Below, piece after piece: positions 1 through 64,000 of a stretch of DNA of 64,000 nt (within the stretch, counting starts at the first letter, position 1; each line of letters begins with the position of its first letter). Source of the stretch: Shigella phage SH7. The stretch lies in the sequence record KX828711. One strand, 5' to 3'. The notes beneath the pieces were generated by a model, which worked only from the letters and a program-made list of their open reading frames with translations, ran no database searches and was not told the origin of the DNA. The position numbers were made by a program, and so were the translations under genes.

Positions 1-2178
1 TTAGGCCGCAAGGGCCTTCATAGTTTTAGCGATTTGGGAAACTTCATCATCACTTAAAGAGTTGCGATAACCGATGAAGTCGGAAACAATACGGAATTTC
101 TTGGTAAACTCAGCAACCATTTTATCACTATTTTTTGAAGCATTATTTGATAATACATCAAAAAGATTAGTTACTGTCCAGATGTCATGACCGATGGTAT
201 CTTTTCCACCATTAAAATATACACCCTGTAATGAACTAACCATATTAGCGAGTCGTGTATATTCTTCAGAAACTTCATCTACACTGAAGTACTTCATCAT
301 AAAATCTAATTCAGGATACTTGATAATTTTATCAATATATCGTTTAGCTGAACTTGAATAACCTACATACTTATCATAATCTACATCATCAAAAGCATCT
401 ACATATAAATCACGCAAAGCTTCAAAAATACATTGGCACTGACCGAGTTCTTTTACCTTTTTCTGTAAAAGCGGACGAATAACATAAAATTCATTAATGC
501 CAATAAGATTAGCCATACGAATCAAAATATTCATAGATGGATGACAAAGAGATGTAGTACCATCCATAGAGAAAATATCAGAACGATGCATATACGCTAC
601 ATAACCAGTAATTTCATCCGCTTCTGACGTAAGTGTAAATAGTTCCTCTTTTTCCCACCGCCCGTCTTTAATTTCAAACTTAAATGCTGTAGCAGCTTTA
701 GGACGAGGAGCTTTACTTTTAACTACCTTTGGAATATAGCTTTTAACTAAAGCTTCGATTTCTGACAAATAATGAATGTTAACTTCATCACTTTCAAACA
801 TCGCCATAATATCAGGAAGTAAATCAATCTGCGATTCTACTTCTGGATTAATAAACAGAAGACGTTCATTGTGATGAATATTCAAAGTGTTATTAAATTC
901 ACTATCATCTAACGCATGTGCTAATCCACGAACAATATTAACACGATTTTTAATATTATCAATAACGATATTAATTTTTGTTGTATTAATACCAAACAGA
1001 CGATAACTTGATGCAACGGCTGAAGTTTCATGACTTTGCTTAATGCGCTTCAGTCGAGGGTCAAGATTTACTTCATACACAACTCCCGCGTTGCATAACT
1101 TACTGTCAGGTTCAAACATGCTCTGCATCTTTTTATATGACAGATTTTTAGTCGTGAATTTGACTGAATTACTAATCATATAATCTCGAGCAGAATACCC
1201 CATCTTCATCAATTCACGATATGTGTGACGAGGAGATGTAGATTCTTTAAATCGTTTTACATCTTCATTAAATGCTTTCTCACTGAGTTCTTTAACTCGT
1301 TCAATAATATTTTTACGAGTGCGATCATCCAGTGAAAGAGCCTCGCGAGATGGAGCAATATCAAGTGAACCCATTGGAAACTTAATGTAATTCACTTCAT
1401 TGCGAATGCTTAGCCAGTTACGGTCTCTAATAACACCATCGATAGGATAAACAATACCGCCATAGATAGCATATAATCCACCACGATCAGGCCAGTATCT
1501 TTCTGGATTTACACCATAATAGTCATCAAAATCCGGAAAATAATCAATTTCGCGGTCAAGACCATTAATGATAGCCAAATCTTTGAACGGTCGCATGATA
1601 TAAGAAACCTCATAAGCAAAGTTTCTAAAGTCTTTTTCTTCAACTGGAACTACGATTTCAATACCAGTTTTATCGTCTGGACCCATTTCTTTCACGAATG
1701 TAAGTTTAATTTGTGGACCATCGCCATCCATGTAAGCTACATAACCACGAATTTCACCTTTATGATACGAAGTAATACTAAATGTATCAGTATAACTAAA
1801 CGGAGATTTAGAACCTAAACCAAATCCGCCAATGAAATCGTTAGATTCAGCCTTAGATGAACTGAAGTATGAATTATACAGACCAGGAGAATTATCATCA
1901 CCCTGAATATCAAAATCACTCATACCCGGACCAAAATCTCTACAAACAAATCGCGGATCTAAACGTCCAGGAACTTGTATAATAAATTTTTCAGGATTTC
2001 CATTAAGTGCATGAGCATCAATCATGTTAGTAATCAATTCACGGACTACTGCGCGAATCTTGTTTGTATACAAATCAGATGACAGAATTTTAAATACTTT
2101 AGGAGATGCTGTGATGCTAAATGCTTTTGATTTAGAACCATTACCAAGAATTGTTTCTTTTTCAGTGGTGATAATCAT
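1..2178 (-). CDS. rIIA: rIIA protein, complete 725 aa; window begins at its stop codon
   Basis: 725-aa ORF; GHKL-type ATPase N-box ([11 protein letters not shown]) and G-box (DFGPGM); length and position next to gene 39 match T-even rIIA. Confidence 0.85.
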
Positions 2179-2188
2179 AATTTCCTCA

Positions 2189-2392
2189 TTAATTCATATT
2201 ACGCTTAATAACTTCAGCAACTTCTAGTAGTTCATCTTTAGTTGCGGTGTCGGATTGAATTTTATCTCTAATATCCTTAAAGCGGTTTTTAAATTCTTCG
2301 GCTTCTCCCATATCGAAAAAGCGTTGAATGATTCTATATTCTCGATGAACTGCTTTATCAAAAAGTTCTAAATTTACTTTATATGATTTCAT
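2189..2392 (-). CDS. small hypothetical protein (rIIA.1 position)
   Basis: 67-aa ORF in track; early promoter immediately upstream. Confidence 0.45.
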
Positions 2393-2417
2393 TTCAATAT
2401 CCTCATTTGCCCAATTA

Positions 2418-2447
2418 ATTATACCACATCCTTGTGGTAAAGTAAAC
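2418..2447 (-). promoter_or_regulatory. early sigma70-type promoter (-35 TTTACT, 17 nt, -10 TATAAT)
   Basis: minus-strand reading GTTTACTTTACCACAAGGATGTGGTATAAT upstream of 2392 start. Confidence 0.6.
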
Positions 2448-4267
2448 TATTGGCTCATCCATTCTTTACGAAGGTCAGCGTTATCTCCCATGAGCATTTC
2501 AAAAAGCTCTTTCCAGTTCTCAGGAAGTTTAACAACATCATATACTGGGTTTTGAATCATCTCACGATATTCAGATTTTTCCAAAGAGCCAAGTCCCTTA
2601 ATATAACGGATGCTATGTTTAGGTAGAGCATCTTTGGCACTCTCATATTCAGCGACTGTATAAAACCATTCTTGTTTTTTACCGACCTGAGCGATGATTA
2701 CAGGAGTTTTGACGAAACGAATTCTTCCTTGTTCAAACAATTCTGGCCAATTACTAAAAAATCCGAGCAGAGAAGGATAAATGCTTCCTAGACCATCATG
2801 GTCAGCATCGGTCATAATAGCGATATTATGATAATTCAAGTTTTCAGCTTTTTCACCAAGAACTAATCCAGTGATTGCGCAAATATCAAACAGTTCTTTG
2901 TTTTTAAGCATATCAGCATATGACATACCCCAACTGTTGAGAACTTTACCGCGCAATGGATAACCACCATGAAGTTCTTTATCACGAACATCAATAAGAT
3001 ATCCGATAGCCGAATCACCCTCGGTTAAGAACAATGTAGTATCAGCATCTTTACCACAAAGATTCGCTTTAATATGTTTATGAACCTTAGCTTTAGAAGC
3101 CTTTTTAGCTGCTTTAGTTTCTGCCGCTTTTTCTGCCGCCAATTTACGAGCCAAGGCAGCTTCAATAATTGGCATCAAAATAGCTTCATTATTTAGAATA
3201 GCACGTGAAATCTTTTTAGCATCAAGCTGAATATGACTACGGATTTCACCAAATGGAGAAGTCAAACGCTCTTTAGTTTGAGAATCAAATCGCATGTTTT
3301 TCATATCACGGACAAACATAACGATAGTCAAACATTCTTTGACACGCGCTTTAGTTACATCAATTTTGAACTTACGTTTGATTTGTGGAATAAGGTCTTC
3401 ACAAATATCATCCATAACGCAGTCAATGTGATGGCCACCATTCTTAGTATGAATGTTATTCACATAAGTTAATTGACGAAATCCATCCGGTGAACGACCA
3501 ACCGCAATAGAACAATTTTCTTGTTCTTGAACAATAGCATGTTCATCATACTGTCGTGCATATTTCTTAAAATTGCCCTGAACCTTTTTACCATTAAAGG
3601 TAAATTGAATATCAGGATAAACAACAGCAAGTGTCTGGAGACGATCTAGTGTAATGTCAAGATAAACTTGGGACAGCTCATTAGTTTCAAATGACATAAA
3701 ATCAGGAATGAAAGTAACACGAGTTCCTTTCCATTTTCCAGGAATATCTTCCCATGATTTATTTTCCATGCCGTTTGAACAACGAACTACAATATTATTT
3801 TGACCGTCGCCAGTTTCACCAACAAACATCACAGAAAAAATGTTTGTCAAACTAGAACCAACACCATTCATACCGCCGGTGACACGTTCTTTATCATCAC
3901 CGAAGTTACCACCTGCTTTTGGAATAGTCCATGCAGCAACAGGACCAGGAATTTCTTCACCGGTAGGTGTTTTAACCATCGCCTGTGGAATACCACGACC
4001 GTTATCTTCAACTGTTACTTGATTGTTTTTAATAGTAACATTAATTTTATTTGCGAATTTAAACTTAGTACGAATACCTTCATCTACTGAGTTATCGATA
4101 ATTTCATCAATAAGCTTAACAAGACCAGGTACATACTGAACACTTTCCCATTTACCAAACAGAAAGCGCTCATGCATTTCATTAGCTGAAGAGCCAATAT
4201 ACATGCCGCTACGCTTTTTGATATGTTCAATATCGCTCAGAATTTTAATTTCATTCTTAATCATCAC
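2447..4267 (-). CDS. 39: DNA topoisomerase II large (ATPase) subunit, unsplit 606-aa form
   Basis: GyrB-like ATPase motifs (EIIDNSVDE, EDNGRGIP, GGMNGVGSS) and TOPRIM-like C-terminus in one ORF. Confidence 0.85.
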   Translation of the reverse strand: MMIKNEIKILSDIEHIKKRSGMYIGSSANEMHERFLFGKWESVQYVPGLVKLIDEIIDNSVDEGIRTKFKFANKINVTIKNNQVTVEDNGRGIPQAMVKTPTGEEIPGPVAAWTIPKAGGNFGDDKERVTGGMNGVGSSLTNIFSVMFVGETGDGQNNIVVRCSNGMENKSWEDIPGKWKGTRVTFIPDFMSFETNELSQVYLDITLDRLQTLAVVYPDIQFTFNGKKVQGNFKKYARQYDEHAIVQEQENCSIAVGRSPDGFRQLTYVNNIHTKNGGHHIDCVMDDICEDLIPQIKRKFKIDVTKARVKECLTIVMFVRDMKNMRFDSQTKERLTSPFGEIRSHIQLDAKKISRAILNNEAILMPIIEAALARKLAAEKAAETKAAKKASKAKVHKHIKANLCGKDADTTLFLTEGDSAIGYLIDVRDKELHGGYPLRGKVLNSWGMSYADMLKNKELFDICAITGLVLGEKAENLNYHNIAIMTDADHDGLGSIYPSLLGFFSNWPELFEQGRIRFVKTPVIIAQVGKKQEWFYTVAEYESAKDALPKHSIRYIKGLGSLEKSEYREMIQNPVYDVVKLPENWKELFEMLMGDNADLRKEWMSQ

Positions 4268-4291
4268 TTATCCTCGTTTGGTTTCGGGAAT

Positions 4292-4316
4292 ATTATACTC
4301 CGGTAATCATAAAGCT
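4292..4316 (-). promoter_or_regulatory. middle-type promoter (MotA-like box AGCTTTA, 12 nt, TATAAT) for gene 39
   Basis: minus strand ttAGCTTTAtgattaccggagTATAAT directly after the hairpin. Confidence 0.45.
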
Positions 4317-4334
4317 AAAGGCCCGAAGGCCTTT
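4317..4334 (-). terminator. GC-rich hairpin with UUCG tetraloop (RNA stability/terminator element)
   Basis: aaaggcc-cgaa-ggccttt; minus strand loop UUCG; immediately 3' of the 4334..4594 gene. Confidence 0.6.
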
Positions 4335-4594
4335 TATTTAAAACGGATAGTCGAATCCTTGAAGAATAGACCAGAACACACAGTTCCTTCTACTTTCTGC
4401 CCAGTAGGTCCAACAGCACGAAATCCAGTGTGTTGGAAATCATTTTCAGAGCAACCGAACCAATTGTATCCAGTGATTTCAATATTAGTAAACCCACTTG
4501 AAGACAAAACTTTGGTTGCATTATCAGCATCAGTACATCCTACTAAAGATACTGCTAATACTAATGCTGCGATAGAACGATTAATATATTTCAT
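4334..4594 (-). CDS. predicted lipoprotein (39.1 position)
   Basis: 86-aa ORF; N-terminal signal with lipobox LVGC. Confidence 0.5.
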   Translation of the reverse strand: MKYINRSIAALVLAVSLVGCTDADNATKVLSSSGFTNIEITGYNWFGCSENDFQHTGFRAVGPTGQKVEGTVCSGLFFKDSTIRFK

Positions 4595-4596
4595 AA

Positions 4597-4773
4597 TTAC
4601 CCTTTAAGCAAGTCGTAAAATCCGCCATTCACATGCTTAGGAGCGGAAACTAACCGAATAGCAATCCGATGACAATCAGGACATACATCAGTATCCCTTT
4701 CAGAAATTTTCTTGATTTTTTCGTATTCTTTTGCACAGTCTTTGGATTGGCATTTATAATCATAAAGCGGCAT
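4597..4773 (-). CDS. 58-aa zinc-ribbon protein (FmdB-like MPLYDYKC...CPDC), absent from ORF track (<60 aa)
   Basis: own translation MPLYDYKCQSKDCAKEYEKIKKISERDTDVCPDCHRIAIRLVSAPKHVNGGFYDLLKG; two CxxC pairs; fills the gap between flanking genes. Confidence 0.5.
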   Translation of the reverse strand: MPLYDYKCQSKDCAKEYEKIKKISERDTDVCPDCHRIAIRLVSAPKHVNGGFYDLLKG

Positions 4774-4775
4774 AA

Positions 4776-5195
4776 TTATTCCTTAAAGTGAGCTTTCAAC
4801 ATCTGATACAATGACCATGCCTGTTCATTATTTTCAATAGTAACTTTCATGACAGGAAATTCTGTGAAATCTTCTATTTGTTCTTGCTCTTCCTGCTCTT
4901 GTTCTTCAGCAGCCTGATATGGATTTTCCACTTCATCAAAGAACCCAGCTTCGTTAGTAGAGAGCCAGATAAAGTTTTCGTCAAGGATAACACCATGTGT
5001 TGCATATCCAAATGTGCCAGTAGATGTCACAATTTTAGTAGGACGACCAAGATGGTCAACATCTAAAATTTTAAAAGGTTCCATACCTAAACGTCGTGCG
5101 TAGATTCCGTTATCAGTATGGTCTTTAATAAAATTTTCTTGAGCTTGTTTATTTTTAAATTGATACCATTTATTAACTTCAAATTTAATAGCCAT
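4776..5195 (-). CDS. acidic hypothetical protein (goF position)
   Basis: 139-aa ORF; [13 protein letters not shown] acidic tract; position and size similar to T4 goF as recalled. Confidence 0.45.
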
Positions 5196-5410
5196 TAATA
5201 AATTTCCTTCCAGTAAGTTGTGCCATCTTCAGTAATTTCACGAAATACACCGTAAATTGCTTGTTTATCACCAACCTTTTCATACACATAAACCGAAGTC
5301 AAGTGAGTAAACTTAATGGTGTGTTCCTTTTGAACTACTACCAAATCTGGATCGAATAATACATCTTCAAATTCGTCATTAGTACAATTCTGAACAATTT
5401 TGTGTTTCAT
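5195..5410 (-). CDS. 71-aa protein (cef position)
   Basis: 71-aa ORF; size and position match T4 cef as recalled. Confidence 0.4.
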
Positions 5411-5423
5411 TACAATTTCCTCA

Positions 5424-5705
5424 TTAATTGAACAGTGGAGCGATGCGTTTCAGAAGAGTAGCAGCACCTTTGGCAAATTTTACATCATGAAAAACAGTTT
5501 CTTCTTCCGTTACAACACGAGCTTTAATGTTTTCACAATCCCAATTTTTGCGAACAATCTTCAAAAGCTGCAGTAAATCTTTGCATTCAGCAATATCGAT
5601 AACACATCCACGAGAATCTTCCATTATCGCACGATAACCGTAAGCCATACCATAATCGTTGAAAGATTGTTCGATGATAATTAAGTTTTCCATTTTATTC
5701 TCCAA
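5424..5705 (-). CDS. hypothetical protein
   Basis: 93-aa ORF. Confidence 0.4.
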   Translation of the reverse strand: MENKMENLIIIEQSFNDYGMAYGYRAIMEDSRGCVIDIAECKDLLQLLKIVRKNWDCENIKARVVTEEETVFHDVKFAKGAATLLKRIAPLFN

Positions 5706-5717
5706 GTTGTTTTCTGT

Positions 5718-5766
5718 ATCAGTAGTTGATATTGATATAGTACCATAATCAACTACTGATGTATAT
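5718..5766 (-). promoter_or_regulatory. promoter whose -10 (TACTAT) lies in the loop of a perfect 13-bp inverted repeat (atcagtagttgat / atcaactactgat)
   Basis: inverted repeat 5718..5730 and 5748..5760 read directly; -35-like TATACA 17 nt upstream of the -10. Confidence 0.45.
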
Positions 5767-5790
5767 AGTTTTATGAAAAAATTTTAAACT

Positions 5791-6288
5791 TTATGCACAA
5801 CGAGCTTTGCTATAGTGTTTAATCCAACTTTCAGGAATGACTTTGTATGTTCCTAAAAATACCGCGTTGTACAACTTAACGCCATCTTCTACCCATTGAT
5901 CGGTAATGTATGCACACATAGCACGAGTGCGATGTTTTTGAACAACCCCTTCCTCATCTTCGGTAAATTCGAATTCATAAGGAGCAATGAACTTAATAGC
6001 CTGACCGAGCTTCCACTTAAAGTCTACACCTACATGTGAAGTATCAATCGTTTCAATTCCTTTAGCAGGAACAGCTTTCAAAAACGCAGATTCAAGAAAT
6101 TTCGCACGAACATAGCCAAACTGAGGTTTAGACTTTCCATCTTTAGGAATGATACGCACTTTTACTTCAGAATCTTCATCTTTAACGCCATGTTTAAGCT
6201 GAATGCTTACAATTTCAACCAATTTTCCTGCTGCTTTAGAACGGGATTTATCAGATACACGAGCAATTTCACCAATATTAATAATCAT
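5791..6288 (-). CDS. MotB-position protein (165 aa)
   Basis: ORF; C-terminal ITDQWVEDGVKLYNAVF shared with the next gene. Confidence 0.45.
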   Translation of the reverse strand: MIINIGEIARVSDKSRSKAAGKLVEIVSIQLKHGVKDEDSEVKVRIIPKDGKSKPQFGYVRAKFLESAFLKAVPAKGIETIDTSHVGVDFKWKLGQAIKFIAPYEFEFTEDEEGVVQKHRTRAMCAYITDQWVEDGVKLYNAVFLGTYKVIPESWIKHYSKARCA

Positions 6289-6332
6289 AGTTATCTCTCA
6301 CTTGTTAAAAAGATTTTATACTCCACAGGACC

Positions 6333-6362
6333 ATTATACTCTGGTCCCAAGAGTTTGTAAAC
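6333..6362 (-). promoter_or_regulatory. early promoter (GTTTACA, 17 nt, TATAAT)
   Basis: sequence read on minus strand upstream of 6288. Confidence 0.6.
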
Positions 6363-6364
6363 TA

Positions 6365-6904
6365 TTAATTCAAAATAGCTACCACTGCACTACGAGGTAC
6401 TACGCTAAAATCACCTGCATGAACAACGTTCAGAAGTTCAACACCGTCTTCAATCCATTGGTCTGTTACCCAACCACAGACCGAAATAAATGGGGTCTTG
6501 ATAGCTACAGCACGAGTCAAAAGGTCAGTAGGATCGCATTCTTGGAAGAGGATAAGCTCTGCTTCAAAGACTATAGTTTTAATTACTTCATCATTATCTA
6601 AGCGATGTGCTCGAATCACATAAGCTTTATTCTTATCATGCCAATTACTTTTTGAAAAACTTTTAACCACAAACTCGCCTTCACCAAAAACACTGGTCAA
6701 TGCTTTATAACCCAAATTTAGTTCAGTAGTTTTAATTTCAGTTTCAACCAGTTTGTAGGTTTTGCCGATTTCAATAGCGGTAGTCATAGTAGGTTCCTTA
6801 ATTTCCAGTGGTTTAACAGGGCATACATAAGTGCTTACAACATCAAAATCAATCAGCTTAGCTACCGGATTTGGTGTGTATTCAGGATTATAATTAAATT
6901 TCAT
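6365..6904 (-). CDS. paralog of the 5791..6288 protein (179 aa)
   Basis: shared C-terminal motif VTDQWIEDGVELLNVVH. Confidence 0.45.
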   Translation of the reverse strand: MKFNYNPEYTPNPVAKLIDFDVVSTYVCPVKPLEIKEPTMTTAIEIGKTYKLVETEIKTTELNLGYKALTSVFGEGEFVVKSFSKSNWHDKNKAYVIRAHRLDNDEVIKTIVFEAELILFQECDPTDLLTRAVAIKTPFISVCGWVTDQWIEDGVELLNVVHAGDFSVVPRSAVVAILN

Positions 6905-6906
6905 AA

Positions 6907-7407
6907 TTATCTCATTTCAATAAAATCTACGAGTTCAGCATGCGATTTGCGGAACATTACTTGGTGCCCACCAATGATAACTTCATCTTCAGGAACTTCA
7001 TATATAGCAAGATAAAATCCTTTAGAAGCTAATTCTTCACGCTCTTCTCGTGTGAACCATCTCATCATATCATATTCACTAACGAAAGCAAAATGATAAA
7101 GAGCTATAAACCATCCTGGAATATGATATTCTACTCCAACATAATCTTTCTTGAACTTAGTATTAATTACTATATTAGCGTTTTTAACTAATAGTTTATC
7201 TTCGTGTGGTAAAGGAATTCTTTTATTATTATCGCTATGATGCATAAAATTAGGTCTGTCATAACCTACGTGTAATAGCCACTCTTCGCTCCATGAATCT
7301 ATTATACTCCTGTACGGCGTTATTTGAACACAAAGATTTCGACGTATTGTTATAGCATCTTCATAATCAAGAATACTAAACGATGATTCAACACGATAAA
7401 TTTTCAT
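6907..7407 (-). CDS. hypothetical protein
   Basis: 166-aa ORF. Confidence 0.4.
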   Translation of the reverse strand: MKIYRVESSFSILDYEDAITIRRNLCVQITPYRSIIDSWSEEWLLHVGYDRPNFMHHSDNNKRIPLPHEDKLLVKNANIVINTKFKKDYVGVEYHIPGWFIALYHFAFVSEYDMMRWFTREEREELASKGFYLAIYEVPEDEVIIGGHQVMFRKSHAELVDFIEMR

Positions 7408-7434
7408 TTTATTATCCTCAGTAGCTATGGTGTT

Positions 7435-7464
7435 ATAATACCATAACTAACCGAGGAAGTAAAC
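7435..7464 (-). promoter_or_regulatory. early promoter (TTTACT, 17 nt, TATTAT)
   Basis: sequence. Confidence 0.5.
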
Positions 7465-7470
7465 AACTTT

Positions 7471-8154
7471 TTATCGTTTAGTTGGAAGAGATAGAGGATC
7501 GCATTCTTCCTCTGATGGAGCGTCTTCAAGACCCATAGCATACCGCAAAGCATACTTCATCATCAGGATGTCTTTCGCACAGTCATGAATAGAATCATGC
7601 GCAACGAATCCATCTAAAGTTCCTTTTGGAAGAGGACACGTGGTCATATCACGAACAAGCAGAAGTGCTTCAATTCTGGTACGAATATCACGCTGATTCC
7701 AGAATTTACAAGGTTCTAACTTAAATGTATCAAGCTCATTCTCGGAAACGCCGTTAAGACGTTGAATATCGCGAATGAGATCGACTAAAATTGGAAAATC
7801 AAACGACATTCCACGGCACCAGCCTTGAGATTTCCAAGGATCGATATTATGTGCATTGATGTAATCATTAAATTTTGCAATACCGTCAATAGTGCTTACA
7901 TCTTCATCTGATGGTGCAATATTTTTTCGAGCTTCAGGAGATTGATTCTTCCACCATTCGATAGTGCTTTTAGTAAAAAGACGATGTCCTTTTTGGCTTT
8001 TTAAATCAAATTTGATTTTAATGCCACGTGAAACTAATTCATCAAATGTTTCAACTACTTCTGGATTAGGGTCAAAAGCAATTACAGCTAAATCAATAAC
8101 CGCTGCTTTTTCACCGCTTCCCATTGTTTCAAAATCTATAATAAAATCAAACAT
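7471..8154 (-). CDS. dexA: exonuclease A, DnaQ-like 3'-5' exonuclease
   Basis: 227 aa; N-terminal DFETMG exo motif; size and position match T4 DexA. Confidence 0.7.
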   Translation of the reverse strand: MFDFIIDFETMGSGEKAAVIDLAVIAFDPNPEVVETFDELVSRGIKIKFDLKSQKGHRLFTKSTIEWWKNQSPEARKNIAPSDEDVSTIDGIAKFNDYINAHNIDPWKSQGWCRGMSFDFPILVDLIRDIQRLNGVSENELDTFKLEPCKFWNQRDIRTRIEALLLVRDMTTCPLPKGTLDGFVAHDSIHDCAKDILMMKYALRYAMGLEDAPSEEECDPLSLPTKR

Positions 8155-8411
8155 TAAATTTTCCTTGCTAAATCGCGAATTTGACCTACAGTATAGTCTT
8201 GAATATAAACTTTATTAATAGGCTCATCAATAAATTTTGCCATAGATTCAATATCTTTTTGTATCTCTTCAAGACTGTATACTATCTTTAAAGCTTTTTC
8301 GCGAATAGTAATATTTTCAGGACCCGGATTTTCTTGAATGACAGCTTTAACATTTGTCATAAGAGATTTAAACTGGTACCAACTTAATTCAATCATTAAT
8401 AATCGCCTCAT
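8154..8411 (-). CDS. small helical protein
   Basis: 85-aa ORF; paralogous to the next ORF. Confidence 0.35.
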   Translation of the reverse strand: MRRLLMIELSWYQFKSLMTNVKAVIQENPGPENITIREKALKIVYSLEEIQKDIESMAKFIDEPINKVYIQDYTVGQIRDLARKI

Positions 8412-8649
8412 AAAGATAGCTAATTTCGCCTAAAACGTAATCATTGATTGTAACAGTTTTTACTTCACCACAAAAGAATTCTAACGCAATTAAATCTCGT
8501 TCAATTTCTTCTAATTGAAGCATCAACTTACTAGATTCAATTTTTACAGTTTCACGATTTTTACCATGAGCAATTTCATAAATTTCGCTAACTTTATCCT
8601 GAAGAAGATAAAACTGATCTTTAGTTATTTCCACGAATAGCTTCCTCAA
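8389..8649 (-). CDS. small helical protein (paralog)
   Basis: 86-aa ORF. Confidence 0.35.
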   Translation of the reverse strand: MRKLFVEITKDQFYLLQDKVSEIYEIAHGKNRETVKIESSKLMLQLEEIERDLIALEFFCGEVKTVTINDYVLGEISYLYEAIIND

Positions 8650-8881
8650 ATTTAATTAGTAATTTACAGACACTTTCATCTAGTGTAATTACCGTATCTG
8701 TATTACTGTGATATGATTGTTTTTCAATTCGTTTAATTGCTAATATAGTATCACTTATAAGATAAAGCTTATGAAGGAGCTCAGCTCCTGTTACCATAAC
8801 ATTAAGATTATCTTGCTTATTAGTATGCTTCCTTATACCATCTATTAGACGATTTAAATATTTTGAATTGATGTTAATCAT
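8621..8881 (-). CDS. small hypothetical protein
   Basis: 86-aa ORF. Confidence 0.35.
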   Translation of the reverse strand: MININSKYLNRLIDGIRKHTNKQDNLNVMVTGAELLHKLYLISDTILAIKRIEKQSYHSNTDTVITLDESVCKLLIKFEEAIRGNN

Positions 8882-8887
8882 ATAGCC

Positions 8888-10207
8888 TCACACATAAAAC
8901 ACATCATAACGACCACGGGTGACACCAACATAAAGAAGTTGTTGAGCCAATTCAGCATCTGCATAATGAATACAAGGCGTATAGATGAAAGCACGGTCTA
9001 CAGACATGCCCTGAGCTTTATGAAATGTCGATGCAGGAAGTGCTTTCACTTTACTAAACTGTGATTTAGCATCCCAAAAATCACTCCACGGAGCTTTTCC
9101 GCCTTTGTTCCAATTTTTATAAGTTTCTGCCGTTTTACCTAAAAATAGGTTAAACTTATACAGTTCTTCATCGGATGAAATTATTTTAATCTTTTCACGA
9201 TAATATTCATCATCGCCGTAAGTTTCTACTGTTAAATCCCAATGACGAATTAAGTATTCTCCAGGAACACCACGAGCTTTAACAAACGTTGATGTATACT
9301 CTGCTTCTATAATACGAACTAATTGTCCGTTATTAAAAATAATTTCTGACACAGGCTTTCCATCAATTTTATATGTTTTAATTAATGGTTCCTGCATTAC
9401 AATAATTTCACCGACAATAAAATCTTTATCAGTTTCAAAAATCTTTTTACGAATAATGCTATTTAACTTGTCAACAGATTTATTCGTAAATGCCATTACA
9501 CGATTTTCAAACAAATCATCTAGTGATTTGACGATTGAAAAATAATTTACCATAAAATCGCGTAAAGCGGTATCACCTGTAAATCCACGTACTCCATGCC
9601 CGTCAACAATTTTATCATAAATCCACTTACCGTTACGAACGTCAGTAGCTACATCAATAATAGGAGCATTACTGCGTTTAACTTCAGTGAGTTCACACTG
9701 ATAAAAATCTTTGTGTGTAAAGAATGGACTGATATAAGCAGTATTTTCTCCTGGGTCAACAGGTCTAATTTGCTTATTATCACCTATTCCAATTATAGTA
9801 CACCACGGCGGGATAGTTGAAAGCAGAATTTTAAATAGCTTTCTATCATACATTGACACTTCGTCGCAGATTAATACCCTGCATTTAGCTAAATCTGGTA
9901 CTTCTTTTTGTTCAAAAAGAACGTTTTCTTCATACGTAACTGGGTTAATTTTAAGAATACTGTGAATAGTACTCGCTTCTTTCCCCGACAGTTTTGAAAG
10001 AATCTTTTTAGCTGCATGAGTAGGAGCTGCTAAAATAATACCAGTTTCACCCGTAGATATTAAGGCTTCAATGATGAACTTAGTAAGAGTAGTCTTACCA
10101 GTACCGGCAGGTCCATTGATAGTTACATGATGTTTCTTTTCTTTAATAGCCCTCATAACAATGTTAAAGGCATTTTTCTGGCCTTCGGTCAAATCATCAA
10201 ATGTCAT
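8888..10207 (-). CDS. dda: Dda DNA helicase (SF1B)
   Basis: 439 aa; Walker A GPAGTGKTT; size identical to T4 Dda. Confidence 0.85.
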   Translation of the reverse strand: MTFDDLTEGQKNAFNIVMRAIKEKKHHVTINGPAGTGKTTLTKFIIEALISTGETGIILAAPTHAAKKILSKLSGKEASTIHSILKINPVTYEENVLFEQKEVPDLAKCRVLICDEVSMYDRKLFKILLSTIPPWCTIIGIGDNKQIRPVDPGENTAYISPFFTHKDFYQCELTEVKRSNAPIIDVATDVRNGKWIYDKIVDGHGVRGFTGDTALRDFMVNYFSIVKSLDDLFENRVMAFTNKSVDKLNSIIRKKIFETDKDFIVGEIIVMQEPLIKTYKIDGKPVSEIIFNNGQLVRIIEAEYTSTFVKARGVPGEYLIRHWDLTVETYGDDEYYREKIKIISSDEELYKFNLFLGKTAETYKNWNKGGKAPWSDFWDAKSQFSKVKALPASTFHKAQGMSVDRAFIYTPCIHYADAELAQQLLYVGVTRGRYDVFYV

Positions 10208-10515
10208 CGGAAAGTCCCTGCAATTGGTATACTAACAATACGACCAGTATCTAGAATTCGTTGATATAATCTTTGTGTATCTACATCAGGCTTAACATGT
10301 TTAACTTCTATTTTATTAAACCAAAACTTGCGTGGAGTCTCAACTAGTCTTGGAATTCCCATACCTAAAGCTAGTTTATATTGGTCTTTGAGAGTAGTAA
10401 AAACTCTATCAGCAATCTCTCTTTCAAAAAATACAGCAGGACGATGTTCATCAAGTGGAACTGGCGCAGTAAATCCATCTTTGTCTCGGTAAACTATCGC
10501 ATATACATAAACCAT
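10204..10515 (-). CDS. hypothetical protein (dda.1 position)
   Basis: 103-aa ORF. Confidence 0.4.
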   Translation of the reverse strand: MVYVYAIVYRDKDGFTAPVPLDEHRPAVFFEREIADRVFTTLKDQYKLALGMGIPRLVETPRKFWFNKIEVKHVKPDVDTQRLYQRILDTGRIVSIPIAGTFR

Positions 10516-10516
10516 A

Positions 10517-11263
10517 TTATCCTCGGATAAGTTTAAAAATTGAACAATTTAGCGGGTATCCTCTTTTCAGTTTAAGTTTATCAATAAAAGACAAGTTTTG
10601 ATACCGCTCTACACCTTGAATAATTTTATCACACATATCATATTGCATTTCTGCTTCTGACAACTTTTTCACAATTTTCCAATCCGAGCCTTTAAGAAGA
10701 ACGTTCAGTTTAACAACTTCAGCGCCTTCTGCTATGCGAGAACCATCAATACGAGCTTTAAGTGCTATAATCCTTAGCTTAATATCAGAGGTCTGTTTTG
10801 ATTTAGAAAGCTGAGAAATGTGTTCAATTCGGTTTTCACGTTTTTTCTGTATAGCTTTAATTTGATTATAAGTCTTTTTGATTTTAGCCCATTTCTTTTC
10901 ATCTAAATTTAGTTTATGAACTTTTTTCGCAGATGAACGACCAATTCGCAAAGCAAATAAATCACGCTTTTCAATTAACTCTTCTAAAGTATAATCAGAA
11001 CGAAATGTATTATACTTTTTCTTTACTGCAATAACATTTCCTTTAATGTATCCAACGTTATTATCAAAACGTTCTAATGATAATTTCTCTCCTTCAATAC
11101 GATTATCAAAAGGTTCTCCTGAGTAAGCGCAAACTTTCTGATCTAAAATGTTCTTAATGTAATTGAAGTCTAAGTTAAAATCTTTAGAACGTCTTTTAGC
11201 AGATGCCTGAGTATGCTCTAAACGACGTTTAATTTTACGAATTTGATTATTAGACAGCTTCAT
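10517..11263 (-). CDS. basic, Lys-rich protein (Srd position)
   Basis: 248-aa ORF; position between dda and modA. Confidence 0.4.
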   Translation of the reverse strand: MKLSNNQIRKIKRRLEHTQASAKRRSKDFNLDFNYIKNILDQKVCAYSGEPFDNRIEGEKLSLERFDNNVGYIKGNVIAVKKKYNTFRSDYTLEELIEKRDLFALRIGRSSAKKVHKLNLDEKKWAKIKKTYNQIKAIQKKRENRIEHISQLSKSKQTSDIKLRIIALKARIDGSRIAEGAEVVKLNVLLKGSDWKIVKKLSEAEMQYDMCDKIIQGVERYQNLSFIDKLKLKRGYPLNCSIFKLIRG

Positions 11264-11298
11264 ATTTTTCTCACATCTTACGGACGGTTGACTACTAT

Positions 11299-11328
11299 AC
11301 TATAACATTTTTACTTTAACTTGTAAAC
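11299..11328 (-). promoter_or_regulatory. early promoter (GTTTACA, 17 nt, TATAGT)
   Basis: sequence upstream of 11263. Confidence 0.55.
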
Positions 11329-11343
11329 AACTTTATGTAAAAA

Positions 11344-11368
11344 TGCTTTAAAACTTTCGTGGTATAAT
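11344..11368 (+). promoter_or_regulatory. plus-strand MotA-box-like element (TGCTTTA, 12 nt, TATAAT) pointing into modA antisense
   Basis: aaTGCTTTAaaactttcgtggTATAATg on plus strand. Confidence 0.3.
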
Positions 11369-11385
11369 GAATCTAAGTCCTTCCG

Positions 11386-11988
11386 TTATAGATTAAATCC
11401 TTCAAAATCAAGAGTATAGATAGTATATGTTGAATACTTTTTATACTCATATCTATCTGCAATTCTAAATACACTTCCAGCTGGTATCATTACTTCTTGT
11501 TCATCTGAAACTAATTCCATATTACGATAACGATGGCTATCCGGAAACTTAAAGTTTGGATTGTATTCTTTACAGCGTAGAGCTTTTATGGCATACTCCT
11601 GGAAATTGAATACCATAGGAGCTTTGAATTCAAAAATAACCTGTGTGTTATACTCTAAACCGGAAGCAAAATGTAGAGCTATATTTTTATCATATGAAGC
11701 TGATACGACTTTATCAAATGTAATAATATCAATTCCTTGATTTAACACCTGCTTAGTCTCAGCTGGAACACCTCTCCAAAGAGGTTTATCGTTTGGAACC
11801 AAACGAGATTTGATTATTTCATTTAACCAAGAATGATCGTCTGGCTTATTAGTAATACAATGAATTAAAAGTTCAATTTCGGATAAATTAAATCCTTCGG
11901 AAAGTAATTCTTCACGAATAGAAGCACGCACCGATGCATCCATTGATTTGATTTTAAAATCTTTTAATTGCATTGCTGAATATTTCAT
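11386..11988 (-). CDS. modA: ADP-ribosyltransferase ModA
   Basis: 200 aa; R / S-x-S / E-x-E ART triad (LWRG, SASYD, EQEVMIP); size and order match T4. Confidence 0.7.
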   Translation of the reverse strand: MKYSAMQLKDFKIKSMDASVRASIREELLSEGFNLSEIELLIHCITNKPDDHSWLNEIIKSRLVPNDKPLWRGVPAETKQVLNQGIDIITFDKVVSASYDKNIALHFASGLEYNTQVIFEFKAPMVFNFQEYAIKALRCKEYNPNFKFPDSHRYRNMELVSDEQEVMIPAGSVFRIADRYEYKKYSTYTIYTLDFEGFNL

Positions 11989-12608
11989 TCAACTACCTCA
12001 ATATCATAAACTTTAAATGTTCCAAATGAATCGTGTAATTTTTCTTTTGAAATAGAAGTTATTCTATACTTTCCAATTGGAATCATCCATTCCTGTTCAC
12101 GCACAATCATCATTAAGTTATCAGTACGCTCTGAATCTAATCCATCAGTATCTTCATACGTGTACTTAAACTCAGTATTAGGAGAAGAAAGTATAATATC
12201 GCTGATATGGTCAGAATAATTAAAAGCTTTATCAGTTTTTAAGCGAAGTATTATTTTAGTAAAATATTCAGCGTAAGAAAAAGAACATGCTGTGAGCAAA
12301 CTAGTAGTAAATGAATCTACTCTATTCGTTGAAAACACTTCTCCAACTTGTAAATCTTTAATAAGTTCTTCTGTTGATTTTGATATACCACGATATAACT
12401 GATATGGTGATTTAGTTAAATGCTTTTTAATGATTTTATTCAATTGCCGATGAAGAGCTTCATTCTTTTTGGCTTCCATACATTGCCAAAGAATTGACTG
12501 CTCAAAGTCAGTAAATTTTTCACAGACTTTTTTATACATATCATATTGAAAATCAACGCTTTCAGCTTTTATAGATAACTGTTCAACATCTGCAAGATTA
12601 ATAATCAT
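11985..12608 (-). CDS. modB: ADP-ribosyltransferase ModB
   Basis: 207 aa; paralog of ModA (LYRG, STNRVDS, EQEWMIP). Confidence 0.7.
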   Translation of the reverse strand: MIINLADVEQLSIKAESVDFQYDMYKKVCEKFTDFEQSILWQCMEAKKNEALHRQLNKIIKKHLTKSPYQLYRGISKSTEELIKDLQVGEVFSTNRVDSFTTSLLTACSFSYAEYFTKIILRLKTDKAFNYSDHISDIILSSPNTEFKYTYEDTDGLDSERTDNLMMIVREQEWMIPIGKYRITSISKEKLHDSFGTFKVYDIEVVE

Positions 12609-12634
12609 GATAGCCTCCGTATACTTCAGAAGCT

Positions 12635-12664
12635 ATCATATCATCGTTAGAAAGGAAAGTAAAC
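12635..12664 (-). promoter_or_regulatory. early promoter (TTTACT, 17 nt, TATGAT)
   Basis: sequence. Confidence 0.5.
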
Positions 12665-12675
12665 AACTTTTTGAA

Positions 12676-12858
12676 TTATTTTGCCCAGGGAGCCCAGGGC
12701 GGAGGGTCAAGATGGTATGAAGCTAGTTCTTCTAGAAGAGCATCTGGGGCTTCAATTCCATAATTCTGTAATACTATACGGTACTCTTTCTTATAATCAC
12801 TAGAATCATTCTGGATATTCGTAGAATGATTATCTTCTAACATCTCAAATAAATCCAT
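12676..12858 (-). CDS. small hypothetical protein
   Basis: 60-aa ORF. Confidence 0.3.
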   Translation of the reverse strand: MDLFEMLEDNHSTNIQNDSSDYKKEYRIVLQNYGIEAPDALLEELASYHLDPPPWAPWAK

Positions 12859-12866
12859 ATTAATTC

Positions 12867-13337
12867 CTAGCGATAAAAACCAAATTGACGATTAGCTTCA
12901 ATAATCTTTCTTTCTTCTTCTGACATTCTCCAGCGTAGTCCAACATCAAAATGAGCCCAGACCATCTTAACAAATGCATCTATATCTTTAATATCTTCAA
13001 TAATGAATGTTTTACTTTTAGAAGGTTGACTCACTAATTTAACTTTATCGTCTTCAAACATGTCAAAAAGACCATATTCATGAGCTCTTTTATAACCTTT
13101 AATAGTTAAAGCTTCAGAAGAAGAAAACGGCGAATCAGTATTCTGCAAAATATCTTCAGTATGCTTTATAATTAGAATAATATTTTCTGGATATTTTCTT
13201 TCTTTTATATCTTTAATTAAAAAATCCGGATTTTCTGCCAAAGGAATAATTAATGAGCATTTTTTATCAAGTGTATTTACTGATTTACCTTCTTTAGACA
13301 TAAATTCTATTGAATAATGTTTTGCTACTTCAATCAT
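12867..13337 (-). CDS. hypothetical protein
   Basis: 156-aa ORF. Confidence 0.4.
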
Positions 13338-13490
13338 GTGATTTCCTTTTGCCTACTAATGGACCATCGGGAATTTTGTTTTCCTGGATATATTTCTCAT
13401 TTTCTTCCATCATTTTACTGCCAATTTTAAGAAGCAAATCCATTGCTTCATTTACTTTAGCTTTAGCCTCTTCTAGCGTCATATCTCTGT

Positions 13491-13694
13491 TCATGATTTA
13501 TCCCCATAGATGTCTCTCATCAATTTAAGCGCCGAGCGTTCTAATTTCTTTTCTTTCTCAGCATTAATCATTGATTTCATCCATTCTTCCGATTCGTTCT
13601 GCATTTCTTTATTTGCTTGTTCAACCCAACCATCATCAATATACATTGAGTTTGGTCTATTGAACCATTCAAGCATTTTCTTCAGAACTTTCAT
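13491..13694 (-). CDS. small hypothetical protein
   Basis: 67-aa ORF. Confidence 0.35.
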
Positions 13695-14166
13695 TTGTTT
13701 TACCTAAAACAATAGTAGGAGCATCGTCAAATTCATGAATTTTTAGCAATTTTGGATTTAAATTATTCCATACATAATAAATGAAGTATGATAAAGCATC
13801 TTCACTCGCAATTATAAATTTATTTCCTTTATCTATTTTCCAGTCATATACTGAATCGTACGAATAAAAAGATAAAGGGTTATCATTATACTGTTCTGCG
13901 CTAACATTGATGTATTCGGATTTAGTAAATGCTTCAATTGCTCTAAACGGACTATTTGGAACAGTTTCAATAATTCCGATCTTTTTAAGTTTTATTTCAG
14001 CATCTTCTGGAACTGGCATTGAAACGAAATTTTCTACGAGATACATAGGATTACGATAACCCTTATCAATAATTACAGCTACAGTAATTGGAACATCTTT
14101 AGCAAATGACATGCTATTACTGCTAATATACATTTCAAACAAAATCGCTTCCATAATTTTCCTCAA
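13669..14166 (-). CDS. hypothetical protein
   Basis: 165-aa ORF. Confidence 0.4.
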
Positions 14167-14504
14167 TCACAAGATGTAGATGAACAGCTAGAATCACAAG
14201 AACTTCCGCATGAATCACCTGCCCATACATGAACAGGGACATTTGTATCATATGAATCAGAACTAGACTGTGTATTCTGTGTATTAGATGATGTAGTAGG
14301 TACTGACCAGCGCCAAGGATTTTTATAATATTCTTGGGCTTCTTCATAAGTCATAGTAACTGCTTCTACTGTTCCATCTCCCATATAAACATATTCAACT
14401 ACAGTTAAAGGGAGATAGTCATTTGAAATAGGAACTACACCTTCCCCAGGAGTTGTAGAGAAAAAATCCGTAAAGAAACTTTTAAACCAATTAAAGATAA
14501 ACAT
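14163..14504 (-). CDS. hypothetical protein with hydrophobic N-terminus and Cys/Ser-rich C-terminal tail
   Basis: 113-aa ORF ending [19 protein letters not shown]. Confidence 0.4.
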
Positions 14505-14710
14505 TACAAAAAGCCTCTTTTGAATTCGACTTGCTTTTCGCCATAATCATATCGAATTTCTGCATTAAATTCGACAGAACCATCTGCGTACATCATAAAT
14601 GAATGCACAACAACTTCTGTAGACCATGGTTGCAATTCATATTTCTTCATTACATGCCGTGAAATGATAATATCTAAATCTTCATTTGGTTTAATCCAGC
14701 GATTTAACAT
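14504..14710 (-). CDS. small hypothetical protein
   Basis: 68-aa ORF; early promoter upstream. Confidence 0.4.
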   Translation of the reverse strand: MLNRWIKPNEDLDIIISRHVMKKYELQPWSTEVVVHSFMMYADGSVEFNAEIRYDYGEKQVEFKRGFL

Positions 14711-14736
14711 AGTGCTCTCCTCTATAAGATAATTCT

Positions 14737-14766
14737 ATTATACCATACTCATTTTGGAAAGTAAAC
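14737..14766 (-). promoter_or_regulatory. early promoter (TTTACT, 17 nt, TATAAT)
   Basis: sequence. Confidence 0.55.
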
Positions 14767-14780
14767 CGTTTAAATGAAAA

Positions 14781-14800
14781 AGGACTCCCGAAGGAGTCCT
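14781..14800 (-). terminator. UUCG-tetraloop hairpin 3' of soc
   Basis: aggactcc-cgaa-ggagtcct. Confidence 0.6.
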
Positions 14801-14805
14801 TGAAT

Positions 14806-15051
14806 TTATTCACCAGTTACTTTCCACAAATCTTCATTTGCAGCAATCCATTCAGTACGTTGATTTTCTTCATATACTGTAGAATATGCTGCTTTTTCTG
14901 AAGGGAATGTCTGGTAATGAGCGCCAGAAATTTTGTGAACGTCAGAATAAAGAGGGAAAGCTACAGAAATTTCCTTTCCTTCAATTTTCTTATTTCCATC
15001 TAATTTCTGCTCAAATGTTTTGATATTAACATAACCGCGAGTACTAGCCAT
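14806..15051 (-). CDS. soc: small outer capsid protein
   Basis: 81 aa; late promoter upstream; recognised sequence. Confidence 0.8.
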   Translation of the reverse strand: MASTRGYVNIKTFEQKLDGNKKIEGKEISVAFPLYSDVHKISGAHYQTFPSEKAAYSTVYEENQRTEWIAANEDLWKVTGE

Positions 15052-15081
15052 GTAATTCTCCTTTTATTTAAATTACATGAT

Positions 15082-15089
15082 TATTTATA
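15082..15089 (-). promoter_or_regulatory. late promoter TATAAATA for soc
   Basis: plus-strand tatttata about 30 nt upstream of soc start. Confidence 0.6.
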
Positions 15090-15134
15090 ATAAATTCTCG
15101 CGGCTTTTAAGTCGTCGTTTATTTAAACGAGCTA

Positions 15135-15653
15135 TTAATAACCTCGATCTTGACGAGCGAAGTTTTCAGCATTTTTCAGATAATAAAGTTTAAAGATTTC
15201 CTCAGCTGACATTCCAAGAGCAATGAATTTATTCATGAAAAAGTGAAATTGGTCAATTAGTTCAAATTTAATTTCAAGTTGATCTTCAGGAGATAAATCT
15301 TGAATTTTCTTGGATTGCATTTCAGAATAACGTTTCTTCCAAGGTTTCCATACAGCAGAAGCTTCTTTTTCACCATTACTCATACCACCAAGAGAAGTAT
15401 ATAGCTCGCGAGTTTCGTCTGCGATATAATCGTCTTGGTTTCGCAGCCAAGCAAGAACTTCTCCTGCAGTTTCAAGTGAATCAGGATGACGATTTGTTTC
15501 TGGTTTATCATTAGCCAAACGAATCTGTAAATGCCGCTGCATGTCAAGCATAACCTGCAATGGGTCAATACTGTGCATAATATACTCAGCATATGCACGA
15601 TTTGCTTTATCAACACCTTCGATCAAATGAGCACATTCATTAAAGTAAGCCAT
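15135..15653 (-). CDS. 56: dCTP pyrophosphatase (MazG-like)
   Basis: start taken at internal Met (MAYFNE...); the 203-aa track ORF has a hydrophobic 31-aa read-through extension. Confidence 0.7.
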   Translation of the reverse strand: MAYFNECAHLIEGVDKANRAYAEYIMHSIDPLQVMLDMQRHLQIRLANDKPETNRHPDSLETAGEVLAWLRNQDDYIADETRELYTSLGGMSNGEKEASAVWKPWKKRYSEMQSKKIQDLSPEDQLEIKFELIDQFHFFMNKFIALGMSAEEIFKLYYLKNAENFARQDRGY

Positions 15654-15724
15654 TATTTTTCCTTTCAATTCATGGATTAGTAGATTAATTATACAATAAA
15701 TATATAAAGCAATAAGGAGGACAT

Positions 15725-15925
15725 ATGGTACAAAAATTAATGGCACTTGTTAATGCCATAAAAGGTAATAAGAAACGTATAGCTTTTACTATTTCTGCTA
15801 TGGTAGGAATTTTACTCTGGAACTTTATTTTATCACCTGTTGCAATTGCGCATGGTATTAATATTCCAGTAGTTACTCTTGATACATTCGTAGATTTAGC
15901 ATTTGCTTTAGTTGGGTTAATTTAA
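15725..15925 (+). CDS. plus-strand small membrane protein (66 aa, two hydrophobic segments)
   Basis: perfect SD AAGGAGG 5 nt before ATG; only convincing plus-strand gene in window; 3' end overlaps primase stop by 3-4 nt. Confidence 0.5.
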   Translation: MVQKLMALVNAIKGNKKRIAFTISAMVGILLWNFILSPVAIAHGINIPVVTLDTFVDLAFALVGLI

Positions 15926-16950
15926 ATCTTAGCATATTTAGATAGCCGCATTTTAGCCATCAACCCCTGGGCAATATTATTTTTCATATATTCCATAATT
16001 TGTTCAGGGGTTGCACCTTCCTTTCTAATCATATCATTAACATCTTTTGATTTCCAGGGAGATTTATCCCAAAACATAACCCTTTCTCCTGCATCAACTA
16101 ATTTAGTCATTCGTTTAATAGTGTCAGGGTGACGAGGTTCATTATCTAAAACCCACACACGTCTATCTTTAAATGGAACAATTTCTAGGTCTAATTGACC
16201 GCCAGTAATGGCTATACCATTTTCAATAAAAAGTGAATCGATAGGTCCTTCTAGAACATATACATCACCATCTTTAACCCGTTCGACACCATAGATTTTT
16301 GTTGCCTCAGGATAAGCTTTGATGGTGATATATTTTTGAGGAGCATCTTTCTTTAATGCACGTCCTTGAAAAGACTCAGCTTTTCCATTAGCATTATAAA
16401 TTGGAATAACAAGACGAGGCTCAGGTATTTCCTTTTTATATGTTCCTGGTGCTATGCTATTAACTAATTTAGGCCATTCAGTTGTAAACCAAAGATATTT
16501 CCATTTATCCTTTGGAATACAACGAGCTTTTACATATTTTATAATTGGATGGTCTTCCGTCAGTTTATCTAATCTAACACATGACGGAAGAGATTTAATT
16601 ATTTTCTTCTCAAGTTGTTTAGGAAGTTCTTTAGGTTTTTCTACTGGACGACTTTTACCTTTTTCTTTTCTTATTTCAAAGATATACTCACGATATAAAT
16701 CGGGTTCAAACTCCTTTAAATATATTCCGATTGGTGCATGATAGTTACAGTTATAACAATGAATATTTCCTTCATTATTATCGCCATAATACCATCCACG
16801 GGCTTTATTTTGGTCGGTTTTTGAATCTCCACAAACAGGGCATCTAAACCGTAATTTAAAAGTTGAACTATTATTTACTTGCGCGAATTTAGGTAAATGA
16901 GCTAATGCACGGTATGCAAACTCATTATCAATCCAAGGTATTGATGACAT
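15922..16950 (-). CDS. 61: DNA primase
   Basis: 342 aa; zinc ribbon CPVCGDS...HCYNCNYH; TOPRIM-like core; adjacent to helicase 41 cluster. Confidence 0.85.
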   Translation of the reverse strand: MSSIPWIDNEFAYRALAHLPKFAQVNNSSTFKLRFRCPVCGDSKTDQNKARGWYYGDNNEGNIHCYNCNYHAPIGIYLKEFEPDLYREYIFEIRKEKGKSRPVEKPKELPKQLEKKIIKSLPSCVRLDKLTEDHPIIKYVKARCIPKDKWKYLWFTTEWPKLVNSIAPGTYKKEIPEPRLVIPIYNANGKAESFQGRALKKDAPQKYITIKAYPEATKIYGVERVKDGDVYVLEGPIDSLFIENGIAITGGQLDLEIVPFKDRRVWVLDNEPRHPDTIKRMTKLVDAGERVMFWDKSPWKSKDVNDMIRKEGATPEQIMEYMKNNIAQGLMAKMRLSKYAKI

Positions 16951-16952
16951 TT

Positions 16953-17117
16953 TTACTCTTCTTTTTCTTTAGATTCCTCTTTCTTCTTTTTAGGAATCTG
17001 TTCAGGACCTTTATTTACTACAGCGCCTGACGTTGTTCCAGTAGAGATATTTTCAGGATTACCACCTGAATCTCCAGCTACCATATCTTCTTTAATAAAT
17101 TCTTTATATGTTTTCAT
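16953..17117 (-). CDS. 54-aa protein with internal-protein-like capsid-targeting N-terminus (MKTYKEFIKE) and Lys/Glu-rich tail
   Basis: own translation; not in ORF track; N-terminus near-identical to the MKTYQEFI(A/T)E starts of the two ip genes at 60.6-61.4 kb. Confidence 0.45.
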   Translation of the reverse strand: MKTYKEFIKEDMVAGDSGGNPENISTGTTSGAVVNKGPEQIPKKKKEESKEKEE

Positions 17118-17118
17118 A

Positions 17119-17475
17119 TTAACCTCTATTCATAAAAGCATTAAAAATTTGGTCATCAATAGATGGAATAGCAACCTTTTCTACATCATTTAACAAATCA
17201 TTAATTTCATCAGATAGCATAACGCATGTACCTTTATTTCCTGTAATTGTTACTGCACAATTACGAACGTTTTCTTTATCAAATTTTAGGTTAATATTTT
17301 CGTAGTGAAAATCCTTTAATGCCGAATATATTTTTAAAATGAAATTGTCTTTTACTACAATAAACCCAACCTCACTATTAAAACGCGGTTCATGGAAGCT
17401 GTAATAAATCTTTTCATCTATGAAATCGTATGAAATTTTTTCCATTTTTAAATATGAAAATTCAGAACTATACAT
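17119..17475 (-). CDS. hypothetical protein (61.x cluster)
   Basis: 118-aa ORF. Confidence 0.4.
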   Translation of the reverse strand: MYSSEFSYLKMEKISYDFIDEKIYYSFHEPRFNSEVGFIVVKDNFILKIYSALKDFHYENINLKFDKENVRNCAVTITGNKGTCVMLSDEINDLLNDVEKVAIPSIDDQIFNAFMNRG

Positions 17476-17487
17476 ACTAACCTCTAA

Positions 17488-17781
17488 TTACTCACCTACC
17501 ACTTCAGCGATGATATTTTTATTATTAAAGTTTTTATCGCAATACAGAACATAATTATACTGCATTACACCGCCAGACTTAAGCTGTTTTTGCACTTCAG
17601 CTTTCATTTCAGGACGATCACGCTCAACGATATTCATAATATCTGCTTCAATTTGAGTTTCAACTTCAGTCTGATCTGCAGTCATAGACCACTCACACAA
17701 ATCTTTGTCATAACCCGCCATAGCAGGCTGAGCAGCGCAAGAAGATAAGGCAAAAATTGTAGCAAAGATAAATTTTTTCAT
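17488..17781 (-). CDS. predicted lipoprotein
   Basis: 97-aa ORF; signal peptide with lipobox LSSC. Confidence 0.45.
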   Translation of the reverse strand: MKKFIFATIFALSSCAAQPAMAGYDKDLCEWSMTADQTEVETQIEADIMNIVERDRPEMKAEVQKQLKSGGVMQYNYVLYCDKNFNNKNIIAEVVGE

Positions 17782-17836
17782 GATAATCTCCTCAGTAGCT
17801 TATGTTTATAGTATCTCAATTTTCAACAAAAGCAAA

Positions 17837-18091
17837 CTATTTTATTTCCTCAAGTTCGTTAATCAATAAAAGTTCTCTGACGCTAAAAACAAAGAAAAAT
17901 GTGTTCCCATCAACCAGAGCATGACCGCTAATAGAACACCCTCTGCGGAATTTAGAAACTTCACAATCTAGAACTGTAAAGGGTTTTAATCCTATGACTT
18001 TAGCTGTGCGTCTATTCAGTTCACAACCACTTGCGAATTTTTCCAAATCTTCTTCTGATTTAAACTGATATTCTCTATTAACTAGCATCAT
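17837..18091 (-). CDS. hypothetical protein (61.x cluster)
   Basis: 84-aa ORF. Confidence 0.4.
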   Translation of the reverse strand: MMLVNREYQFKSEEDLEKFASGCELNRRTAKVIGLKPFTVLDCEVSKFRRGCSISGHALVDGNTFFFVFSVRELLLINELEEIK

Positions 18092-18122
18092 TTTCTTTTC
18101 TCCGCGATTAGCTGATAGAATT

Positions 18123-18152
18123 ACTATAACACAACTCTATCAGCTTGTAAAT
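18123..18152 (-). promoter_or_regulatory. early promoter (TTTACA, 17 nt, TATAGT)
   Basis: sequence. Confidence 0.5.
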
Positions 18153-18154
18153 TA

Positions 18155-18439
18155 CTATTTTACTATCATCAATAACTGTTTCTCTAACTTGACTATTTTA
18201 CGAAAGTATCTTTTGCATTGACGAATCTGTCGCTTCGTAGGGCGCACAGCAAACTTAATAAATTCCACTCGACCAAATGGAGGGCTTTCTTCTGCTGGAA
18301 TATCTAACACCAATTCCCACGTATCCGCAATAAGTGCCTTGAATTGAGTATTTTTCCTAACATTATACGGAGTAGGTTTAAATAAAACCGTATGCATATT
18401 ATCCTCGGCAATCCACTTCACATACTTTCTTGTCATCAA
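18155..18439 (-). CDS. hypothetical basic protein (61.x cluster)
   Basis: 94-aa ORF. Confidence 0.4.
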   Translation of the reverse strand: MMTRKYVKWIAEDNMHTVLFKPTPYNVRKNTQFKALIADTWELVLDIPAEESPPFGRVEFIKFAVRPTKRQIRQCKRYFRKIVKLEKQLLMIVK

Positions 18440-18581
18440 TGAAAGCTTTAACTAATGCTTTATTAACTTCAGCATATTGAGTAGTAGCCCATTGAACGTC
18501 ATCTTTCATCATTGTGATTTCTTTAGTAAACATGCTTTCATTCTTAAACCACCCCATAAAAACTACCTTTACCAATTCCAT
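18399..18581 (-). CDS. dmd: Dmd-like 60-aa protein (antitoxin against host RnlA/LsoA in T4)
   Basis: 60 aa; location just downstream of gene 41 with its own early promoter; assignment from recalled T4 gene order and size. Confidence 0.55.
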   Translation of the reverse strand: MELVKVVFMGWFKNESMFTKEITMMKDDVQWATTQYAEVNKALVKAFIDDKKVCEVDCRG

Positions 18582-18610
18582 AACAATCTCCTCATTTAAC
18601 CAACAAGACT

Positions 18611-18640
18611 ACTATACCATAGTCTTGTCAGCTTGTAAAC
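18611..18640 (-). promoter_or_regulatory. early promoter (TTTACA, 17 nt, TATAGT)
   Basis: sequence. Confidence 0.55.
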
Positions 18641-20067
18641 TAAAATTTTAATTCATTCGCCAAAGCATCTAACTGGGCTCGAGTGGATTCATTTCTTTGA
18701 TAGCGATTCTGTTCAGCCTGAATCTGCTGTGAACCTGCTACTTCGTTCACTTCAGTTGGAGTAGAATCTTGTTCAATTTCTACCCATTTTTGATTTCCTT
18801 TTTGAACACCCATCAAAAACTTATTCCACTTATTCTTATCACCGTATCGTGATTTGATTTGCTTAATGAGTTGTTGTTCAGCAGCTGCTAGCTCCTCGGT
18901 TTCAATGACCGCAAGCATAAAATCAGCTGTTGCTGGAAGACCGGCAGATTCTGCAATATCGCTCATGTTAACATCAGAAGAATCCCAAGCTTGCTTACCA
19001 ACCTGTGCTGCAGTCCAAAGAACGGTTTCGGTTTCAACAGCCAGAGCACGCAATTCCTCTGCGATAGCTTTAACAGTTGTGTAACTATTTTCTGAATAAA
19101 CTCTGATGCGGCAAGATTTACAAATACCTAGATAGTCAACAATAATGATTGTTGGAACAAAATTCTTCTTGAGCTTTAATTCATTTAAAAGCGACCGAAA
19201 TGTATTAGCGTCTGCTCCACCAGTAGGATACTGTTTAACGATTAAACGGCCGAGAGTAGATTTCTCACGCCATTTTTCCATTTTTCCTTTATACTCAGCG
19301 TAAGAAATATGCCCATCATCAATATCATCAAGAGAAACATCAAGCATATTAGCATCAATACGCTTAGCACAGACTTCTTCTGCCATTTCCATGGAAATGT
19401 AAAGAACATTATGTCCGAGCTGCAAATAATCTGCTGCTAATGAACACAATCCTAATGACTTACCAACGTTAACACCAGCCATTAAAACATTCAGTGTTCC
19501 AGTTTCAGCTCCGCCTTTAGTAATTTTATTTAGAATTTTGAGTTTAAATGGAACCTTACGAGCTTTATTCATATAAGATAGCCAACGTGCTTCGTAGTCA
19601 TCCATCCAATCATGGCCAACGTAACTATCAAATGAAATTGATAATGCTTGGCGCATGATGTCAGGAATAGCACCAACATCCGGCATTTTCTTATTTCGTT
19701 TTTCCGGAGGAAGCTCAGCATTAGTTTGAATTTCAATTATTTTAGATGTAGCATTAAACATCGCCCTTTGCTGAACATATTTTTCTGTTTCTTTTACTAA
19801 CCAGCTGTGGTCTTCTGGAGAATCGGCTAGTTTCGAAATAAGTGTTTTTACACCAGAATATTCTGTTTCAGTAAATGAACTATTTTCTAATGCAACATTT
19901 AACGCATTAATAGATGGAACGCTATGGTATTCATTAACATGAGATTTAATTAATTTGAATGTATTTTTAGCTGGACCACTTTCAAAATATTCTGAATCCA
20001 TATATGGCCAAACTTTTGAAAAATAAGCTTGATCAAATATGAGATGAGAAAGAATAATTTCTACCAC
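18640..20067 (-). CDS. 41: replicative DNA helicase (DnaB-like)
   Basis: 475 aa; Walker A GVNVGKS; recognised T4 gp41. Confidence 0.9.
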   Translation of the reverse strand: MVEIILSHLIFDQAYFSKVWPYMDSEYFESGPAKNTFKLIKSHVNEYHSVPSINALNVALENSSFTETEYSGVKTLISKLADSPEDHSWLVKETEKYVQQRAMFNATSKIIEIQTNAELPPEKRNKKMPDVGAIPDIMRQALSISFDSYVGHDWMDDYEARWLSYMNKARKVPFKLKILNKITKGGAETGTLNVLMAGVNVGKSLGLCSLAADYLQLGHNVLYISMEMAEEVCAKRIDANMLDVSLDDIDDGHISYAEYKGKMEKWREKSTLGRLIVKQYPTGGADANTFRSLLNELKLKKNFVPTIIIVDYLGICKSCRIRVYSENSYTTVKAIAEELRALAVETETVLWTAAQVGKQAWDSSDVNMSDIAESAGLPATADFMLAVIETEELAAAEQQLIKQIKSRYGDKNKWNKFLMGVQKGNQKWVEIEQDSTPTEVNEVAGSQQIQAEQNRYQRNESTRAQLDALANELKF

Positions 20068-20076
20068 ACTTACTCC

Positions 20077-20439
20077 TTAAAAGAATTTAAATTTTTTCTT
20101 TGACCTTTTATTAAATGCATCTTGTAGTTGCATTGTAATACATTTTTCTACATGAGGAGCTAACTCAGCTTTTCTTTCTTGGTCAAGAACAGCAAAGTCC
20201 ATTACAACCTTTCCATCAACCCAATCCAGTTTTGTTACATACACTATATGTGTAGAACCATCTTCTAGTTTAATGACAATCTCCTGGATAACATTTTCCA
20301 TAGCGGATTTAATTATCTTAAGAGACTCATTAAAAAGACGTTCTTTTCTTTCTTCTTCCCCCTCCGAAGAGGGGGATTCGTCGATAATTTCTAGATCTAA
20401 ATCTAAATCATCTTTATTCATTAAATTCTTCCATATCAC
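20077..20439 (-). CDS. 40: gp40-position protein
   Basis: 120-aa ORF; true start uncertain because a GC hairpin lies in the first 25 codons and the ORF overlaps the uvsX 3' end. Confidence 0.45.
   Translation of the reverse strand: MIWKNLMNKDDLDLDLEIIDESPSSEGEEERKERLFNESLKIIKSAMENVIQEIVIKLEDGSTHIVYVTKLDWVDGKVVMDFAVLDQERKAELAPHVEKCITMQLQDAFNKRSKKKFKFF
20358..20375 (-). terminator. UUCG-tetraloop GC hairpin 3' of uvsX, inside the annotated 5' part of gene 40
   Basis: ccccctc-cgaa-gaggggg. Confidence 0.45.
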
Positions 20440-21595
20440 TTAACTGTTCGAGGTCAGTTTCTAAATCAGCTGCTGATTTACTTTTACTTTCTGGAGATTT
20501 AAATTTTTCAACCTTTGAGTTAATCAATTCATCAACTTCAGCTTCAACAATTTCATTACTATCAATAGCACCTAACTGATAAGCACGTTTAATAGCATCT
20601 CGGAATGGTTGATGCTTAAATAAAGGACCCCAGAATGTAGTGCAGTTGGTATCTTTTGCACGCCAAGATTTTTCTTCACGAATCATCTCGCCGGTTTCTT
20701 CATCAAGAAATTCACGAGCATACCAGCCATTTTTAGGTTTTACCACGAATCCTAATTCTAGAGCCATATCTAACAATCCAGAATAAGGATCGATACCACC
20801 GTCAAATTTAACATCAATAAAGAATTTACTTTTTTCTTTAACGGTACGAGATTTTTCTACATTTAGAACAAATTGATACCCCTGAAGATCAGAACCATCT
20901 TTAATCTGACGCTTACCGATAATGAATACAGTATCAGCCGAATACATTACGCCTGTACCACCTGTCATCACGGTTTTACTAAACATTTCAATTGTTTCAA
21001 TTGTGTGGTTAACCGCAACACATGGAATATTTTTAATGCTAAAATAAGGAGTAACAATACGGAATAATGACTTCAGCGATTTAGCACGAGTCATATCTGC
21101 CACAGATTTTTCATTCAAGGCATCTTCAGTTTCTTTCTTAGAAGCCATATTACCAATTGAGTCGATGAATACTATAACCTTTTCACCACGCTCAATAGCT
21201 TCAAGCTGATTCACCATATCAATTTTCAGCTGTTCAACTGACTGAATTGGCGTATGAATTACTCGTTCCGGGTCAACTCCCATAGATCGCAAATAAGCTG
21301 GAGTAATACCAAATTCGCTATCATAGAATAGACAAACCGCGTCAGGATATTTGTTCAAATATGCCGCAACCATAGTCAAAGACATATTTGATTTAAAGTG
21401 TTTAGAAGGTCCTGCGAAAATAGTTAAACCAGACTGCATACCGCCATCAATCGCACCAGAAATAGCAATATTAAGCATTGGAATTTTTGTACGGATTACA
21501 TCCTTTTCATTAAAGAATTTAGATGTAGTCAGTTCAGCAGTCATTTTAGAAGTGGAAGCTTTAATCAAACGGGATTTTAAATCTGCAATAGACAT
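20414..21595 (-). CDS. uvsX: UvsX recombinase (RecA-like)
   Basis: 393 aa; Walker A GPSKHFKS; recognised. Confidence 0.9.
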   Translation of the reverse strand: MSIADLKSRLIKASTSKMTAELTTSKFFNEKDVIRTKIPMLNIAISGAIDGGMQSGLTIFAGPSKHFKSNMSLTMVAAYLNKYPDAVCLFYDSEFGITPAYLRSMGVDPERVIHTPIQSVEQLKIDMVNQLEAIERGEKVIVFIDSIGNMASKKETEDALNEKSVADMTRAKSLKSLFRIVTPYFSIKNIPCVAVNHTIETIEMFSKTVMTGGTGVMYSADTVFIIGKRQIKDGSDLQGYQFVLNVEKSRTVKEKSKFFIDVKFDGGIDPYSGLLDMALELGFVVKPKNGWYAREFLDEETGEMIREEKSWRAKDTNCTTFWGPLFKHQPFRDAIKRAYQLGAIDSNEIVEAEVDELINSKVEKFKSPESKSKSAADLETDLEQLSDMEEFNE

Positions 21596-21672
21596 TCATT
21601 TTTTCCATAGGCATCATTATATTTTCCTCACCGGTTAAAGATAGAGTAATTATAACACAATAAATTTAGGCA

Positions 21673-22521
21673 TTAATCAACTGCTATTGGATGAATAGCA
21701 TTAAACTTATGAAATGCTTCTGATTTTTCTTTACGCGAAACACACATACGAAGAACCTTTAATGGTTCATCTTCTTCACCCAACGATTTTCGTTTTTCAA
21801 TATTAGAAGTTTTCCAACGAGCTTGCTCTGGAAACTCTCTATTGATTTGTTCAAGTGCTCTATTATGTTTAGAATTACTGCGAATTGAACTGCACCCGCC
21901 AGGAGCTTGTGCTTTTCCAGATACAACTAGATATTTGAACAAGGCCAAATGCGGATAACCTTGATTAATTAAATTGAGAAATGCATACATATCTTCGCAT
22001 AAATCAATTTTTCCATACCCAATTTGTTCTGTAGTAAGTTTTCCGAGGTCATACCATGTATTCGTGAATCCATATGAATTTTCACGATAATTACCCCAAG
22101 ATGAAGTAATTTTAAAAATAGGTAGACGAGCATGGCCATGATAATACCCACAATCCATGGCATCCTCAACATATTGAATCAATTCATAGAACTGTTCACG
22201 AGTCAATTGATTGACTTTATCCACACAACGACGATCATCTCTTTTTCGCATTGAACTCATGCGAATAGTAGTATCATCGTCAATCATCCAGATTCGTTGA
22301 CCTGCATACATATCAGTAATTGCTTTACGAGTACCGGCAATTCCGTTTACATCATCAGGAATAGTTATAATTTTAGCTCTAGACCCATAGGCATCATAAT
22401 AAGCTTTTTCTTCATGTTCACGCACTACAATATGCGGTTCATAATCAGTCGGAAACATATCAAGGGCAGAAACTGCCCCTACACGCTGATAACTTGGAAT
22501 TACGAATTGAATCATTTCCAC
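21673..22521 (-). CDS. GT-A-type DNA glucosyltransferase in the beta-gt slot (282 aa, shorter than T4 beta-gt)
   Basis: DxD-type motif WMIDDDTT; position between uvsX and 42; size fits a T2/T6-type beta-alpha-glucosyltransferase as recalled. Confidence 0.5.
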   Translation of the reverse strand: MEMIQFVIPSYQRVGAVSALDMFPTDYEPHIVVREHEEKAYYDAYGSRAKIITIPDDVNGIAGTRKAITDMYAGQRIWMIDDDTTIRMSSMRKRDDRRCVDKVNQLTREQFYELIQYVEDAMDCGYYHGHARLPIFKITSSWGNYRENSYGFTNTWYDLGKLTTEQIGYGKIDLCEDMYAFLNLINQGYPHLALFKYLVVSGKAQAPGGCSSIRSNSKHNRALEQINREFPEQARWKTSNIEKRKSLGEEDEPLKVLRMCVSRKEKSEAFHKFNAIHPIAVD

Positions 22522-23252
22522 TCACCGTTATAATCTTTTTTCACAATATGAGTTTCGCCAGTATTCCACCAATGATCAACCAAGTAAAAATGACGAGAAT
22601 ATACATGAAGACTTCCAACATTCCATATAATAGAACCTGCTTTATACTGACGAGTTGAATCGCCTGCATTCAAATCAGATACTAATTTATCTAATACGTA
22701 TTTTTGCCATGCATAATCATTACGGAATCCGAAGACCACGTCATTTGAGCGCATGTTAACAACCGCATTGATTTTCTTGTCACGAATCAGATACTGTACG
22801 GTATTCGTACACATGAAATCTGACATACCATCTTTATTGTAGTCAAACTGCATAGATGGACGAGTATAAATCATGATACCACGCCGAGAATCAGGATTTT
22901 GACCAAGTTCAGCTAAACACATGTCATATTGAGCATAGTTATCTTCTGACCAGATAGCCCAACCATAATTCGAGTTAATTTCACCTTTAGAAGATGCTAC
23001 TTGTTGCCAAATCTTCGGTGTTTCACCTGGAATATCTTTAACAAACAAGCTCTTAGATTTATACCATTCAAGTTCACGCTGAATGTATTCATCATTAAGA
23101 GCGCCAAAAATAAACGGTTCATCTGCTACAAATGATGCGCCAATAATTTCAATAGTTTTAACACCAGTTTTATCAACTACGAAATCTTTTTCTTTTAATG
23201 CAAGCCCCAAATGAAGACGGATTTCTTCAACTGTCATAGAGTCACTAATCAT
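22512..23252 (-). CDS. 42: dCMP hydroxymethylase
   Basis: 246 aa; thymidylate-synthase-like fold motifs; size identical to T4 gp42. Confidence 0.85.
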   Translation of the reverse strand: MISDSMTVEEIRLHLGLALKEKDFVVDKTGVKTIEIIGASFVADEPFIFGALNDEYIQRELEWYKSKSLFVKDIPGETPKIWQQVASSKGEINSNYGWAIWSEDNYAQYDMCLAELGQNPDSRRGIMIYTRPSMQFDYNKDGMSDFMCTNTVQYLIRDKKINAVVNMRSNDVVFGFRNDYAWQKYVLDKLVSDLNAGDSTRQYKAGSIIWNVGSLHVYSRHFYLVDHWWNTGETHIVKKDYNGEWK

Positions 23253-23259
23253 TTAAACC

Positions 23260-23409
23260 TCAATTGATACATTCATATTTAACTTGTAACAGTAATAAAC
23301 CCCAACCTAAAATAATAGTTGGAATCATAAGAGGAACCGTTACACTATAGTATATACTTATTATAATCATCAAGATTAAAAGCAACACTGCTATAATTTT
23401 GCTTTTCAT
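23260..23409 (-). CDS. 49-aa hydrophobic peptide
   Basis: own translation MKSKIIAVLLLILMIIISIYY...; ATGA overlap with imm stop; not in ORF track. Confidence 0.3.
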   Translation of the reverse strand: MKSKIIAVLLLILMIIISIYYSVTVPLMIPTIILGWGLLLLQVKYECIN

Positions 23410-23657
23410 TCCTTCTCTCTGATGATAATTACCTGATTTGGCTGTGTAGACTTTTTAGTTTCACCCGCAATTGACCAAATAAATGTAATAAACCAACCAA
23501 TAATTGACCAGTTAAACAGTAAAGACGTGAAAAAGATTCCTACTGTCGATTTTGACCCACGCATCAAGGCGATGAACCATGGAAGCATGTATATAATAAT
23601 AGCCAACACGCCTGAAACTAAAACCATAAAAATTGAGCCTGCTACTAAAGTTTCCAT
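23406..23657 (-). CDS. imm: Imm superinfection immunity membrane protein
   Basis: 83 aa, two TM segments; size and position match T4 Imm. Confidence 0.6.
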   Translation of the reverse strand: METLVAGSIFMVLVSGVLAIIIYMLPWFIALMRGSKSTVGIFFTSLLFNWSIIGWFITFIWSIAGETKKSTQPNQVIIIREKE

Positions 23658-23664
23658 CTTTTCC

Positions 23665-24045
23665 TCACTTAGTTAAATTTTTTACGCATGAATTATAAGA
23701 ATTCACTACATACTCCATCGGAGCATTTTTACCGGTACGCCACTGGTAATTATTAGCCCAATTTGCCCAAAGTTCAGCGCAGTAGTTTTCAATTTTTTCT
23801 TCGCGTGTAATTACATCCGAATTACGATATGCTTGAGCAGATTCATCTGGACGAATAGCTTCGTCAAAATTCGCCTGCATTTGTTCTACTGTCTGTTTTG
23901 GAGCTTCTTTATAACACTTGACATTAGGATTATAAAATTTGCTTGAACAGTTTACAATTTTTCCTACATCAGACTGATTTACTACCGGTCCTTGAGCTAC
24001 ACAGCCAGTAAGACCTAATGCAATAACCAAAATAGCGATTTTCAT
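23665..24045 (-). CDS. lipoprotein (imm.1 position)
   Basis: start at internal Met MKIAILVIALGLTGC; the track's N-terminal extension is translated promoter sequence. Confidence 0.45.
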   Translation of the reverse strand: MKIAILVIALGLTGCVAQGPVVNQSDVGKIVNCSSKFYNPNVKCYKEAPKQTVEQMQANFDEAIRPDESAQAYRNSDVITREEKIENYCAELWANWANNYQWRTGKNAPMEYVVNSYNSCVKNLTK

Positions 24046-24079
24046 TTCATTCTCCAAATCCGTGTTAGTTGATAGTTGT

Positions 24080-24109
24080 ATAGTACCATGGAAGAACAGT
24101 CTTGTAAAC
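24080..24109 (-). promoter_or_regulatory. early promoter with conserved TGGTACTATACAACTATC core
   Basis: near-identical copies at 48812..48841 and 54085..54114. Confidence 0.6.
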
Positions 24110-24197
24110 AAGTTTTGTGAAAAATTTTTTAGGGAATTCTAAAGGTCCAGAATCATCTGTTTTTCATAAGTATAGATTTATATTACTTGTATGAAAA

Positions 24198-24215
24198 AGG
24201 GACCCGGAGGTCCCT
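24198..24215 (-). terminator. GC hairpin 3' of gene 43
   Basis: agggacc-cgga-ggtccct. Confidence 0.55.
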
Positions 24216-24227
24216 AGATTTATTCTA

Positions 24228-26924
24228 TCAGCCAAATAGGAAGTCTAACGAAGCTTTTTCTTCATAGTCCATACCAGCCGATTCACACATACCCGCAAGC
24301 GGTTTAACAAACGATTTTTGGAACAAAGTTGAGTAGTCAATCCAAGATAGTACATCAGAACGAATTTCTTTTGGAAGTTCTGTACCCGACGGCCAAGCAA
24401 TGCACTTATCACCAAATGGATTTCCTTCACGTAATGGAAGAACCATTACCTTATTTCCATCCAAAATTGGAGCTACACCCAGACCACTAACAGCTCGACG
24501 ATAAGTTAGCACACCACGAATATGGAATGGGCATTTAAATCCTGGCCAACCTTTATCATCATATTTCGCTATATCGTTCGCAGTTTTTACTTCAGCAATA
24601 ACTTTATAGTCGAGTTGACGATATTCTTTCTCGAAGTTCTTGTAATATTCTTGGACAGACTCTTCACCTTCCTGAAGAATACGACGAATACTTTCTTCGA
24701 GAGCTTCTTGCACTGCCTTTGGTGTTGAACTCTGCTGAGTTTCCATACCCATGATTTTTAGATGTGGTTCAGCAAATCGTTTATCTTCCATATCATAAAC
24801 GTTCAGAGCATAACGTTTTTTCGCTTTCCAAAATCCACCAACACCCTTTGAACCAAGCGGAGGGCAAGAAATAGCTTCACGGTCCATATGCATCAGATGC
24901 TCGCGGTTATTCATATAATCACATAACTCACGATATGCAACATCAATCATAGGTTCCATCTTTTTCTTACCGAACTGATTCATGAATTCAACCAAATCGT
25001 TCTGCTCTTTGAATCGGTCAAGACCAACTTTTTCAATAACTTTATCTACACAAACATATACCGAATCAGTATCACCTGCTGCAATGAAATCTTCATCATT
25101 AGTTCCGCATACTTTATTCAGATATTCATTAATTTTACGAGCAATCCACTGAATACCGACTTGGCCAAAAATTGTGATAGCAGTAGCATTTCGCAAATCA
25201 TAGTAACGGAAATGAATATTACCAAGAGCACCATAAAGACTGTTAATAAGAATTTTACGGTTCAGCTGATTTGTATTAGCGAGTGTAGCCGCTTTTTCAC
25301 ATTCTTCAATTAGACTATTGAGAACAGATTCAGTATAATTCGATAGTTCATTTAAGAAATCATCACTGAACTTAACATATCGTTCAACTTCTGGTTTAGT
25401 TGAACAAGACCCTGCGCCTTTCATAATAATCTTTTTAATAGCTTCGGCATTCATTTCTTCAGCGAACATTTTCTTTTTCCAGTCTTTACGCTGGAAAAAT
25501 ACTTTAGCGATTTCCTTTGGAATGATACCTTCTTGATGCTTATCATACATCCATCCATTCGGAGAACAAGAATATTCATCACTCGGTTTAGGAGCTGTTC
25601 CTGCGATATATTCATGAATTGGATGAACTTTAAACTGTCCACGAATAGTCTCAGGACTAATGTTAACTTGACGAATAATGCTCGGATACAGAGACGTCAA
25701 GTCAAAACTCATAATATATCGACGAGCAATTGGTTTAGGTTCAAATACAAATGCACCCGGAAAACTTTGTTTAACGTGCGAACCTTGTTGAGGAATAACC
25801 TTGTGTTCACCTTTCAATGAGTTAAAAATAATAGCATCCCAAGTTTTAATAGGACTCATTACACCAGAAAAAGGCATTTTAGCATAATAAGACATACTTA
25901 AAACTAGATCGATAAACCCGCGAATTTTATCAATTGCTTGAACTGATTCTACGTCAATGATGTTATAACTAATGTATCGTTGATGATTAGTCTCACGAAG
26001 TTTATTAATAGGACCGTCGTATGGTAATTTACCTTTTTTGGTTTCATGTTGAGCAACTGATTCCAAAGAGAATGACGGCAAATTAGTAAATGCGAATTTC
26101 TTATACAAATCTAAATAATCAAGAATAGATACGCCATCAATAGAATAAATTTCTTTGCTACCATACATATTTTGAATTAGTTTAGATTTTACTCGACCGA
26201 TTGGAGAGAAACGTTTCATACTGCGTTCGCCCAGAATCATTTTAACACGATTCATGATATATGGAACGTCAAACCCCTCAATATTCCAACCAGTAAAAAT
26301 AGCAGGTCGTTTCTGTTCCCAGAGATTGATATATTCCATGAGCATATCACGCTCATTATCGAATGGCATATAAATTACTCGGTCAAGAATTTCTTGAGGA
26401 ACTTCATCACCACCTTCACAGTCAAGCTTAGCAGCTAACTTTGCATCCCATTTTGATACTGAACCATACATTGAATTCAAAAGGTCGAAAACATAAAAAC
26501 GATCGTCAATTGAATCATAATGAGTGATAGCATCAATTTCATATTCTGCTTTCATTGGGTCAGGAAATTTATCACCAGTAACCTCAATGTCACAGTTAGC
26601 TACACGAACAAATTTTCGGTCATAAACAATTTCTGAACCATATGTATCACTGATATAAGCGAGTTTAAAATCGTTCATACCGAGAGCTTCGAGACCGATG
26701 TCTTCCATTCGCTTCATCCAATCTCGCGCATCTTTCATTGATGGAAATTTTTGAGGAGCACAGTTTTTACCATAGATGTCTTTGTATTTTGACTCTTCCT
26801 TACAATGCCTAAACATAGTCGGAAGATATTCTACTTCACGCGTACGTTCCTTTCCGTTTTCATCAATATAACGTTCAACAATATTATTTCCGACTGTTTC
26901 GATAGAGATATAAAATTCTTTCAT
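24228..26924 (-). CDS. 43: DNA polymerase (family B)
   Basis: 898 aa; exo motifs DIE, YGDTDS polymerase motif; recognised T4-type gp43. Confidence 0.95.
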   Translation of the reverse strand: MKEFYISIETVGNNIVERYIDENGKERTREVEYLPTMFRHCKEESKYKDIYGKNCAPQKFPSMKDARDWMKRMEDIGLEALGMNDFKLAYISDTYGSEIVYDRKFVRVANCDIEVTGDKFPDPMKAEYEIDAITHYDSIDDRFYVFDLLNSMYGSVSKWDAKLAAKLDCEGGDEVPQEILDRVIYMPFDNERDMLMEYINLWEQKRPAIFTGWNIEGFDVPYIMNRVKMILGERSMKRFSPIGRVKSKLIQNMYGSKEIYSIDGVSILDYLDLYKKFAFTNLPSFSLESVAQHETKKGKLPYDGPINKLRETNHQRYISYNIIDVESVQAIDKIRGFIDLVLSMSYYAKMPFSGVMSPIKTWDAIIFNSLKGEHKVIPQQGSHVKQSFPGAFVFEPKPIARRYIMSFDLTSLYPSIIRQVNISPETIRGQFKVHPIHEYIAGTAPKPSDEYSCSPNGWMYDKHQEGIIPKEIAKVFFQRKDWKKKMFAEEMNAEAIKKIIMKGAGSCSTKPEVERYVKFSDDFLNELSNYTESVLNSLIEECEKAATLANTNQLNRKILINSLYGALGNIHFRYYDLRNATAITIFGQVGIQWIARKINEYLNKVCGTNDEDFIAAGDTDSVYVCVDKVIEKVGLDRFKEQNDLVEFMNQFGKKKMEPMIDVAYRELCDYMNNREHLMHMDREAISCPPLGSKGVGGFWKAKKRYALNVYDMEDKRFAEPHLKIMGMETQQSSTPKAVQEALEESIRRILQEGEESVQEYYKNFEKEYRQLDYKVIAEVKTANDIAKYDDKGWPGFKCPFHIRGVLTYRRAVSGLGVAPILDGNKVMVLPLREGNPFGDKCIAWPSGTELPKEIRSDVLSWIDYSTLFQKSFVKPLAGMCESAGMDYEEKASLDFLFG

Positions 26925-26982
26925 AGATATTCCTTAGTTTATAGCCCGAGTTATTAGGCTCTTGATATATTATACTCCAAAT

Positions 26983-27000
26983 AAGGGGCCGAAGCCCCTT
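26983..27000 (-). terminator. UUCG-tetraloop hairpin 3' of regA
   Basis: aaggggc-cgaa-gcccctt. Confidence 0.6.
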
Positions 27001-27002
27001 GC

Positions 27003-27371
27003 TTAATTACCAATCGTATATTTAGGAACGAGTTTCCATTCATGTTTTTGTTTAAAAGAAATAACTCGGAAGTTATTAGTTAAATCTTTCATAAAAGTTC
27101 TTTGACCAGGAACGATTTCAATCAGTCCCCAATCTTCTAATAGCCATGCAATCGAATCACGACGAACTTCATCTTCTTCTGTCATTTCAACTTGGCGACC
27201 ATCCATACGAAGCATTTCTTTAAAATGAACGATATAGTATAGTCCTTTTTTCTGAAGAATATGACAGGACTGATACAGAACTTTATCTTTATTATTAGCA
27301 ATTCCCATACGAGTCAAAGTTTCTTTTACTTTCAGAAAATCTTCAGGTTTTTTAAGAGTAATTTCAATCAT
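27003..27371 (-). CDS. regA: RegA translational repressor
   Basis: 122 aa; position 3' of 62; size matches. Confidence 0.75.
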   Translation of the reverse strand: MIEITLKKPEDFLKVKETLTRMGIANNKDKVLYQSCHILQKKGLYYIVHFKEMLRMDGRQVEMTEEDEVRRDSIAWLLEDWGLIEIVPGQRTFMKDLTNNFRVISFKQKHEWKLVPKYTIGN

Positions 27372-27372
27372 T

Positions 27373-27957
27373 TTACCATTCCAATGCTAGTTTTTTGAGT
27401 TGTTTCTGTTCTTTTACGTTCTTAGTCACTTCTTTCAAAAAATCATCCGTGACTAAACCTTTTAGTTCTTTTAATACTAAAGGTAGTTTTCCGTTTTTAG
27501 TAAGAATTGATTTATAGTTAATTGCATCATTTGTATTAACTTGATACCGTTTAGCAAGTAACTTAATAATCAATACTTCGGTGGAATCTTCAACCAGTTT
27601 TGCCCATTTACCATATCTTTTACCACGAGGAACTGCAGCCATTAGATAATTAAAATGAGCTTCATCACTTAATCCAGAACCGATTAAATTCATTGCATAT
27701 ACAGCTGGCATGCACTCTGGAAATTGTGATAATGCATTTTCAACCATGAATTTTGAATAATCCTTTTGAGCAATAGAGCATTTAGTTTTATTATTAATAG
27801 CTCCAATTATTTCAAAAAATTCATTTTCAGCTTTTTCTTTAAAAGAATCAGCAGCGGATTGGACAGCTGTCCAATCTTTTGAATACCAAGCAATTTGATG
27901 CTCGTTTAATTGAATATCATCTTCAAATAAGCTCATATCACTTCCACTGCATTTCAC
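27373..27957 (-). CDS. 62: clamp-loader small subunit
   Basis: 194-aa ORF between 44 and regA. Confidence 0.75.
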
Positions 27958-28912
27958 ATGCTAATTGAATGAAAAGATAAGCTAGATGCAATTCAGTATT
28001 AGCTGCAATACCATGATACTGATTATTTTCGCCGACAATTTCGTACATACGAATAATACTCTGTGGAGTTACACGTGAATAAATTTCTTCGGCAAGTTTA
28101 CCCACGAACCACGAATAATCAGCTGCATATTTTGGTGCTAAAGCTCTGAGTTGTTTAACATCTTTATTTTTGAGAGACTCAAGAACATCATCAATAGCAC
28201 CACGATCGTTAGTAACCAGTGATAAAATACCAGCATCCAAAACACCTTTAGATGAATAACTATCGAGCTCGCCAATAGTTTTACGAAAATCAGGAAAATT
28301 CTTTTTAACCAAAGCTGCTACAACTTTCATATCAGCTATAGCAATTCCTTCACGCTTGCAGATTTCAGTCAATCGACGAATCATCTGCTTCATCATTTCA
28401 ATTTTATCTTCATCGGTCGGTTGACCGAATGTAATAACTCGACAGCGTGACTGAAGTGGTTTAATAATACCATCAATATTGTTAGCAGTAATAATAATAC
28501 TACAGTTTGAACTATAAGCTTCCATAAAGGAACGAAGATGTCGCTGAGACTCTGCTAGCCCTGAACGGTCAAATTCATCAATAACAATTACTTTTTGACG
28601 ACCATCAAATGAAGCGGCGCTGGCAAAATTAGTCAAAGGACCACGAACGAAATCAATTTTACAATCTGACCCATTCACAAACATCATATCAGCATTTACA
28701 TCATGACACAATGCTTTTGCTACAGTTGTTTTACCTGTTCCTGGAGAAGGAGAATGAAGAATAATATGTGGAATCTTACCTTTACTTGTAATAGATTTAA
28801 AGGTTTCTTTATCAAAGGCGGGAAGAATACATTCATCGATAGTAGATGGACGATATTTCTGTTCAAGAATGTGTTCTTTTTCATTTACGGTAATCATAAT
28901 TTCCTCATTCAA
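27938..28912 (-). CDS. 44: clamp-loader ATPase (RFC-like AAA+)
   Basis: Walker [11 protein letters not shown], Walker B VIVIDEFD. Confidence 0.9.
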
Positions 28913-28931
28913 GTTTTAGTGTAAATTATAA

Positions 28932-28945
28932 AGGGCCGAAGCCCT
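28932..28945 (-). terminator. UUCG-tetraloop hairpin 3' of gene 45
   Basis: agggc-cgaa-gccct. Confidence 0.55.
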
Positions 28946-28948
28946 CTA

Positions 28949-29635
28949 TTAAAAATCGTGGGTAGAATCAGCTTCAAGAGCTACTACATAATTCGCATGT
29001 TCACCTTCAAATTTAGCAGCACCTTGTTTACCTTTTGCCCAGAGCAGAAGTTTATAATTTCCTGGTTGCATTTTCATATTTGCCATATTGATAATGAAAT
29101 TAAATGTATTTTCACCATCATAATCACCAAGAGTCAAAGAATATTTAACACGGGTTAAAGCAGAATCTTCTACTTTATTAAAACCGTTGATTACGATTTT
29201 ACCTTCTTTTACCGTGATAGCAATTGTATCAATTTGCAGACCACGAGATACACGCAACAGTTGTTGAAGGTCTTCAGCTTTAATTTCAGTAACAACAGAT
29301 GCTACCGGGAATGGAATTGGTTTATTAGGAGCAACTACTGTACTCGGATCGGCTGCTGGCCAAAAAATTGTTGAGCGGGCATCAGCAATTTTAATATTTC
29401 CATCTTCTGACTGGGAAATTTCTGCATCATCATTAACCAGAGACAGAATACCGAGAAAACCGTTCAAATCGTAAATTGCTACATCAAAATCAATAACGTC
29501 AGAAATATTTGCTTCCGCATAAGTTGTACCATTAACTGCACGAGTCATAATAAATTGACCTGATTTAAGCATAATACCGGAGTTAATAGTAGCGAAATTT
29601 TTAAGCAGAGCAGTAGTATCTTTAGACAGTTTCAT
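28949..29635 (-). CDS. 45: sliding clamp
   Basis: 228 aa; recognised. Confidence 0.9.
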   Translation of the reverse strand: MKLSKDTTALLKNFATINSGIMLKSGQFIMTRAVNGTTYAEANISDVIDFDVAIYDLNGFLGILSLVNDDAEISQSEDGNIKIADARSTIFWPAADPSTVVAPNKPIPFPVASVVTEIKAEDLQQLLRVSRGLQIDTIAITVKEGKIVINGFNKVEDSALTRVKYSLTLGDYDGENTFNFIINMANMKMQPGNYKLLLWAKGKQGAAKFEGEHANYVVALEADSTHDF

Positions 29636-29664
29636 GTAATTTCCTTCAATTCAAATGAGATTTA

Positions 29665-29689
29665 ATTTTATAACTAATTTAATAAAGCA
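29665..29689 (-). promoter_or_regulatory. middle promoter (MotA box TGCTTTA plus -10 TATAAA) for gene 45
   Basis: minus strand ttGCTTTAttaaattagtTATAAAAT. Confidence 0.5.
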
Positions 29690-29690
29690 A

Positions 29691-30080
29691 TTAACGATTA
29701 AAATCAGCCGCAATTGTTTCCGCAACAATTTGAGCAGCAACAATTAGACGTTCATCTGCATTACCGCAATAATCATCTTCAAGGCGTTCACCGCATGAAG
29801 TCATAATAAATTTAGCACCGGCGTTTAGGGATTCTGTAGTATGTTTGCGCATTAGTTCAATCCATTTATTACTCACTTCACGATCGATAGCTTCATAATA
29901 CGCATGACGAGCAGGTGCAGATTTAATTTTGTTCTGAATAACTTCCATTGCGTTATCAGAAAGAGACAAAACCCATGCTCGACGAATTTTATTTTGGTTT
30001 TGTGGATTTGATTCAGAACGCACGTGTTTTGGCTGAATATCTTTTACATCAACAGTATAATTCACAGTAATTTTAGTCAT
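29691..30080 (-). CDS. rpbA: RNA polymerase binding protein
   Basis: 129-aa ORF between 45 and 46. Confidence 0.55.
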
Positions 30081-30089
30081 AATACACCT

Positions 30090-30290
30090 TTAGTCATAAT
30101 AATCAGTAACAGTCCAAGCTTCATTTCTATTGGACATTATTTTTGTATATTCTGCTTTAAATGCATTCCTAAGCATAGATTCAGTAACTATATGCTCTTC
30201 ATTAGAAAAATTATTTCTCAGAATATATCGTTTTATTTCAGGAATAGTTAATAGATGCTGTCCAGTTGAATATTCCATGTTTTCCTCCAT
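30090..30290 (-). CDS. small hypothetical protein
   Basis: 66-aa ORF. Confidence 0.4.
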   Translation of the reverse strand: MEENMEYSTGQHLLTIPEIKRYILRNNFSNEEHIVTESMLRNAFKAEYTKIMSNRNEAWTVTDYYD

Positions 30291-30332
30291 AGAGATTATA
30301 CTCTAATAAATTAAAGCATAATCTCTTATAAA

Positions 30333-32015
30333 TTAAACCATTACAGTAAATCGACCAACTTTCTTCATTTGAAGATGCTGACCATATGCTTGCGGGTCAT
30401 GGTCTCTATGCGAAATAACAAAAACATTAGTATTTTTTAAACTATCCAAAATAGTTGAAATAGCTTTTACACCTTCAACGTCGGTCGCTGAATCAAAAAC
30501 TTCATCAAGAATTAGTGTGTTTATTTTAACACCTGAAACTTTTTCAGCAATATCACGCCAAGTAAATAAAAGAGCAATATCAATTCGTGCTTTTTCACCT
30601 TGACTGAATGAAGCATAACTAAAATCTTCACGACCACGGGATTTAATTGTCTCATTAAATTCTTCATCTAATGTAAACACATAATCCGCTTCCATTATTT
30701 TAAGATAATGGTTAATCTGCTTATTAAATAATGGAATGTACTTTTTAATAATAGCACCTTTAATACCAGAATCTTTGAGCATATCAGTCAAAATTCCTCT
30801 GTGGTATTTTTCCATTACTAAATTAGTTTTTGTCTTAACAATTTTATCAAGTTCTTCTTGAAGCAGTGCTATTTCATCAGCATGGTCAATAAACTCAGAA
30901 GATGCTTTTTCTATAGCCGCTTTAACCTTTTTAGCTTTATCTACTGCTGCGATCAAAGATTGCTTTTTATTGCGAATATCATTTGCCAACGACTGCTGGG
31001 TTTTAATATTATCTCGGTATTCATCAACAAGAACTTTTAAATTATCACGGTGTGTTGAAAGCTGTTCAAACGAATGTGTACATTCAGAAACTTTATCTTT
31101 AATTTTAGAAACAACTTTATCACCGGAACTTAATTGTGACAAACAGGTTGGACATAATCCACCTTCATGATACATATTAATGACTTTATTATACGAGTCA
31201 ATTTTTGATTTAATTAAAACTGCTTCTTGACCGATTTTATTAAATGCATCAGTCGGGTCTTCATCTAAAACAATATTAACTAATCTTTCATTAGCTTCTT
31301 CTATTTCCGATTTTAGCGTTCTAGCTTCTTTTGCCAAATCATCATACATATTTTGTAGACGAGTAAGGTTGTCACCAGTTAATTTTTTCTGGCGTTCAAC
31401 GTTATCATTATATATTTTAATTTGTTGGATAATACTATCTTTTTTAACATCAAGCACTTGGTTTTGTGAATTTAATTCGCGTATTAGTGCTTTATTAAGC
31501 TTATCCATTTCAGCTAATGTTCCTACCTCAAGCAAGTCTTCCACAAGCTTTCTTCGCGCAGGGGTCGACAAACCCATGAAAGGGGTATACCCTGCTGTAC
31601 CAAGGACAACAATCTGCTTGAAACTGGCATATGACATTCCGATAAGCTGTTCAAATTCTGCTTGGAAATCTTTACTGCTGGCAGATTCATTAAGACGTGT
31701 ACCGTTAACGGTGATTTCGAAAACGTTCGGTTTTTGTCCTCTTTTGATATAGTACTTTTTCTCATCATATTCCATCCACAGTTCAACTAAAAGTTCTTTC
31801 TTATTTGTGCTGTTTATTAATTGACCTTTCTTTACATCACGAAATGGCTTTCCAAAAAGCCCAAATGTGATGGCTTCTAACATAGTAGACTTACCACCGC
31901 CATTTCGGCCAGTAATAAGAGTTTTTTGAACCTTATCTAATTGAATGTCAATAGGATTTCCACCTACTGACATTATATTTTGATACCTAACTCGGTTTAG
32001 TTTAAAATTCTTCAC
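30333..32015 (-). CDS. 46: recombination nuclease ATPase subunit (Rad50/SbcC-like)
   Basis: 560 aa; Walker A GRNGGGKST, coiled-coil zinc hook CPTC, signature LSQGE, Walker B LILDE. Confidence 0.9.
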   Translation of the reverse strand: MKNFKLNRVRYQNIMSVGGNPIDIQLDKVQKTLITGRNGGGKSTMLEAITFGLFGKPFRDVKKGQLINSTNKKELLVELWMEYDEKKYYIKRGQKPNVFEITVNGTRLNESASSKDFQAEFEQLIGMSYASFKQIVVLGTAGYTPFMGLSTPARRKLVEDLLEVGTLAEMDKLNKALIRELNSQNQVLDVKKDSIIQQIKIYNDNVERQKKLTGDNLTRLQNMYDDLAKEARTLKSEIEEANERLVNIVLDEDPTDAFNKIGQEAVLIKSKIDSYNKVINMYHEGGLCPTCLSQLSSGDKVVSKIKDKVSECTHSFEQLSTHRDNLKVLVDEYRDNIKTQQSLANDIRNKKQSLIAAVDKAKKVKAAIEKASSEFIDHADEIALLQEELDKIVKTKTNLVMEKYHRGILTDMLKDSGIKGAIIKKYIPLFNKQINHYLKIMEADYVFTLDEEFNETIKSRGREDFSYASFSQGEKARIDIALLFTWRDIAEKVSGVKINTLILDEVFDSATDVEGVKAISTILDSLKNTNVFVISHRDHDPQAYGQHLQMKKVGRFTVMV

Positions 32016-32275
32016 AAAAGATTCCTTTTAATGTATCTTTTAGACCATTCTATCATATCATCATAATCTAAAAAGTATTCATCAAATTCAGCCATGCAAA
32101 CAACACCTTGTGCTGCTTTTGATGTGATATAAATTATTCCAACATATCTAGAATCTTCTTCGGTGTAATCAATATTTGCTATGAATTCATCATTAATGTC
32201 AAATGTCGAAAACTTCACAGTATGCATCCTTAATACAAGATACAGCCATATCTTGTAATGATTTAGGTGTGTCAT
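32012..32275 (-). CDS. small hypothetical protein
   Basis: 87-aa ORF; partly overlaps next ORF. Confidence 0.35.
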   Translation of the reverse strand: MTHLNHYKIWLYLVLRMHTVKFSTFDINDEFIANIDYTEEDSRYVGIIYITSKAAQGVVCMAEFDEYFLDYDDMIEWSKRYIKRNLL

Positions 32276-32462
32276 TATCTAAAATGTTGAAGTTAAAAGA
32301 TACAGCCCAGTCAGTGCAGACTGTAACCTTTTTAATACAATTATCTTCAACCTCTAGCGGTTCAAACCAATATTCAATAATTTCTTTATGCCCAATATCA
32401 TCTTTTACTTCACATTCAAAATGCTGACTCATCATAACATTTTTAAATTCATCAAAAGTCAT
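32199..32462 (-). CDS. small hypothetical protein
   Basis: 87-aa ORF. Confidence 0.4.
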   Translation of the reverse strand: MTFDEFKNVMMSQHFECEVKDDIGHKEIIEYWFEPLEVEDNCIKKVTVCTDWAVSFNFNILDNDTPKSLQDMAVSCIKDAYCEVFDI

Positions 32463-33478
32463 TGTGTTGCCTCTACATATAGCTGATTTGCATATTGAAT
32501 AAGTGCTTCACGATCAGAATCAGTGATGTCTGGAATTGCATTAATATACTCTTCCATTAATGTCTGAAGCGATTGAACTTCAACTTCTTCACTGTCATCT
32601 GACTCGACAGAGTTATCAATCTTTGACACAACTCGTAATGAATGCACAACTTTCTCTAGTTCAGATTCGAACTTCGTCAGATTTTTGTCTACTTCAGTTA
32701 CTATAACACGTACTGATAGATTTGTAAAATCTTTATAGTCAATTTTTCCTTTAAATGGATAATGAATTCTACGGTGCCAGGTAGTATTGTTTGGAATAAA
32801 TTCCATTCGTTCTGTTTCTGTATCAAACATCCAGAACCCACGAGGGTCATTCTCGTCACCTGCAGTTAGTGTCCATGGTGTCCCAATATATCTGACGTTA
32901 GCAGCCTCAGAGATAGTATGGAAGTGACCAGACCACACCTCTTTATAAGTCTTAAGGAAATCAGGTTCAAGACCGTGAGATTTCATTCCTTTATAAAAAT
33001 AAAATCCATTCAGCTCCCAGTGACCAACACAAAAAGAAGCAGATGAAGTTTTGATATGCTCAAGAATTTCACCAGTATTTTCTTCGCACATCCAAGGAAT
33101 TAAATCAATTAAACATCCGTCAAAATCTACTGTAGTAGGCTTATCATATACTTTAACATTAGGATATTTAGCCAAAAGCTCAGTAGAGGCATTTGGAGTT
33201 AAAGTATTTTTAAAGTGCATATCATGGTTTCCTACAACAGTATGTAGGGTAATACCAGCATCATCAAGCATTTGAACTATTTCACGAGCGAATTCCATAG
33301 TTTTATGCGTGATTGCTTTTCGCACATCAAAAATATCGCCATATTGAATCCAGGTAGTAATTCCATTTTTCTTAGAATATTCTATGGCTTGTTTAATTCC
33401 ATCCAACTGAATGGATTGAACCCACTCATCATCAGCTTTAACGCCTAAATGCCAATCACCTAAATTTAAAATTTTCAT
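32459..33478 (-). CDS. 47: recombination nuclease (Mre11/SbcD-like phosphoesterase)
   Basis: 339 aa; metallophosphatase motifs DWHLG, GDIFD, GNHD. Confidence 0.85.
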   Translation of the reverse strand: MKILNLGDWHLGVKADDEWVQSIQLDGIKQAIEYSKKNGITTWIQYGDIFDVRKAITHKTMEFAREIVQMLDDAGITLHTVVGNHDMHFKNTLTPNASTELLAKYPNVKVYDKPTTVDFDGCLIDLIPWMCEENTGEILEHIKTSSASFCVGHWELNGFYFYKGMKSHGLEPDFLKTYKEVWSGHFHTISEAANVRYIGTPWTLTAGDENDPRGFWMFDTETERMEFIPNNTTWHRRIHYPFKGKIDYKDFTNLSVRVIVTEVDKNLTKFESELEKVVHSLRVVSKIDNSVESDDSEEVEVQSLQTLMEEYINAIPDITDSDREALIQYANQLYVEATQ

Positions 33479-33615
33479 ATATCAAGAACCGTCATTGAAA
33501 TGCAAAATAAAATTATTGAAATAAATCCATCTGGAGTGCTAAAGAACCCAATCCAACATGCTCTAGTGAATAGATAAAATGCAAGAAAAAGTATCACATA
33601 TCCAAAAAATATCAT
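33477..33615 (-). CDS. 46-aa hydrophobic peptide
   Basis: own translation MIFFGYVILFLAFYLF...; ATGA overlap with gene 47 start. Confidence 0.25.
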
Positions 33616-33638
33616 TATATCAAACTCCGTATAAAGCT
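33614..33638 (-). promoter_or_regulatory. middle-type promoter (AGCTTTA, 12 nt, TATAAT) directly after hairpin
   Basis: same hairpin-plus-promoter architecture as at 4292..4334. Confidence 0.4.
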
Positions 33639-33656
33639 AAAGGGCCGAAGCCCTTT
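33639..33656 (-). terminator. UUCG-tetraloop hairpin 3' of alpha-gt
   Basis: aaagggc-cgaa-gcccttt. Confidence 0.6.
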
Positions 33657-34857
33657 ATTTTGTAATAATGTCAAACTGTTCTTTAAAGCAGAAGCTTGAA
33701 TCTTGATGCTGATACAAAAATTCATATGCTTTTTCTCGCTCACGGTCATAAAGAGTTCGGTCAGATGACAGTTCTTTAATACGCTCGAATGTTGATTCCA
33801 TGTCATTTTCATCAAACCAAATGATACCGCTATCATGCGAGGTCAAAGGAGTATTATCAACACGGAATTTTAAATTTTCGCCAGTAGATTTCCAAAATAC
33901 CGGAATTGTTCCACATGCACCAAGCTCGAGATGAGTATATTCTAAAGAGCGCTGTAGATATTTTTTATCCAACTTACTCAACTGATAACCAAATCCGGAT
34001 TTACTCATGCGTTCAAGCATTTCGCTATTTACATAACGGTCAAGAATTTGCGTTGGCAAATTAGGAGCAATTTTAATTTGGTCTACTTGATGAAGACGAT
34101 AATACTCGTATGGAATTCCTTTTTCTTTAATAGGAATGAATGCTGGAGAACGTTCCAGACCTTCCATAATAGTACTTAGTCCTGCAGGTTTAAGATGTTT
34201 TTCGTGAAAATCAAACATCTGGTAAAAACCTTTCCATGTAGTCGTACGACCAATCCATCGATTGACATTCATGTTAATTTCAGAAACATCTTTCCAGTAG
34301 GTTGACCGAACCTTCGCAATATCCATAGGAGGCTGAAAGTTATATACGGTCGGCGCTTCTTCAATATCATCAAACAGAGAAACAGTTTCTGGATACCATT
34401 CTTTCATCAGAACTTTATTAAAATCACCATTATCAGAATGGCTAAAAATAACATCAGCTCGACGAACAGTTTCTTCTAATCCCAAATTTCGGCGCAAAGA
34501 AAGAGAAGAGTGGTCATGTTGATAAACTACAACACGAACCGAAGGTTTAATGTTATCAATAATTTTTTTATAGTTATTAATAGTGTCTTCTTCAACTGAA
34601 GTAGCAGGAACTGAATTGATAATTAGAATATCACAATCATTTACCAGCTTAAGTGTTTTATCGTATTCTTTTGCCAATAAAACCGGAATTGAAAATGATT
34701 TATAATCATGTGCACAGTTACGAGTAAATGATTTATCTTTAGCATAAACCAAAGTTACTTCATGACCATTTTTAATAAACCAATCACGTTGCTCAAGAGA
34801 AAATTTAGTTACACCACAACCTTCAAGACCCCGAGCCATAAAAATACATACTTTCAT
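33655..34857 (-). CDS. a-gt: DNA alpha-glucosyltransferase
   Basis: 400 aa; size identical to T4 alpha-gt; GT-B-like. Confidence 0.7.
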   Translation of the reverse strand: MKVCIFMARGLEGCGVTKFSLEQRDWFIKNGHEVTLVYAKDKSFTRNCAHDYKSFSIPVLLAKEYDKTLKLVNDCDILIINSVPATSVEEDTINNYKKIIDNIKPSVRVVVYQHDHSSLSLRRNLGLEETVRRADVIFSHSDNGDFNKVLMKEWYPETVSLFDDIEEAPTVYNFQPPMDIAKVRSTYWKDVSEINMNVNRWIGRTTTWKGFYQMFDFHEKHLKPAGLSTIMEGLERSPAFIPIKEKGIPYEYYRLHQVDQIKIAPNLPTQILDRYVNSEMLERMSKSGFGYQLSKLDKKYLQRSLEYTHLELGACGTIPVFWKSTGENLKFRVDNTPLTSHDSGIIWFDENDMESTFERIKELSSDRTLYDREREKAYEFLYQHQDSSFCFKEQFDIITK

Positions 34858-34881
34858 TTAATATCCTCATTGTTTTGGTTT

Positions 34882-34905
34882 ATTTTACCAAAAATTTATA
34901 AAGCA
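34882..34905 (-). promoter_or_regulatory. middle promoter (MotA box TGCTTTA, 11 nt, TAAAAT) for alpha-gt
   Basis: minus strand tATTGCTTTAtaaatttttggTAAAAT. Confidence 0.45.
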
Positions 34906-34910
34906 ATATA

Positions 34911-34924
34911 GGAGCCGAAGCTCC
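34911..34924 (-). terminator. UUCG-tetraloop hairpin
   Basis: ggagc-cgaa-gctcc. Confidence 0.55.
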
Positions 34925-35097
34925 TATCCGCATAATACGCCATACAAAGGCTCATTAGAGCTTCTAAATTTTCTGTGCTTATATGTTATAGTTCCTTCTG
35001 CTTTAGCTTTATCATGAGACTCTTTAAAGCGTCTCATCATTTCTACTTTAGAGGAACGAATTTTATTATAATCTATTTCAGAAGTCTGGGTGTTCAT
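34924..35097 (-). CDS. 57-aa basic peptide
   Basis: own translation MNTQTSEIDYNKIRSSKVEMMRRFKESHDK...; not in track. Confidence 0.3.
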   Translation of the reverse strand: MNTQTSEIDYNKIRSSKVEMMRRFKESHDKAKAEGTITYKHRKFRSSNEPLYGVLCG

Positions 35098-35100
35098 CTT

Positions 35101-35307
35101 TCATAACTGCCACCATTTTTTGACTTGATAAGAATCAACCCACACTTTCATATTAGGGTCTGCTCTTACAATAGGAGGATTAACTTCTTTAATTGAACTA
35201 TCATGGTATTCTTTTTCAGAAATTTTCACACAAAGATGACCATTCAAAGATTCAGTAAATCCTGCATTAATTTTAAGACGCTTGAATTTTACGTGTGTAA
35301 GCATCAA
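35101..35307 (-). CDS. small hypothetical protein
   Basis: 68-aa ORF. Confidence 0.35.
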   Translation of the reverse strand: MMLTHVKFKRLKINAGFTESLNGHLCVKISEKEYHDSSIKEVNPPIVRADPNMKVWVDSYQVKKWWQL

Positions 35308-35590
35308 TCATATCCTCAATTTGCGATCTAGTAGTCTTCCAAAGAATACTGATGAGTTCATCGTTATATGGCTGTTTTAGAATATCCCGACTTTTCTTGA
35401 TAGCATATTCGTATTGAGCAAAATTATTATTTTCAGCTGCGATCTGAGCGTGCTTATAAAGACGATTCAGTTCGCGTTTGTTTTTAGACAATAACTTATT
35501 TGCTTTTCTTTCTGCTTCAAGACGGTTCTTTTCTTCAATAGAAGAAATAAGCTTTTCCACTTCATCATTAATTTCGGGTTTATCAGTCAT
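35273..35590 (-). CDS. hypothetical helical protein
   Basis: 105-aa ORF. Confidence 0.4.
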   Translation of the reverse strand: MTDKPEINDEVEKLISSIEEKNRLEAERKANKLLSKNKRELNRLYKHAQIAAENNNFAQYEYAIKKSRDILKQPYNDELISILWKTTRSQIEDMIDAYTRKIQAS

Positions 35591-35591
35591 A

Positions 35592-35810
35592 TTATTTCTC
35601 TAATATAAAATAAAAATCATCATCTGTTAAATGATACCGATAATTTAATTCTACACCATTAGATTTAAAAGCGGTATCATACGGATTTTCTGGATCAATA
35701 TCAATGTCAAGAGCTAAAACTTCCCTGAGATACATTTTAAGTAAATAGGGAATAGCTTCAACTTCAGGTATTTCTTCCAAGAATCCGGAGAGGTTAATCG
35801 TTAGCCTCAT
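35592..35810 (-). CDS. small hypothetical protein
   Basis: 72-aa ORF. Confidence 0.4.
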
Positions 35811-36357
35811 ATAAAAAATCCAAACTAGGAGAATCGTCTACAACACTTTTCTTTTCAGCCCCCGGTGTTCTATAGGTTGATTCTTCGTAATGCGTCATTT
35901 TATCGTAGATGTCTTGAATAAAAGTTTCATCTACTAACGCAACCATATCGTCGTCACGACTGTCATAGACATTGTGAACGAAGTAACTATATTTCTTTGC
36001 AACTTCCTTACGTTCTTTTTTAATACGTTGGACGAATGCATTAAAACAAGCTTGAGTTATATACGCATGTGGGTTTTTATATTTCGTTTCATCAAAATTA
36101 TGAAGCCCCTTAATAGAAGCTTCTATACCATCTGCAATCATTTCTTGTTTCCAAGACTGGGTGTATCCTGAAAAGTTGAAACGTTTAGATAAGCCTTCTG
36201 CAATAAGCATAATGGCTAATCCGATAGTATCATTTTGACGAACTACTTTATTTGGGTCTTTATTATTTGCTAATTCTGTTTTCCAATCAATAATAGCTTG
36301 TAAAAGCTCTTTATTGTTTACGTAATTATATTTAGGCTTAGTTTCTGACATTTTCAC
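35794..36357 (-). CDS. 55: late-transcription sigma factor
   Basis: 187 aa; size and position match T4 gp55. Confidence 0.75.
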
Positions 36358-36429
36358 CTCTTAGCTCAATTCATAGATCTATTATATCATAATATTTGAA
36401 GATCTATCTTAAAGCATAGAGGATATCAG

Positions 36430-36699
36430 TTATCTAAGTAAGCAGTATGCTTGGAACACTTTCTCCATCATCTTTTTAAATTCATGAATATCTATATAAT
36501 GACTAGTTAAATCAGCATGATATAAAAAGTCTAAAAACTTTTCATGCGTGCTAACATATTCACTTTCATTTAATTCAGAAACATGACTTTCCCAATATCC
36601 AACACCAGTCTTATTTGGGAAAAATGAAATTTTCATGTATTGGTCAACATAGAAAATGCCATAATTTTCAATAGTAATAGAAATATTAATAAATTTCAT
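36430..36699 (-). CDS. hypothetical protein
   Basis: 89-aa ORF. Confidence 0.4.
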   Translation of the reverse strand: MKFINISITIENYGIFYVDQYMKISFFPNKTGVGYWESHVSELNESEYVSTHEKFLDFLYHADLTSHYIDIHEFKKMMEKVFQAYCLLR

Positions 36700-36917
36700 A
36701 CATTCATCAACTTAGCCGCTTCAAGAGCTGCATCTAGTGAATCAAATTGGTCAACATATTCAATCAATTCGCCATAATTGGCATATAACCACCATTGGCT
36801 AAATTCATACTCAAGGATGAATCCATTTCCTTCAATTTGAGTTAAACCAATGCCATTTGTATTTACTTCATATCCGGCAAGACGCAAATCGTTAATAAGA
36901 GCTTCGTTCATATTCAT
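36696..36917 (-). CDS. small hypothetical protein
   Basis: 73-aa ORF. Confidence 0.4.
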   Translation of the reverse strand: MNMNEALINDLRLAGYEVNTNGIGLTQIEGNGFILEYEFSQWWLYANYGELIEYVDQFDSLDAALEAAKLMNV

Positions 36918-37240
36918 ACCTTAGCAATTTTCAGGTCAGCAAATTTTTTCTTGCGTTGATTTTTCATACGACGAATAGTTTTATCGGAAATTTCATGCTT
37001 TTGATAAGCTTTAGATTCTACACCAAAAGCTTTAACATCAAATTCTGACAAGATATATTGAACCAACAATTCACGGACAGTATTGCGTCCAATCTTCTGA
37101 TCATTCTGTTTCATCGTCTGATGAAGCTCTTTTTCCCATTTATCCAAAATTTGAGGAGTTACAATATCGCCTTTTTCTAGCAAAGAAACTACTTTATCAT
37201 ATGCGTAAGAATTAATGACGTTTTTAATTTGAATAGTCAT
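36914..37240 (-). CDS. hypothetical protein
   Basis: 108-aa ORF. Confidence 0.4.
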   Translation of the reverse strand: MTIQIKNVINSYAYDKVVSLLEKGDIVTPQILDKWEKELHQTMKQNDQKIGRNTVRELLVQYILSEFDVKAFGVESKAYQKHEISDKTIRRMKNQRKKKFADLKIAKV

Positions 37241-37279
37241 ACATTATCCTCAATTACGTTAAAATTTTATTATCCAAAA

Positions 37280-37295
37280 AAGGGCCGAAGCCCTT
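37280..37295 (-). terminator. UUCG-tetraloop hairpin followed by U-run
   Basis: aagggc-cgaa-gccctt then T6 on minus strand. Confidence 0.6.
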
Positions 37296-37494
37296 AGCTA
37301 AACTTTTTTGCACCCTTCCAGCCTTCATACATCATTGCGGCTGATATTAATATTGCTCCTGAGCAACTTGAATATTTGTGATTCCAAAACCAGTTTAGAA
37401 AAACTTCGTCATCAATACCTTGTGCTATCATATTTTCAAAGAATTGACGACGAGCTTCGGCAATTCGCTGCGATAATTTAGATTCAGGATTCAT
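37294..37494 (-). CDS. small hypothetical protein
   Basis: 66-aa ORF. Confidence 0.4.
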   Translation of the reverse strand: MNPESKLSQRIAEARRQFFENMIAQGIDDEVFLNWFWNHKYSSCSGAILISAAMMYEGWKGAKKFS

Positions 37495-37626
37495 TTAAAT
37501 TTCCCAATTGCCATTTTCATCAATAAATTTAATCCAGTCATTTACTGACCACTTAGTTGTATCGCCTTTTGGAGTAACATTTAAAGTGTATAATCCTTGC
37601 TTAAAAAGCATTCGTTTGATATTCAT
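37495..37626 (-). CDS. 43-aa peptide
   Basis: own translation MNIKRMLFKQGLYTLNVTPKGD...; GAGG SD 7 nt upstream. Confidence 0.3.
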   Translation of the reverse strand: MNIKRMLFKQGLYTLNVTPKGDTTKWSVNDWIKFIDENGNWEI

Positions 37627-37633
37627 ATTTTCC

Positions 37634-37927
37634 TCAGCTGTAACGATAACACTCGTTTGATTTACGTTTAGCAACTAGTTGAGAAGTATTATAATCAAAA
37701 TCGTCATCAATGTAAACTGATTTTTTCAACTTTCTTACTTCACCACGTAATTGACGATTTAACTCATCTTTAACTTCTGAATCAATGCCTTTCATTCTAC
37801 GCCATTTATCTGAGCGAAAAATGTTTTCAACCATATCTTTATGACTTACACCATCAGGAGCTTTACGCTTTCCGAAATAGTCATAATCACGAACTTTCAA
37901 GTCTTTACGACGATACGTTTTACCCAT
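37634..37927 (-). CDS. basic hypothetical protein
   Basis: start at internal Met MGKTYRRK (ATGGGTAA overlap with upstream ORF stop). Confidence 0.4.
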   Translation of the reverse strand: MGKTYRRKDLKVRDYDYFGKRKAPDGVSHKDMVENIFRSDKWRRMKGIDSEVKDELNRQLRGEVRKLKKSVYIDDDFDYNTSQLVAKRKSNECYRYS

Positions 37928-38096
37928 GGAGTTTAATTTCCTTAGCAACTGAACTAAATACAGCACGATCGCAAATCATCTGTTTATTCCATTTAAGTAC
38001 AGTATAATGAACATCTAGATCATCTACTGCTGTAACAATAACAATATGTCCGTTAACACGATAATACTGATCTCTTTTAATCTCTTTATCAACCAT
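37920..38096 (-). CDS. 58-aa hypothetical protein
   Basis: own translation MVDKEIKRDQYYRVNGHIVIV...; early promoter upstream. Confidence 0.4.
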   Translation of the reverse strand: MVDKEIKRDQYYRVNGHIVIVTAVDDLDVHYTVLKWNKQMICDRAVFSSVAKEIKLHG

Positions 38097-38126
38097 ATCA
38101 AATCCTCAAAGGCAATTCATATGTTA

Positions 38127-38156
38127 ATAATACCACAGTTTGAACTTGTTGTAAAC
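38127..38156 (-). promoter_or_regulatory. early promoter (GTTTACA, 17 nt, TATTAT)
   Basis: sequence. Confidence 0.5.
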
Positions 38157-38237
38157 AACTTTGTGAAAATTATTTTAGGGAACGATAAGAAGGGAACGAT
38201 AGCTTAGAATGGTAATATACAGAATGTGAGAAAGAAA

Positions 38238-38251
38238 GGCCCAGAGGGCCC
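38238..38251 (-). terminator. GC hairpin followed by U-rich tract, 3' of nrdH
   Basis: ggccc-aga-gggcc. Confidence 0.5.
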
Positions 38252-38254
38252 GTC

Positions 38255-38563
38255 TTAATCTTCTATGATATCTCTATCATATCCAAGTGAAATGAGAGTT
38301 TCTTTGAAGTGTTTAATGTTCTTTTGTCTAGAATCATTAATGAAAATGACTGGATAACGAATGTTAAGAGATGTGAATCCAGCGCGTTTAGCAAGAGATA
38401 CAATCAGTGGACGATCATACTCAATCTTACCATTATTTGTAAGAACTTTATAGAAAGTAAAAGGAGCATTGAGCTCCTTTAGAAGTTTTGTAACTGATTG
38501 ACATCCAGGACAACGACCTACTTCATCTGGAATTCCATAGACTTCAATCTTGTTTTGTTTCAC
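38255..38563 (-). CDS. nrdH: glutaredoxin-like protein
   Basis: 102 aa; CPGC redox motif; adjacent to nrdG/nrdD. Confidence 0.65.
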   Translation of the reverse strand: MKQNKIEVYGIPDEVGRCPGCQSVTKLLKELNAPFTFYKVLTNNGKIEYDRPLIVSLAKRAGFTSLNIRYPVIFINDSRQKNIKHFKETLISLGYDRDIIED

Positions 38564-38565
38564 AA

Positions 38566-38802
38566 CTATTCCTTACTAAGAGCAGCATTCAGCTTGTTAG
38601 TAATTTTATCCAGACGCTCATTAAACTCGCTAGAAGATAAGCCTTTTTCTGGAGAAATTAAGCTAATCACGAAAAATATAGCAATAAAAGGAATAAGAAA
38701 AATAGCACCAACTGCCATAAACAAAAAGAACGTTACAGTTGTAAGAAAATCAGCTAAACCTTTACGAAATTTATACATATTTACCCTTAATTGATTAACC
38801 AA
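38566..38802 (-). CDS. small membrane protein
   Basis: 78-aa ORF, one strong TM segment. Confidence 0.4.
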   Translation of the reverse strand: MVNQLRVNMYKFRKGLADFLTTVTFFLFMAVGAIFLIPFIAIFFVISLISPEKGLSSSEFNERLDKITNKLNAALSKE

Positions 38803-38892
38803 GCATTGATAAGCACTAAACTATACTGCGAATAAAATTCTGGACCAAAATGAAAAATCATATCATTTATAGTGTCCATAATATAATTCAAT

Positions 38893-39363
38893 TTAATCAT
38901 GTTTCCACACCCCATCGGTATTTGACCAAAGTCGCTGATTATCTGATCCTCGCCACAACTTTTTGGTCGGAAGATTTTTCTCATATTTCCCATCAATAAT
39001 AACATCAACATATTTAAGCATTTCTAGTTGTTTAATATCTTCAAACTTATATCCTGTCCACAACCAAATGCTTTTATTGGGATAAAGATTTTTTACTGTT
39101 TGAACAATGCAATGAACAACATCTCGGTTATCAGGATAGAGAGGGTCTCCTCCAGTTATAGTTAATCCTTCTATATAATCATTATTCAAACATTCAATTA
39201 ATTGTTCCAGTGTTTCACCAGTGAATGGAACGCCATTTCTAGCATTCCACGTTGATTTATTATAACACCCTTCGCATTTATGCAAACAACCTGTAACGAA
39301 AAGAACGACCCTGCATCCAGGGCCATTCACAAAATCGCAAGGATAAAATCTATCATAATTCAT
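38893..39363 (-). CDS. nrdG: anaerobic ribonucleotide reductase activating protein (radical SAM)
   Basis: 156 aa; CLHKCEGC cluster. Confidence 0.85.
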   Translation of the reverse strand: MNYDRFYPCDFVNGPGCRVVLFVTGCLHKCEGCYNKSTWNARNGVPFTGETLEQLIECLNNDYIEGLTITGGDPLYPDNRDVVHCIVQTVKNLYPNKSIWLWTGYKFEDIKQLEMLKYVDVIIDGKYEKNLPTKKLWRGSDNQRLWSNTDGVWKHD

Positions 39364-41177
39364 TGGTGTTTAACCCTATGCATGATTTCTTTATTTTTGC
39401 CGAGATTAAATCCGCGTTCGTTCGGATTTCCCAAATAACCACATGTTCTTCTTATTGTATTCATCTTTTTAGGATCAGTTTCTCCACAAATAGAACAAAC
39501 AAATCCGTTTTCAGTAGGAGTCATCTCATGGGTACTTCCACATGTAAAACATTTATCTACTGGCATATTAACACCAAAATAATCTAAATGTTGTGCAGCA
39601 TAATCCCATACAGCCTCAAGACCTTTTAAGTTATTTTTCATATCAGGAAGTTCAACATAAGAAATGTGACCACCTGTCGCAATGAAATGATATGGCGCTT
39701 CACGAGAAATCTTTTCAAACGGAGTAATATTTTCTTCTACTGAAACGTGGAAACTATTAGTGTACCATCCTTTATCGGTAACATCTTTTACACTTCCATA
39801 TTTTTCGGTATCAAGTTTACAGAAGCGATAGCACAGGTTTTCAGCAGGAGTAGAATACAAACTAAAAGCAAAACCAGTTCTTTCAGTCCACTGCTTAAGA
39901 CGAGCATTCATTTTAGTTAAAATTTCCTGTCCAATATCACGACCGACAAGAATATTCAATTCGTGAATACCAATGTATCCTAAGGACACTGAACTTCTAC
40001 CGTTTTTAAATAACTCAATTATATCATCATCGGGTTTAAGACGAACCCCGAATGCACCTTCTTGGTAAAGAATAGGAGCAACAGTAGCTTTAACTCCTTT
40101 TAAGGAACTAATTCTACACATCAAAGCTTCAAAACACAAATCCATTCGCTCATTGAATAATTCAGTAAATTTCTGTTCATTGAACTGTGTTCCAATATAA
40201 GAATCTAACGCAATGCGAGGAAGATTCAGTGTTACAACGCCAAGATTATTACGTCCATCAAGAATTTCATTACCAGTCGAATCTTTCCATACGCTCAAGA
40301 AACTACGACAACCCATTGGAGAAACAGGAATAGATGAGCCGGTGATAGCTTTATTGTTCTTAGCTGAAATAATATCAGGATACATTCTTTTGCTTGCGCA
40401 CTCTAGAGCAAGCTGCTTAATATCATAGTTCGGATCATCTTTATAAAGATTAACACCCTCTTCAACGAACATAACAAGCTTAGGGAAAATAGGAGTTATC
40501 CCATCGCGACCCAGGCCTTTAATACGATTTTTCAGAATTGCTTTCTGAATCATTCGTTCAGTCCAGTCAGTTCCCGTACCAAATGTAATTGTTACAAAAG
40601 GAGTTTGTCCGTTTGAACTAAAGAGAGTATTTACTTCATATTCATAAGCTTGGAATGCATCGTATACGTCTTTTTCTGTTTTAGATTGAGCATAATTCAA
40701 CGCATCGGCGATTTGCCATTTTTCTGCATCCTCAATGTGTTTTGCATAGGTGCGTTTAACATAAGGAGAAAGTACTTTATCTACATTCGCAAAAGTCGTT
40801 CCGCCGTATTGGTGAGAAGCAACCTGTGCAGTAATTTGTGCCATAATTGCAGTAGCAACGCCAATTGATTTAGGAGTTTCAATCTGTGCATTACCAAGCT
40901 TAAATCCGTTTTCAAGCATTCCTTTTAAATCTACTAAACAGCAATTAGTAAATGGAAGAGCAGGGGAATAATCAATATCATGGAAATGGATAATTCCGCT
41001 TTCATGCGCTTTCATAATAAAAGACGGGACCATATTTTTGGCAATGTGTTTAGACACAATACCAGCCATAAGGTCCCGTTGAGTTGGAAAAACACGAGAA
41101 TCTTTATTAGCATTCTCGTTTAAAAGGTCTTTATTAGTTTTATGAATTAATCCTTCAATTTCTTTTTCAATTGTCAT
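39360..41177 (-). CDS. nrdD: anaerobic ribonucleoside-triphosphate reductase, uninterrupted (no intron)
   Basis: 605 aa; C-terminal Zn ribbon CFTCGS...CSICG and glycyl radical motif RTCGYLG. Confidence 0.9.
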   Translation of the reverse strand: MTIEKEIEGLIHKTNKDLLNENANKDSRVFPTQRDLMAGIVSKHIAKNMVPSFIMKAHESGIIHFHDIDYSPALPFTNCCLVDLKGMLENGFKLGNAQIETPKSIGVATAIMAQITAQVASHQYGGTTFANVDKVLSPYVKRTYAKHIEDAEKWQIADALNYAQSKTEKDVYDAFQAYEYEVNTLFSSNGQTPFVTITFGTGTDWTERMIQKAILKNRIKGLGRDGITPIFPKLVMFVEEGVNLYKDDPNYDIKQLALECASKRMYPDIISAKNNKAITGSSIPVSPMGCRSFLSVWKDSTGNEILDGRNNLGVVTLNLPRIALDSYIGTQFNEQKFTELFNERMDLCFEALMCRISSLKGVKATVAPILYQEGAFGVRLKPDDDIIELFKNGRSSVSLGYIGIHELNILVGRDIGQEILTKMNARLKQWTERTGFAFSLYSTPAENLCYRFCKLDTEKYGSVKDVTDKGWYTNSFHVSVEENITPFEKISREAPYHFIATGGHISYVELPDMKNNLKGLEAVWDYAAQHLDYFGVNMPVDKCFTCGSTHEMTPTENGFVCSICGETDPKKMNTIRRTCGYLGNPNERGFNLGKNKEIMHRVKHQ

Positions 41178-41647
41178 TTTAAACTCTTTCTAAGCTGCTT
41201 CTTGAATGAAGCTATTAACTGTGTTTTGGTATCAGATTCATTATATTCAAATCCTCTTTGAAGCATCTCGGCCATCATTTCCTCTTTTCCTAAACGAGAA
41301 AATTCCTTTGATTTATCTCCAACAAAGTTAGGGTGAATATTATTTTGGGTGTAATCGGATTTTAAATAAGTAAGTAAATTTTCTAACCATTCAAGATAAT
41401 CAACACCTTGTCCCTTTAAGCCAGAACGATTAAATTTATGTTTCATTTGACCTTCTGCGGCATTACAGAGATTGCAAAGCAATCCACGCACCTTTCCTGC
41501 TTTTGGTCCATTTAATTCATGGTCATGGTCAAGATGATTAGCTTGAACATCAGGATTTAGTTCTCGTTGGCAAATTAAGCATTTACCGTTTTGTGCATCA
41601 TAAAATTTCTGTTTTTCTTCTTTATATAATTTGCCAGTCAATAACAT
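41174..41647 (-). CDS. 49: endonuclease VII (Holliday junction resolvase)
   Basis: 157 aa; Zn-binding CLICQ...HLDHDH...CNLCN. Confidence 0.8.
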   Translation of the reverse strand: MLLTGKLYKEEKQKFYDAQNGKCLICQRELNPDVQANHLDHDHELNGPKAGKVRGLLCNLCNAAEGQMKHKFNRSGLKGQGVDYLEWLENLLTYLKSDYTQNNIHPNFVGDKSKEFSRLGKEEMMAEMLQRGFEYNESDTKTQLIASFKKQLRKSLK

Positions 41648-41689
41648 AATAAAACCCTTACCTTAAATAGATAAGGGTATTTATTATTT

Positions 41690-42193
41690 TCAAGTATTGT
41701 AAAACATTTGATTCAATCGCTTATATTGCCGAATCTTTTGGTCAGAAAAAGAAATTTGAGTTTCAAGCCATTCAATGTATTCTGCGGCAGCTTGCATCAA
41801 GTTACCTTCATAGCCATCGTTATTTTCTTGCGCAGCTAATTTAGCTAATGCGTATGGAATACGTTCACCTTGAAAATCGGCTTTAGGCTTCTGAACAACT
41901 TGATTAGTTCTCTCTACAACTTCCTCGATTTCACCATTTTCTACTGATTCAGTATTCCACAAGCACCAATACGTAATTGGCTTATCGTAGATGTTAATAA
42001 TCTTTCCATCAGAAAGTTCAATTTCAATAATTCCAGTATCAGGCTCTATATCATCTTCACATTCTTTTACAAGTTCACGAACTTTAAAGACAGTACCTGC
42101 ACTAAGTTCCGGCCAGTAATTACATAGCCCTGTATCAGCACGATTAATTCTAAACCACTTATCTACTGTAATCATGTCCCATCTCCATATCAA
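41690..42193 (-). CDS. hypothetical protein (pin / 49.1 position)
   Basis: 167-aa ORF. Confidence 0.4.
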   Translation of the reverse strand: MIWRWDMITVDKWFRINRADTGLCNYWPELSAGTVFKVRELVKECEDDIEPDTGIIEIELSDGKIINIYDKPITYWCLWNTESVENGEIEEVVERTNQVVQKPKADFQGERIPYALAKLAAQENNDGYEGNLMQAAAEYIEWLETQISFSDQKIRQYKRLNQMFYNT

Positions 42194-42298
42194 TTAAGTC
42201 ATTTATCGTTGGTTCATTATATACTGTTTCTTCATCAGTGTAAACCGGTTCTTCCGGCTCTGGCTCTACAGTTTCCCATCTAGCCGCCCACCAAGGTT

Positions 42299-42619
42299 TT
42301 ATAGCGTAATCCATTCTCGTACTGTCTGAGTTACTACACGTTCTCGAAGCTCAACCAGTTCAACAGTAGGAACTGCATAATACCAGTCAGAATGGTAAGA
42401 ACCTGAGCGAGATTCATTTACAGCCACATGAACGTTATGTTTTGGACTAAAATAAACACACTGACGATATTGACATTTACCATCTTGCACCCAGTCTTCT
42501 ATTTCGATAGGTTTAAGATAGTCGGAAAAATCGAAATCATAGTTTTCCGAAAATGCATCATGGTCTTCAATGATTTCGCTCAGAACTGCATCAACATCTA
42601 ATTTATTTTCAGTATTCAT
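42299..42619 (-). CDS. hypothetical acidic protein
   Basis: 106-aa ORF. Confidence 0.4.
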   Translation of the reverse strand: MNTENKLDVDAVLSEIIEDHDAFSENYDFDFSDYLKPIEIEDWVQDGKCQYRQCVYFSPKHNVHVAVNESRSGSYHSDWYYAVPTVELVELRERVVTQTVREWITL

Positions 42620-42630
42620 TTTTTCACCAA

Positions 42631-43020
42631 TTAATTTCGCAATTTATTAAGTTCTTCATAATCAATCCAGGATTCTAATCCTGATGGCAAATCAGATTCA
42701 ATTTCCCAAAGAAGTTCTTCAATTTTATGAAGACGATCTAATTCTTCGGCTGGAATAGTAACCATTGACGGAGTTCTTGATACACTAATATCGTAAATCA
42801 TATTTACCCCCAGTTTGACCATACAATCGCCGTATTTCCACTTAGAAATAGACTTTTCACCATTAGAATAATAAACTTCGAGTTTAGCACGATTATTTTT
42901 AATTTGAATAACCTTGGCTGTCATCAAAGTTCCATACCCATAATAAACTGCAACTTCATCACCTACATATACCGCGCTTCCGCGGTAATCATGAATATAG
43001 TCAGTTCCTTCGAGCATCAT
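42631..43020 (-). CDS. hypothetical protein
   Basis: 129-aa ORF. Confidence 0.4.
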   Translation of the reverse strand: MMLEGTDYIHDYRGSAVYVGDEVAVYYGYGTLMTAKVIQIKNNRAKLEVYYSNGEKSISKWKYGDCMVKLGVNMIYDISVSRTPSMVTIPAEELDRLHKIEELLWEIESDLPSGLESWIDYEELNKLRN

Positions 43021-43280
43021 TTAAAATATTCTCGCAGTTGGTCAAATCCACCAATATGACTTCCATCAGGAGCAAATACCTGGGGCATTGTCAAGCCGAT
43101 TTGAGTATCACGACCTAGTTTAGTCAGAAGCTCAGCGATTTTCTCATCATCAAAAACACCTTTTTCCGGCATAATGTTGATAAATTCAAACGGCTGTTTC
43201 TTCACGGTCAAAAGACGTTTTGCATTATCGCAATACACGCATTTATGGATGTTGCTATCATAACCATATACTTTAAACAT
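43017..43280 (-). CDS. nrdC: thioredoxin/glutaredoxin
   Basis: 87 aa; CVYC active site; recognised. Confidence 0.8.
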   Translation of the reverse strand: MFKVYGYDSNIHKCVYCDNAKRLLTVKKQPFEFINIMPEKGVFDDEKIAELLTKLGRDTQIGLTMPQVFAPDGSHIGGFDQLREYFK

Positions 43281-43281
43281 A

Positions 43282-43524
43282 TTATTCCTTAATTCCTAGT
43301 ACTTGTTTAAAAGTCTCGTCGTAATCAAGACTTTGGCCCGTTTGTTCTTTATGTTTGTATATAATATCACTTACTTCTGATAGCATATTTTTATATGAAC
43401 GAGTTAAAGCAGATTTAAGCACGCTGTATCTATCAGGAAATTTACCATGTTCATTATAATAAGCTATTGCTAATTCACGGACTGCCTTTTCAGCAGTCTC
43501 CATATATTCTTTACGCTTGGTCAT
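43282..43524 (-). CDS. small hypothetical protein
   Basis: start at internal Met MTKRKEYME. Confidence 0.35.
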
Positions 43525-43825
43525 TTTCTTCTCGGTCAAATCGGTGTTTACAATGACGACATTTATAACGAAGATTACTAGTCTGCCAATGGACCAATTG
43601 CACCTGTTCAGTTCCACATTCAGGGCAATTAGGAACGTTTTTAGAAGCACGTTCGCGGCGTTCAACCATGACCATTACAGAATCCCAATTAACAGGAGGG
43701 CTATAATCATCACAACCGTGAATCTTTCCACGCATTTCCAGATCGTCTTCTTCACCAGCCATAATAATTTTAATTAGACTAGAATTACTTGAAGCTGCAA
43801 TGTCTTCTAATAGACGCTTTTTCAT
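43511..43825 (-). CDS. zinc-ribbon protein
   Basis: 104 aa; CPECG...CRHCKH. Confidence 0.45.
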
Positions 43826-44751
43826 TTCAATACCTCAATAGCATTACGTAAACCATTTGCTTTTGCATTAAGAGCTTTTAACAATTTGGTGTGTTCTGCA
43901 ATCTGGGCTTCAACTTCAACCAGTCGAGATTTGAGATATTCGCGTTCTTCGCTCAAGTTATCAACCTTTTCTACTTTAGGTTCTTTTACAACTGGCTTAT
44001 ACGTATTAGGGTCCTTCAGTTTAATTAGAATGCGTGAACTGTATAACATTGAACCATTATCTTCGGTTTCATCATACATTTCTACTACGTCCATAATTTT
44101 TAACATCATGCGAAGTTTATAAGACAACGAACGAATAGTTTTGTTGTGCTTATTAATTTCTCTAGCTGTCATGGTGCCGAGATTACGTGAGTAATAATAA
44201 GGAACCTGGATATTAATTAATACTGATGAACCACCCGGCTTGTGTGTTACTTCATCAGCAATAACCCAGTCCTTAACATGAACTGTATTTGTACGGTCAT
44301 CGCCTGCGGTAAATAGTTTACGAGCATGCTTAAAAAGCATATTCACTTGGTCATTGAATTGACAAGCGAATTTATCAGCAAATTTAGTTTCAGGAATGGT
44401 AGATAACCAATCAGCCAAATGGGTCTTTTTAACATCGTTAACAATAGTAAATTCAACCAAATCGGTTATAGATGTCGCAGATTTAATGAAGCTCGGCTTC
44501 ATAAAGTTTTCAATGTTATCACGAGCTACAGTAGAAGATAACATACGAGAACGTTTAAACCATTCAAGCAAATTGCCTAACGAATGAGAATAAGCGTTCT
44601 GTGTATCTTTACAGATATGATTTTCCTGGCCAACATATTGAAGGAAATCACGAAGAATATTATTGATTACTGCTCTGTGTCCGATCTGATAATTACGGTG
44701 TTTAGTAATAAGACTGTCAAAATAATCAATATAATGTTTACGAGTTTTCAT
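43822..44751 (-). CDS. paralog-array protein 1 (309 aa, C-terminal coiled coil)
   Basis: ORF; heptad-like tail EREYLKSRLVEVEAQIAEHTKLLKALNAK. Confidence 0.5.
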   Translation of the reverse strand: MKTRKHYIDYFDSLITKHRNYQIGHRAVINNILRDFLQYVGQENHICKDTQNAYSHSLGNLLEWFKRSRMLSSTVARDNIENFMKPSFIKSATSITDLVEFTIVNDVKKTHLADWLSTIPETKFADKFACQFNDQVNMLFKHARKLFTAGDDRTNTVHVKDWVIADEVTHKPGGSSVLINIQVPYYYSRNLGTMTAREINKHNKTIRSLSYKLRMMLKIMDVVEMYDETEDNGSMLYSSRILIKLKDPNTYKPVVKEPKVEKVDNLSEEREYLKSRLVEVEAQIAEHTKLLKALNAKANGLRNAIEVLK

Positions 44752-44803
44752 GTTCTTCTCACTTGGTTAATGATTTATACTCCGAGCCATCCTTGGCTTT
44801 AAA

Positions 44804-45805
44804 TTACTTAATTAACTGTAAAGCTTGTTCCAAACGATCAAGGCGATTAACAGATTCTTCCCAAATCCTTTTAGCCTGCTCATATTCTTTCTGCGCTTTA
44901 TTAGAAATTTCTAGAACTTCTTTATAAGCTTTTTCTAGTGCAATAACTTCTGGACGAATTTCTACCGGTTCAGGTGAATCGTCAAGATTATCCATTAGTT
45001 CTTCAAGGGTAGTTTCTTCTTTAGGAGTATTCACAATTTCATCACATTTTTGCTGGTAAATTTCTTTATCAGTCGGTGAGTACGCACACTTTACTTCACG
45101 AAGACTAATTATAATTTTATATCCTTCCCAACCGCATATATTCTTAAAAGGATATGTATGAATATTTTCTACTGTTTCCATACAAAGTAATGCGGTCTCT
45201 AATTGACGAGTTATAGTGCTAGCAATTGAGAAAAATTTATTAATGTTCTTTTGGTTAGTTTCTGGTGTAAAAAATCCATAATTCACAAAAATAGCTACTT
45301 TATTTTTATCAAGTTCATATTCTTTTATGATAATCATATCAGAAGCCAAAGGATGAATTTGACGATAATCGCCATAACATAATTTAGAAGCTGATTTTAG
45401 AATTTGTTTCTTAAAAAGTCTGAAATTACTAATCCAACGACGAGTAAAAATATTCTCAGGGTCTTCTTTATTATTAAGATGATAAGAATTAACATCACCG
45501 AACCAATTATATCCTACTACATCTTTGGTTCGTTTAATTTCTTTCCCAAAATTACCAAGAATATCCCGATTAACCAAATATGAAAGAAGACGAGACTCTT
45601 TAAAGGTTTTCTTGATAACATCTTTATCTACACGGCTAGAAATTTTACGAATTTCATGAATAAATTTAGTAGAAGAAACAATACTTGCATCAACACTATT
45701 GAGCCATTGATTGATAATAGAAAGAACGATATTTTGACCAAACATCGGTATAGCTTTATCATCAATAACGCTATTGAATGATTTGATATATTCGTTACGA
45801 GTCAT
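44804..45805 (-). CDS. paralog-array protein 2 (about 333 aa, C-terminal coiled coil)
   Basis: start at Met 18 of track ORF; shared motif NFRLFKKQILKSASKL. Confidence 0.5.
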   Translation of the reverse strand: MTRNEYIKSFNSVIDDKAIPMFGQNIVLSIINQWLNSVDASIVSSTKFIHEIRKISSRVDKDVIKKTFKESRLLSYLVNRDILGNFGKEIKRTKDVVGYNWFGDVNSYHLNNKEDPENIFTRRWISNFRLFKKQILKSASKLCYGDYRQIHPLASDMIIIKEYELDKNKVAIFVNYGFFTPETNQKNINKFFSIASTITRQLETALLCMETVENIHTYPFKNICGWEGYKIIISLREVKCAYSPTDKEIYQQKCDEIVNTPKEETTLEELMDNLDDSPEPVEIRPEVIALEKAYKEVLEISNKAQKEYEQAKRIWEESVNRLDRLEQALQLIK

Positions 45806-45833
45806 ATTAATCTCCTCAGTAGAAAGTAAGAAC

Positions 45834-45863
45834 ATTATACCACATCCTTGTGGCAAAGTAAAC
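45834..45863 (-). promoter_or_regulatory. early promoter (TTTACT, 17 nt, TATAAT)
   Basis: sequence. Confidence 0.55.
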
Positions 45864-46885
45864 TAGTTCAGTGCATTTAGTGCATTGTTCAGTTTAGAAC
45901 GTTGCTTTGTCAGATTTTGAACCCTTGACTGAGCTTGTTCTAACACCTTTTCAGCTTCTAGCACTTCATTAGTTGCTTTAACGAGTTCATCATCTACTGC
46001 CTTGATAGACTTCTCAATCGCATCCGCGTGCCATTTTTCAACAGGTTTAAGACTCGGATTTTCAACAGGAAGAAAATTCGCTTTATTGAATTTCCATGCA
46101 TCCTTATTACCTGAACTATACATCCAAAATTTAGGATCGTTTGATGAGTAATTGGATAAATTTAAAATATCTTGCACTTCCTGCTTTTTCTCTTGCGGGA
46201 TTTCGTCCTTTCTCAAAAAATCGTATTTAAATGAAACGATCATATCAAGTTCATATGTTGTTGTGTCTAATTTAAATCGTTCGAAATGCTGTGAAATCTT
46301 AGACTGAACTGCAGCAACAACATCCATATACTTAAATGCTTCTGTCAACTGCGATTTAAGGCATTCACAAATTGAAAGAGAATTTTTTGTATTAGGTTTA
46401 AAGCTAATTCGTGCAGTTCTATTATTTTCTTTTAATGGTCTTACTTCCATCTGAAGAGTATAACCATCAAATTTCAGATTCTTTAAGTTAATATCAGAAC
46501 CTTTTAATCGACTAGCCGTCGACAAAATTTGCTTTAATTGTTTACGGAATAGAGCAATAAATCTCCATTCAATACGATAATGATTTGGATTGAAAAATCC
46601 AGATGATAAATCGACCTTACTCTGACCAACGCCTTGAACAAATAGAGGATTTTTATAATCAATAGTTTTACAGAAATCGGTGAGCTGTTCACGAGCAGTC
46701 ATTTGCGTAATATACCCCGCTTTACTAAAATGACGTAACCATTCACTGCTATTCAGATGTTTAAAGGCGTGAATGGAACAATTAACTTTACCAAGGTCTA
46801 AATTATTTTCGCACAAAAATGTCATAGCATCACGAGTATAGCTGGCATTACGAACCATATCTTCAATTTGAGAACGAGTTTTCAT
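45863..46885 (-). CDS. paralog-array protein 3 (340 aa, C-terminal coiled coil)
   Basis: shared motif RFIALFRKQLKQILSTASRL. Confidence 0.5.
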   Translation of the reverse strand: MKTRSQIEDMVRNASYTRDAMTFLCENNLDLGKVNCSIHAFKHLNSSEWLRHFSKAGYITQMTAREQLTDFCKTIDYKNPLFVQGVGQSKVDLSSGFFNPNHYRIEWRFIALFRKQLKQILSTASRLKGSDINLKNLKFDGYTLQMEVRPLKENNRTARISFKPNTKNSLSICECLKSQLTEAFKYMDVVAAVQSKISQHFERFKLDTTTYELDMIVSFKYDFLRKDEIPQEKKQEVQDILNLSNYSSNDPKFWMYSSGNKDAWKFNKANFLPVENPSLKPVEKWHADAIEKSIKAVDDELVKATNEVLEAEKVLEQAQSRVQNLTKQRSKLNNALNALN

Positions 46886-46893
46886 AGTGTTCC

Positions 46894-47799
46894 TTAAGAT
46901 TTAAGTAAATCAACAATTTTAATTAATTTTTCACGCTCAGATTTAGCTTTACTACTCAGTCCAGATAGTCTGAAAATTTCATCATCATATTGTTGAATAG
47001 AAATATTCAGCTCTTCAATTTGCTTATTAAAATAATCAATTTGCTCAGAATGTTTTTCGTTACTACGAACTGGTACAGGTTTTGTAGGCAATTTAGTTGA
47101 ACTGGATTCATCCGGGCGATAAATTAAAATACAACTTGAACCAATAGGGCATTTTGCACCAGATGAATATTCTAATGTTCCGGCTTCTTTTAAAACTTCA
47201 AAAGCTAAACAGAGATGATGCCCCATATTAACATAATCTGTAGAGCGAGCTCTGATATAATAATCATCTCCACGAGTACTAAATTTAAAGCATTTAAGGT
47301 CTTCTGTATTATTGGTCTTAAAAATCATTTGTTTATCTAGACCTTTAGCTAATCGAGCGCCTAATGCTAATAATCGTCGTTGATTTTCCCACAAATCTGC
47401 GATCATTTGGTCAAATGATAATTTCGGCATTAGTCGGCCATAAAGGTCATATCCTTTATTATAATTACGAAGAATTTCACTCGCGTTAATACGAGACAAT
47501 GCTCCAATTTTATTAAGGGCTTTCATAATGCGATTAGATAAACTCATTCCAGACCCGTTTGTTCGCTGTAAATGTTTTTCTAATCCAAATCCAATATCAA
47601 CTTTAAATTTATCTAAAATTTCTGCATGAACATCTCTGTCAATAACATTCAAATCCAAAGTTGAGTTAAATCTATGAAAAAATTTATCTGGCTCTCCACG
47701 ACGAAATACAGTCCATTCATTCATCATTTTTTTATTAACTAAAGATTTAATTACTGCATTGACATTATTAATTACTACTGACATATTTTCCTCACTCAA
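46894..47799 (-). CDS. paralog-array protein 4 (301 aa, C-terminal coiled coil)
   Basis: weaker motif match NQRRLLALGARLAKGL. Confidence 0.45.
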   Translation of the reverse strand: MSEENMSVVINNVNAVIKSLVNKKMMNEWTVFRRGEPDKFFHRFNSTLDLNVIDRDVHAEILDKFKVDIGFGLEKHLQRTNGSGMSLSNRIMKALNKIGALSRINASEILRNYNKGYDLYGRLMPKLSFDQMIADLWENQRRLLALGARLAKGLDKQMIFKTNNTEDLKCFKFSTRGDDYYIRARSTDYVNMGHHLCLAFEVLKEAGTLEYSSGAKCPIGSSCILIYRPDESSSTKLPTKPVPVRSNEKHSEQIDYFNKQIEELNISIQQYDDEIFRLSGLSSKAKSEREKLIKIVDLLKS

Positions 47800-48200
47800 T
47801 TTTCAATTTTACTAAATACGCAGAATATGATGGAAAAGACTATATAAGCACCGCACACAGATTGAACTAATACCATTCCAAAGAACCAAACAATATTATC
47901 AAACAATGTCTGTTTTACGTCGAAAGGACGTAAACTTACAGTAATATTATCACCTTTTTCTATTGAAGAATACATCTCTGGGGAAATATATTCACTAAAT
48001 CTATAACCGTCTTTTAGTTCATATACGGCAATAAACGATAAACTAGACCCTTTTCCTTGTGTTCCCGTAATGGTATTAACTACAGTAACATCATAATCTT
48101 TATAATGCATATAATCATTAATTGCGTAATAACCATATGCAACTACTGCACATAAACAACATATCAATAAATTCAATCTTTTAATTACCAACTGTTTCAT
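47796..48200 (-). CDS. membrane protein (two TM)
   Basis: 134-aa ORF. Confidence 0.45.
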   Translation of the reverse strand: MKQLVIKRLNLLICCLCAVVAYGYYAINDYMHYKDYDVTVVNTITGTQGKGSSLSFIAVYELKDGYRFSEYISPEMYSSIEKGDNITVSLRPFDVKQTLFDNIVWFFGMVLVQSVCGAYIVFSIIFCVFSKIEN

Positions 48201-48255
48201 AATAATCTCAATTAAAAGGGCTTAGAACCATTATACCATCCTTGGTATAAAGCGG

Positions 48256-48783
48256 TTATGCGAGTACCGTCTTTAACCGTTCTTCAAACTTCCGAAGAGT
48301 ATTCTGGCGTTCAGCTCTTTGCTTTTTGTAAGTTTCAATACGCTCTGAAATGAGAGTGTATCGTTCATTTACTGATTCTTTCATAAAATCAGGAATTTCA
48401 CGAGAAGCTTTAATCTCATCAAATTTATCAATAACAGCTTGCTCTTCAGCAATTAAGTTATCATACATCAAAATATCTTTCTTGATGAACTCAATATCTT
48501 CTTGAGTTACACGAGATAATTTAGATGCTTTATCCTTTTTGTACTGTTCGTTAGTATCACGAGACCAGTGTAATGTACGATTTTTATTCGTATTCTTATA
48601 AATTTCTACAATACCAATCTCATCAATAATAACGATCCAATTCCAACGGGATTTGTAAATTTGTCCTCCATCAACAGTGATTTCACCTCCGATTGAGATG
48701 TCATTAAAGAACTTGCTTTGTGCTTCAGATTTAAATTTACCATCGTTGTAATTTACCAGGTTGAAAATATCTTTAGCGTTCAT
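48256..48783 (-). CDS. hypothetical protein
   Basis: start at Met 21 (MNAKDIF); upstream residues are translated promoter. Confidence 0.45.
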   Translation of the reverse strand: MNAKDIFNLVNYNDGKFKSEAQSKFFNDISIGGEITVDGGQIYKSRWNWIVIIDEIGIVEIYKNTNKNRTLHWSRDTNEQYKKDKASKLSRVTQEDIEFIKKDILMYDNLIAEEQAVIDKFDEIKASREIPDFMKESVNERYTLISERIETYKKQRAERQNTLRKFEERLKTVLA

Positions 48784-48811
48784 TTTGTGTTCCTCCGTAG
48801 TTGATAGTTGT

Positions 48812-48841
48812 ATAGTACCACAGAGGAACGGTCTTGTAAAC
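48812..48841 (-). promoter_or_regulatory. early promoter, conserved TGGTACTATACAACTATCAACTA core
   Basis: near-identical to copy at 24080..24109. Confidence 0.6.
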
Positions 48842-48843
48842 AA

Positions 48844-49146
48844 CTAAAAGAAACTTCTTTCACAATTTTTTCCACTGAACCACGCACTCACTGCTTTCTT
48901 AGTCTCAGGAGCAGTGTTATCCATAAACCATTCAAAGGCAGCCTTTTTATGATTCTGGAGGGCTTCTCGGGCTTTAATCTGCTCACGGTCTATTAACACT
49001 AACATATGAGCCTTTCTTGTCACCAGGGGCTTCTTATGATTTTTTGAATACTCCCAATCATTTGTCCATCGCATCGTTGTTGCGAATTGAAGTACAGCTT
49101 CCTTAATCTTAGTTTCGTAAATTTCACGAGCCTTTGAGTATAACAT
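48844..49146 (-). CDS. hypothetical protein
   Basis: start at MLYSKAR with GGAGG SD. Confidence 0.4.
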   Translation of the reverse strand: MLYSKAREIYETKIKEAVLQFATTMRWTNDWEYSKNHKKPLVTRKAHMLVLIDREQIKAREALQNHKKAAFEWFMDNTAPETKKAVSAWFSGKNCERSFF

Positions 49147-49247
49147 CACTACCTCCATTTACCAGTTTAATTCTAATCATCTTTTTGATGGCAGTCCATA
49201 TAATCTATTTCTGAACTGCCTTTTTGTCATAGAAGGCCTCTTATGAA

Positions 49248-50216
49248 TTATTTCAGAAGAGTAACCTCAGCAATTTCTTCCCAACCGTTTTTGTCGGTCA
49301 TAATAAAGTCAGCAAGATAAAGTGCAGTACGCAGTGAAACATTGCGTAAACGATTAACATTAACTTTCATCCATGATAATGCTTTATAAGTTTCTTCATC
49401 AGAAAGACCACGTTTTTGCATCATGTCAGTTGAAAGAATAACATCTTCAACCCTGACCATAATTTCTTCATTAGTGTGAACACCCAAATCTAAATAAACT
49501 GAGCGGGACACTAATGCTTGTAAATGTGGAGCAAGTTTAGTACCACGGTCTAATTCGCGGTCAATGTCAACGTTTGTGATAAAAACAATCGTTCCTTTAA
49601 ATTCAAACTCACGCTCAATGCCTTTTTCTTCTAAGTAAGAAGATGCGGTGCTCCAGCAGACTTTACGGGTCTCTCCAGTGTCCAGAGCAGCTTTCAGAAG
49701 ATTAAGAATGTCCATATCAGAGAAAACATCCACATCATCAATCAAAAGGACAGAATTCTCTTCACGATTATTCCAAAGCTGTTCATAAAGACCGATACCA
49801 GAGATTTTACCATTAATGCTTTTATACTCAATGTATCCAATATCATTTGCTTTATTTAAAGCTTTATCTAAAGAATACGTTTTACCAATACCTGCTGCTC
49901 CCGAGATAATTAATGAACGAATGTTTCCGTTAATAATACCATTCGTCATCATTCCCATAACATTAAATCTTTTATTAATGCGGGTTTTCATATCTTCATA
50001 CGATTCTTTAACTTCTTCAACTTTTACACCATCATATGAAATGTCTGATTTGTAAACCCAAACACCGCGACGTTTACCGTCAATTTCAACAAAAACTTTA
50101 CCATCTCCTTGTGCATCTACCGGAGCATTATCTGGGAACCATTCGCCTAAGAGCTCAAAAGTTCCAGAGATTTCTTTACCGAAGTAGATACCCTTATTGA
50201 TAGTTACAGTTTTCAT
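49248..50216 (-). CDS. P-loop ATPase (AAA-like) with about 100-aa N-terminal domain
   Basis: Walker A SGAAGIGKT, Walker B VLLIDDVD. Confidence 0.55.
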   Translation of the reverse strand: MKTVTINKGIYFGKEISGTFELLGEWFPDNAPVDAQGDGKVFVEIDGKRRGVWVYKSDISYDGVKVEEVKESYEDMKTRINKRFNVMGMMTNGIINGNIRSLIISGAAGIGKTYSLDKALNKANDIGYIEYKSINGKISGIGLYEQLWNNREENSVLLIDDVDVFSDMDILNLLKAALDTGETRKVCWSTASSYLEEKGIEREFEFKGTIVFITNVDIDRELDRGTKLAPHLQALVSRSVYLDLGVHTNEEIMVRVEDVILSTDMMQKRGLSDEETYKALSWMKVNVNRLRNVSLRTALYLADFIMTDKNGWEEIAEVTLLK

Positions 50217-50273
50217 TTTATTCTCCTTTGATTTGATAGGACTACTATAACATAGTCCTATCAGTTTGTATAC

Positions 50274-50474
50274 TTATTTTGACATTTCTTCGATGTCACG
50301 ACGATACCCGTCACGAACTTCACGAAGAGCTTCAAGGCCACACATAGGCTCGATACCTGTAATGTGAACTTGATTAATCTGATACTCTACATCTTCTAAC
50401 TGAGCGAAAACATAACGACGTTCAGCTGCACAACCAGATTTAGCTTTACCGAAACGTTTATTCAAAGTAGTCAT
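50274..50474 (-). CDS. small hypothetical protein
   Basis: 66-aa ORF with own early promoter. Confidence 0.4.
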   Translation of the reverse strand: MTTLNKRFGKAKSGCAAERRYVFAQLEDVEYQINQVHITGIEPMCGLEALREVRDGYRRDIEEMSK

Positions 50475-50512
50475 TTTGTATCTCCAATTTACTCATTTGT
50501 TTTGATAGGTCT

Positions 50513-50542
50513 ATAGTATCAACAACTACAGACCATGTAAAC
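50513..50542 (-). promoter_or_regulatory. early promoter (TTTACA, 17 nt, TACTAT)
   Basis: sequence. Confidence 0.55.
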
Positions 50543-50569
50543 CGTTTTGTGAAAAATTTTTGAAATAAA

Positions 50570-50587
50570 AAAGGGAGCCCGAAGGCT
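50570..50587 (-). terminator. intrinsic terminator: UUCG-tetraloop hairpin plus U-run
   Basis: gggagcc-cgaa-ggctccc followed by T6 on minus strand. Confidence 0.65.
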
Positions 50588-50592
50588 CCCTA

Positions 50593-51606
50593 TCATTTAT
50601 AATAACTTCGATGGTTTTCAAGATAGACCTTCTCAAGGAAGTCATCCCAAAAACCCATGTCCACTTTTTGCTGCATACCGTTCTTAGAAGCTTCAGTAGA
50701 TGCTGCTTCTACTTGATCGACCACATCTTCCAAAAACTCTTGAACGGTTTTAAATGGATGTTTACCCAACTTCACGTCGAGAATAAATGGAGCATCTTGG
50801 AGTGGATAAACCAAGTCACCAGTTTTGTAAATTTCCAATAGTTGAAGTCCACCACGACAGGCATGGCTCAGAGCTTTCCAGTCAATGCCTTCGTTGGCTT
50901 CGGCCTTACGAGCACGTTCACCATATTCAGCATCTAATTTGTTCAGTGACTGCTTAAGCTCAATAAGAGAAAGCGTTGTCTGATATTTACGACCCAACAC
51001 AGTGTAAAACGTTTGTGGGCCTGTTTTCTCATGATTATGGAACACCCATTCACAGAATTCGTTTTCTGGAAGACGATGCTTAATATCTTCAACTTTGGTG
51101 TGACGCTGCTTAATAGAACCATCTTCTTGGTAATCAATCCACTGCTCAGGGATTTGATTAACTATTTTCAATACATCGCGTAATGCAGCCAAACGAGAAC
51201 CCTTGACACCGTATTTAGAAGCTTGCTTGCGAACATATCCTAAATAGGATTTCATGTTAGTCGTATAAAAACGAGAACGGTTGTCTTGAATAAACTTCCA
51301 CACATCAGGCAAATCAGATTTAACCACTAGTTCAGGTGGAGTGTGAAGCATATCCAATGCTACAGTTTCACCATCTGCTGCTAATTTAAAGAAATATTTA
51401 AGACTGTATAGTTCATGGTCAATATCATCTTTAGTGTTTTTAGATGATGTGTTGTTAGTGTTTTTACTCATGTGCTCTTTAACATTTCCAATAAGAATAT
51501 CACGAGCAGGAGGAACAAAAATTTCTTTAAAATCTACATCAGATTCTGGGGTAGAAGTTCCATAAAGATGACTACCAAAATAGCTTTTCATTACTGTTTT
51601 CATCAT
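50593..51606 (-). CDS. Pol-beta-superfamily nucleotidyltransferase-like protein (337 aa)
   Basis: N-terminal signature YFGSHLYGTSTPESDVDF (hGS-x9-SDxD); helical C-terminal domain; specific family undetermined. Confidence 0.5.
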   Translation of the reverse strand: MMKTVMKSYFGSHLYGTSTPESDVDFKEIFVPPARDILIGNVKEHMSKNTNNTSSKNTKDDIDHELYSLKYFFKLAADGETVALDMLHTPPELVVKSDLPDVWKFIQDNRSRFYTTNMKSYLGYVRKQASKYGVKGSRLAALRDVLKIVNQIPEQWIDYQEDGSIKQRHTKVEDIKHRLPENEFCEWVFHNHEKTGPQTFYTVLGRKYQTTLSLIELKQSLNKLDAEYGERARKAEANEGIDWKALSHACRGGLQLLEIYKTGDLVYPLQDAPFILDVKLGKHPFKTVQEFLEDVVDQVEAASTEASKNGMQQKVDMGFWDDFLEKVYLENHRSYYK

Positions 51607-52064
51607 TCAGCCTTATATTCAATAACAGGACATACTTTAGCTTTACGAGATTTTAAAAATTCAACGATAATCGATTTCTTGGGTTGAATAGGAGGTAAAC
51701 CTTTATACGCTCTATCAATATTTTCTACGTGTAAAGCATAATCCTTTTTCCATTTATAATCTTTATATTTTTCACGCAAATGTGCAGGAATAACAAATGA
51801 ACCGATAATAAGTAAAACAACCAAAAGCGCAAGTATAAATGCTGATGGAAGCAAAGTCCATAAACTACCAAAAATAAGCCAACGTTGTAGGCTTTCTGCA
51901 CAAATAATTGTTAGCCCTACGAGTATAGCACATCCAAAAATAGAAACGAAAAATGTAGGAATGGCAATAGACCAAAAATATGCGCATAGTGTCTTAGGTC
52001 GTTGCCATTCATCGTTAAACAATTTGAATAATTTATAGTGCCAAGAGTTTTCATTAATAATCAT
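51603..52064 (-). CDS. multi-pass membrane protein, translationally coupled to the NTase gene
   Basis: 153 aa; two long hydrophobic blocks; ATGA stop/start overlap. Confidence 0.45.
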   Translation of the reverse strand: MIINENSWHYKLFKLFNDEWQRPKTLCAYFWSIAIPTFFVSIFGCAILVGLTIICAESLQRWLIFGSLWTLLPSAFILALLVVLLIIGSFVIPAHLREKYKDYKWKKDYALHVENIDRAYKGLPPIQPKKSIIVEFLKSRKAKVCPVIEYKAE

Positions 52065-52066
52065 AA

Positions 52067-52588
52067 TTATCCTTTCATTGAAGGCGTAACAGTTGTTAAA
52101 TACTTAATCATAGCTTCAGCTTCTGATTTTGATAATGAAATTTCTCCATTGTTTTGACGAATAGAAATAAAATCCGGATGACGGTCACCACCAGCTTTTA
52201 AAACACACATATAAGTATCAACTTCATCTTCAATATTTGAAATGATTGAAGCAGTTCCACATGAATGCGGTTTTTGATAAATCAATGCAGCTTTTCTTCC
52301 GCCATTTGACTGTTCATAAACTTTTAATACATCAAACAAATCACTTCTTTTATCAATAGCTAAAATGTTATTTTCATCTTCAATGTTAAATCCTTCGGAT
52401 ACTTCATAAAGTGTCACCCATAAATCGCCAATATCAATAACAGCGTTCACTTTTCCATGACTTTCAAGAGCATGACAAATTTTCTTGATTTCGTCATAAC
52501 TCATTTTAATAATATCATCTCCTTGAATAAGAAAGATGTCATTTTTAAATTCAACACGAATTAAACCACTTCCACTTGAAATAAACAT
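52067..52588 (-). CDS. hypothetical protein, tandem paralog A
   Basis: 173-aa ORF; shared motifs with next gene. Confidence 0.45.
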   Translation of the reverse strand: MFISSGSGLIRVEFKNDIFLIQGDDIIKMSYDEIKKICHALESHGKVNAVIDIGDLWVTLYEVSEGFNIEDENNILAIDKRSDLFDVLKVYEQSNGGRKAALIYQKPHSCGTASIISNIEDEVDTYMCVLKAGGDRHPDFISIRQNNGEISLSKSEAEAMIKYLTTVTPSMKG

Positions 52589-52594
52589 ATTTCC

Positions 52595-53140
52595 TCACTT
52601 TGAAATCATAGTTGGAATGACAGAATCAAGATAAGTCTTTAGTGCAATAGCTTCGTCTTTGGTAAATGTGACAATATGTGCTCGAAAATCATCAATTTGA
52701 CGAATAGTTAAGACATCTCCATCTTCATAACATTTTGATACGTTTAAAACAGTTTCATCATTCTGATCGCAAGCGTTAGTAATAATAGCATTGCAATTTT
52801 TAAACCATTTTAAACTATGTTTTCTTTCATTAGAATAATAAAAATATTTAATCTTATCTATAAAACTATCCCAATGGATAACTGATAAGCATATTGACTC
52901 GCTTTCAATATTAAATCCTGGGCATGAAGAATAAAAATGAATTTTATGCTCATCATTAATGCTTACAATTTTATCAGTATAAGGATTTTCAATTTTGGTT
53001 AAATGAATGATTTCACTAGGCGTAAAATACAGCATATCGTCTTCTTGTGTCAAACGATACATATTATTTACTTTTTCTATAGCCAATTCACCAAAAAGTG
53101 AACTAACTTCTAATACTAATCGTTTCGCCGCTACCGTCAT
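52595..53140 (-). CDS. hypothetical protein, tandem paralog B
   Basis: 181-aa ORF. Confidence 0.45.
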   Translation of the reverse strand: MTVAAKRLVLEVSSLFGELAIEKVNNMYRLTQEDDMLYFTPSEIIHLTKIENPYTDKIVSINDEHKIHFYSSCPGFNIESESICLSVIHWDSFIDKIKYFYYSNERKHSLKWFKNCNAIITNACDQNDETVLNVSKCYEDGDVLTIRQIDDFRAHIVTFTKDEAIALKTYLDSVIPTMISK

Positions 53141-53272
53141 TACATACTCCTCTGAATCATATCAATAATGTTGTTCACCAGATTATAAGTAAACATTGGG
53201 TAATTATATTGAATCACCACATACACAACAAACAAAACTTTCATTCTCTTCTCCTTGGCAGTTGACAAGATT

Positions 53273-53302
53273 ACTATACCATAACCTTGCCAACTTGTAA
53301 AC
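53273..53302 (-). promoter_or_regulatory. early promoter (TTTACA, 17 nt, TATAGT) heading the 53.1-50.6 kb operon
   Basis: sequence. Confidence 0.55.
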
Positions 53303-53467
53303 CATTAAATGACGTTTTCGATAAAATTCTGAAGCTTTGTATGAGCATCAACCATGATTTTCATTTCTTCCTTTGCGAAAGCTGTACCTCTTTCACGAGA
53401 AGAACATTCATAGTCAGAAACTGCATTAGCATATTCTTCAATTAGCTTCATTAAAAACATCTGCTTT

Positions 53468-53662
53468 TCAGTTTTCATTATTCCACCTAATCATTTCAAG
53501 ATATTGAACTAACTTAGCTTTGGATTTATCCAAATCCTTTTTAGCTGCTTCTATACCGTCGTATGAATATCCTTCACAATGCTCAACTGCTAATTGATAT
53601 GAATCTATTTCAATATCACGTGCTAATTTAATGATTTTTTCAAACTGTTCGCGTGTTAGCAT
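53468..53662 (-). CDS. small helical protein (M-x-T/S-R/K-EQ family)
   Basis: 64-aa ORF. Confidence 0.4.
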   Translation of the reverse strand: MLTREQFEKIIKLARDIEIDSYQLAVEHCEGYSYDGIEAAKKDLDKSKAKLVQYLEMIRWNNEN

Positions 53663-53664
53663 AC

Positions 53665-53868
53665 TTAAACTCTCGTATTATGATCGATAATTTCATCAAG
53701 AAACATATCTAACGCTTCTACAGCATTATTAACTTTATCTTCAAGTTCTTCAATACTTTTATTTGCAATGCCTGACGAAAACCAAGCAAAGTCACTAAGT
53801 TCCTCATCTGCTTTACGAATTAAAGCTACCAATTCCTTAATTTTATCCGCTTGTTCGATACTAATCAT
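53665..53868 (-). CDS. small helical protein (same family)
   Basis: start at internal Met [13 protein letters not shown]. Confidence 0.4.
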   Translation of the reverse strand: MISIEQADKIKELVALIRKADEELSDFAWFSSGIANKSIEELEDKVNNAVEALDMFLDEIIDHNTRV

Positions 53869-54056
53869 TATTCCACCACATATGAAAGAGAGAATATTGC
53901 ACACGCCATGTGAGTTGCAACTTCATCACACATATTATAACGTTTCTTAAGAAATTCTACAAGTTCTTCACTAGTAACTTCATCCATGTCGACGAAAAAA
54001 TCACCATTAATGATGACGTAGATATTTCCTTCTTGATTAAGTGCTTCAATTTTCAT
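53868..54056 (-). CDS. small acidic protein
   Basis: start at Met 16 MKIEALNQ; upstream is promoter. Confidence 0.4.
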
Positions 54057-54084
54057 GATGTTCTCCTCTTTATCCGATAGTTGT

Positions 54085-54114
54085 ATAGTACCACAGCTCA
54101 AACGGAAAGTAAAC
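54085..54114 (-). promoter_or_regulatory. early promoter with conserved TGGTACTATACAACTATC core
   Basis: third copy of the conserved cassette. Confidence 0.6.
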
Positions 54115-54129
54115 CGGTAAAATGAAAAA

Positions 54130-54147
54130 AGTCTCCCGAAGGAGACT
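54130..54147 (-). terminator. intrinsic terminator: UUCG hairpin plus U-run
   Basis: agtctcc-cgaa-ggagact then T6. Confidence 0.65.
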
Positions 54148-54151
54148 AATG

Positions 54152-54538
54152 TTATTCGAGGGAAAGAAGATACTTACTCTGGTAAAACATTCCAGTAATA
54201 TCATCTATCGTGCTTTGGATGGCTGGAGGCATTTCTTTATAAATGCTGTTAGATTGGTCTAGTATGTGATCAATCATTTTAATTGTGTCGGTAGGAAGTT
54301 TACTGGCATCTGGAATTGAAGGTGTGTATTTTCTACCAGAATACCCCAAATATTGCTCACCAAATTTATCAATCAAATCTGGCAACTCGGAGAAAATAAA
54401 ATCGTATGCTTTGTGTCTAGCATAACTTTTAGTTTCAAAATGTGCAGAATGAAAATAAGCTTGTGCAGCCATTAATAAACCTAAGTATTCATCTGCCTTT
54501 GAAGGTTTTCCACTTTGTGAAAAGTCGCTGAATTTCAT
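54152..54538 (-). CDS. hypothetical protein (rI.-1 position)
   Basis: 128-aa ORF. Confidence 0.45.
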
Positions 54539-54828
54539 TCAGTCTCCAATTTAATGTTCATAATTCTAGCGTATGATTGTGCCATCTCCGCGCCTCGTTC
54601 TATACATTCAAAATCAGAAGAGCACGGGTCATTTTTATAGGTCGTTCTCATAAAACTATAGAATTGTTCAGACGATTCTACGCTTTTATTTTCAAAAAGC
54701 ATATAAACGTGCCTAATACCAGATTCCATAAATTTATCAAAATGAGGATCGACATTCGCTTCAATCGATGGAGATAAAACAAATGACAATCCTAGCATGG
54801 CAAATAGTGCCGTTGCTTTTAAGGCCAT
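54535..54828 (-). CDS. rI: lysis-inhibition regulator RI (antiholin)
   Basis: 97 aa; N-terminal signal-anchor segment; size and position match T4 RI. Confidence 0.7.
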   Translation of the reverse strand: MALKATALFAMLGLSFVLSPSIEANVDPHFDKFMESGIRHVYMLFENKSVESSEQFYSFMRTTYKNDPCSSDFECIERGAEMAQSYARIMNIKLETE

Positions 54829-54840
54829 AAAGGCCTCCTA

Positions 54841-55053
54841 TCATTTTTGTCCTGTATTTACTTTATGCCGATGCACGGCCTTAACTTTATCAAGGTATTT
54901 TTCAAAATTTCGCAATCTAGTATAGTCTGCCGGAGATTGGTTGAGTGATACTTCTCGACGCAAAGCTGAAATAACATTTCCAACTTCCCTACGAATTTCA
55001 TCTAATTGAAGCACAGTAAGATTGCGAAGTTGCTTTTCAGTTAATTGTAACAT
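54841..55053 (-). CDS. small hypothetical protein (rI.1 position)
   Basis: 70-aa ORF. Confidence 0.4.
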
Positions 55054-55095
55054 ATATACCCCTTTAGTTAGATAAACCTATTTATAACTTTTGCA

Positions 55096-55677
55096 CTAAC
55101 CGAGCTTTTTAGTTAATTCATTCCAATGTTTTCTACACAAAGAAACATAAATTTCATCGCCAATACAGATTTGATTACCCTCTTTAACTGGTGTTCCATC
55201 TTCCATTAATCGAGCTGTCATAATCGCTTTTTTACCACAATGACAAACTGCCTTTAGTTCAATAAGTTTATCTGCAATCGCTAAAAGTTCTTTAGAACCT
55301 TCAAACAATTTTCCAGCGAAATCAGTCCTTAATCCATAAGCCATAACAGGAACATTATATGTATCAACAATTCGGCTCAATTGATGCACCTGTTCAGTTT
55401 TTAAAAACTGAGCTTCATCTACAAATACGCAATGAATATCTTTTTGTGCTTCAGCCCATTTATAGAACTCGAAAATATCCATATCATCTGTAATAATATT
55501 CGCTTCCTGCTTAATTCCAATGCGAGAAACGACTTCACAGACAGAATCGCGAGTATCAATAGCAGGCTTAAGAACTAATACACTCATTCCACGTTCTTTA
55601 TAATTATGTGCAGCAGTCAAAAGAGAAGCAGATTTTCCAGCATTCATTGCTGCATAAGTAAAAATTAAACTCGCCAT
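55096..55677 (-). CDS. tk: thymidine kinase
   Basis: 193 aa; Walker A NAGKSA; C-terminal Zn motif CHCG...C. Confidence 0.85.
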   Translation of the reverse strand: MASLIFTYAAMNAGKSASLLTAAHNYKERGMSVLVLKPAIDTRDSVCEVVSRIGIKQEANIITDDMDIFEFYKWAEAQKDIHCVFVDEAQFLKTEQVHQLSRIVDTYNVPVMAYGLRTDFAGKLFEGSKELLAIADKLIELKAVCHCGKKAIMTARLMEDGTPVKEGNQICIGDEIYVSLCRKHWNELTKKLG

Positions 55678-55678
55678 C

Positions 55679-55867
55679 TTAGTCCTTAGTTAAATTTTCT
55701 AAATATGTTTCTAAATCATTTTCAACTTTATCGATAGATTTTACTAATTCGTAATATGTTTCGGCATCTCCATATTCAGAAGATATTTCAAAAGACAAAT
55801 CCTTTTCTAAACTAATAATTTCACCAACTAAAAATAATATTTCGTTCTTTTGTTCGCGAGTAATCAT
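55679..55867 (-). CDS. small helical protein (M-x-T/S-R/K-EQ family)
   Basis: 62-aa ORF. Confidence 0.4.
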   Translation of the reverse strand: MITREQKNEILFLVGEIISLEKDLSFEISSEYGDAETYYELVKSIDKVENDLETYLENLTKD

Positions 55868-56049
55868 AAGGAATTTATATAATTAATAAGTTCTTGTTCT
55901 TTATTATCGAATTCTTTAGAAAGTTCTTCGTACTCGTTTGCACTAAAAGGACCGCATTCATTACAAACTTTTTCCAATTCACTATTTTTATCCATAACTT
56001 CGTGGATAAGAGAAAAGAGTTTGTCTTTTTGTTCTTTGCTTAGGCTCAT
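55864..56049 (-). CDS. small helical protein (same family)
   Basis: 61-aa ORF. Confidence 0.4.
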   Translation of the reverse strand: MSLSKEQKDKLFSLIHEVMDKNSELEKVCNECGPFSANEYEELSKEFDNKEQELINYINSL

Positions 56050-56219
56050 ATATTAATTTCCAGAAGTTTTAAAATAATTCGCTTTTGCTTAAATATTTCC
56101 ACAGTTAAATGATCAGTATCTTTTTGACCAATTCCAATGGCAAAACCTTTATTAACAGCGAGTTCAATTAAATTATCAAGTTCACGTAACACTTCATATT
56201 GTAACTCAGAACTATTCAT
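56046..56219 (-). CDS. 57-aa hypothetical protein
   Basis: own translation MNSSELQYEVLRELDNLIEL...; ATGA overlaps at both ends. Confidence 0.35.
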   Translation of the reverse strand: MNSSELQYEVLRELDNLIELAVNKGFAIGIGQKDTDHLTVEIFKQKRIILKLLEINI

Positions 56220-56428
56220 TTCGGTTTACCTTCTTTAACGAAATCTGGATAAGGATAAAATCCCGAATAAAATCCTTCACCTTTATGATTGATGCATCCT
56301 TTATTAGAACAATAGCACCAATAATCGAAATCACAAACCATTTCATCGTTGCATAAAGCAAAAACAACCGGCCATTTACACTTTTCACAGTGGGCATTTT
56401 TAAGAATACTAGTTTGGCTCATAACCAT
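56216..56428 (-). CDS. Cys-rich small protein
   Basis: 70-aa ORF with 9 Cys (CEKCKW...CNDEMVCDFDYWCYCSNKGC). Confidence 0.4.
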   Translation of the reverse strand: MVMSQTSILKNAHCEKCKWPVVFALCNDEMVCDFDYWCYCSNKGCINHKGEGFYSGFYPYPDFVKEGKPK

Positions 56429-56646
56429 GTCACCTTTAAGCAGTATTCTTCTACATGCTGTTTACGACCTTTCTTATCAATAAAGGTATATTCAACGAAT
56501 GTTCCAATGTAGTCTTTATCTACATCATGTGGACTATTAATTGGACATTTAGTACGGCAAATGCGTTCCCATTGACGAATAATTACTGCCTTATTCTTTG
56601 GGTCATACGGATGTGGATAATGTATATTCATAATAACGGTTCCCAA
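56419..56646 (-). CDS. small hypothetical protein
   Basis: 75-aa ORF. Confidence 0.35.
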   Translation of the reverse strand: MGTVIMNIHYPHPYDPKNKAVIIRQWERICRTKCPINSPHDVDKDYIGTFVEYTFIDKKGRKQHVEEYCLKVTWL

Positions 56647-57095
56647 TCAACAATCACAATTTCTAATTTAGAGGAATATGTATCTAAAATCCCCTCAATA
56701 ATATCCCAGTTCCCTTTACCTATGCCTGCTCCAATCCTAGGCATATAAATTGTAGGTTTAATCAGTTTATTTTCACCAAACTCATTTAATTCTAACATAC
56801 AATTCATTAAAGCGGAATACTCAAAATTTGGCCCTGGTTGAAATTGAGTATAAAGATTAAAGCAATACGCTTTATGAGTCCTAAAGTATTTTTCATAGAC
56901 TGAGTAAGAACCGAGTTTAGTTACATCACCCCATTCAGTCTGTAATTTATCAGCTTCCAAAATTTTAGGGAAAGCTTTGGTTAATTGACCTGCGACTCCA
57001 GCTTTCATCGCGTGAAAACAATTACATCCATGCGCAATATTTTTACCTTCAGCGAAAAGGGCGACAATATCGCCCTTGATATATTTTACAATCAT
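56628..57095 (-). CDS. macro-domain-like protein
   Basis: 155 aa; GDI...AHGCNCFHAMKAGVAGQL and PRIGAGIGKGNW resemble macro-domain NAAN/GGGV and G-I-G-G loops. Confidence 0.45.
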   Translation of the reverse strand: MIVKYIKGDIVALFAEGKNIAHGCNCFHAMKAGVAGQLTKAFPKILEADKLQTEWGDVTKLGSYSVYEKYFRTHKAYCFNLYTQFQPGPNFEYSALMNCMLELNEFGENKLIKPTIYMPRIGAGIGKGNWDIIEGILDTYSSKLEIVIVDWEPLL

Positions 57096-57439
57096 CTAGT
57101 ACTCAATCCTCGATTATAAGAATCTACCAAACGGTCAACCATTGAATGACAAGCGGCTTTATCTTTCTCCTCCGCAACTGAACATTCTAAGGTATTCCAC
57201 TTTTTAGCATATCGTTTTAATAATGTATCGTTTTTGTATCTACTTGATTTATCTCTTTCTCCGTCTTTATATGCATATATTAATTTCTGTGCAAATTCAG
57301 CTTGACATGCTTTATTTTTCCCACAATAATCTGCCGCAGTGCGGTTTACATATTCTCTAATTTCAGTATATGATGTATCTGCTGATGCAGAAGCAGAAAA
57401 TGAAATTAATCCTATACATAAAACCAAAATTTTAGTCAT
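57092..57439 (-). CDS. secreted hypothetical protein
   Basis: 115 aa; cleavable signal peptide; conserved Cys pairs. Confidence 0.4.
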   Translation of the reverse strand: MTKILVLCIGLISFSASASADTSYTEIREYVNRTAADYCGKNKACQAEFAQKLIYAYKDGERDKSSRYKNDTLLKRYAKKWNTLECSVAEEKDKAACHSMVDRLVDSYNRGLSTR

Positions 57440-57977
57440 TTACTATTTCCAAAAGTTTATTATTTTTAAGGTAATTAGCCTTTTCTAGGACTTCAGAAGC
57501 ATATTTAGAACCAGCTTTAACATTCCATCCCGAATTATAAGAGGATATTGCTTTTCTTATATCGCCCTTATGTATATTTAACCAATAAGAAAGTTCAATG
57601 TACGCCCAGGAAGCTGAATTGGATCGTTTATTCAACATTCTTTTTATTTCAGCATCGGTCATATTATAACCAAGTTCCTTAACTCTTGCTCGCATAGTAG
57701 GCAAATAATTTTGGAACATTCCGTAGGCGTGATGCTTTGGTTTAGATTTTAAATTAACTCCGCCAGAGCTTTCTTGCCATAAAATAGCAGCCATTATATG
57801 ACCTAATCCGCTCTTGTGGATATTTTTGTGTGTTTTATATTTTCCATCCTTAGAAAATTGTTCCCCGAATTGATACGCGTAACGCATGTTATCGAGTTGG
57901 ACATTACTGAAAGTATGCTCGGAGCTATGTGCCATCATTGAAATGGCCAATAGACCAGCGAGTAGTGCTTTTCTCAT
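57432..57977 (-). CDS. periplasmic lytic-transglycosylase-like (SLT) protein
   Basis: 181 aa; signal peptide; catalytic-type WQESSGG and YGMFQ motifs. Confidence 0.55.
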   Translation of the reverse strand: MRKALLAGLLAISMMAHSSEHTFSNVQLDNMRYAYQFGEQFSKDGKYKTHKNIHKSGLGHIMAAILWQESSGGVNLKSKPKHHAYGMFQNYLPTMRARVKELGYNMTDAEIKRMLNKRSNSASWAYIELSYWLNIHKGDIRKAISSYNSGWNVKAGSKYASEVLEKANYLKNNKLLEIVND

Positions 57978-57984
57978 GCTTACC

Positions 57985-58446
57985 TCATTGAGTTTTAATT
58001 ACTGCTTTAGAAGCCTTTCCTGGTAAACGACGACTGTTGATAATTGCCATCCTACATTGAAGTGACGGGTCTTTGAACTTCTCGTTAGGTTTACAAACTG
58101 TAAATCCAAGCCAAAGATTTCCATCTGTGATTTCTAAACGTCCAGGACGATATTCAACCCCATCAATAAAATCCTCGTCAATGTCAGGACGCGGAGGCAT
58201 TCTCAGGAATTCATTAACTTCTAAAACATGGTCTTTTATTTTATGGAATAATTCAAAAACGTATGTCTCATCAATCTCCCGTTGAATTGCACGATCAAGA
58301 AGATGTTGAGAATATTTTAGATGAAACGATGAGACCCCTGCTGCTTTTGATGCCTCACGAATCTCATTGTTAATTTGACGAAACTCCGACTCAAAGTGAC
58401 GACGAAGCTTATTTCGACGGATAAAAACTTCAGTGTTGATAGTCAT
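57985..58446 (-). CDS. regB: RegB endoribonuclease
   Basis: 153 aa, size identical to T4 RegB; position between vs cluster and tk. Confidence 0.65.
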   Translation of the reverse strand: MTINTEVFIRRNKLRRHFESEFRQINNEIREASKAAGVSSFHLKYSQHLLDRAIQREIDETYVFELFHKIKDHVLEVNEFLRMPPRPDIDEDFIDGVEYRPGRLEITDGNLWLGFTVCKPNEKFKDPSLQCRMAIINSRRLPGKASKAVIKTQ

Positions 58447-58473
58447 GTTATTCTCCTCTTAACTGATAGAAAA

Positions 58474-58503
58474 ATTATACCACAGTCAAGAGGAAAAGTA
58501 AAC
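58474..58503 (-). promoter_or_regulatory. early promoter (TTTACT, 17 nt, TATAAT)
   Basis: sequence. Confidence 0.55.
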
Positions 58504-58505
58504 AG

Positions 58506-58784
58506 TTATTCTTTAAATCTAATCAATTTATTCATAGACTTTGAAACTTCGGCACGAACCTCATGTAGATTTTTGAGCTGTTCAAGACGCTGCGTATAGT
58601 AAGCAATTTCATCTTCTTCGAGACAGTCCTGCGAATCTTCTTTAAGATAACGTGCATAGTCCTGGAAAGCGTTACGGATTACTTCCTGGAAGTCATCAAG
58701 ACTTTGAATTTTCTTAGGAGCAGCAGATACACGACGAGGGGCAGTATAATACTCATAACCAAACCCTGCGCTTAATTGAGCCAT
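58506..58784 (-). CDS. small acidic protein (vs.3/vs.4 position)
   Basis: start at internal Met MAQLSAGF. Confidence 0.4.
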
Positions 58785-59050
58785 TAGTATTTTTCCTCTG
58801 GTTGGAACACTGCACGACAAGCCCACATACTGGCTTCTTTGAGTTTCGTTTTAGCAATAGTTAACTGATCGAGGCTTTCAGCATAATTCTTCGCGAATTC
58901 ACAGTCTTCACAATTATCTAGTGCTTCCCAGAATTCATCGTATAAAGCGTCAAAGATAAGTCCTAAACGAACTTCAGCGTCTTTGATAGCATTCACTTTA
59001 CCGATTTTCTCTTCAGTATGTGGCTTATAACCCTTAATGTCTTCAATCAT
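58784..59050 (-). CDS. small acidic protein (vs.4/vs.5 position)
   Basis: ORF; start chosen to minimise overlap. Confidence 0.35.
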
Positions 59051-59264
59051 ATTTAACTTCCTCACCAGTACATAAATCATATTCAACTAAACGAATAGGT
59101 TCATGAATGCCATATCCCTGAACAGAAATTTCTGTCGTAGGATAAATTCCACTAATATCACCCATATTCCACGCTTCATTAAATTGCTGTTCGCCTGAAT
59201 TACTAAACCATTCTGCGAAAGCATTTAGCACATCTTTAGAACCTTCAATAATTATCTTTGCCAT
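59043..59264 (-). CDS. small hypothetical protein
   Basis: 73-aa ORF. Confidence 0.4.
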   Translation of the reverse strand: MAKIIIEGSKDVLNAFAEWFSNSGEQQFNEAWNMGDISGIYPTTEISVQGYGIHEPIRLVEYDLCTGEEVKYD

Positions 59265-59626
59265 TACAGACTCTCAGTAAAGGTACGAGCGATAACGTCG
59301 CGCTGCTGTTCCGGAGTCAGAGAGTTAAAGCGAACTGCATAACCGGATACACGGATGGTCAGCTGCGGATATTTTTCCGGATGCTTAACTGCATCTTCCA
59401 GAGTTTCACGACGCAGAACGTTAACGTTCAGGTGTTGACCACCTTCAATTTTAACTGTAGGTTGTGTTTCAATTTCAATTTCACGGGCGTGCAAACCATA
59501 GAAAATTTCTGGGTCTACAAAAGAGTCCTCTTTAAAGGTTTTAGAGACAATAATTCGCGCTTGAATACCATCTTCAAAATAAATAGTACCTTTATGCGTG
59601 CCTTCAAGAATTTGATATGCTTTCAT
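59264..59626 (-). CDS. autonomous glycyl-radical cofactor (GrcA/YfiD-like)
   Basis: 120 aa; C-terminal glycyl-radical fingerprint RVSGYAVRF as in pyruvate formate-lyase. Confidence 0.7.
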
Positions 59627-59633
59627 ATAAACC

Positions 59634-59963
59634 TCAATTAGAAAATAAATTTATCCAAGATTGTTCTTTAATTAAAAATGGCTCAGAATCATATGCCATT
59701 AAACTTTGCGTAATTAATCCTTTAAAAGGTCCATCAATAAATTCCATGGTAAAATATGGAATTTTATTCATTAGCCGTGCATTAGGAGCCGTGCACAAAA
59801 CTCTGCATCCTTTGAATACGCCTTTTTGTAATTTGTATTGCTTAGGATAAAATTCACTTAAAATGTTATTTTTTGCCAAAATTTCAAAATGATTCACCAA
59901 TTTATTTTTAATAGTTTTTGGTGAAAAATAAAGATATTCAAAAAGTTGCGCATCTGTCATCAT
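59634..59963 (-). CDS. hypothetical protein
   Basis: start at MMTDAQ; ATGA overlap with upstream gene. Confidence 0.4.
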
Positions 59964-60499
59964 TGCATTCCGATTACGAAAAACTGTGGACGAGTAATAC
60001 CACCAATACAACATTTAATATTACAGCAGCAGTGTACAGTGTCAATATGGACGCTATAAATCTTATCCATATCAGGAGATTTGACAGGCTCATCAATTAT
60101 ATACAAAATTCGCGAAAGCGATAAACCTCTGAACTTGCTTCCTTTATTACCAATAAAACTGCGCACAGAATCAGTAAATAAACGAAAACGTATATCATCA
60201 TTAGAATAACGCGAAAATTCCTTTTTAATGTTATTTGCAGAAATTTTAGCGTAAGCTGAAGTATTAGAAAGAACAATAACTGTTCCGCCATCATACAGCC
60301 AATTAGCAGCAAAGTTAGTCACAGCAATTGATTTACCGGATTGACGTCCACCATCTAGTCGAAGTGTGCAATACTGTTTAAGTAATTCTTCAAATGGCGG
60401 AATATATTCGTTTTTACAAATTTCTTCTACTCTAGCATCAGAATGGTGTGTAAAAGCATTCATCAGGGATAGATAAGGACCAGTTAAAAATGTTCTCAT
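59960..60499 (-). CDS. P-loop protein with C-terminal Cys cluster
   Basis: 179 aa; Walker A-like GGRQSGKS; HCCCNIKCC near C-terminus. Confidence 0.45.
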   Translation of the reverse strand: MRTFLTGPYLSLMNAFTHHSDARVEEICKNEYIPPFEELLKQYCTLRLDGGRQSGKSIAVTNFAANWLYDGGTVIVLSNTSAYAKISANNIKKEFSRYSNDDIRFRLFTDSVRSFIGNKGSKFRGLSLSRILYIIDEPVKSPDMDKIYSVHIDTVHCCCNIKCCIGGITRPQFFVIGMQ

Positions 60500-60639
60500 T
60501 TCTTCTCTCTAAGTTTGGGCCATTCCGTGGCGCATGAATTGTCCATTTCTGTATTTACCCATTACCGCGCTTGGGCTCGACCTTATTACAGGTTGGCGGG
60601 AATCCCTCATAGAATCATGAGGTCCAGGTTGTTCCCATA

Positions 60640-61113
60640 TTATTTGAACGATTTAACGTACTGAATAGAACCTTTACTATTCACAAAGGCAATTTTACCA
60701 TTTTTGTTATACATAGTAGCAGTACGTTGATAGCCATAAGTTTGTTTACCAGATTGATAACCAACTAATGCGAAATTATCTTCACCCATTTTATTCTGTT
60801 TAGCGCGAATGCGTTCATGACCATGTGCCATAAGAACCTTAGCATCACCGGTTGCAATGGATCGACGAGTTTTTTCATCTTCAACTGTATTAACAAAGTC
60901 GTCAAATGAATCAAATTTAGCATGAGATTTATTATACAGTTTTCCATCTACTGCATAATTATATCCCTGTACATCCATCTCAACTTCTGTACCATCATCC
61001 AGTACAGCAGTGATTTTCTGTCCTTTTTTAAATTTCAAAAGATCAGTAAAAGATTCAGCAATAATTTGAGAATTAATAGCTGCTTCAGTAATAAATTCTT
61101 GATAGGTTTTCAT
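60640..61113 (-). CDS. internal (capsid-packaged) protein with CTS MKTYQEFITE
   Basis: 157 aa; N-terminal 10-mer matches the T4 internal-protein capsid targeting sequence; ipII/ipIII region. Confidence 0.65.
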   Translation of the reverse strand: MKTYQEFITEAAINSQIIAESFTDLLKFKKGQKITAVLDDGTEVEMDVQGYNYAVDGKLYNKSHAKFDSFDDFVNTVEDEKTRRSIATGDAKVLMAHGHERIRAKQNKMGEDNFALVGYQSGKQTYGYQRTATMYNKNGKIAFVNSKGSIQYVKSFK

Positions 61114-61129
61114 GTGTTTCCTTTAATTT

Positions 61130-61447
61130 TTATTCTTTAGGGAAGTTTTTAGAATATGCATCATAAAGCTTATTTCCAATACGGCGGAAAACTCTAGCCG
61201 CAAAACGATTTTCTGGGTTTTTAATCATGATTTGCATCATATAAGTACCCGCGTCAGAAAGAGCTTCTTCATAGTACCCGTTAATTTCTTTAAGAGTCCT
61301 ACGTTTACCACCAGGACCATCAACAGTGATTTTCCATTTACCTGTAGAAGTGCGACTTGGCGGCTCAACTTGTTCAATCCAGATATAACCGCCTTCTACA
61401 CGTTGTCCTGCAGCAGATTCTGCAATAAATTCTTGATAGGTTTTCAT
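61130..61447 (-). CDS. internal (capsid-packaged) protein with CTS MKTYQEFIAE
   Basis: 105 aa; same CTS. Confidence 0.65.
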   Translation of the reverse strand: MKTYQEFIAESAAGQRVEGGYIWIEQVEPPSRTSTGKWKITVDGPGGKRRTLKEINGYYEEALSDAGTYMMQIMIKNPENRFAARVFRRIGNKLYDAYSKNFPKE

Positions 61448-61501
61448 GTGTTTCCTTTAAATATTTTAATTAGTAATTTATCTATTCAAGTAACTGTGAA
61501 T

Positions 61502-61531
61502 ATACTATCACAATTCCAAGAGAAAGTAAAC
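61502..61531 (-). promoter_or_regulatory. early promoter (TTTACT, 17 nt, TAGTAT) for the ip genes
   Basis: sequence. Confidence 0.5.
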
Positions 61532-61535
61532 AGCT

Positions 61536-62504
<969 letters not shown>

Positions 62505-62523
<19 letters not shown>

Positions 62524-62993
62524 TCAGTGATAAAGTTATTTAAATTTTGAGTATATTTCTTTTCATCAAAAATCTTTTGTTGTCTGCGTAGCCGCCATGG
62601 CATTTCAATGAACGTGTACCATATCCCAGATAATATTGCTGCTGTAAAAATATTAACAAGTATGGTTAAAAGAATCCAATCTCCTATTCTGTCCATTGGA
62701 TTTTTTATAAAAAAGTAAAATACGAATGATGTCACAGGAAGACTAATAATATACCACAGAATCATAATTTTATCTGTGAACCAATCAGCGTTCGTTAACT
62801 TAGCGCGACCATTATGAATACACACGAATTTATCATCTGTTATAATAGATGGCTTAGCTGCTTGATATCCCATTCTAAACTCCCTAATCAACAAATTTTT
62901 CATATCTTCGGAACAACCATTCCAGTCAACTCTATCAACTGAAATGCCATCATCCCCATCATCTAAATCATACCAGCGAGTTTTTAAAATCAT
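62505..62993 (-). CDS. membrane protein, tandem paralog 1
   Basis: 162 aa; 2 TM; C-terminal tail FITECRKLK. Confidence 0.45.
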
Positions 62994-63352
62994 TTAATTT
63001 TCCTACAATCACTCACAAACTCTTCCATTGATTCTTTTTCAATATAAGACATGTAGCTATTATATTCTTTTAATTGTATTTTGTAATCTTTTTTTCTTTG
63101 CCAATTTATTTTAAAATTATCATAATGAAAATATAACATAGTACCAAAGAATGAAAATAATGAAATAATTTTAGTATAGTGAAGTTCACTCCAAACTTCT
63201 ATTATATCTACTGTGCCGTCAATGTTTAAAATAAGACAGTCAATTAACAATCCAAAAAGACTACCCGCAAGAGCTGCTGCCAACGCCACAGCAAAAATTA
63301 AAAATGACTCAGGAAGCGAATATTTGACTTTATTTAGTTTTGGCTTTTGCAT
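62990..63352 (-). CDS. membrane protein, tandem paralog 2
   Basis: 120 aa; tail FVSDCRKIK. Confidence 0.45.
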   Translation of the reverse strand: MQKPKLNKVKYSLPESFLIFAVALAAALAGSLFGLLIDCLILNIDGTVDIIEVWSELHYTKIISLFSFFGTMLYFHYDNFKINWQRKKDYKIQLKEYNSYMSYIEKESMEEFVSDCRKIK

Positions 63353-63747
63353 CGTGATTCCTTAACAAATTTCATAATTTCATCAAATTCATACGCAGCA
63401 AGTTTAAGCTGATGTTCCCTTTTAATCTTTTTACACTGTGCTTTCCAATCACGTACGCGTTTACGATAATGTCTTCCTTGATACCAGTATCCTACCCAAT
63501 TTACAGGTACTAATAAAAGTGGAACTATTAATGGAAGAATTAGCATTAACACAAGTATTTCGCCAGAATCAATATCAGTCATAACATCTAAAACACCTCC
63601 AATAATCAATAGAATTACAAATGATATGAGTATAACAGGACCTATTAATACATCAGTAGAAATTAGCTGGCGCTTTAATTCATACTTTAAGGGTTTACTT
63701 GGAAGGTATAGTGATGGCTTTGACATATTCTCTACATTCCTTAACAA
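63334..63747 (-). CDS. membrane protein, tandem paralog 3
   Basis: 137 aa; tail FVKESRCKSQN. Confidence 0.45.
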   Translation of the reverse strand: MLRNVENMSKPSLYLPSKPLKYELKRQLISTDVLIGPVILISFVILLIIGGVLDVMTDIDSGEILVLMLILPLIVPLLLVPVNWVGYWYQGRHYRKRVRDWKAQCKKIKREHQLKLAAYEFDEIMKFVKESRCKSQN

Positions 63748-64000
63748 ATTTTTCTAATAATAAATCGCTTTCAAAATTGGGATTTTCTACGAATTTATCA
63801 AAAAGATCATCAACAATAGTTAAGATATTCTTTTTACTAAGAATACGTTTATTTTCATGCTTCGTTTCAGAATCAACTATAAGAGTAAAGAAATATTTCT
63901 TGCCCTGAAATTTTACAGTAGTATCAATATAGAATAAATTTGATTTTTGTAAATTACGTTTAAACCATGCATCACTTAAACTATAAACGCCAAGATAATC

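Follow-up and report, generated by a model that had tools for sequence, protein, structure and literature searches.

A -10-bracketing inverted repeat between motB and cef of Shigella phage SH7 as a probable PeSL-type early-promoter cassette and a candidate sense-strand RNA hairpin

An inverted repeat encloses the -10 element of a promoter located just downstream of motB in Shigella phage SH7, and this locus raises the question of whether the repeat works as DNA, for example as an operator for a dimeric DNA-binding protein, or as a hairpin in transcripts that read through from upstream. Both possibilities were named in a first-pass annotation of the window, which is the whole 64-kb stretch of DNA analysed here. 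The two 13-mers are located as that annotation described them: ATCAGTAGTTGAT (5718-5730) and ATCAACTACTGAT (5748-5760) are perfect reverse complements separated by a 17-nt spacer. The repeat also extends inward, and a repeat finder gives 20-nt arms with 85% complementarity and a 3-nt loop. The sense strand of the intergenic region is the minus strand and reads TAA (the motB stop codon) AGTTTAAAATTTTTTCATAAAAC TATATACA TCAGTAGTTGAT TATGG TACTAT ATCAAT ATCAACTACTGAT ACAGAAAACAACTT GGAG AATAAA ATG.

The window is a Tequatrovirus (T4-like) segment; its region 5300-6400 shares 98.6% identity with phage W143 and is matched by 554 phage records. The repeat is placed on the minus strand between motB, the product of which has been reported as a DNA-binding protein (PMC6070864), and an 89-aa ORF located upstream of cef (Table 1). 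A Pfam search with the 89-aa ORF returned no match. The promoter had been assigned to a gene at 5424..5705; the gene stands, and its start is revised from TTG 5705 to, most likely, ATG 5693, which is preceded by the Shine-Dalgarno (SD) sequence GGAG. The region of this ORF is complete in 212 records. T4, T6 and PST have the ORF deleted and retain the promoter, the hairpin, the SD and the ATG, and in T4 the element is unchanged despite the loss of the ORF downstream of it. Retrieval of loci by means of the 89-aa ORF gave four loci only, and an annotated phage collection was used for comparison instead.

Table 1. Features of the motB-cef region and sister promoters of the window (positions in the window).
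Feature	Position	Strand	Remarks
gp39	2447-4267	minus	followed by homologues of 39.1 and 39.2
goF	4776-5195	minus	
cef	5195-5410	minus	
89-aa ORF	5424-5693	minus	phrog_3720, E = 2.6e-46; function unknown
ATG	5691-5693	minus	start of 89-aa ORF
SD GGAG	5700-5703	minus	precedes start of 89-aa ORF
5' UTR and SD region	5693-5717	minus	unstructured; read from sequence
3' arm ATCAACTACTGAT	5718-5730	minus	predicted initial transcribed region
Inter-arm segment, 17 nt	5731-5747	minus	holds TGn (5743-5745), -10 TACTAT (5737-5742) and inner stem
Inner 5-bp stem	5741-5745 with 5733-5737	minus	one G.U pair; closes 3-nt loop CUA (RNA and DNA folds)
5' arm ATCAGTAGTTGAT (sense strand)	5748-5760	minus	occupies promoter spacer; locus-specific part
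-35 hexamer TATACA	5760-5765	minus	last base is first base of 5' arm
A/T-rich tract AGTTTAAAATTTTTTCATAAAACTA	5766-5790	minus	between motB stop and -35; putatively UP-like
motB	5791-6288	minus	165 aa; Pfam PF17613, E = 2.8e-99; phrog_1671; TAA stop 5791-5793
motB paralogue	6365-6904	minus	
PmotB	-35 starts at 6361	minus	-17.4 kcal/mol, z -3.1
T4 P8.1 (by position and sequence)	-35 starts at 7463	minus	-23.7 kcal/mol, z -7.1; 3' arm holds SD GAGGA
Sister element	-35 starts at 18151	minus	-18.0 kcal/mol, z -4.3
Sister element	-35 starts at 18639	minus	-18.9 kcal/mol, z -4.4
Sister element	-35 starts at 48840	minus	-19.4 kcal/mol, z -5.2; 3' arm holds SD GGAGG

The repeat is the longest perfect inverted repeat in the window for spacers of 3-40 nt. 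A repeat of at least 13 bp arises in approximately 12% of the sequences simulated for the window with a first-order Markov model, so its length alone is mildly unusual and constitutes weak evidence. Intergenic position, RNA fold, core identity and low diversity together place the repeat beyond chance. The RNA folds with -23.6 kcal/mol (z = -4.3), a stability reached by none of 200 shuffled sequences; RNA folds of the element span -20.2 to -23.6 kcal/mol with z-scores from -4.3 to -5.6, and the DNA hairpin folds with -11.5 kcal/mol (z = -5.1). The repeat is kept in close relatives, since the 59-nt core is identical in 429 of the 496 phage records that carry it. Among 18 orthologous loci, which were picked deliberately for divergence, sequences differ pairwise by 0.008 on average in the 43-nt stem-loop and by 0 in the -35 element, with flanking values of 0.18 in the 3' coding part of motB and 0.28 after the ATG. 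A cassette of approximately 105 nt is conserved as a whole, and conservation alone therefore cannot separate a function of the hairpin from a function of the promoter. Covariation of the 13-bp stem is not demonstrable inside Tequatrovirus because the stem is nearly invariant there, so orthologues of other genera, which have other stem sequences and another register, were used together with the neighbouring hairpins. Rfam covariance models gave no match in 5300-6500 at E-values up to 1, and a scan of IMG/VR with the pattern GGTACTAT-N20-34-CTTGGAGAAT gave 21 matches, nearly all of them by chance.

The identification of TACTAT in the spacer as the -10 element is confirmed by its alignment with the minus_10_signal deposited for T4 msp1 (GenBank L13089). 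A 106-nt segment containing the element matches three to six places per genome, which assigns the element to a paralogous early-promoter family. From the -35 onward, the paralogue at window position 24108 reads GTTTACA AGACTGTTCTTCCATGG TACTAT ACAACTATCAACTA..., the one at 48840 reads GTTTACA AGACCGTTCCTCTGTGG TACTAT ACAACTATCAACTAC..., and T4 msp1, which has deposited -35 and -10 features, reads GTTTACA TCCTTGTTCTTCCATGG TACTAT ACAACTATCAACTACTGATACAG...GGAGAATAAAATG. TATACA aligns column for column with GTTTACA of the paralogues, including the deposited minus_35_signal of msp1. This -35 hexamer matches TTGACA at four of six positions, has one change relative to the TTTACA of the T4 family and is also found in Dhakavirus JS98. 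From the paralogue alignments, the promoter is composed of an UP-like tract, the -35 TATACA, a 17-nt spacer, a TGn element and the -10 TACTAT, and T4 early promoters are known to be built from UP, -35, TGn and -10 elements (PMC2988021). In the alignments of orthologues and paralogues, the A/T run that precedes the -35 differs in length among phages. The element is thus predicted to be an active sigma-70 early promoter that would drive the 89-aa ORF and then cef and goF, and its strength is uncertain because the -35 is degraded.

Two arms of different origin make up the hairpin. The 3' arm is leader sequence common to the whole family, and hairpin-less paralogous promoters likewise have ATCAACTA(CTGAT) after the -10. 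The paralogue spacers are unrelated at the position of the 5' arm, where they have TCCTTGTTCTTCC or AGACTGTTCTTCC. The spacer departs from the paralogue consensus at nine of its 17 positions, each time in a way that creates complementarity to the family leader. The transcription start is predicted at A 5730, which is located 7 nt after the -10 and is the first base of the 3' arm. Such a start lies past the 5' arm, so RNA from this promoter would be unable to form the hairpin, and only RNA derived from the motB side could do so.

Other promoter types were considered for the same segment. A promoter could alternatively be read in the A/T tract (TTTAAA ... TATATA/TATACA), and the mRNA would then have the hairpin at its 5' end; this reading was rejected because its spacing is 15/17 nt in the window and 13/15 nt in T4 and because the A/T run varies in length. 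A middle promoter with a MotA box and a late promoter (TATAAATA) are both absent from the sequence of the element, and no middle promoter is listed for T4 between 5349 and 10058.

The arrangement had been described as the only one of its kind among the promoters of the window, and this proved incorrect. The window was scanned for early-promoter-like sites and each of them was folded, and five more minus-strand early promoters have their -10 enclosed by a stem (Table 1), including PmotB, which is found approximately 600 bp from the repeat. The arm sequences are unrelated among all six promoters. The family member at 24108, in which the spacer has not been rewritten, forms no hairpin (-5.0 kcal/mol, z = +0.9), which indicates that the fold is not an automatic outcome of the promoter sequence. 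The annotation had suggested a search for the 13-mer elsewhere in the genome; in the window, no second copy was found at fewer than two mismatches.

These data bear on the operator reading, in which a dimeric or tetrameric DNA-binding protein on the 13-bp half-sites would repress or time the early promoter by covering its -10. Perfect symmetry centred on the -10 agrees with such a site, as do arms that are invariant across hundreds of Tequatrovirus genomes. Concerning phage proteins, MotB binds DNA without sequence specificity and RegA binds RNA. A 2026 preprint describes terminator palindromes as able to double as transcription-factor sites (10.64898/2026.08.19.745784). The half-sites, however, have 13 bp each and a centre-to-centre distance of 30 bp, whereas a typical dimer operator has short half-sites, conserved in sequence among orthologues, at a distance of one to two helical turns; no recurrence of the 13-mer is found in the window, and the five other promoters combine an equal geometry with unrelated arms.

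The behaviour of the two strands points to RNA. In six of six elements the sense RNA folds more stably than the antisense RNA, by a margin of 2.2-8.8 kcal/mol that comes from G.U pairs in the stems. All five stem substitutions found among relatives turn a Watson-Crick pair into a G.U pair, and only on the sense strand. The motB-cef hairpin has two of them, A to G (phage SholemSchwarzbard) and C to U (ZCEC14); the PmotB hairpin has two, both facing a G (U/C and C to U); and the P8.1 hairpin has one, A/G opposite U. Each one is an A.C mismatch in the antisense RNA or in the DNA palindrome, and the Sholem and ZCEC14 (C to T in DNA) variants thus break the DNA symmetry and keep the RNA pairing. 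If transitions were neutral, five of five G.U-preserving changes would have a probability of approximately 0.03. The commonest variant of the element is a C to T change just 3' of the stem, outside the pairing, and a loop variant that turns TACTAT into TATTAT is also outside the pairing. This evidence favours a structure of the sense-strand RNA over an operator.

Orthologues from other genera point in the same direction. An early promoter with TGA-TACTAT and a hairpin is found directly upstream of cef, at the same position, in five other genera, with the -35 TGTACA in Mosigvirus (KMB38), GTTTACA in Marfavirus (Marfa), GTTTACT in both Karamvirus (PG7) and Gelderlandvirus (Melville), and TATACA or TGTACA in Dhakavirus (JS98, NC-G). 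These hairpins have their 5' arm in the spacer, an AUAC loop and a 3' arm whose start falls within the final bases of the -10, and their stem sequences vary from genus to genus. In an ungapped alignment of the orthologous motB-cef hairpins, three pairs occur with two or three Watson-Crick types as double compensatory changes, and nine cells with changes on both sides are observed where 2.6 are expected. None of 500 shuffles reaches the covariation score, and the paired share of 78% falls to 37-45% in slid registers. In most orthologue sequences, G.U pairs close the stem. Gaprivervirus SP18 has lost the -10 and has a shortened loop, and it keeps the stem (GATAGGG...CCCTATC). For the PmotB hairpin, the arms are GGGACCA/TGGTCCT in the window and GGGGTCA/TGACCCC in SP18, which amounts to two double compensatory changes. 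Cross-genus covariation and the SP18 case indicate that a hairpin at the motB-cef promoter is old and has been selected as a structure. The Tequatrovirus hairpin, which has longer arms and a different register, is a remodelled version of it.

The earlier suggestion of an RNA hairpin in read-through transcripts is therefore supported by strand asymmetry, G.U substitutions, cross-genus covariation and SP18. An operator is highly improbable: in addition to the 30-bp distance between half-site centres and the unrelated arms at six promoters, the orthologues of five genera swap both arms for different sequences and keep them complementary, variants that break the DNA symmetry exist, and the SP18 hairpin survives although its -10 is lost.

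Another DNA-level explanation takes the palindrome as a substrate for recombination or cruciform formation, used in the shuffling of PeSL (promoter-early stem-loop) cassettes, or as a frozen by-product of a templated strand switch, in which the spacer was overwritten with a complementary copy of the leader and which was then retained only because the promoter cassette is conserved as a whole. The nine spacer changes, all of them creating complementarity, do resemble one concerted event, and the DNA hairpin has the stability given above. The same cassette, including its 5' UTR and SD, precedes unrelated genes in T4 and in Mosigvirus, where the family copies sit upstream of an unrelated gene; an ORF is inserted or deleted directly downstream, and PeSLs have been proposed as recombination sites (PMC2839356, PMC4122927). 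The end-points of the T4 deletion are, against this, at a microhomology inside the 89-aa ORF and away from the palindrome. Strand asymmetry and substitutions that give only G.U pairs point to RNA, the orthologous hairpin covaries across genera with mostly G.U closing pairs, and the hairpin outlasts the promoter in SP18. Templated mutation would explain how the repeat originated and leaves the strand asymmetry, the covariation and SP18 unexplained, and as an account of the whole element the DNA-level explanation is quite improbable.

The reading that we prefer, with a probability of roughly 0.6, is that the locus is a composite PeSL-type cassette of early promoter and stem-loop, in which the selected feature is the sense RNA hairpin acting on read-through RNA. 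RNA from the cassette's own promoter would begin near 5730, without the 5' arm, and would have an unstructured leader. RNA from the motB promoter, approximately 600 nt upstream, would carry both arms and could fold a hairpin of 13 + 5 bp with approximately -20 kcal/mol, starting 31 nt past the motB stop codon. This hairpin would attenuate or pause read-through, and/or block 3'-exonucleases and in this way define and stabilise the 3' end of the motB mRNA, and the embedded promoter would restart the expression of the downstream genes. Attenuation of read-through or stabilisation of the motB 3' end would be the likeliest effect on RNA.

The stem has four G-C pairs in 13 bp and is followed by the tail ACAGAAAACAAC instead of the U-tract of an intrinsic terminator, and a terminator scan of 4200-7500 returned no terminator-like site. 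An A/U-rich stem, the missing U-tract and the negative scan make strong intrinsic termination doubtful, and a pause site or attenuator and/or a barrier to 3'-exonucleases fits better. The "terminator" labels in GenBank records are software predictions only, and the records AF158101, NC_000866, M89919 and KF208315 have no regulatory features at the element. No published 5' or 3' transcript ends for the element were found in the accessible literature, papers on MotB, DksA, GoF/LSm and T4 omics included.

Stabilisation of the 3' end could follow a cut by RegB. The strong cleavage consensus of this enzyme is GG*AGRAYARAA (PMC3014915). GGAGAATAAAA (5703-5693) fits it at 11 of 11 positions, begins 14 nt past the stem and is a predicted RegB cleavage site; a cut there would put the hairpin approximately 16 nt from the new 3' end. 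The RegB consensus is missing in some genera that keep the hairpin.

The same sequence is relevant to a transcript-specific control of translation or decay, in which read-through RNA would hide the ribosome-binding site and the RegB site of the 89-aa ORF, so that the ORF would be translated or cleaved only on RNA from its own promoter. In the minimum free energy fold of the 111-nt RNA, a 7-bp helix (UUUUUCA/UGGAGAA) closes around the hairpin and touches the SD. T4 offers precedents for a promoter contained in the DNA from which an inhibitory RNA structure receives its 5' strand, and for a GGAG shielded from RegB by RNA secondary structure (PMC3014915). A distance of 14 nt, however, separates the SD of the 89-aa ORF from the main stem. 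The auxiliary helix is weak, with two G.U pairs among its 7 bp and 13-nt internal loops to close, and one of its strands borders the A/T run of variable length. Such control is unlikely at motB-cef; for the sister elements at 7463 and 48840, which have their SD (GAGGA and GGAGG, respectively) inside the 3' arm, it is plausible.

The T4 genes e, soc, 49 and I-TevI are the known examples of this type of control (PMC3014915), and their architecture is the same in that the promoter is contained in the DNA of the 5' strand, the long RNA folds and the RNA from the internal promoter does not. At motB-cef the predicted start at 5730 is likewise downstream of the 5' arm at 5748-5760. The promoters of these genes are late or middle, whereas the motB-cef promoter is early. 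Their hairpins sequester the SD or AUG, which in the motB-cef fold is reached only by the weak 7-bp helix and at 7463 and 48840 is enclosed by the stem.

The layout of the sense hairpin and its promoter matches an already described class, the PeSLs (Arbiol et al. 2010, PMC2839356; Comeau et al. 2014, PMC4122927), which have the same order of stop codon, A/T tract, promoter, stem-loop, SD and ATG in approximately 100 bp. In PeSLs the stem-loop is commonly located in the interval from the -35 to the -10 or overlaps the -10, and it has been proposed to be a terminator or attenuator of upstream transcription (PMC2839356). In the motB-cef cassette, the motB TAA is followed by a 25-nt A/T-rich tract before the -35. 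The putative promoter TATACA-N17-TACTAT agrees in its -10 and its spacing with the T4/PST PeSL consensus TTTACW-N17-TAYWAT (PMC4122927), has one mismatch in the -35 and contains a TGn element. The 13 + 5 bp stem encloses the -10, which is one of five described positions (PMC2839356), and the SD and start codon of the 89-aa ORF form the 3' end of the cassette. Repetition and a variable region are also found, as the cassette has three to six places per genome with the window paralogues 24108 and 48840, and relatives differ in whether they carry the downstream ORF. The element is best matched by the -10-overlapping or spacer subclass, which is named and common in phi1 and RB49. In T4 and PST, by contrast, the described stem-loops are "just upstream" of the promoter with the form AGNA-loop-TCNT (PMC4122927), whereas the motB-cef stem straddles the -10; this stem is also long, perfect and A/U-rich, and not polyG/polyC. 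One RB49 stem-loop lowered lacZ expression to an extent similar to that of the rrnB T1 terminator, and the original paper tested only this stem-loop and one PeSL promoter (PMC2839356).

A conspicuous palindrome of a well-studied phage genome is in this way placed in the PeSL class, and no new kind of system is proposed. Relative to the published PeSL descriptions examined, the new observations are the covariation at motB-cef over at least six genera, the preference for the sense strand, a hairpin that outlives its promoter and six early promoters of one 64-kb window that share the design. A wider reading, which we offer tentatively and hold to be possible rather than probable, is that -10-bracketing hairpins are a rule of early transcription unit design in Tevenvirinae that is ancient, selected and general, beyond their use as recombination linkers. 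The last part of each unit would be an RNA structure encoded within the promoter of the following unit. Such a structure would mark read-through RNA, by a stabilised 3' end, by pausing or by translational silencing of the next gene, and promoter-initiated RNA would be unmarked. The Tequatrovirus motB-cef hairpin would be a recently rebuilt and unusually long version, made from the leader complement copied into the spacer, and SP18 would indicate that the RNA function is primary. If these hairpins delimit or stabilise early transcripts, they could help to explain the balance in T4 between read-through ("delayed early") and promoter-proximal expression, the mechanism of which is still debated (PMC2988021), and they could serve as compact promoter-insulator parts in phage engineering.

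Promoter-coupled intrinsic terminators (10.64898/2026.08.19.745784) share with the motB-cef element an intergenic hairpin located after a stop codon and overlapping the promoter that comes next, so that one DNA segment has a dual use. They have a U-tract and a GC-rich stem, and the motB-cef hairpin has neither of them. In the semi-synthetic design of that preprint, the stem-loop supplies the -35 and the -10 is located past the T-tract, whereas the motB-cef stem brackets the -10.

The promoter in front of the 89-aa ORF belongs to a cassette that is also found elsewhere. The match to a cassette preceding an unrelated gene (see the table) runs through promoter, 5' UTR and Shine-Dalgarno (SD) sequence and on into ATGGA, with an identity of at least 85%. 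In phage MC06, the -10 is followed by the Tequatrovirus-type variant, ATCAAT. Together, these two observations suggest that cassettes have been exchanged between loci and genera.

In the window, the -10 of five additional early promoters is flanked by hairpin arms, with z = -3.1 to -7.1. The hairpins at 7415-7457 and 48789-48829 have the SD sequence inside the 3' arm, so that the ribosome-binding site would be sequestered in read-through RNA, which arrives from the upstream gene, and free in RNA initiated at the promoter itself. Further early promoters have a short hairpin wholly within the -35/-10 spacer, such as CCACAaggaTGTGG immediately 5' of TATAAT; these are a different subclass of PeSL (promoter-early stem-loop), and the same CCACAAGGATGTGG motif is present in the Jiaodavirus cef promoter (L053).

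Hairpin-bearing early promoters in the window and matching cassettes in related phages
Feature	Position	Strand	Basis
Hairpin around -10	6320-6354	minus	fold
Hairpin around -10; T4 P8.1, upstream of motB.2 homologue	7415-7457	minus	fold
Hairpin around -10	18110-18145	minus	fold
Hairpin around -10	18598-18633	minus	fold
Hairpin around -10	48789-48829	minus	fold
Spacer hairpin	2418-2446	minus	
Spacer hairpin	28925-28953	minus	
Spacer hairpin	45834-45862	minus	
Matching cassette, T4 msp1 (first ORF past tRNA/rnaC cluster)	L029 (T4 L13089) 186-266		
Matching cassette, Mosigvirus counterpart	L002 2500-2600		
Matching cassette, Mosigvirus counterpart	L003 2500-2605		

In Shigella phage SP18 (Gaprivervirus; L048 637-696), the motB-cef spacer is just 46 nt long and contains a hairpin of 9 bp that is homologous to the stem in Dhakavirus. 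No -10 or -35 is recognisable in this spacer, and the hairpin has therefore outlived the promoter.

Among the orthologues, the A/T run that separates the motB stop codon from the -35 (window 5770-5785; alignment columns 25-33) varies in length, being 2 nt shorter in T4 and 6 nt longer in GiZh, while all sequence downstream is invariant. Such changes would shift the register of any UP element. T4_583L (MZ375356, L032 725-780), an engineered or evolved laboratory T4 mutant, has two TA-dinucleotide deletions within the element, which convert TATATACA to TATACA and TACTATATC to TACTATC and shorten the stretches ahead of the -35 and right after the -10.

The 89-aa ORF (5424-5693) corresponds to phrog_3720 and has no Pfam match; about 212 phage records carry it intact. 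It is deleted in T4 (L001 3495-3600), T6, PST and many others, by a deletion whose end-points have AAAA(Y)TT microhomology and which leaves 11 out-of-frame codons; the promoter, SD and ATG that precede them are fully conserved.

On the other side of the element, the adjacent genes 6365-6904 and 5791-6288 have a MotB-like segment (TDQWIEDGV...) in common at the C-terminus. The former appears to be a partial MotB paralogue, because its PF17613 match is limited to residues 141-174 and it otherwise belongs to phrog_2333. Gp39 (2447-4267) is one protein of 606 aa that corresponds to a fusion of genes 39 and 60, and the window therefore lacks the T4 gene-60 split and the mobA/60.1 insertion.

Follow-up and report, generated by a model that had tools for sequence, protein, structure and literature searches.

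Near-identical early promoter-leader cassettes at three loci of Shigella phage SH7 are PeSL-type elements, probably recombining at some sites and stable at others

The 64,000-nucleotide stretch of Shigella phage SH7 DNA analysed here (record KX828711; hereafter the window) is a Tequatrovirus (T4-like) segment running from the rIIA to the e region with its genes on the minus strand, and it is matched by ~500 Tequatrovirus genomes at 95-98% identity. We found that three of its sites, upstream of imm.1 (locus 1), nrdC.8 (locus 2) and mobD.5 (locus 3), form one paralogous sub-family of promoter-leader cassettes, the core of which comprises TGn, the -10 element and the first ~9 transcribed bases. 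The repeats are genuine copies of a presumably strong early promoter-leader cassette of the PeSL (promoter-early stem-loop) type, an ordinary and already known class of element that sometimes marks sites of small-gene swapping. Their sequence match and their T4 orthologs make it probable that each serves first to drive the immediate-early transcription of the gene that follows it, and its translation. We consider it very probable that the trio are sigma70 T4-type early promoter-leader cassettes which undergo PeSL-type recombination at some sites and are stable at others, and that the UUCG-hairpin modules of the window are a separate class. The features are listed in Table 1; gene names at the loci were taken by mapping onto T4, RB14 and PST.

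Table 1. Promoter cassettes, modules and hairpins located in the window
Feature	Coordinates	Strand	Remark
Cassette 1, early promoter and leader of imm.1	24043..24135	-	
Cassette 1 AT-rich UP region	24110-24135	-	
Cassette 1 -35 GTTTAC	24104-24109	-	then 17-nt spacer
Cassette 1 TGn and -10 TACTAT	24080-24088	-	
Cassette 1 shared core	24071-24088	-	predicted +1 near 24073
Cassette 1 SD GGAG; imm.1 ATG	24052-24055; 24043-24045	-	
Cassette 2, early promoter and leader of nrdC.8	48781..48867	-	
nrdC.9 stop codon	48844-48846	-	within cassette 2
Cassette 2 -35 GTTTAC	48836-48841	-	
Cassette 2 -10 TACTAT; core	48812-48817; 48803-48820	-	
Cassette 2 nrdC.8 ATG	48781-48783	-	
Cassette 3, UUCG hairpin, T-run, early promoter and leader of mobD.5	54054..54147	-	
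Terminator-type UUCG hairpin	54130-54147	-	behind rI.-1; T-run next
Cassette 3 -35 GTTTAC	54109-54114	-	
Cassette 3 -10 TACTAT; core	54085-54090; 54076-54093	-	
Cassette 3 mobD.5 ATG	54054-54056	-	
Mobile module, nrdC.11/nrdC.10 junction	50214..50591	-	bounded by promoters
nrdC.11 UUCG terminator	50572-50591	-	
Module early promoter 1: GTTTAC; -10 TACTAT	50537-50542; 50513-50518	-	
66-aa ORF, PHROG 6200	50274-50474	-	no assigned function
Module early promoter 2: GTATAC; -10 TATAGT	50268-50273; 50244-50249	-	within 12-bp hairpin
nrdC.10 ATG	50214-50216	-	
329-bp module	17844..18174	-	early promoter (-10 at 18128) and 84-aa ORF (17837-18091)
regB early promoter (-10 TATAAT 58474-58479)	58425..58545	-	downstream partner of T6 deletion
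Early promoter (-10 TAGTAT 61502-61507)	61450..61570	-	upstream of internal-protein genes; upstream partner of T6 deletion
UUCG hairpin and P39 ortholog	4285..4334	-	upstream of fused gene 60+39
P39 hairpin; -10 TATAAT	4317-4334; 4292-4297	-	MotA box TTAGCTTTA
UUCG hairpin and P47 ortholog	33607..33657	-	
P47 hairpin; -10 TATAAT	33638-33657; 33614-33619	-	MotA box TAGCTTTA
UUCG hairpin and PmobB (Pα-gt.1) ortholog	34875..34927	-	
PmobB hairpin; -10 TAAAAT	34908-34927; 34882-34887	-	MotA box ATTGCTTTA

The conserved core that a sequence-only reading had reported at three promoters proved to be the 18-mer TGGTACTATACAACTATC, present in three exact minus-strand copies where ~0.1 matches would be expected by chance even with three mismatches permitted. 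In each copy it provides the TGn, the -10 and the initial-transcribed part of a sigma70-type early promoter (GTTTAC-N17-TACTAT), with starts predicted near 24073, 48805 and 54078; the 30-nt intervals given in that reading do span the -35 to the -10 of each site, but stop 9 nt short of the end of the core. Its near-identity of about 50 nt for two of the promoters was also recovered, as loci 1 and 2 are identical at 42 of 46 positions, from TTGTTTAC through CAACTA, with an exact run of 23 nt, whereas locus 3 has merely 18-21 nt in common with them. The spurious GTIQLS peptide that it had noticed was seen again in three mechanically called ORFs, 23665..24111, 48256..48843 and 53868..54101.

Orthologous, near-identical promoters lie at the same three loci of T4, at 27.04 (27042-27059), 53.9 and 58.7 kb; the T4 record is without promoter annotation with which the early sites could be compared. 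Within T4 1-72 kb the core is found four times exactly and once with one mismatch, and the cassette 3 core has one mismatch in both T4 and RB14. Complete IMG/VR contigs carry 5-8 copies each, and across T4-like genomes the core precedes at least 12 different, unrelated genes, motA and e.8 among them. The trio is not unique, since sub-families just as tight exist among the window's other early promoters, for example 2423/45839 (97% identity from -35 to -10) and 18616/53278/50249 (83-87% identity).

T4 early promoters are reportedly listed by Miller et al. in 2003 and by Wilkens and Rüger. Their 'über-promoter' architecture of UP/-35/TGn/-10 (reviewed in Hinton, 2010, PMC2988021) is shared by the window trio; however, the trio has TACTAT at the -10 where the consensus has TATAAT, and the initial transcribed sequence ACAACTATC characterises the sub-family and lies outside the general consensus. 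A potential explanation for the similarity that would not need to invoke any special role in recombination is that it is purely functional, reflecting selection for strength, timing or regulation; a common initial transcribed sequence and leader would, for example, give the same kinetics to imm.1, nrdC.8, nrdC.10, mobD.5, e.8 and motA. Orthologous sites do keep the core invariant while the spacer varies, synteny is fixed at loci 2 and 3 (497 records each), and conserved information outside the -35, TGn and -10 is known from T4 early promoters. However, the initial transcribed sequences vary freely among the window's other 16 early promoters, crossovers map inside promoters (those of the T6 deletion and of the modules in T2 and JK45, described below), and chimeric cassettes occur. 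Cassette 3 is such a chimera, as its upstream half (UUCG hairpin, T-run and -35) is 90% identical over 41 nt to a cassette at 14756-14796 and its downstream half is of the core type; the slur07 imm.1 cassette has a spacer of the nrdC.8 type. We regard function as the sole explanation as improbable, although functional selection and recombination are not mutually exclusive.

PeSLs were described for RB49/phi1 by Arbiol et al. (2010, PMC2839356); crossovers there were placed in the interval from the -10 to the SD/ATG, and mini-circles were also observed. In 2014 the T4/PST pair followed, with the consensus TTTACW-N17-TAYWAT plus an AT-rich region and SD+ATG (Comeau, Arbiol & Krisch, 2014, PMC4122927), and the idea of modular shuffling is therefore not new. 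The consensus fits all three window sites, and the likeness to PeSLs drawn in the sequence-only reading holds for every structural feature: the AT-rich region, the sigma70-like -35/N17/-10, a stem-loop upstream of or over the -10, and the 3' SD+ATG. The cassettes further resemble PeSLs in being repeated many times in direct orientation in early, hyperplastic regions, in having crossovers between the -35/-10 and the ATG, and in that two copies flank small ORFs of unassigned function. Nothing essential separates the two; in the window the cassettes are tied to 5 of 31 indels and to one of the three named loci, on sequence evidence.

Each of the three sites consists of an AT-rich UP region, the -35 GTTTAC, a 17-bp spacer and the extended -10 TGgTACTAT, fused to a short leader, SD and start codon. 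In the recombination mechanism that we favour, the cassettes act as dispersed, near-identical DNA of 20-100 bp in direct orientation. Because such direct repeats are nearly identical and T4 homologous/short-homology recombination is very active, an occasional crossover might join two cassettes, or one cassette to a repeat at a start codon. Small ORFs lying between the crossover points would be deleted, inserted or replaced, each swapped ORF travelling with its own promoter, as in the published PeSL mechanism. Probable traces of such events are seen in the T6 regB/internal-protein deletion and at three places in the window, namely the imm.1 cassette, the nrdC.11/nrdC.10 junction and 17.8-18.2 kb.

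The three loci behave differently. At imm.1, a 78-aa RB51ORF048-like ORF lies between the cassette leader and imm.1 in 29 of 43 full-length hits from a spread sample, and copies of an 8-bp repeat, ATGAAAAT, at two start codons flank the indel, which can therefore be explained without a second promoter. A megablast search with this region returned second places in most genomes, and one isolated hit consisted of the 66-nt cassette stretch alone. At nrdC.8, 497 of the 655 matching records cover the locus in one uninterrupted piece, and at mobD.5 497 of 501 do so, with no indel in those 497 in either case. We conclude that these two cassettes are stable, vertically inherited promoters; the proposal that the cassettes flag recently mobile genes survives at imm.1 only, since invariance of cassette-flanked loci across relatives, as seen at the other two loci in those 497 records, was what the sequence-only reading had named as refuting it.

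Elsewhere in the window, sequence comparison shows promoter cassettes bounding swapped modules. At the nrdC.11/nrdC.10 junction, T4, PST and T6 have one core-type cassette instead of the module containing the 66-aa ORF, and T2 has a different, 161-aa ORF with repeated UP/-35 sequence on its flanks (direct UP/-35 repeats lie either side of ORF T2_95). Phage JK45 carries the 66-aa ORF module at another locus, in the e.x region, at ~96% identity; the homology begins at the -35 of promoter 1 and ends at the ATG that follows promoter 2, and the flanks are unrelated. The 329-bp module is missing from T4, PST, T2 and T6, and both of its boundaries are the upstream edges of early promoters. In T6, a 3,012-bp deletion joins the regB and internal-protein promoters into a hybrid promoter, with the crossover in CTGTTTACTTT. 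The internal-protein region of the window (60.6-61.5 kb) is deleted in T6 and differs from those of T4, PST and T2. As recounted in PMC4122927, Repoila et al. (1994) found T-even internal-protein genes shuffled between conserved flanking motifs; in that account conserved regulatory and leader sequence likewise brackets variable genes, but the shared segment at the internal-protein locus takes in a coding capsid-targeting leader.

Modular shuffling receives partial support. When the window was compared with four genomes (T4, PST, T2 and T6), only 5 of the 31 indels touched an early promoter, 9 were homing-endonuclease gene insertions, and ~17 fell at junctions without an early promoter, mostly plain ORF-ORF boundaries. 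It could be argued from these counts that the promoters are bystanders, adjacent to indels only in that both occupy intergenic space, with homing endonucleases and illegitimate or microhomology recombination acting at any gene boundary. The ATGAAAAT repeat used by the imm.1 indel and the position of mobB directly behind a middle promoter fit this explanation, as does the modest enrichment of breakpoints at promoter-bearing junctions (10/19 vs 30/103, odds ratio just 2.7, one-sided p = 0.044). However, in four of the 31 events each endpoint falls in a promoter cassette, no more than 50 nt either side of an early -10, where a rough estimate that assumes random fall on gene junctions gives ~0.75; the T6 crossover lies within shared promoter sequence, and promoter-cassette elements bound the JK45/window module on both sides despite the unrelated flanks. 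We consider it unlikely that the promoters are bystanders.

Roughly half of the early promoters have their -10 bracketed by inverted repeats, and these repeats might instead act at the RNA level. In read-through RNA the spacer would pair with the leader, and sometimes with the SD, so that the downstream gene would be attenuated or left untranslated; a gene active only from its own promoter would make the cassette an insulated expression unit. The segment from spacer to ATG folded with z < -2 in 11 of 19 promoters, as did 7 of the 104 gene starts used as controls (Mann-Whitney p = 3e-5), and for 8-9 promoters the cognate spacer:leader pair came first among the 19 (permutation p <= 5e-5). In cassette 2, the arms of a 13-bp inverted repeat (48817-48829 and 48789-48801) place the -10 in the loop and the SD GGAGG under the 3' arm (-20.8 kcal/mol, z -3.9). 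The 3' arm also covers the SD at motB.2 and at regB, where the promoter spacer shows complementarity to the leader and SD of regB itself. Pairing is kept by paralogues with different arm sequences, and the Mosigvirus nrdC.8 ortholog brackets its -10 with a different repeat. There are precedents in T4 e, soc, 49 and I-TevI, whose initiation regions are sequestered in read-through transcripts with the promoter inside the hairpin (Uzan & Miller, 2010, PMC3014915). As in those genes, the 5' arm precedes the start site in nrdC.8, regB and motB.2 and the 3' arm lies over the SD, and the ribosome-binding site should therefore be free only in transcripts from the proximal promoter; the published promoters are late (or middle) with early read-through, whereas here the embedded promoter is early and the effect is predicted. 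Against an RNA-level role, loci 1 and 3 lack significant structure, the 3' arm stops short of the SD in five of eight clear cases, and stem-loops overlapping the -10 were already noted by Arbiol et al., who took them as terminators or attenuators (PMC2839356). We view such a role as possible but somewhat doubtful.

The modules in which a UUCG hairpin precedes a promoter belong to a different class, in which a stable C(UUCG)G hairpin ends the upstream gene and is followed by a MotA-dependent middle promoter. A promoter does follow the hairpin at all three places named in the sequence-only reading, but these could not be retained as early promoters: a MotA box replaces the -35 element, which makes them middle promoters, and they correspond to the mapped P39, P47 and PmobB/Pα-gt.1. 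As in T4 MotA/AsiA middle promoters, the spacing between the MotA box, (a/t)(a/t)(a/t)TGCTTtA, and the -10 downstream of it is 12±1 bp, and the predicted T4 starts (5349, 36576 and 38681) agree with the published sites (5349, 36576 and 38682) within 0-1 nt. The P39 module is identical in sequence in T4, and at P47 the MotA box is overlapped by the 3' arm of the hairpin. In T4 the homing-endonuclease gene mobB is inserted just downstream of the PmobB start site, at a breakpoint equivalent to window positions 34848-34873; as mobB is absent here, the ortholog, unlike T4 PmobB, would drive a-gt directly. Hairpins of the C(UUCG)G type in T4 intercistronic regions are said to have been described by Tuerk et al. 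in 1988. Those of the window show no difference from them, having a G+C-rich stem and a C-G pair closing the UUCG loop and lying between genes on the transcribed strand. The window has ten intergenic C(UUCG)G hairpins, six of which are followed by a promoter.

Megablast searches with two stretches of the window matched about 500 Tequatrovirus (T4-like) genomes at 95-98% identity, and comparison with annotated T4, RB14, PST, T2 and T6 showed that the window spans rIIA to the e.x genes. Since nearly all of its genes lie on the minus strand, its features are read on that strand. The sequence-only reading had proposed near-identical early-promoter cassettes at three loci, and this was borne out: the 18-mer core TGGTACTATACAACTATC, comprising the TGn element, the -10 and the initial transcribed bases, has three exact copies (see the table), where about 0.1 matches would be expected by chance even with three mismatches tolerated. 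Every copy lies inside a canonical T4 early promoter (GTTTAC, 17-bp spacer, TGn, -10 TACTAT) and is followed by a short leader, a GGAG-type Shine-Dalgarno (SD) sequence and ATG. The gene at locus 1 is imm.1, just 3' of gene 43; that at locus 2 is nrdC.8, with the -35 motif beginning 3 nt past the nrdC.9 stop codon; and that at locus 3 is mobD.5, downstream of rI.-1 and of a terminator hairpin with a UUCG loop. No promoter annotation was present in the T4 records NC_000866 and AF158101, which were checked for the early sites.

The near-identity claimed for two of the cassettes was found between loci 1 and 2, which have a 23-nt exact run in common and, over 46 positions running from the -35 into the leader, agree at 42. 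Locus 3 has only 18-21 nt in common with either; its upstream half is instead 90% identical over 41 nt to another cassette at 14756-14796, and locus 3 is therefore a mosaic. The three core cassettes form one among several tight sub-families within the 19 strong early promoters of the window. We also reproduced the spurious common N-terminus (...GTIQLS...) that had been noted in unrelated ORFs; the lesson for annotation is that mechanically called ORFs beginning in such cassettes gain a false common N-terminus.

Promoter-early stem-loop elements (PeSLs) were defined in RB49/phi1 as an AT-rich region, a sigma70-like promoter and a stem-loop, followed by an SD sequence and ATG; the stem-loop mostly lies between -35 and -10 or over the -10, where it was read as an attenuator, crossovers were mapped between the -10 and the SD/ATG, mini-circles arising from PeSL-PeSL recombination were detected, and in vivo promoter and terminator activity and mini-circle formation were followed by reporter assays and inverse PCR on infected cells (Arbiol et al., 2010, PMC2839356). 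They were later extended to the T4/PST pair, with the consensus TTTACW-N17-TAYWAT, and phage nt-1 has middle-promoter versions, PmSLs (Comeau, Arbiol and Krisch, 2014, PMC4122927). The resemblance of our cassettes to PeSLs held up. Loci 1 and 2 have the promoter sequence TTTACA-N17-TACTAT and locus 3 has TTTACT-N17-TACTAT, with TGn ahead of the -10 in every case; AT-rich sequence is present at locus 1 (AAAAAATTTTTCACAAAAC), at locus 2 (GGAAAAAATTGTGAAAGAAGTTTCTTTTAG, which falls within the 3' end of nrdC.9) and at locus 3 (the T-run 3' of the hairpin); GGAG or GGAGG lies 6-9 nt upstream of ATG at all three; and the element is multi-copy, with the three exact cores and the further promoter sub-families. 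As for the stem-loop, a 13-bp stem encloses the -10 in its loop at locus 2 (z -3.9), and at locus 3 a 7-bp UUCG hairpin ends 15 nt before the GTTTAC motif. No significant structure was found across the locus 1 promoter (z +1.3), and the nearest hairpin there is the gene 43 terminator, GGGACCTCCGGGTCCC, starting about 90 nt upstream of the -35. Because the window features match the published description, both the kind of element and its proposed role were already known, and nothing in the window findings exceeds published knowledge.

Three modules in which a UUCG hairpin is followed by a promoter had been named alongside the early-promoter cassettes. A hairpin followed by a promoter was indeed found at all three; the promoters are of the middle class. 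After the C(UUCG)G hairpin none has a -35; instead, a MotA box ((a/t)GCTTTA) precedes a good -10 by 11-12 bp. This agrees with the definition of T4 middle promoters, which lack a -35 and whose MotA box, (a/t)(a/t)(a/t)TGCTTtA, has its centre at -30 and is separated by 12±1 bp from a good -10 (Hinton, 2010, PMC2988021). Two modules match T4 exactly and the third almost exactly, and the +1 positions predicted for the three in T4 coordinates, 5349, 36576 and 38681, coincide with the mapped starts of P39 (5349), P47 (36576) and PmobB/Pα-gt.1 (38682) (Hinton, 2010, PMC2988021). Judged by this correspondence, the three modules are these known MotA-dependent middle promoters. The window has ten intergenic C(UUCG)G hairpins in all, on the minus strand and with G+C-rich stems of 6-9 bp, three of them upstream of early promoters, three upstream of middle promoters and four upstream of neither; CTTCGG occurs 32 times against 12 expected. 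Hairpin-plus-promoter modules need to be sorted into early and MotA-dependent ones before they are read in evolutionary terms.

Core-type cassettes are spread among relatives. In T4 the exact core lies upstream of imm.1, nrdC.8, nrdC.10 and e.8, with a one-mismatch copy upstream of mobD.5, and RB14 has a similar distribution. An IMG/VR scan gave 27 stretches with the core, on few T4-like contigs, and 5-8 copies per genome in complete relatives; taking IMG/VR, the window and T4 together, the core precedes at least 12 unrelated genes, motA included. The sequence that copies have in common often runs from the UP element to ATG. In phage slur07 the imm.1 promoter is chimeric, with the nrdC.8-type spacer AAGACTGTTCCTCTG joined to an imm.1-type leader, which is consistent with exchange between cassettes of different loci. 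On IMG/VR contig 2974787500_000001, two core-type cassettes have neither T-run nor UP element nor -35, and their spacer or core directly adjoins the terminator hairpin upstream; given this loss, both are probably dead promoters. A further family member in the window combines the core variant TGGTACTATATCAATATC with a weak -35 (TATACA) and an e.8-type leader; the 89-aa ORF behind it carries an internal deletion in T4, PST and T6.

We surveyed indels and replacements of at least 40 bp by chaining BLAST alignments between the window and T4, PST, T2 and T6. Of 31 distinct events, five have an endpoint within ±50 nt of an early -10, four of them both endpoints. Homing-endonuclease insertions (mobA/gene 60, segF, segA, mobB, mobC/segH, I-TevII, mobD and seg-/mob-like genes) account for nine, and the rest fall at plain gene boundaries or in ORF interiors. 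Overall there is a modest enrichment at promoter junctions: 10 of 19 promoter-bearing gene junctions were struck, as against 30 of 103 others (odds ratio 2.7, one-sided p = 0.044). A 200-bp difference at 5485-5686, behind the TGGTACTATATCAATATC cassette, was considered as a sixth promoter-linked event and rejected, since what the alignment reveals is not a cassette crossover but the loss of an internal part of the 89-aa ORF in T4.

The proposal that cassettes mediate modular exchange stands in part. Exchange at such cassettes is real in the window, with clear promoter-bounded events. First, T6 lacks 3,012 bp carrying vs.3-vs.8 and the internal-protein genes, and at its deletion junction the promoters at 61507 and 58479 are joined into a hybrid, with the crossover within CTGTTTACTTT. 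Second, the module of a 66-aa ORF with a promoter on either side, which occupies the nrdC.11/nrdC.10 junction of the window, has a copy, about 96% identical, in the e.x region of phage JK45; the homology there, set between unrelated flanks, extends from the -35 of the first promoter as far as the ATG that follows the second. Third, a 329-bp promoter and ORF module is missing from T4, PST, T2 and T6. The nrdC.11/nrdC.10 junction is a hot spot: T4, PST and T6 have a single core-type cassette there, T2 a 161-aa ORF between direct repeats of UP/-35 sequence, and two IMG/VR contigs a 49-aa ORF. The 66-aa ORF belongs to PHROG 6200, a family with no assigned function, and PHROG searches with the cargo ORFs returned solely families of unknown function.

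The named cassettes are not reliable markers of mobile cargo. Locus 1 does mark it: in T2, slur07 and RB51 an extra 78-aa ORF (RB51ORF048-like) lies exactly between its leader and imm.1, at a junction bracketed by the 8-bp repeat ATGAAAAT. This ORF is present in 29 of 43 full-length matches from a spread sample of about 500 genomes and absent from the window, T4, PST and T6. We considered whether the gene at the imm.1 cassette in several IMG/VR contigs is an alternative imm.1 allele; the slur07 and T2 annotations place it as an extra ORF ahead of imm.1, and the reading as an allele was rejected. At loci 2 and 3, by contrast, no variability was found: one indel-free piece spans the 901-bp cassette-centred query in 497 of 655 and 497 of 501 matching records, respectively. 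An indel or replacement thus adjoins the cassette at locus 1 and at four other promoter pairs, and not at loci 2 and 3. We conclude that one more Tequatrovirus genome confirms a second role of early promoters, as portable homology for gene shuffling, within the limit that most cassettes, including two of the three flagged ones, are stable and that most indels between close relatives arise otherwise, chiefly through homing endonucleases and at plain ORF boundaries.

About half of the strong early promoters carry an inverted repeat that places the -10 in a hairpin loop. The fold from spacer to ATG had z < -2 against dinucleotide shuffles in 11 of 19 early promoters; among 104 control gene starts, 7 did so (Mann-Whitney p = 3e-5). 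For 8-9 promoters the cognate spacer:leader pairing was the top one of 19 (permutation p <= 5e-5); the pairing that brackets the -10 is specific to cognate spacer and leader. A different repeat brackets the -10 in the Mosigvirus ortholog of the nrdC.8 promoter. A literature search found no reports of dyad symmetry at T4 early promoters. The 3' arm overlaps the SD at nrdC.8 (locus 2), regB and motB.2; SD sequestration as a general role was rejected, as only these three of the eight clear cases fit it, and loci 1 and 3 do not. In read-through RNA the promoter spacer would pair with the leader, the paired stretch including the SD at nrdC.8, regB and motB.2, so that a hairpin-bearing gene would be expressed solely from its own immediate-early promoter. 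The predicted occlusion would parallel that in read-through RNA of T4 e, soc, 49 and I-TevI (PMC3014915). It is conceivable, if rather doubtful, that T-even early-promoter cassettes are self-insulating expression units, an insulation that could let promoter-ORF modules move between loci while they and their neighbours leave each other undisturbed. The cognate-specific hairpins offer a small, testable lead on how T-even early genes may be insulated from read-through transcription.

Positions of the cassettes, modules and other features (window coordinates unless stated)
Feature	Position	Strand	Detail
Core, locus 1	24071-24088	minus	imm.1
Core, locus 2	48803-48820	minus	nrdC.8
Core, locus 3	54076-54093	minus	mobD.5
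-10-bracketing hairpins	-10 at 6338, 7440, 18128, 18616, 48817, 50249, 53278, 58479	minus	
Hairpin module	4.3 kb	minus	TTAGCTTTA-N12-TATAAT
Hairpin module	33.6 kb	minus	TTAGCTTTA-N12-TATAAT
Hairpin module	34.9 kb	minus	ATTGCTTTA-N11-TAAAAT
TGGTACTATATCAATATC cassette	5700-5800; T4 6592-6609		
slur07 chimeric promoter	L031 ~1300-1400		
Cassettes lacking T-run, UP element, -35	L016 3284-3301; L029 2819-2836		
T6 deletion endpoints	58504 and 61517; T6 (L037) ~10996-11013		
66-aa ORF two-promoter module	50214-50545; JK45 NC_054940.1 (L039) ~2480-2800		
Promoter and ORF module	17844-18174		329 bp
Gene 60+39 fusion	2447-4264		605 aa
Gene-content difference	15693-15714		
Gene-content difference	21583-22530		
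Internal-protein leaders	61078-61131; 61412-61465		54 nt
54-aa ORF	16953-17117		similar segment 17087-17117

Some features of gene content were also noted. Genes 60 and 39 are fused in the window, which thus lacks both the mobA insertion and the gene-60 bypass segment; dam, segF, segA, mobB, mobC, mobD and the nrdD intron are absent as well. In place of T4 b-gt, a 280-aa ORF occupies the position of the beta-glucosyl-HMC-alpha-glucosyltransferase gene of T2, T6 and PST. Both internal-protein genes begin with a common RBS and N-terminal leader (MKTYQEFI...; 89% identity), which resembles the T4 capsid-targeting sequence. The 54-aa ORF at the position of 61.1 begins MKTYKEFIKE, like the internal-protein leader.

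Follow-up and report, generated by a model that had tools for sequence, protein, structure and literature searches.

The mobD.2–nrdC.11 early gene cluster of Shigella phage SH7 and its RlaP-family nucleotidyltransferase

A compact group of minus-strand genes in Shigella phage SH7 is the known mobD.2–nrdC.11 early gene cluster of T2/T4-type Tequatrovirus, and the last of these genes encodes a Pol-beta nucleotidyltransferase (NTase) of the RlaP family; from this we infer an RNA-repair role in T-even phages. Five tightly packed, co-oriented genes lie between a single conserved promoter of early type and a single hairpin terminator. Taken as a whole, it is fairly probable that the locus is an early transcription unit of the form mobD.2, mobD.1, (mobD.1 paralogue), (two-TM-segment protein), nrdC.11, in which the RlaP NTase is a dispensable counter-defence accessory acting in RNA repair and the other genes are syntenic, non-obligate neighbours. 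The cluster is already known; its genes all belong to families that Pfam or PHROG has defined, and the NTase has been placed in RlaP in print. The window, that is, the whole stretch of 64,000 nucleotides that was analysed (record KX828711), is Tequatrovirus DNA; it has 98% identity to phage Ozark and, outside two indels, 95-98% to T4, and the gene names used here come from the T4 annotation.

The unit begins with a putative early-type sigma-70 promoter at 53273..53301 on the minus strand (TTTACA-17-TATAGT with an extended -10 TG), for which transcription is predicted to start near 53266. This is the best match within the 7.5 kb from 48500 to 56000, with agreement at 10 of 12 positions, and its hexamers are identical in T4 (13990..13962 of the extracted locus, L001) and in RB69 (2146..2174 of L003), so that the early promoter proposed in the original prediction is upheld. 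A consensus search of the coding strand within the unit gave neither a T4 late (TATAAATA) nor a MotA-box match. At the other end, an intrinsic terminator at 50562..50591 on the minus strand was found by scanning; it consists of an 8-bp G+C-rich stem at 50572-50591 with a UUCG loop, followed by a U-run (the T-run at 50562-50571), and the hairpin has a free energy of -17.3 kcal/mol (z -3.5). It is identical in T4; the annotation of the near-identical phage KAW1E185 lists it as a terminator, and RB69 has, at the equivalent position, a UUCG hairpin whose stem differs. The hairpin and U-run had been recognised before, but at coordinates about 4 nt off.

Between these signals, the first gene is mobD.2 (53140..53244, minus strand; 34 aa), which is preceded by an AGGAG Shine-Dalgarno sequence and matches phrog_3515 (E 5e-22). 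It lies between the promoter and mobD.1, is annotated in T4 and KAW1E185, and has a visible but unannotated homologue in RB69. The original prediction had described four genes in the bracket: the promoter and terminator do flank co-oriented genes, but mobD.2 had been overlooked and there are five. The four minus-strand ORFs that it listed (181, 173, 153 and 337 aa) were all confirmed at the same positions, and a Shine-Dalgarno-like sequence precedes each of them.

The second and third genes form a tandem pair, as had been proposed. The 181-aa MobD.1 (T4 Y05I; 52595..53140, minus strand) is a two-domain protein that matches PF24449 (130.4 bits, E 4e-38) and PF24448 (74.4 bits, E 9e-21), and the 173-aa product of the following gene (52067..52588, minus strand), which is not in T4, matches the same two families with 118.5 and 81.2 bits, respectively. 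These scores are all above the gathering scores (24.9 for PF24449 and 27 for PF24448), with E-values across both proteins of about 1e-21 to 1e-38, and the two proteins align with each other at 30% identity in BLASTP (E 5e-11). The mobD.1 DNA region aligns with T4 at 95% identity. MobD.1 was found in 725 phage records and its paralogue in 453, 432 of them with at least 90% identity. Pfam labels the T4_y05I domains as a 'putative transcription factor', a label that would apply by family only; a search of the PDB with the MobD.1 family profile yielded only noise (E>=0.09) and no relative.

The fourth gene (51603..52064, minus strand), also not in T4, encodes a 153-aa protein that belongs to phrog_944 ('membrane protein'). 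Hydropathy confirms the two long hydrophobic blocks noted earlier as two TM segments, at about residues 27-56 and 62-95, and the charge distribution, which includes 15 K/R in a 58-aa C-terminal tail, predicts an N-in, C-in topology. In alignments of the family, the motifs SWHYK and LCxYFW are conserved in the N-terminal part, and the basic C-terminal tail ends with KVCPxIEY. The protein occurs in 849 phage records. No match above noise was obtained in Pfam, NCBIfam or PADLOC, and no effector or sensor domain was recognised; neither this protein nor the NTase has a paralogue elsewhere in the window. The ATGATGA junction between this gene and the NTase gene was confirmed: a start at the first ATG makes the genes overlap by 4 nt (ATGA), and a start at the second makes the junction TGATG, in which case the NTase has 336 rather than 337 residues. 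Note that in KAW1E185 neighbouring genes overlap or abut at 8 of 24 junctions; therefore, the overlap here is weak evidence for a specific coupling.

The last gene, nrdC.11 (50593..51606, minus strand; phrog_388, E 2e-136), encodes the 337-aa NTase. It is 97% identical in amino acid sequence to T4 NrdC.11 and has the same genomic position, in agreement with the original suggestion that homologues might exist as unnamed nrdC.x ORFs of T-even phages. The Pol-beta signature noted at its N-terminus was borne out by a Pfam match, a structural model and matches to NTase folds. The protein could also be placed in a specific family, which had been thought impossible from the sequence: residues 7-135 match PF10127 (RlaP) with 44.1 bits against a cut-off of 23 (E 2.7e-11), and 119 of 120 diverse homologues (33-55% identity) match the same model. 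In fact, T4 NrdC.11 has been named as a member of RlaP, in cluster 5 of the sequence similarity network (SSN) of PF10127, in a 2025 preprint (PMC12776372). The homologue family comprises 3700 representative clusters at E<=1e-3, the top matches listed being mostly full-length, and the NTase was found in 1516 phage records.

An AlphaFold (AF2) model calculated from the 120-sequence alignment (33-55% identity) has a pLDDT of 94.5 and a pTM of 0.83 and consists of a Pol-beta NTase domain and a helical domain; a calculation from 24 close homologues (78-99% identity) gave a pLDDT of 54.6 and was unusable. All the motifs of Pol-beta NTases, namely hG[GS], [DE]x[DE] and a further conserved carboxylate, are present. 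G11 and S12 are invariant, and at least 90% of the 120 sequences retain D23, D25, D61, D63 and D85; in the model, D23 and D25 are located at the start of strand 24-31 and D61 and D63 at strand 62-68, and the third metal ligand may be D63 or D85. NrdC.11 is an RlaP-family Pol-beta NTase whose GS / DxD / acidic active site is intact and whose C-terminal domain is helical and HEPN-like; what connects it with RlaP is the Pfam score above threshold, the conserved GS / DxD / acidic residues and an NTase-plus-helical layout in the model. This layout seems to agree with that described for PfRlaP (N-terminal NTase domain, helical domain and terminal helix; PMC12776372), where the comparison is with the description only. 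The conserved basic residues K131, K135, R138, R231, K244, R251 and K279 are consistent with the positively charged RNA cleft reported for PfRlaP. The C-terminal half also contains a beta-rich insert of about 55 residues (155-209), which lies outside the Pfam model.

In BFVD, many phage NTases match the model, and the closest solved fold is Hailong HalB, over the NTase core only. Sequence searches of the PDB with the single protein and with 9-sequence, 120-sequence and NTase-domain-only profiles gave nothing meaningful, with no chain matched. Kanamycin nucleotidyltransferase ANT(4') and the JCSG structure 3c18 align with about 8-10% identity and TM-scores of 0.24-0.37 and show no sequence-level match, and a small-molecule substrate is not indicated.

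T-even phages have a complete Pnkp/Rnl1 tRNA-repair pathway; Pnkp, Rnl1 and Rnl2 are all encoded away from nrdC.11. By analogy with bacterial RlaPs, and following the RlaP hypothesis of Burroughs and Aravind, NrdC.11 would extend the 3'-OH end of cleaved RNA by one or two NMPs. Among possible substrates, the most plausible would be the 5' half that remains when a 'smart' anticodon nuclease (RloC, for instance) has removed a nucleotide from a host tRNA. With its own Pnkp and RNA ligase, whose genes lie in other parts of T-even genomes, the phage could afterwards make the tRNA functional again, and NrdC.11 would act as a dispensable counter-defence accessory. Bacterial RlaPs add 1-2 NMPs to RNA 3'-OH and use neither DNA nor protein as a substrate, an activity shown for two Pseudomonas RlaPs only; they prefer a 3' end resembling that of a cleaved anticodon loop, and repair of a tRNA that is one nucleotide short improves its aminoacylation (PMC12776372). 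It is argued in the RlaP literature that repair without restoration of the nucleotide yields an inactive tRNA (PMC12776372). Anticodon nucleases of the RloC type cut out the wobble nucleotide (PMC2610378). In jumbo phages, the presence of RlaP tracks that of RNA ligases (PMC7824862). The T4 region from nrdC.11 to mobD.3 can be deleted (PMC9825161). If NrdC.11 does restore the excised nucleotide, T-even phages already hold a counter-move to RloC-type nucleases. The value of the locus is that it allows this unsettled point in the long-studied contest of tRNA cleavage and repair in T4 to be tested directly. No experiments on NrdC.11 itself were found in the searchable literature.

The genomic context differs from that of the assayed enzymes. 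The Pseudomonas RlaPs reside in RtcB-RtcA operons and belong to another SSN cluster, whereas the SH7 clade has the insert of about 55 residues, a Pfam match confined to the N-terminal part and no adjacent RNA ligase. Neither in the unit nor in 3-5 kb of flank did we find an RNA ligase, Pnkp or RtcA/B in T4, KAW1E185, RB69 and eleven other phage loci, so that the 'ligase-associating' context is missing here; the contigs of six distant metagenomic NTase homologues, most of them short, likewise had no RNA ligase neighbour. Such a neighbourhood is not a requirement for membership of PF10127. Because NrdC.11 is in a different SSN cluster from the assayed enzymes, its substrate and product could differ from theirs.

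Alternative activities were considered for the enzyme. NrdC.11 could be an RNA 3'-end NTase with another substrate, serving in tRNA 3'-CCA restoration, transcript tailing for stability or RNA marking, which we regard as rather unlikely. The bacterial RlaPs labelled rRNA-, tRNA- and tRNA-fragment-sized E. coli RNAs and used all four NTPs with little specificity, the T-even locus has no adjacent RNA ligase, and the clade-specific insert at 155-209 might alter the choice of substrate. In addition, a CCA-adding enzyme lies two genes upstream of the NTase in Barba19A, the only such locus among those examined, and a ProQ_C-like, RNA-chaperone-type protein (Pfam E 1e-13) overlaps or abuts the NTase start in Roth88, with an apparent counterpart in leE that resembles it in the N-terminal part only; as RNA-related surroundings, these neighbours are equally in keeping with the RNA-repair reading. 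However, the RlaP preference was for the cleaved-anticodon-loop-like end, whose repair improved aminoacylation. The T-even Pnkp/Rnl1 pathway is also just what an enzyme with that preference would complement. A protein-modifying activity of the MntA type, by which NrdC.11 would AMPylate and neutralise host HEPN RNase toxins (such as PrrC, RloC, RnlA or HepT) instead of repairing RNA, is highly improbable: the NCBIfam MntA match that suggests it is faint (E 0.06; 13.2 bits against a cut-off of 60), no MNT model exceeds its cut-off while PF10127 exceeds its curated one, and the assayed RlaPs left E. coli proteins unlabelled.

The relation between the NTase and the membrane gene can be examined in natural variants. 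In T4, the promoter, terminator, mobD.2, mobD.1 and nrdC.11 are shared with SH7 at 95% DNA identity, but the HNH homing endonuclease gene mobD (T4 56450-57257) replaces window positions 51608-52569, that is, the 173-aa paralogue and the 153-aa membrane gene, and nrdC.11 is intact. Besides T4, 47 records have mobD in that place; the SH7-type allele, with paralogue and membrane gene, is commoner (about 430 records). Among 66 loci of the membrane family in IMG/VR, 30 have an NTase 0-2.3 kb downstream on the same strand and 36 have none within 6 kb, and the latter share no neighbour family. The membrane gene is thus not obligate, because T4 keeps nrdC.11 without it, the NTase occurs in 1516 records against 849, and 36 of the 66 loci lack an NTase within 6 kb; the 153-aa protein accompanies the enzyme in some lineages only and is not a signalling partner that it requires. 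Of the adjacent genes, those for the Y05I-type and two-TM-segment proteins are the pair more tightly conserved, and the NTase is far more widespread alone. Within Tevenvirinae, the membrane gene stays 0-3 genes from the NTase, and in one metagenomic contig (L018) it is adjacent on the opposite side; these two observations hint at a real linkage that synteny does not fully cover. Both alleles occur in nature, one with the membrane gene and paralogue (T2 type) and one with mobD instead (T4 type), so that the relevance of these neighbours can be assessed by a clean comparison.

The original prediction had suggested that the NTase and membrane genes might form an undescribed module, with a CBASS/Pycsar-like system among the options. 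This CBASS/Pycsar-like reading is unsupported: the NTase belongs to RlaP, T4 lacks the membrane gene, the two families are often unlinked, and no SMODS, cGAS or PADLOC match was obtained. Specifically, the SMODS, cGAS and CD-NTase profiles gave no match, no CD-NTase was among the matches of the fold search, and PADLOC gave no match for five proteins (the four listed originally and a fifth, NrdC.10), on which ground CBASS, Pycsar or another known defence system was rejected. All that CBASS and Pycsar share with the SH7 locus is the idea of a nucleotide-handling enzyme gene beside a small membrane protein gene; no cyclase profile matched either, and the membrane protein has no nucleotide-sensing domain. 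In Hailong, HalB makes poly-dA by protein-primed synthesis, and HalA forms a tetrameric channel that bears a cytoplasmic crown (PMC13434031). The likeness of NrdC.11 to HalB is limited to 121 residues of generic NTase core, with no sequence signal or PADLOC match, and the SH7 pair differs in its small membrane protein with two TM segments, its non-obligate association and, as it appears, its NTase family.

Nevertheless, the NTase and the membrane protein, perhaps with a Y05I-type protein, might cooperate in a phage-borne version of Hailong, CBASS or Pycsar logic, in which an oligonucleotide or tailed RNA gates, or is handled by, the membrane protein; possible roles would be superinfection exclusion, lysis timing or a decoy that holds a host HalA-type channel closed. 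The order of membrane gene then NTase gene with an ATGA overlap in both SH7 and RB69, the abutting genes in Dhakavirus, the 30 linked loci, the adjacency kept in reversed order in L018, and the conserved aromatic and basic cytoplasmic motifs with the 15 K/R tail all argue for such cooperation. We still consider it improbable, in view of the intact NTase in T4 and the 47 other records without the membrane gene, the far wider NTase family, the 36 membrane loci without NTase, the commonness of such junctions, the generic nature of the HalB likeness, and the one to three unrelated genes that separate the pair in Jiaodavirus, Gelderlandvirus, Kanagawavirus and Hadassahvirus. Moreover, assayed members of RlaP add only 1-2 nucleotides to RNA 3' ends (PMC12776372). 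A stricter form, in which the Y05I_C-domain protein, the two-TM-segment protein and the NTase constitute a real phage module, with the NTase or its RNA/oligonucleotide product coupled through the basic cytoplasmic tail as a viral Hailong-like counterpart or antagonist, is very improbable; if it were true, the mobD homing endonuclease would have turned T4 into a natural knockout.

Finally, two mis-annotations of genes in this region are widespread: NrdC.11 is often called 'thioredoxin', and MobD.1 or MobD.4 is called 'molybdopterin-guanine dinucleotide biosynthesis protein MobD'.

The 337-aa nucleotidyltransferase (NTase) encoded at 50593-51606 on the minus strand is NrdC.11, an already catalogued member of the RlaP family (Pfam PF10127). 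It matches PF10127 with 44.1 bits (cut-off 23) and the 'nucleotidyltransferase' family phrog_388 with an E-value of 2e-136, and it is 97% identical to NrdC.11 of T4. An exhaustive profile search with the NTase collects 3700 representative clusters at E<=1e-3, including 1050 that reach 1e-30 or better, and most of the best 150 matches among these clusters are full-length alignments; PF10127 is matched by 119 of the 120 relatives at 33-55% identity. The original prediction of a new CBASS-like or undescribed system is not borne out. Judged by its sequence, the source of the window is a Tequatrovirus: it shares 98.3% identity with Escherichia phage vB_EcoM_Ozark over 50400-53400, a region matched by 738 phage records. 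Both the nrdC.11 stretch (window 50502-51607, T4 55344-56449) and the stretch from mobD.1 through rI (window 52570-55331, T4 57258-59998) align to T4 at 95% identity. Therefore, the region corresponds to the T-even nrdC.11/mobD region, as had been suspected.

When calculated from a diverse alignment, the AlphaFold model of the NTase reaches a pLDDT of 94.5 and a pTM of 0.83 (pLDDT 54.6 with close relatives only). From the N-terminus, it comprises an alpha/beta NTase domain (up to about residue 118), a long helix (119-151), an insert rich in beta structure (155-209) and a helical domain (214-308), with one more helix at the end of the chain (317-336). Except for the insert, the PfRlaP crystal structure is described as having the same layout (PMC12776372). 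The insert, which comprises about 55 residues in the NrdC.11 clade, is poorly conserved in sequence and begins past the end of the Pfam match (residue 135). G11 and S12 are invariant, and D23, D25, D61, D63 and D85, as well as basic residues of the helical domain, are at least 90% conserved; by this conservation the predicted active site is intact. In the model, D63 is part of a strand and D85 part of a helix; both are candidates for the third metal ligand. The proposed assignment to Pol-beta-type NTases holds.

As relayed in two later papers (PMC12776372, PMC7824862), Burroughs and Aravind named RlaP after the RNA ligases with which it is associated and predicted a role in putting back nucleotides that cleaved RNAs have lost. 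Two RlaPs from Pseudomonas were characterised by Carruthers, Fatma and Huang (bioRxiv, December 2025; PMC12776372). These enzymes add one or two NMPs onto RNA 3'-OH ends, favour a 3' end mimicking a broken anticodon loop, are inactive on DNA and protein, and raise the aminoacylation of repaired tRNA that previously had one nucleotide missing. In the PF10127 similarity network of the same study, T4 NrdC.11 belongs to cluster 5. RloC, a known anticodon nuclease, cuts out the wobble nucleotide (PMC2610378). By analogy with these relatives, the most likely mechanism is that NrdC.11 would restore nucleotides at damaged RNA 3' ends, after which phage repair enzymes would ligate the RNA. Our literature search found no published experiment on NrdC.11 itself. 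T4 is viable without the segment from nrdC.11 to mobD.3 (PMC9825161), so nrdC.11 is an accessory gene.

Some neighbours of the NTase gene in other phages hint at a connection with RNA. In Rheinheimera phage Barba19A, which is not T4-like, a CCA-adding tRNA nucleotidyltransferase (PF01743 according to the annotation of the record) is encoded two genes upstream of the NrdC.11 homologue (locus L009, 1747-4400). In Klebsiella phage Roth88 (locus L010, 3127-3504), the gene for a protein with the RNA-chaperone-type domain PF24203 (Phage_ProQ_C_like, E 1e-13) abuts the NTase start. In Cronobacter phage leE (locus L013, 2621-3007), the end of the gene at this position overlaps the NTase start by 4 nt, and its product has an N-terminal sequence resembling that of the Roth88 protein.

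The four ORFs of the original prediction are all found as described, namely those of the NTase, a 153-aa membrane protein (51603-52064), a 173-aa protein (52067-52588) and a 181-aa protein (52595-53140), but the gene count was short by one: mobD.2 (53140-53244, minus strand, 34 aa; phrog_3515, E 5e-22), annotated in T4 and in the near-identical phage KAW1E185, had been overlooked. A Shine-Dalgarno-like sequence precedes every gene of the unit. The early-type promoter (53301..53273, minus strand; TTTACA-17-TATAGT with TG before the -10 hexamer) surpasses every other promoter match within 7.5 kb, and its hexamers and spacing are the same at the corresponding sites of T4 and RB69. Since the proteins of this unit in RB69 share only about 45-80% identity with their counterparts in the window, this points to conservation of the promoter. 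The terminator (50591..50562, minus strand) has an 8-bp G+C stem, a UUCG loop and a T-run (-17.3 kcal/mol, z = -3.5 against shuffles); it is identical in T4, and RB69 has a UUCG hairpin with another stem at the same position. A consensus search found no T4 late promoter or MotA box inside the unit. The best reading is a single predicted early transcription unit, in agreement with the operon proposed previously, whose genes are indeed bracketed by promoter and terminator.

Directly past the terminator there is a second early-type promoter (50541..50513, minus strand; TTTACA-17-TACTAT with TG), whose leader resembles that downstream of the RB69 promoter, 'cctatcaaaacaaatg' being common to both. 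It probably drives a 66-aa ORF (50274-50474, minus strand; phrog_6200, E 1e-35) and nrdC.10. The ORF is contained in a 275-bp segment (50227-50501) between the terminator and second promoter on one side and nrdC.10 on the other; T4 is without this segment and has only 13 bp there, and in RB69 and KAW1E185 the same position is occupied by a small ORF. NrdC.10 (49248-50216, minus strand, 322 aa), in the next transcription unit, gives sub-threshold P-loop matches (AAA_14, AAA_22 and nSTAND3, E 6e-5 to 5e-4) and weak clamp-loader PHROG matches, and a gene annotated nrdC.10 comes after the NTase region in T4, RB69, QL01 and PEi20. Upstream of the unit, another UUCG-loop hairpin terminator with a 7-bp stem and a T-run (54130-54147, minus strand) comes just after the ORF 54152-54538, which occupies the T4 rI.-1 position; the KAW1E185 annotation contains an equivalent terminator.

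A question arises as to whether the membrane protein and the NTase are truly coupled, to which we assign a small residual chance. In Tevenvirinae, the two genes keep to within a few genes of one another. We saw their order swapped only once, in a metagenomic T4-like contig (locus L018, 6001-7479; Logan ERR12379741), where the NTase gene comes first and the membrane gene follows directly after 37 bp. This is a weak hint at a real linkage; no Y05I gene was seen near this membrane gene. However, T4 argues against an obligate pair: there, nrdC.11 is kept intact, and the HNH homing endonuclease gene mobD (T4 56450-57257) takes exactly the place that the membrane gene and most of the gene for the 173-aa paralogue have here (window 51608-52569). 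mobD is found at >=95% identity in 47 records, and among the matches listed (17 of the 47) it is beside or overlaps an annotated nrdC.11 or nucleotidyltransferase gene. The record counts also differ: of 50,697 phage records, 1516 contain the NTase and 849 the membrane protein, and MobD.1 and its paralogue occur in 725 and 453.

Gene order is a further point against an obligate pair. Direct adjacency is limited to Tequatrovirus, Mosigvirus and Dhakavirus. In Kanagawavirus, Jiaodavirus, Gelderlandvirus and an Acinetobacter phage, the two genes are separated by one to three unrelated ones. The surroundings of the NTase gene in Aeh1, a Vibrio schizoT4 phage, Slopekvirus, Pseudotevenvirus, Tulanevirus and Barbavirus yielded no membrane-family gene. 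When IMG/VR is scanned with the membrane family as a seed, the NTase is located 0-2.3 kb downstream in 30 of 66 loci, but none is found within 6 kb at the other 36, which carry more divergent members and for which no other common conserved neighbour was found. The ATGA overlap of the two genes likewise counts against an obligate pair, because junctions of this type are common in these phages (in KAW1E185, 8 of 24 gene junctions overlap or abut). We read the association as lineage-limited synteny. In Escherichia phage NRG-P0074, a mobD-like endonuclease match (H207; PQ480333.1 111182-111955, 74% identity) covers an annotated homing endonuclease, nucleotidyltransferase and membrane protein together, and a homing endonuclease may lie here between the two genes without loss of either.

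The membrane protein, correctly recognised as such, has two hydrophobic segments (about 27-56 and 62-95) separated by a short loop, an N-terminal segment of 26 aa and a C-terminal tail of 58 aa. This layout and the charge of the tail (15 K/R and 8 D/E) suggest that both termini are cytoplasmic. Its family keeps SWHYK and LCxYFW motifs and a KVCPxIEY-type C-terminus, and its sole match is a PHROG labelled 'membrane protein'. In six genera, a Y05I-type gene is directly upstream: Tequatrovirus, Mosigvirus and Dhakavirus have the full-length version, and Jiaodavirus (L004 1596-1820), Kanagawavirus (L014 1741-1956) and Gelderlandvirus (L005 1809-2057) have a stand-alone C-terminal domain (PF24448, T4_y05I_C) of 71-82 aa. 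Therefore, the conserved adjacent pair is the Y05I_C domain and the two-TM protein, a tighter linkage than that of membrane protein and NTase. Of the 30 IMG/VR loci having both the membrane family and the NTase, 26 also carry a Y05I-type gene.

The 181-aa protein is MobD.1 (T4 Y05I), of which the 173-aa protein represents a diverged tandem copy; the predicted paralogy is confirmed by 30% identity (E 5e-11) and by the domains PF24449 and PF24448 common to both. Pfam labels these domains 'putative transcription factor', for which we found no experimental support, and no solved relative was found. One protein (P0164, alignment A5) is a natural chimera of the MobD.1 N-terminal domain and the paralogue C-terminal domain, and looks as if it arose by recombination between the tandem genes or by a deletion between them. 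In public annotations, MobD.1 and MobD.4 are called 'molybdopterin-guanine dinucleotide biosynthesis protein MobD'. NrdC.11 is called 'HNH homing endonuclease' in one public record and is commonly mislabelled 'thioredoxin', presumably inherited from the gene name nrdC.
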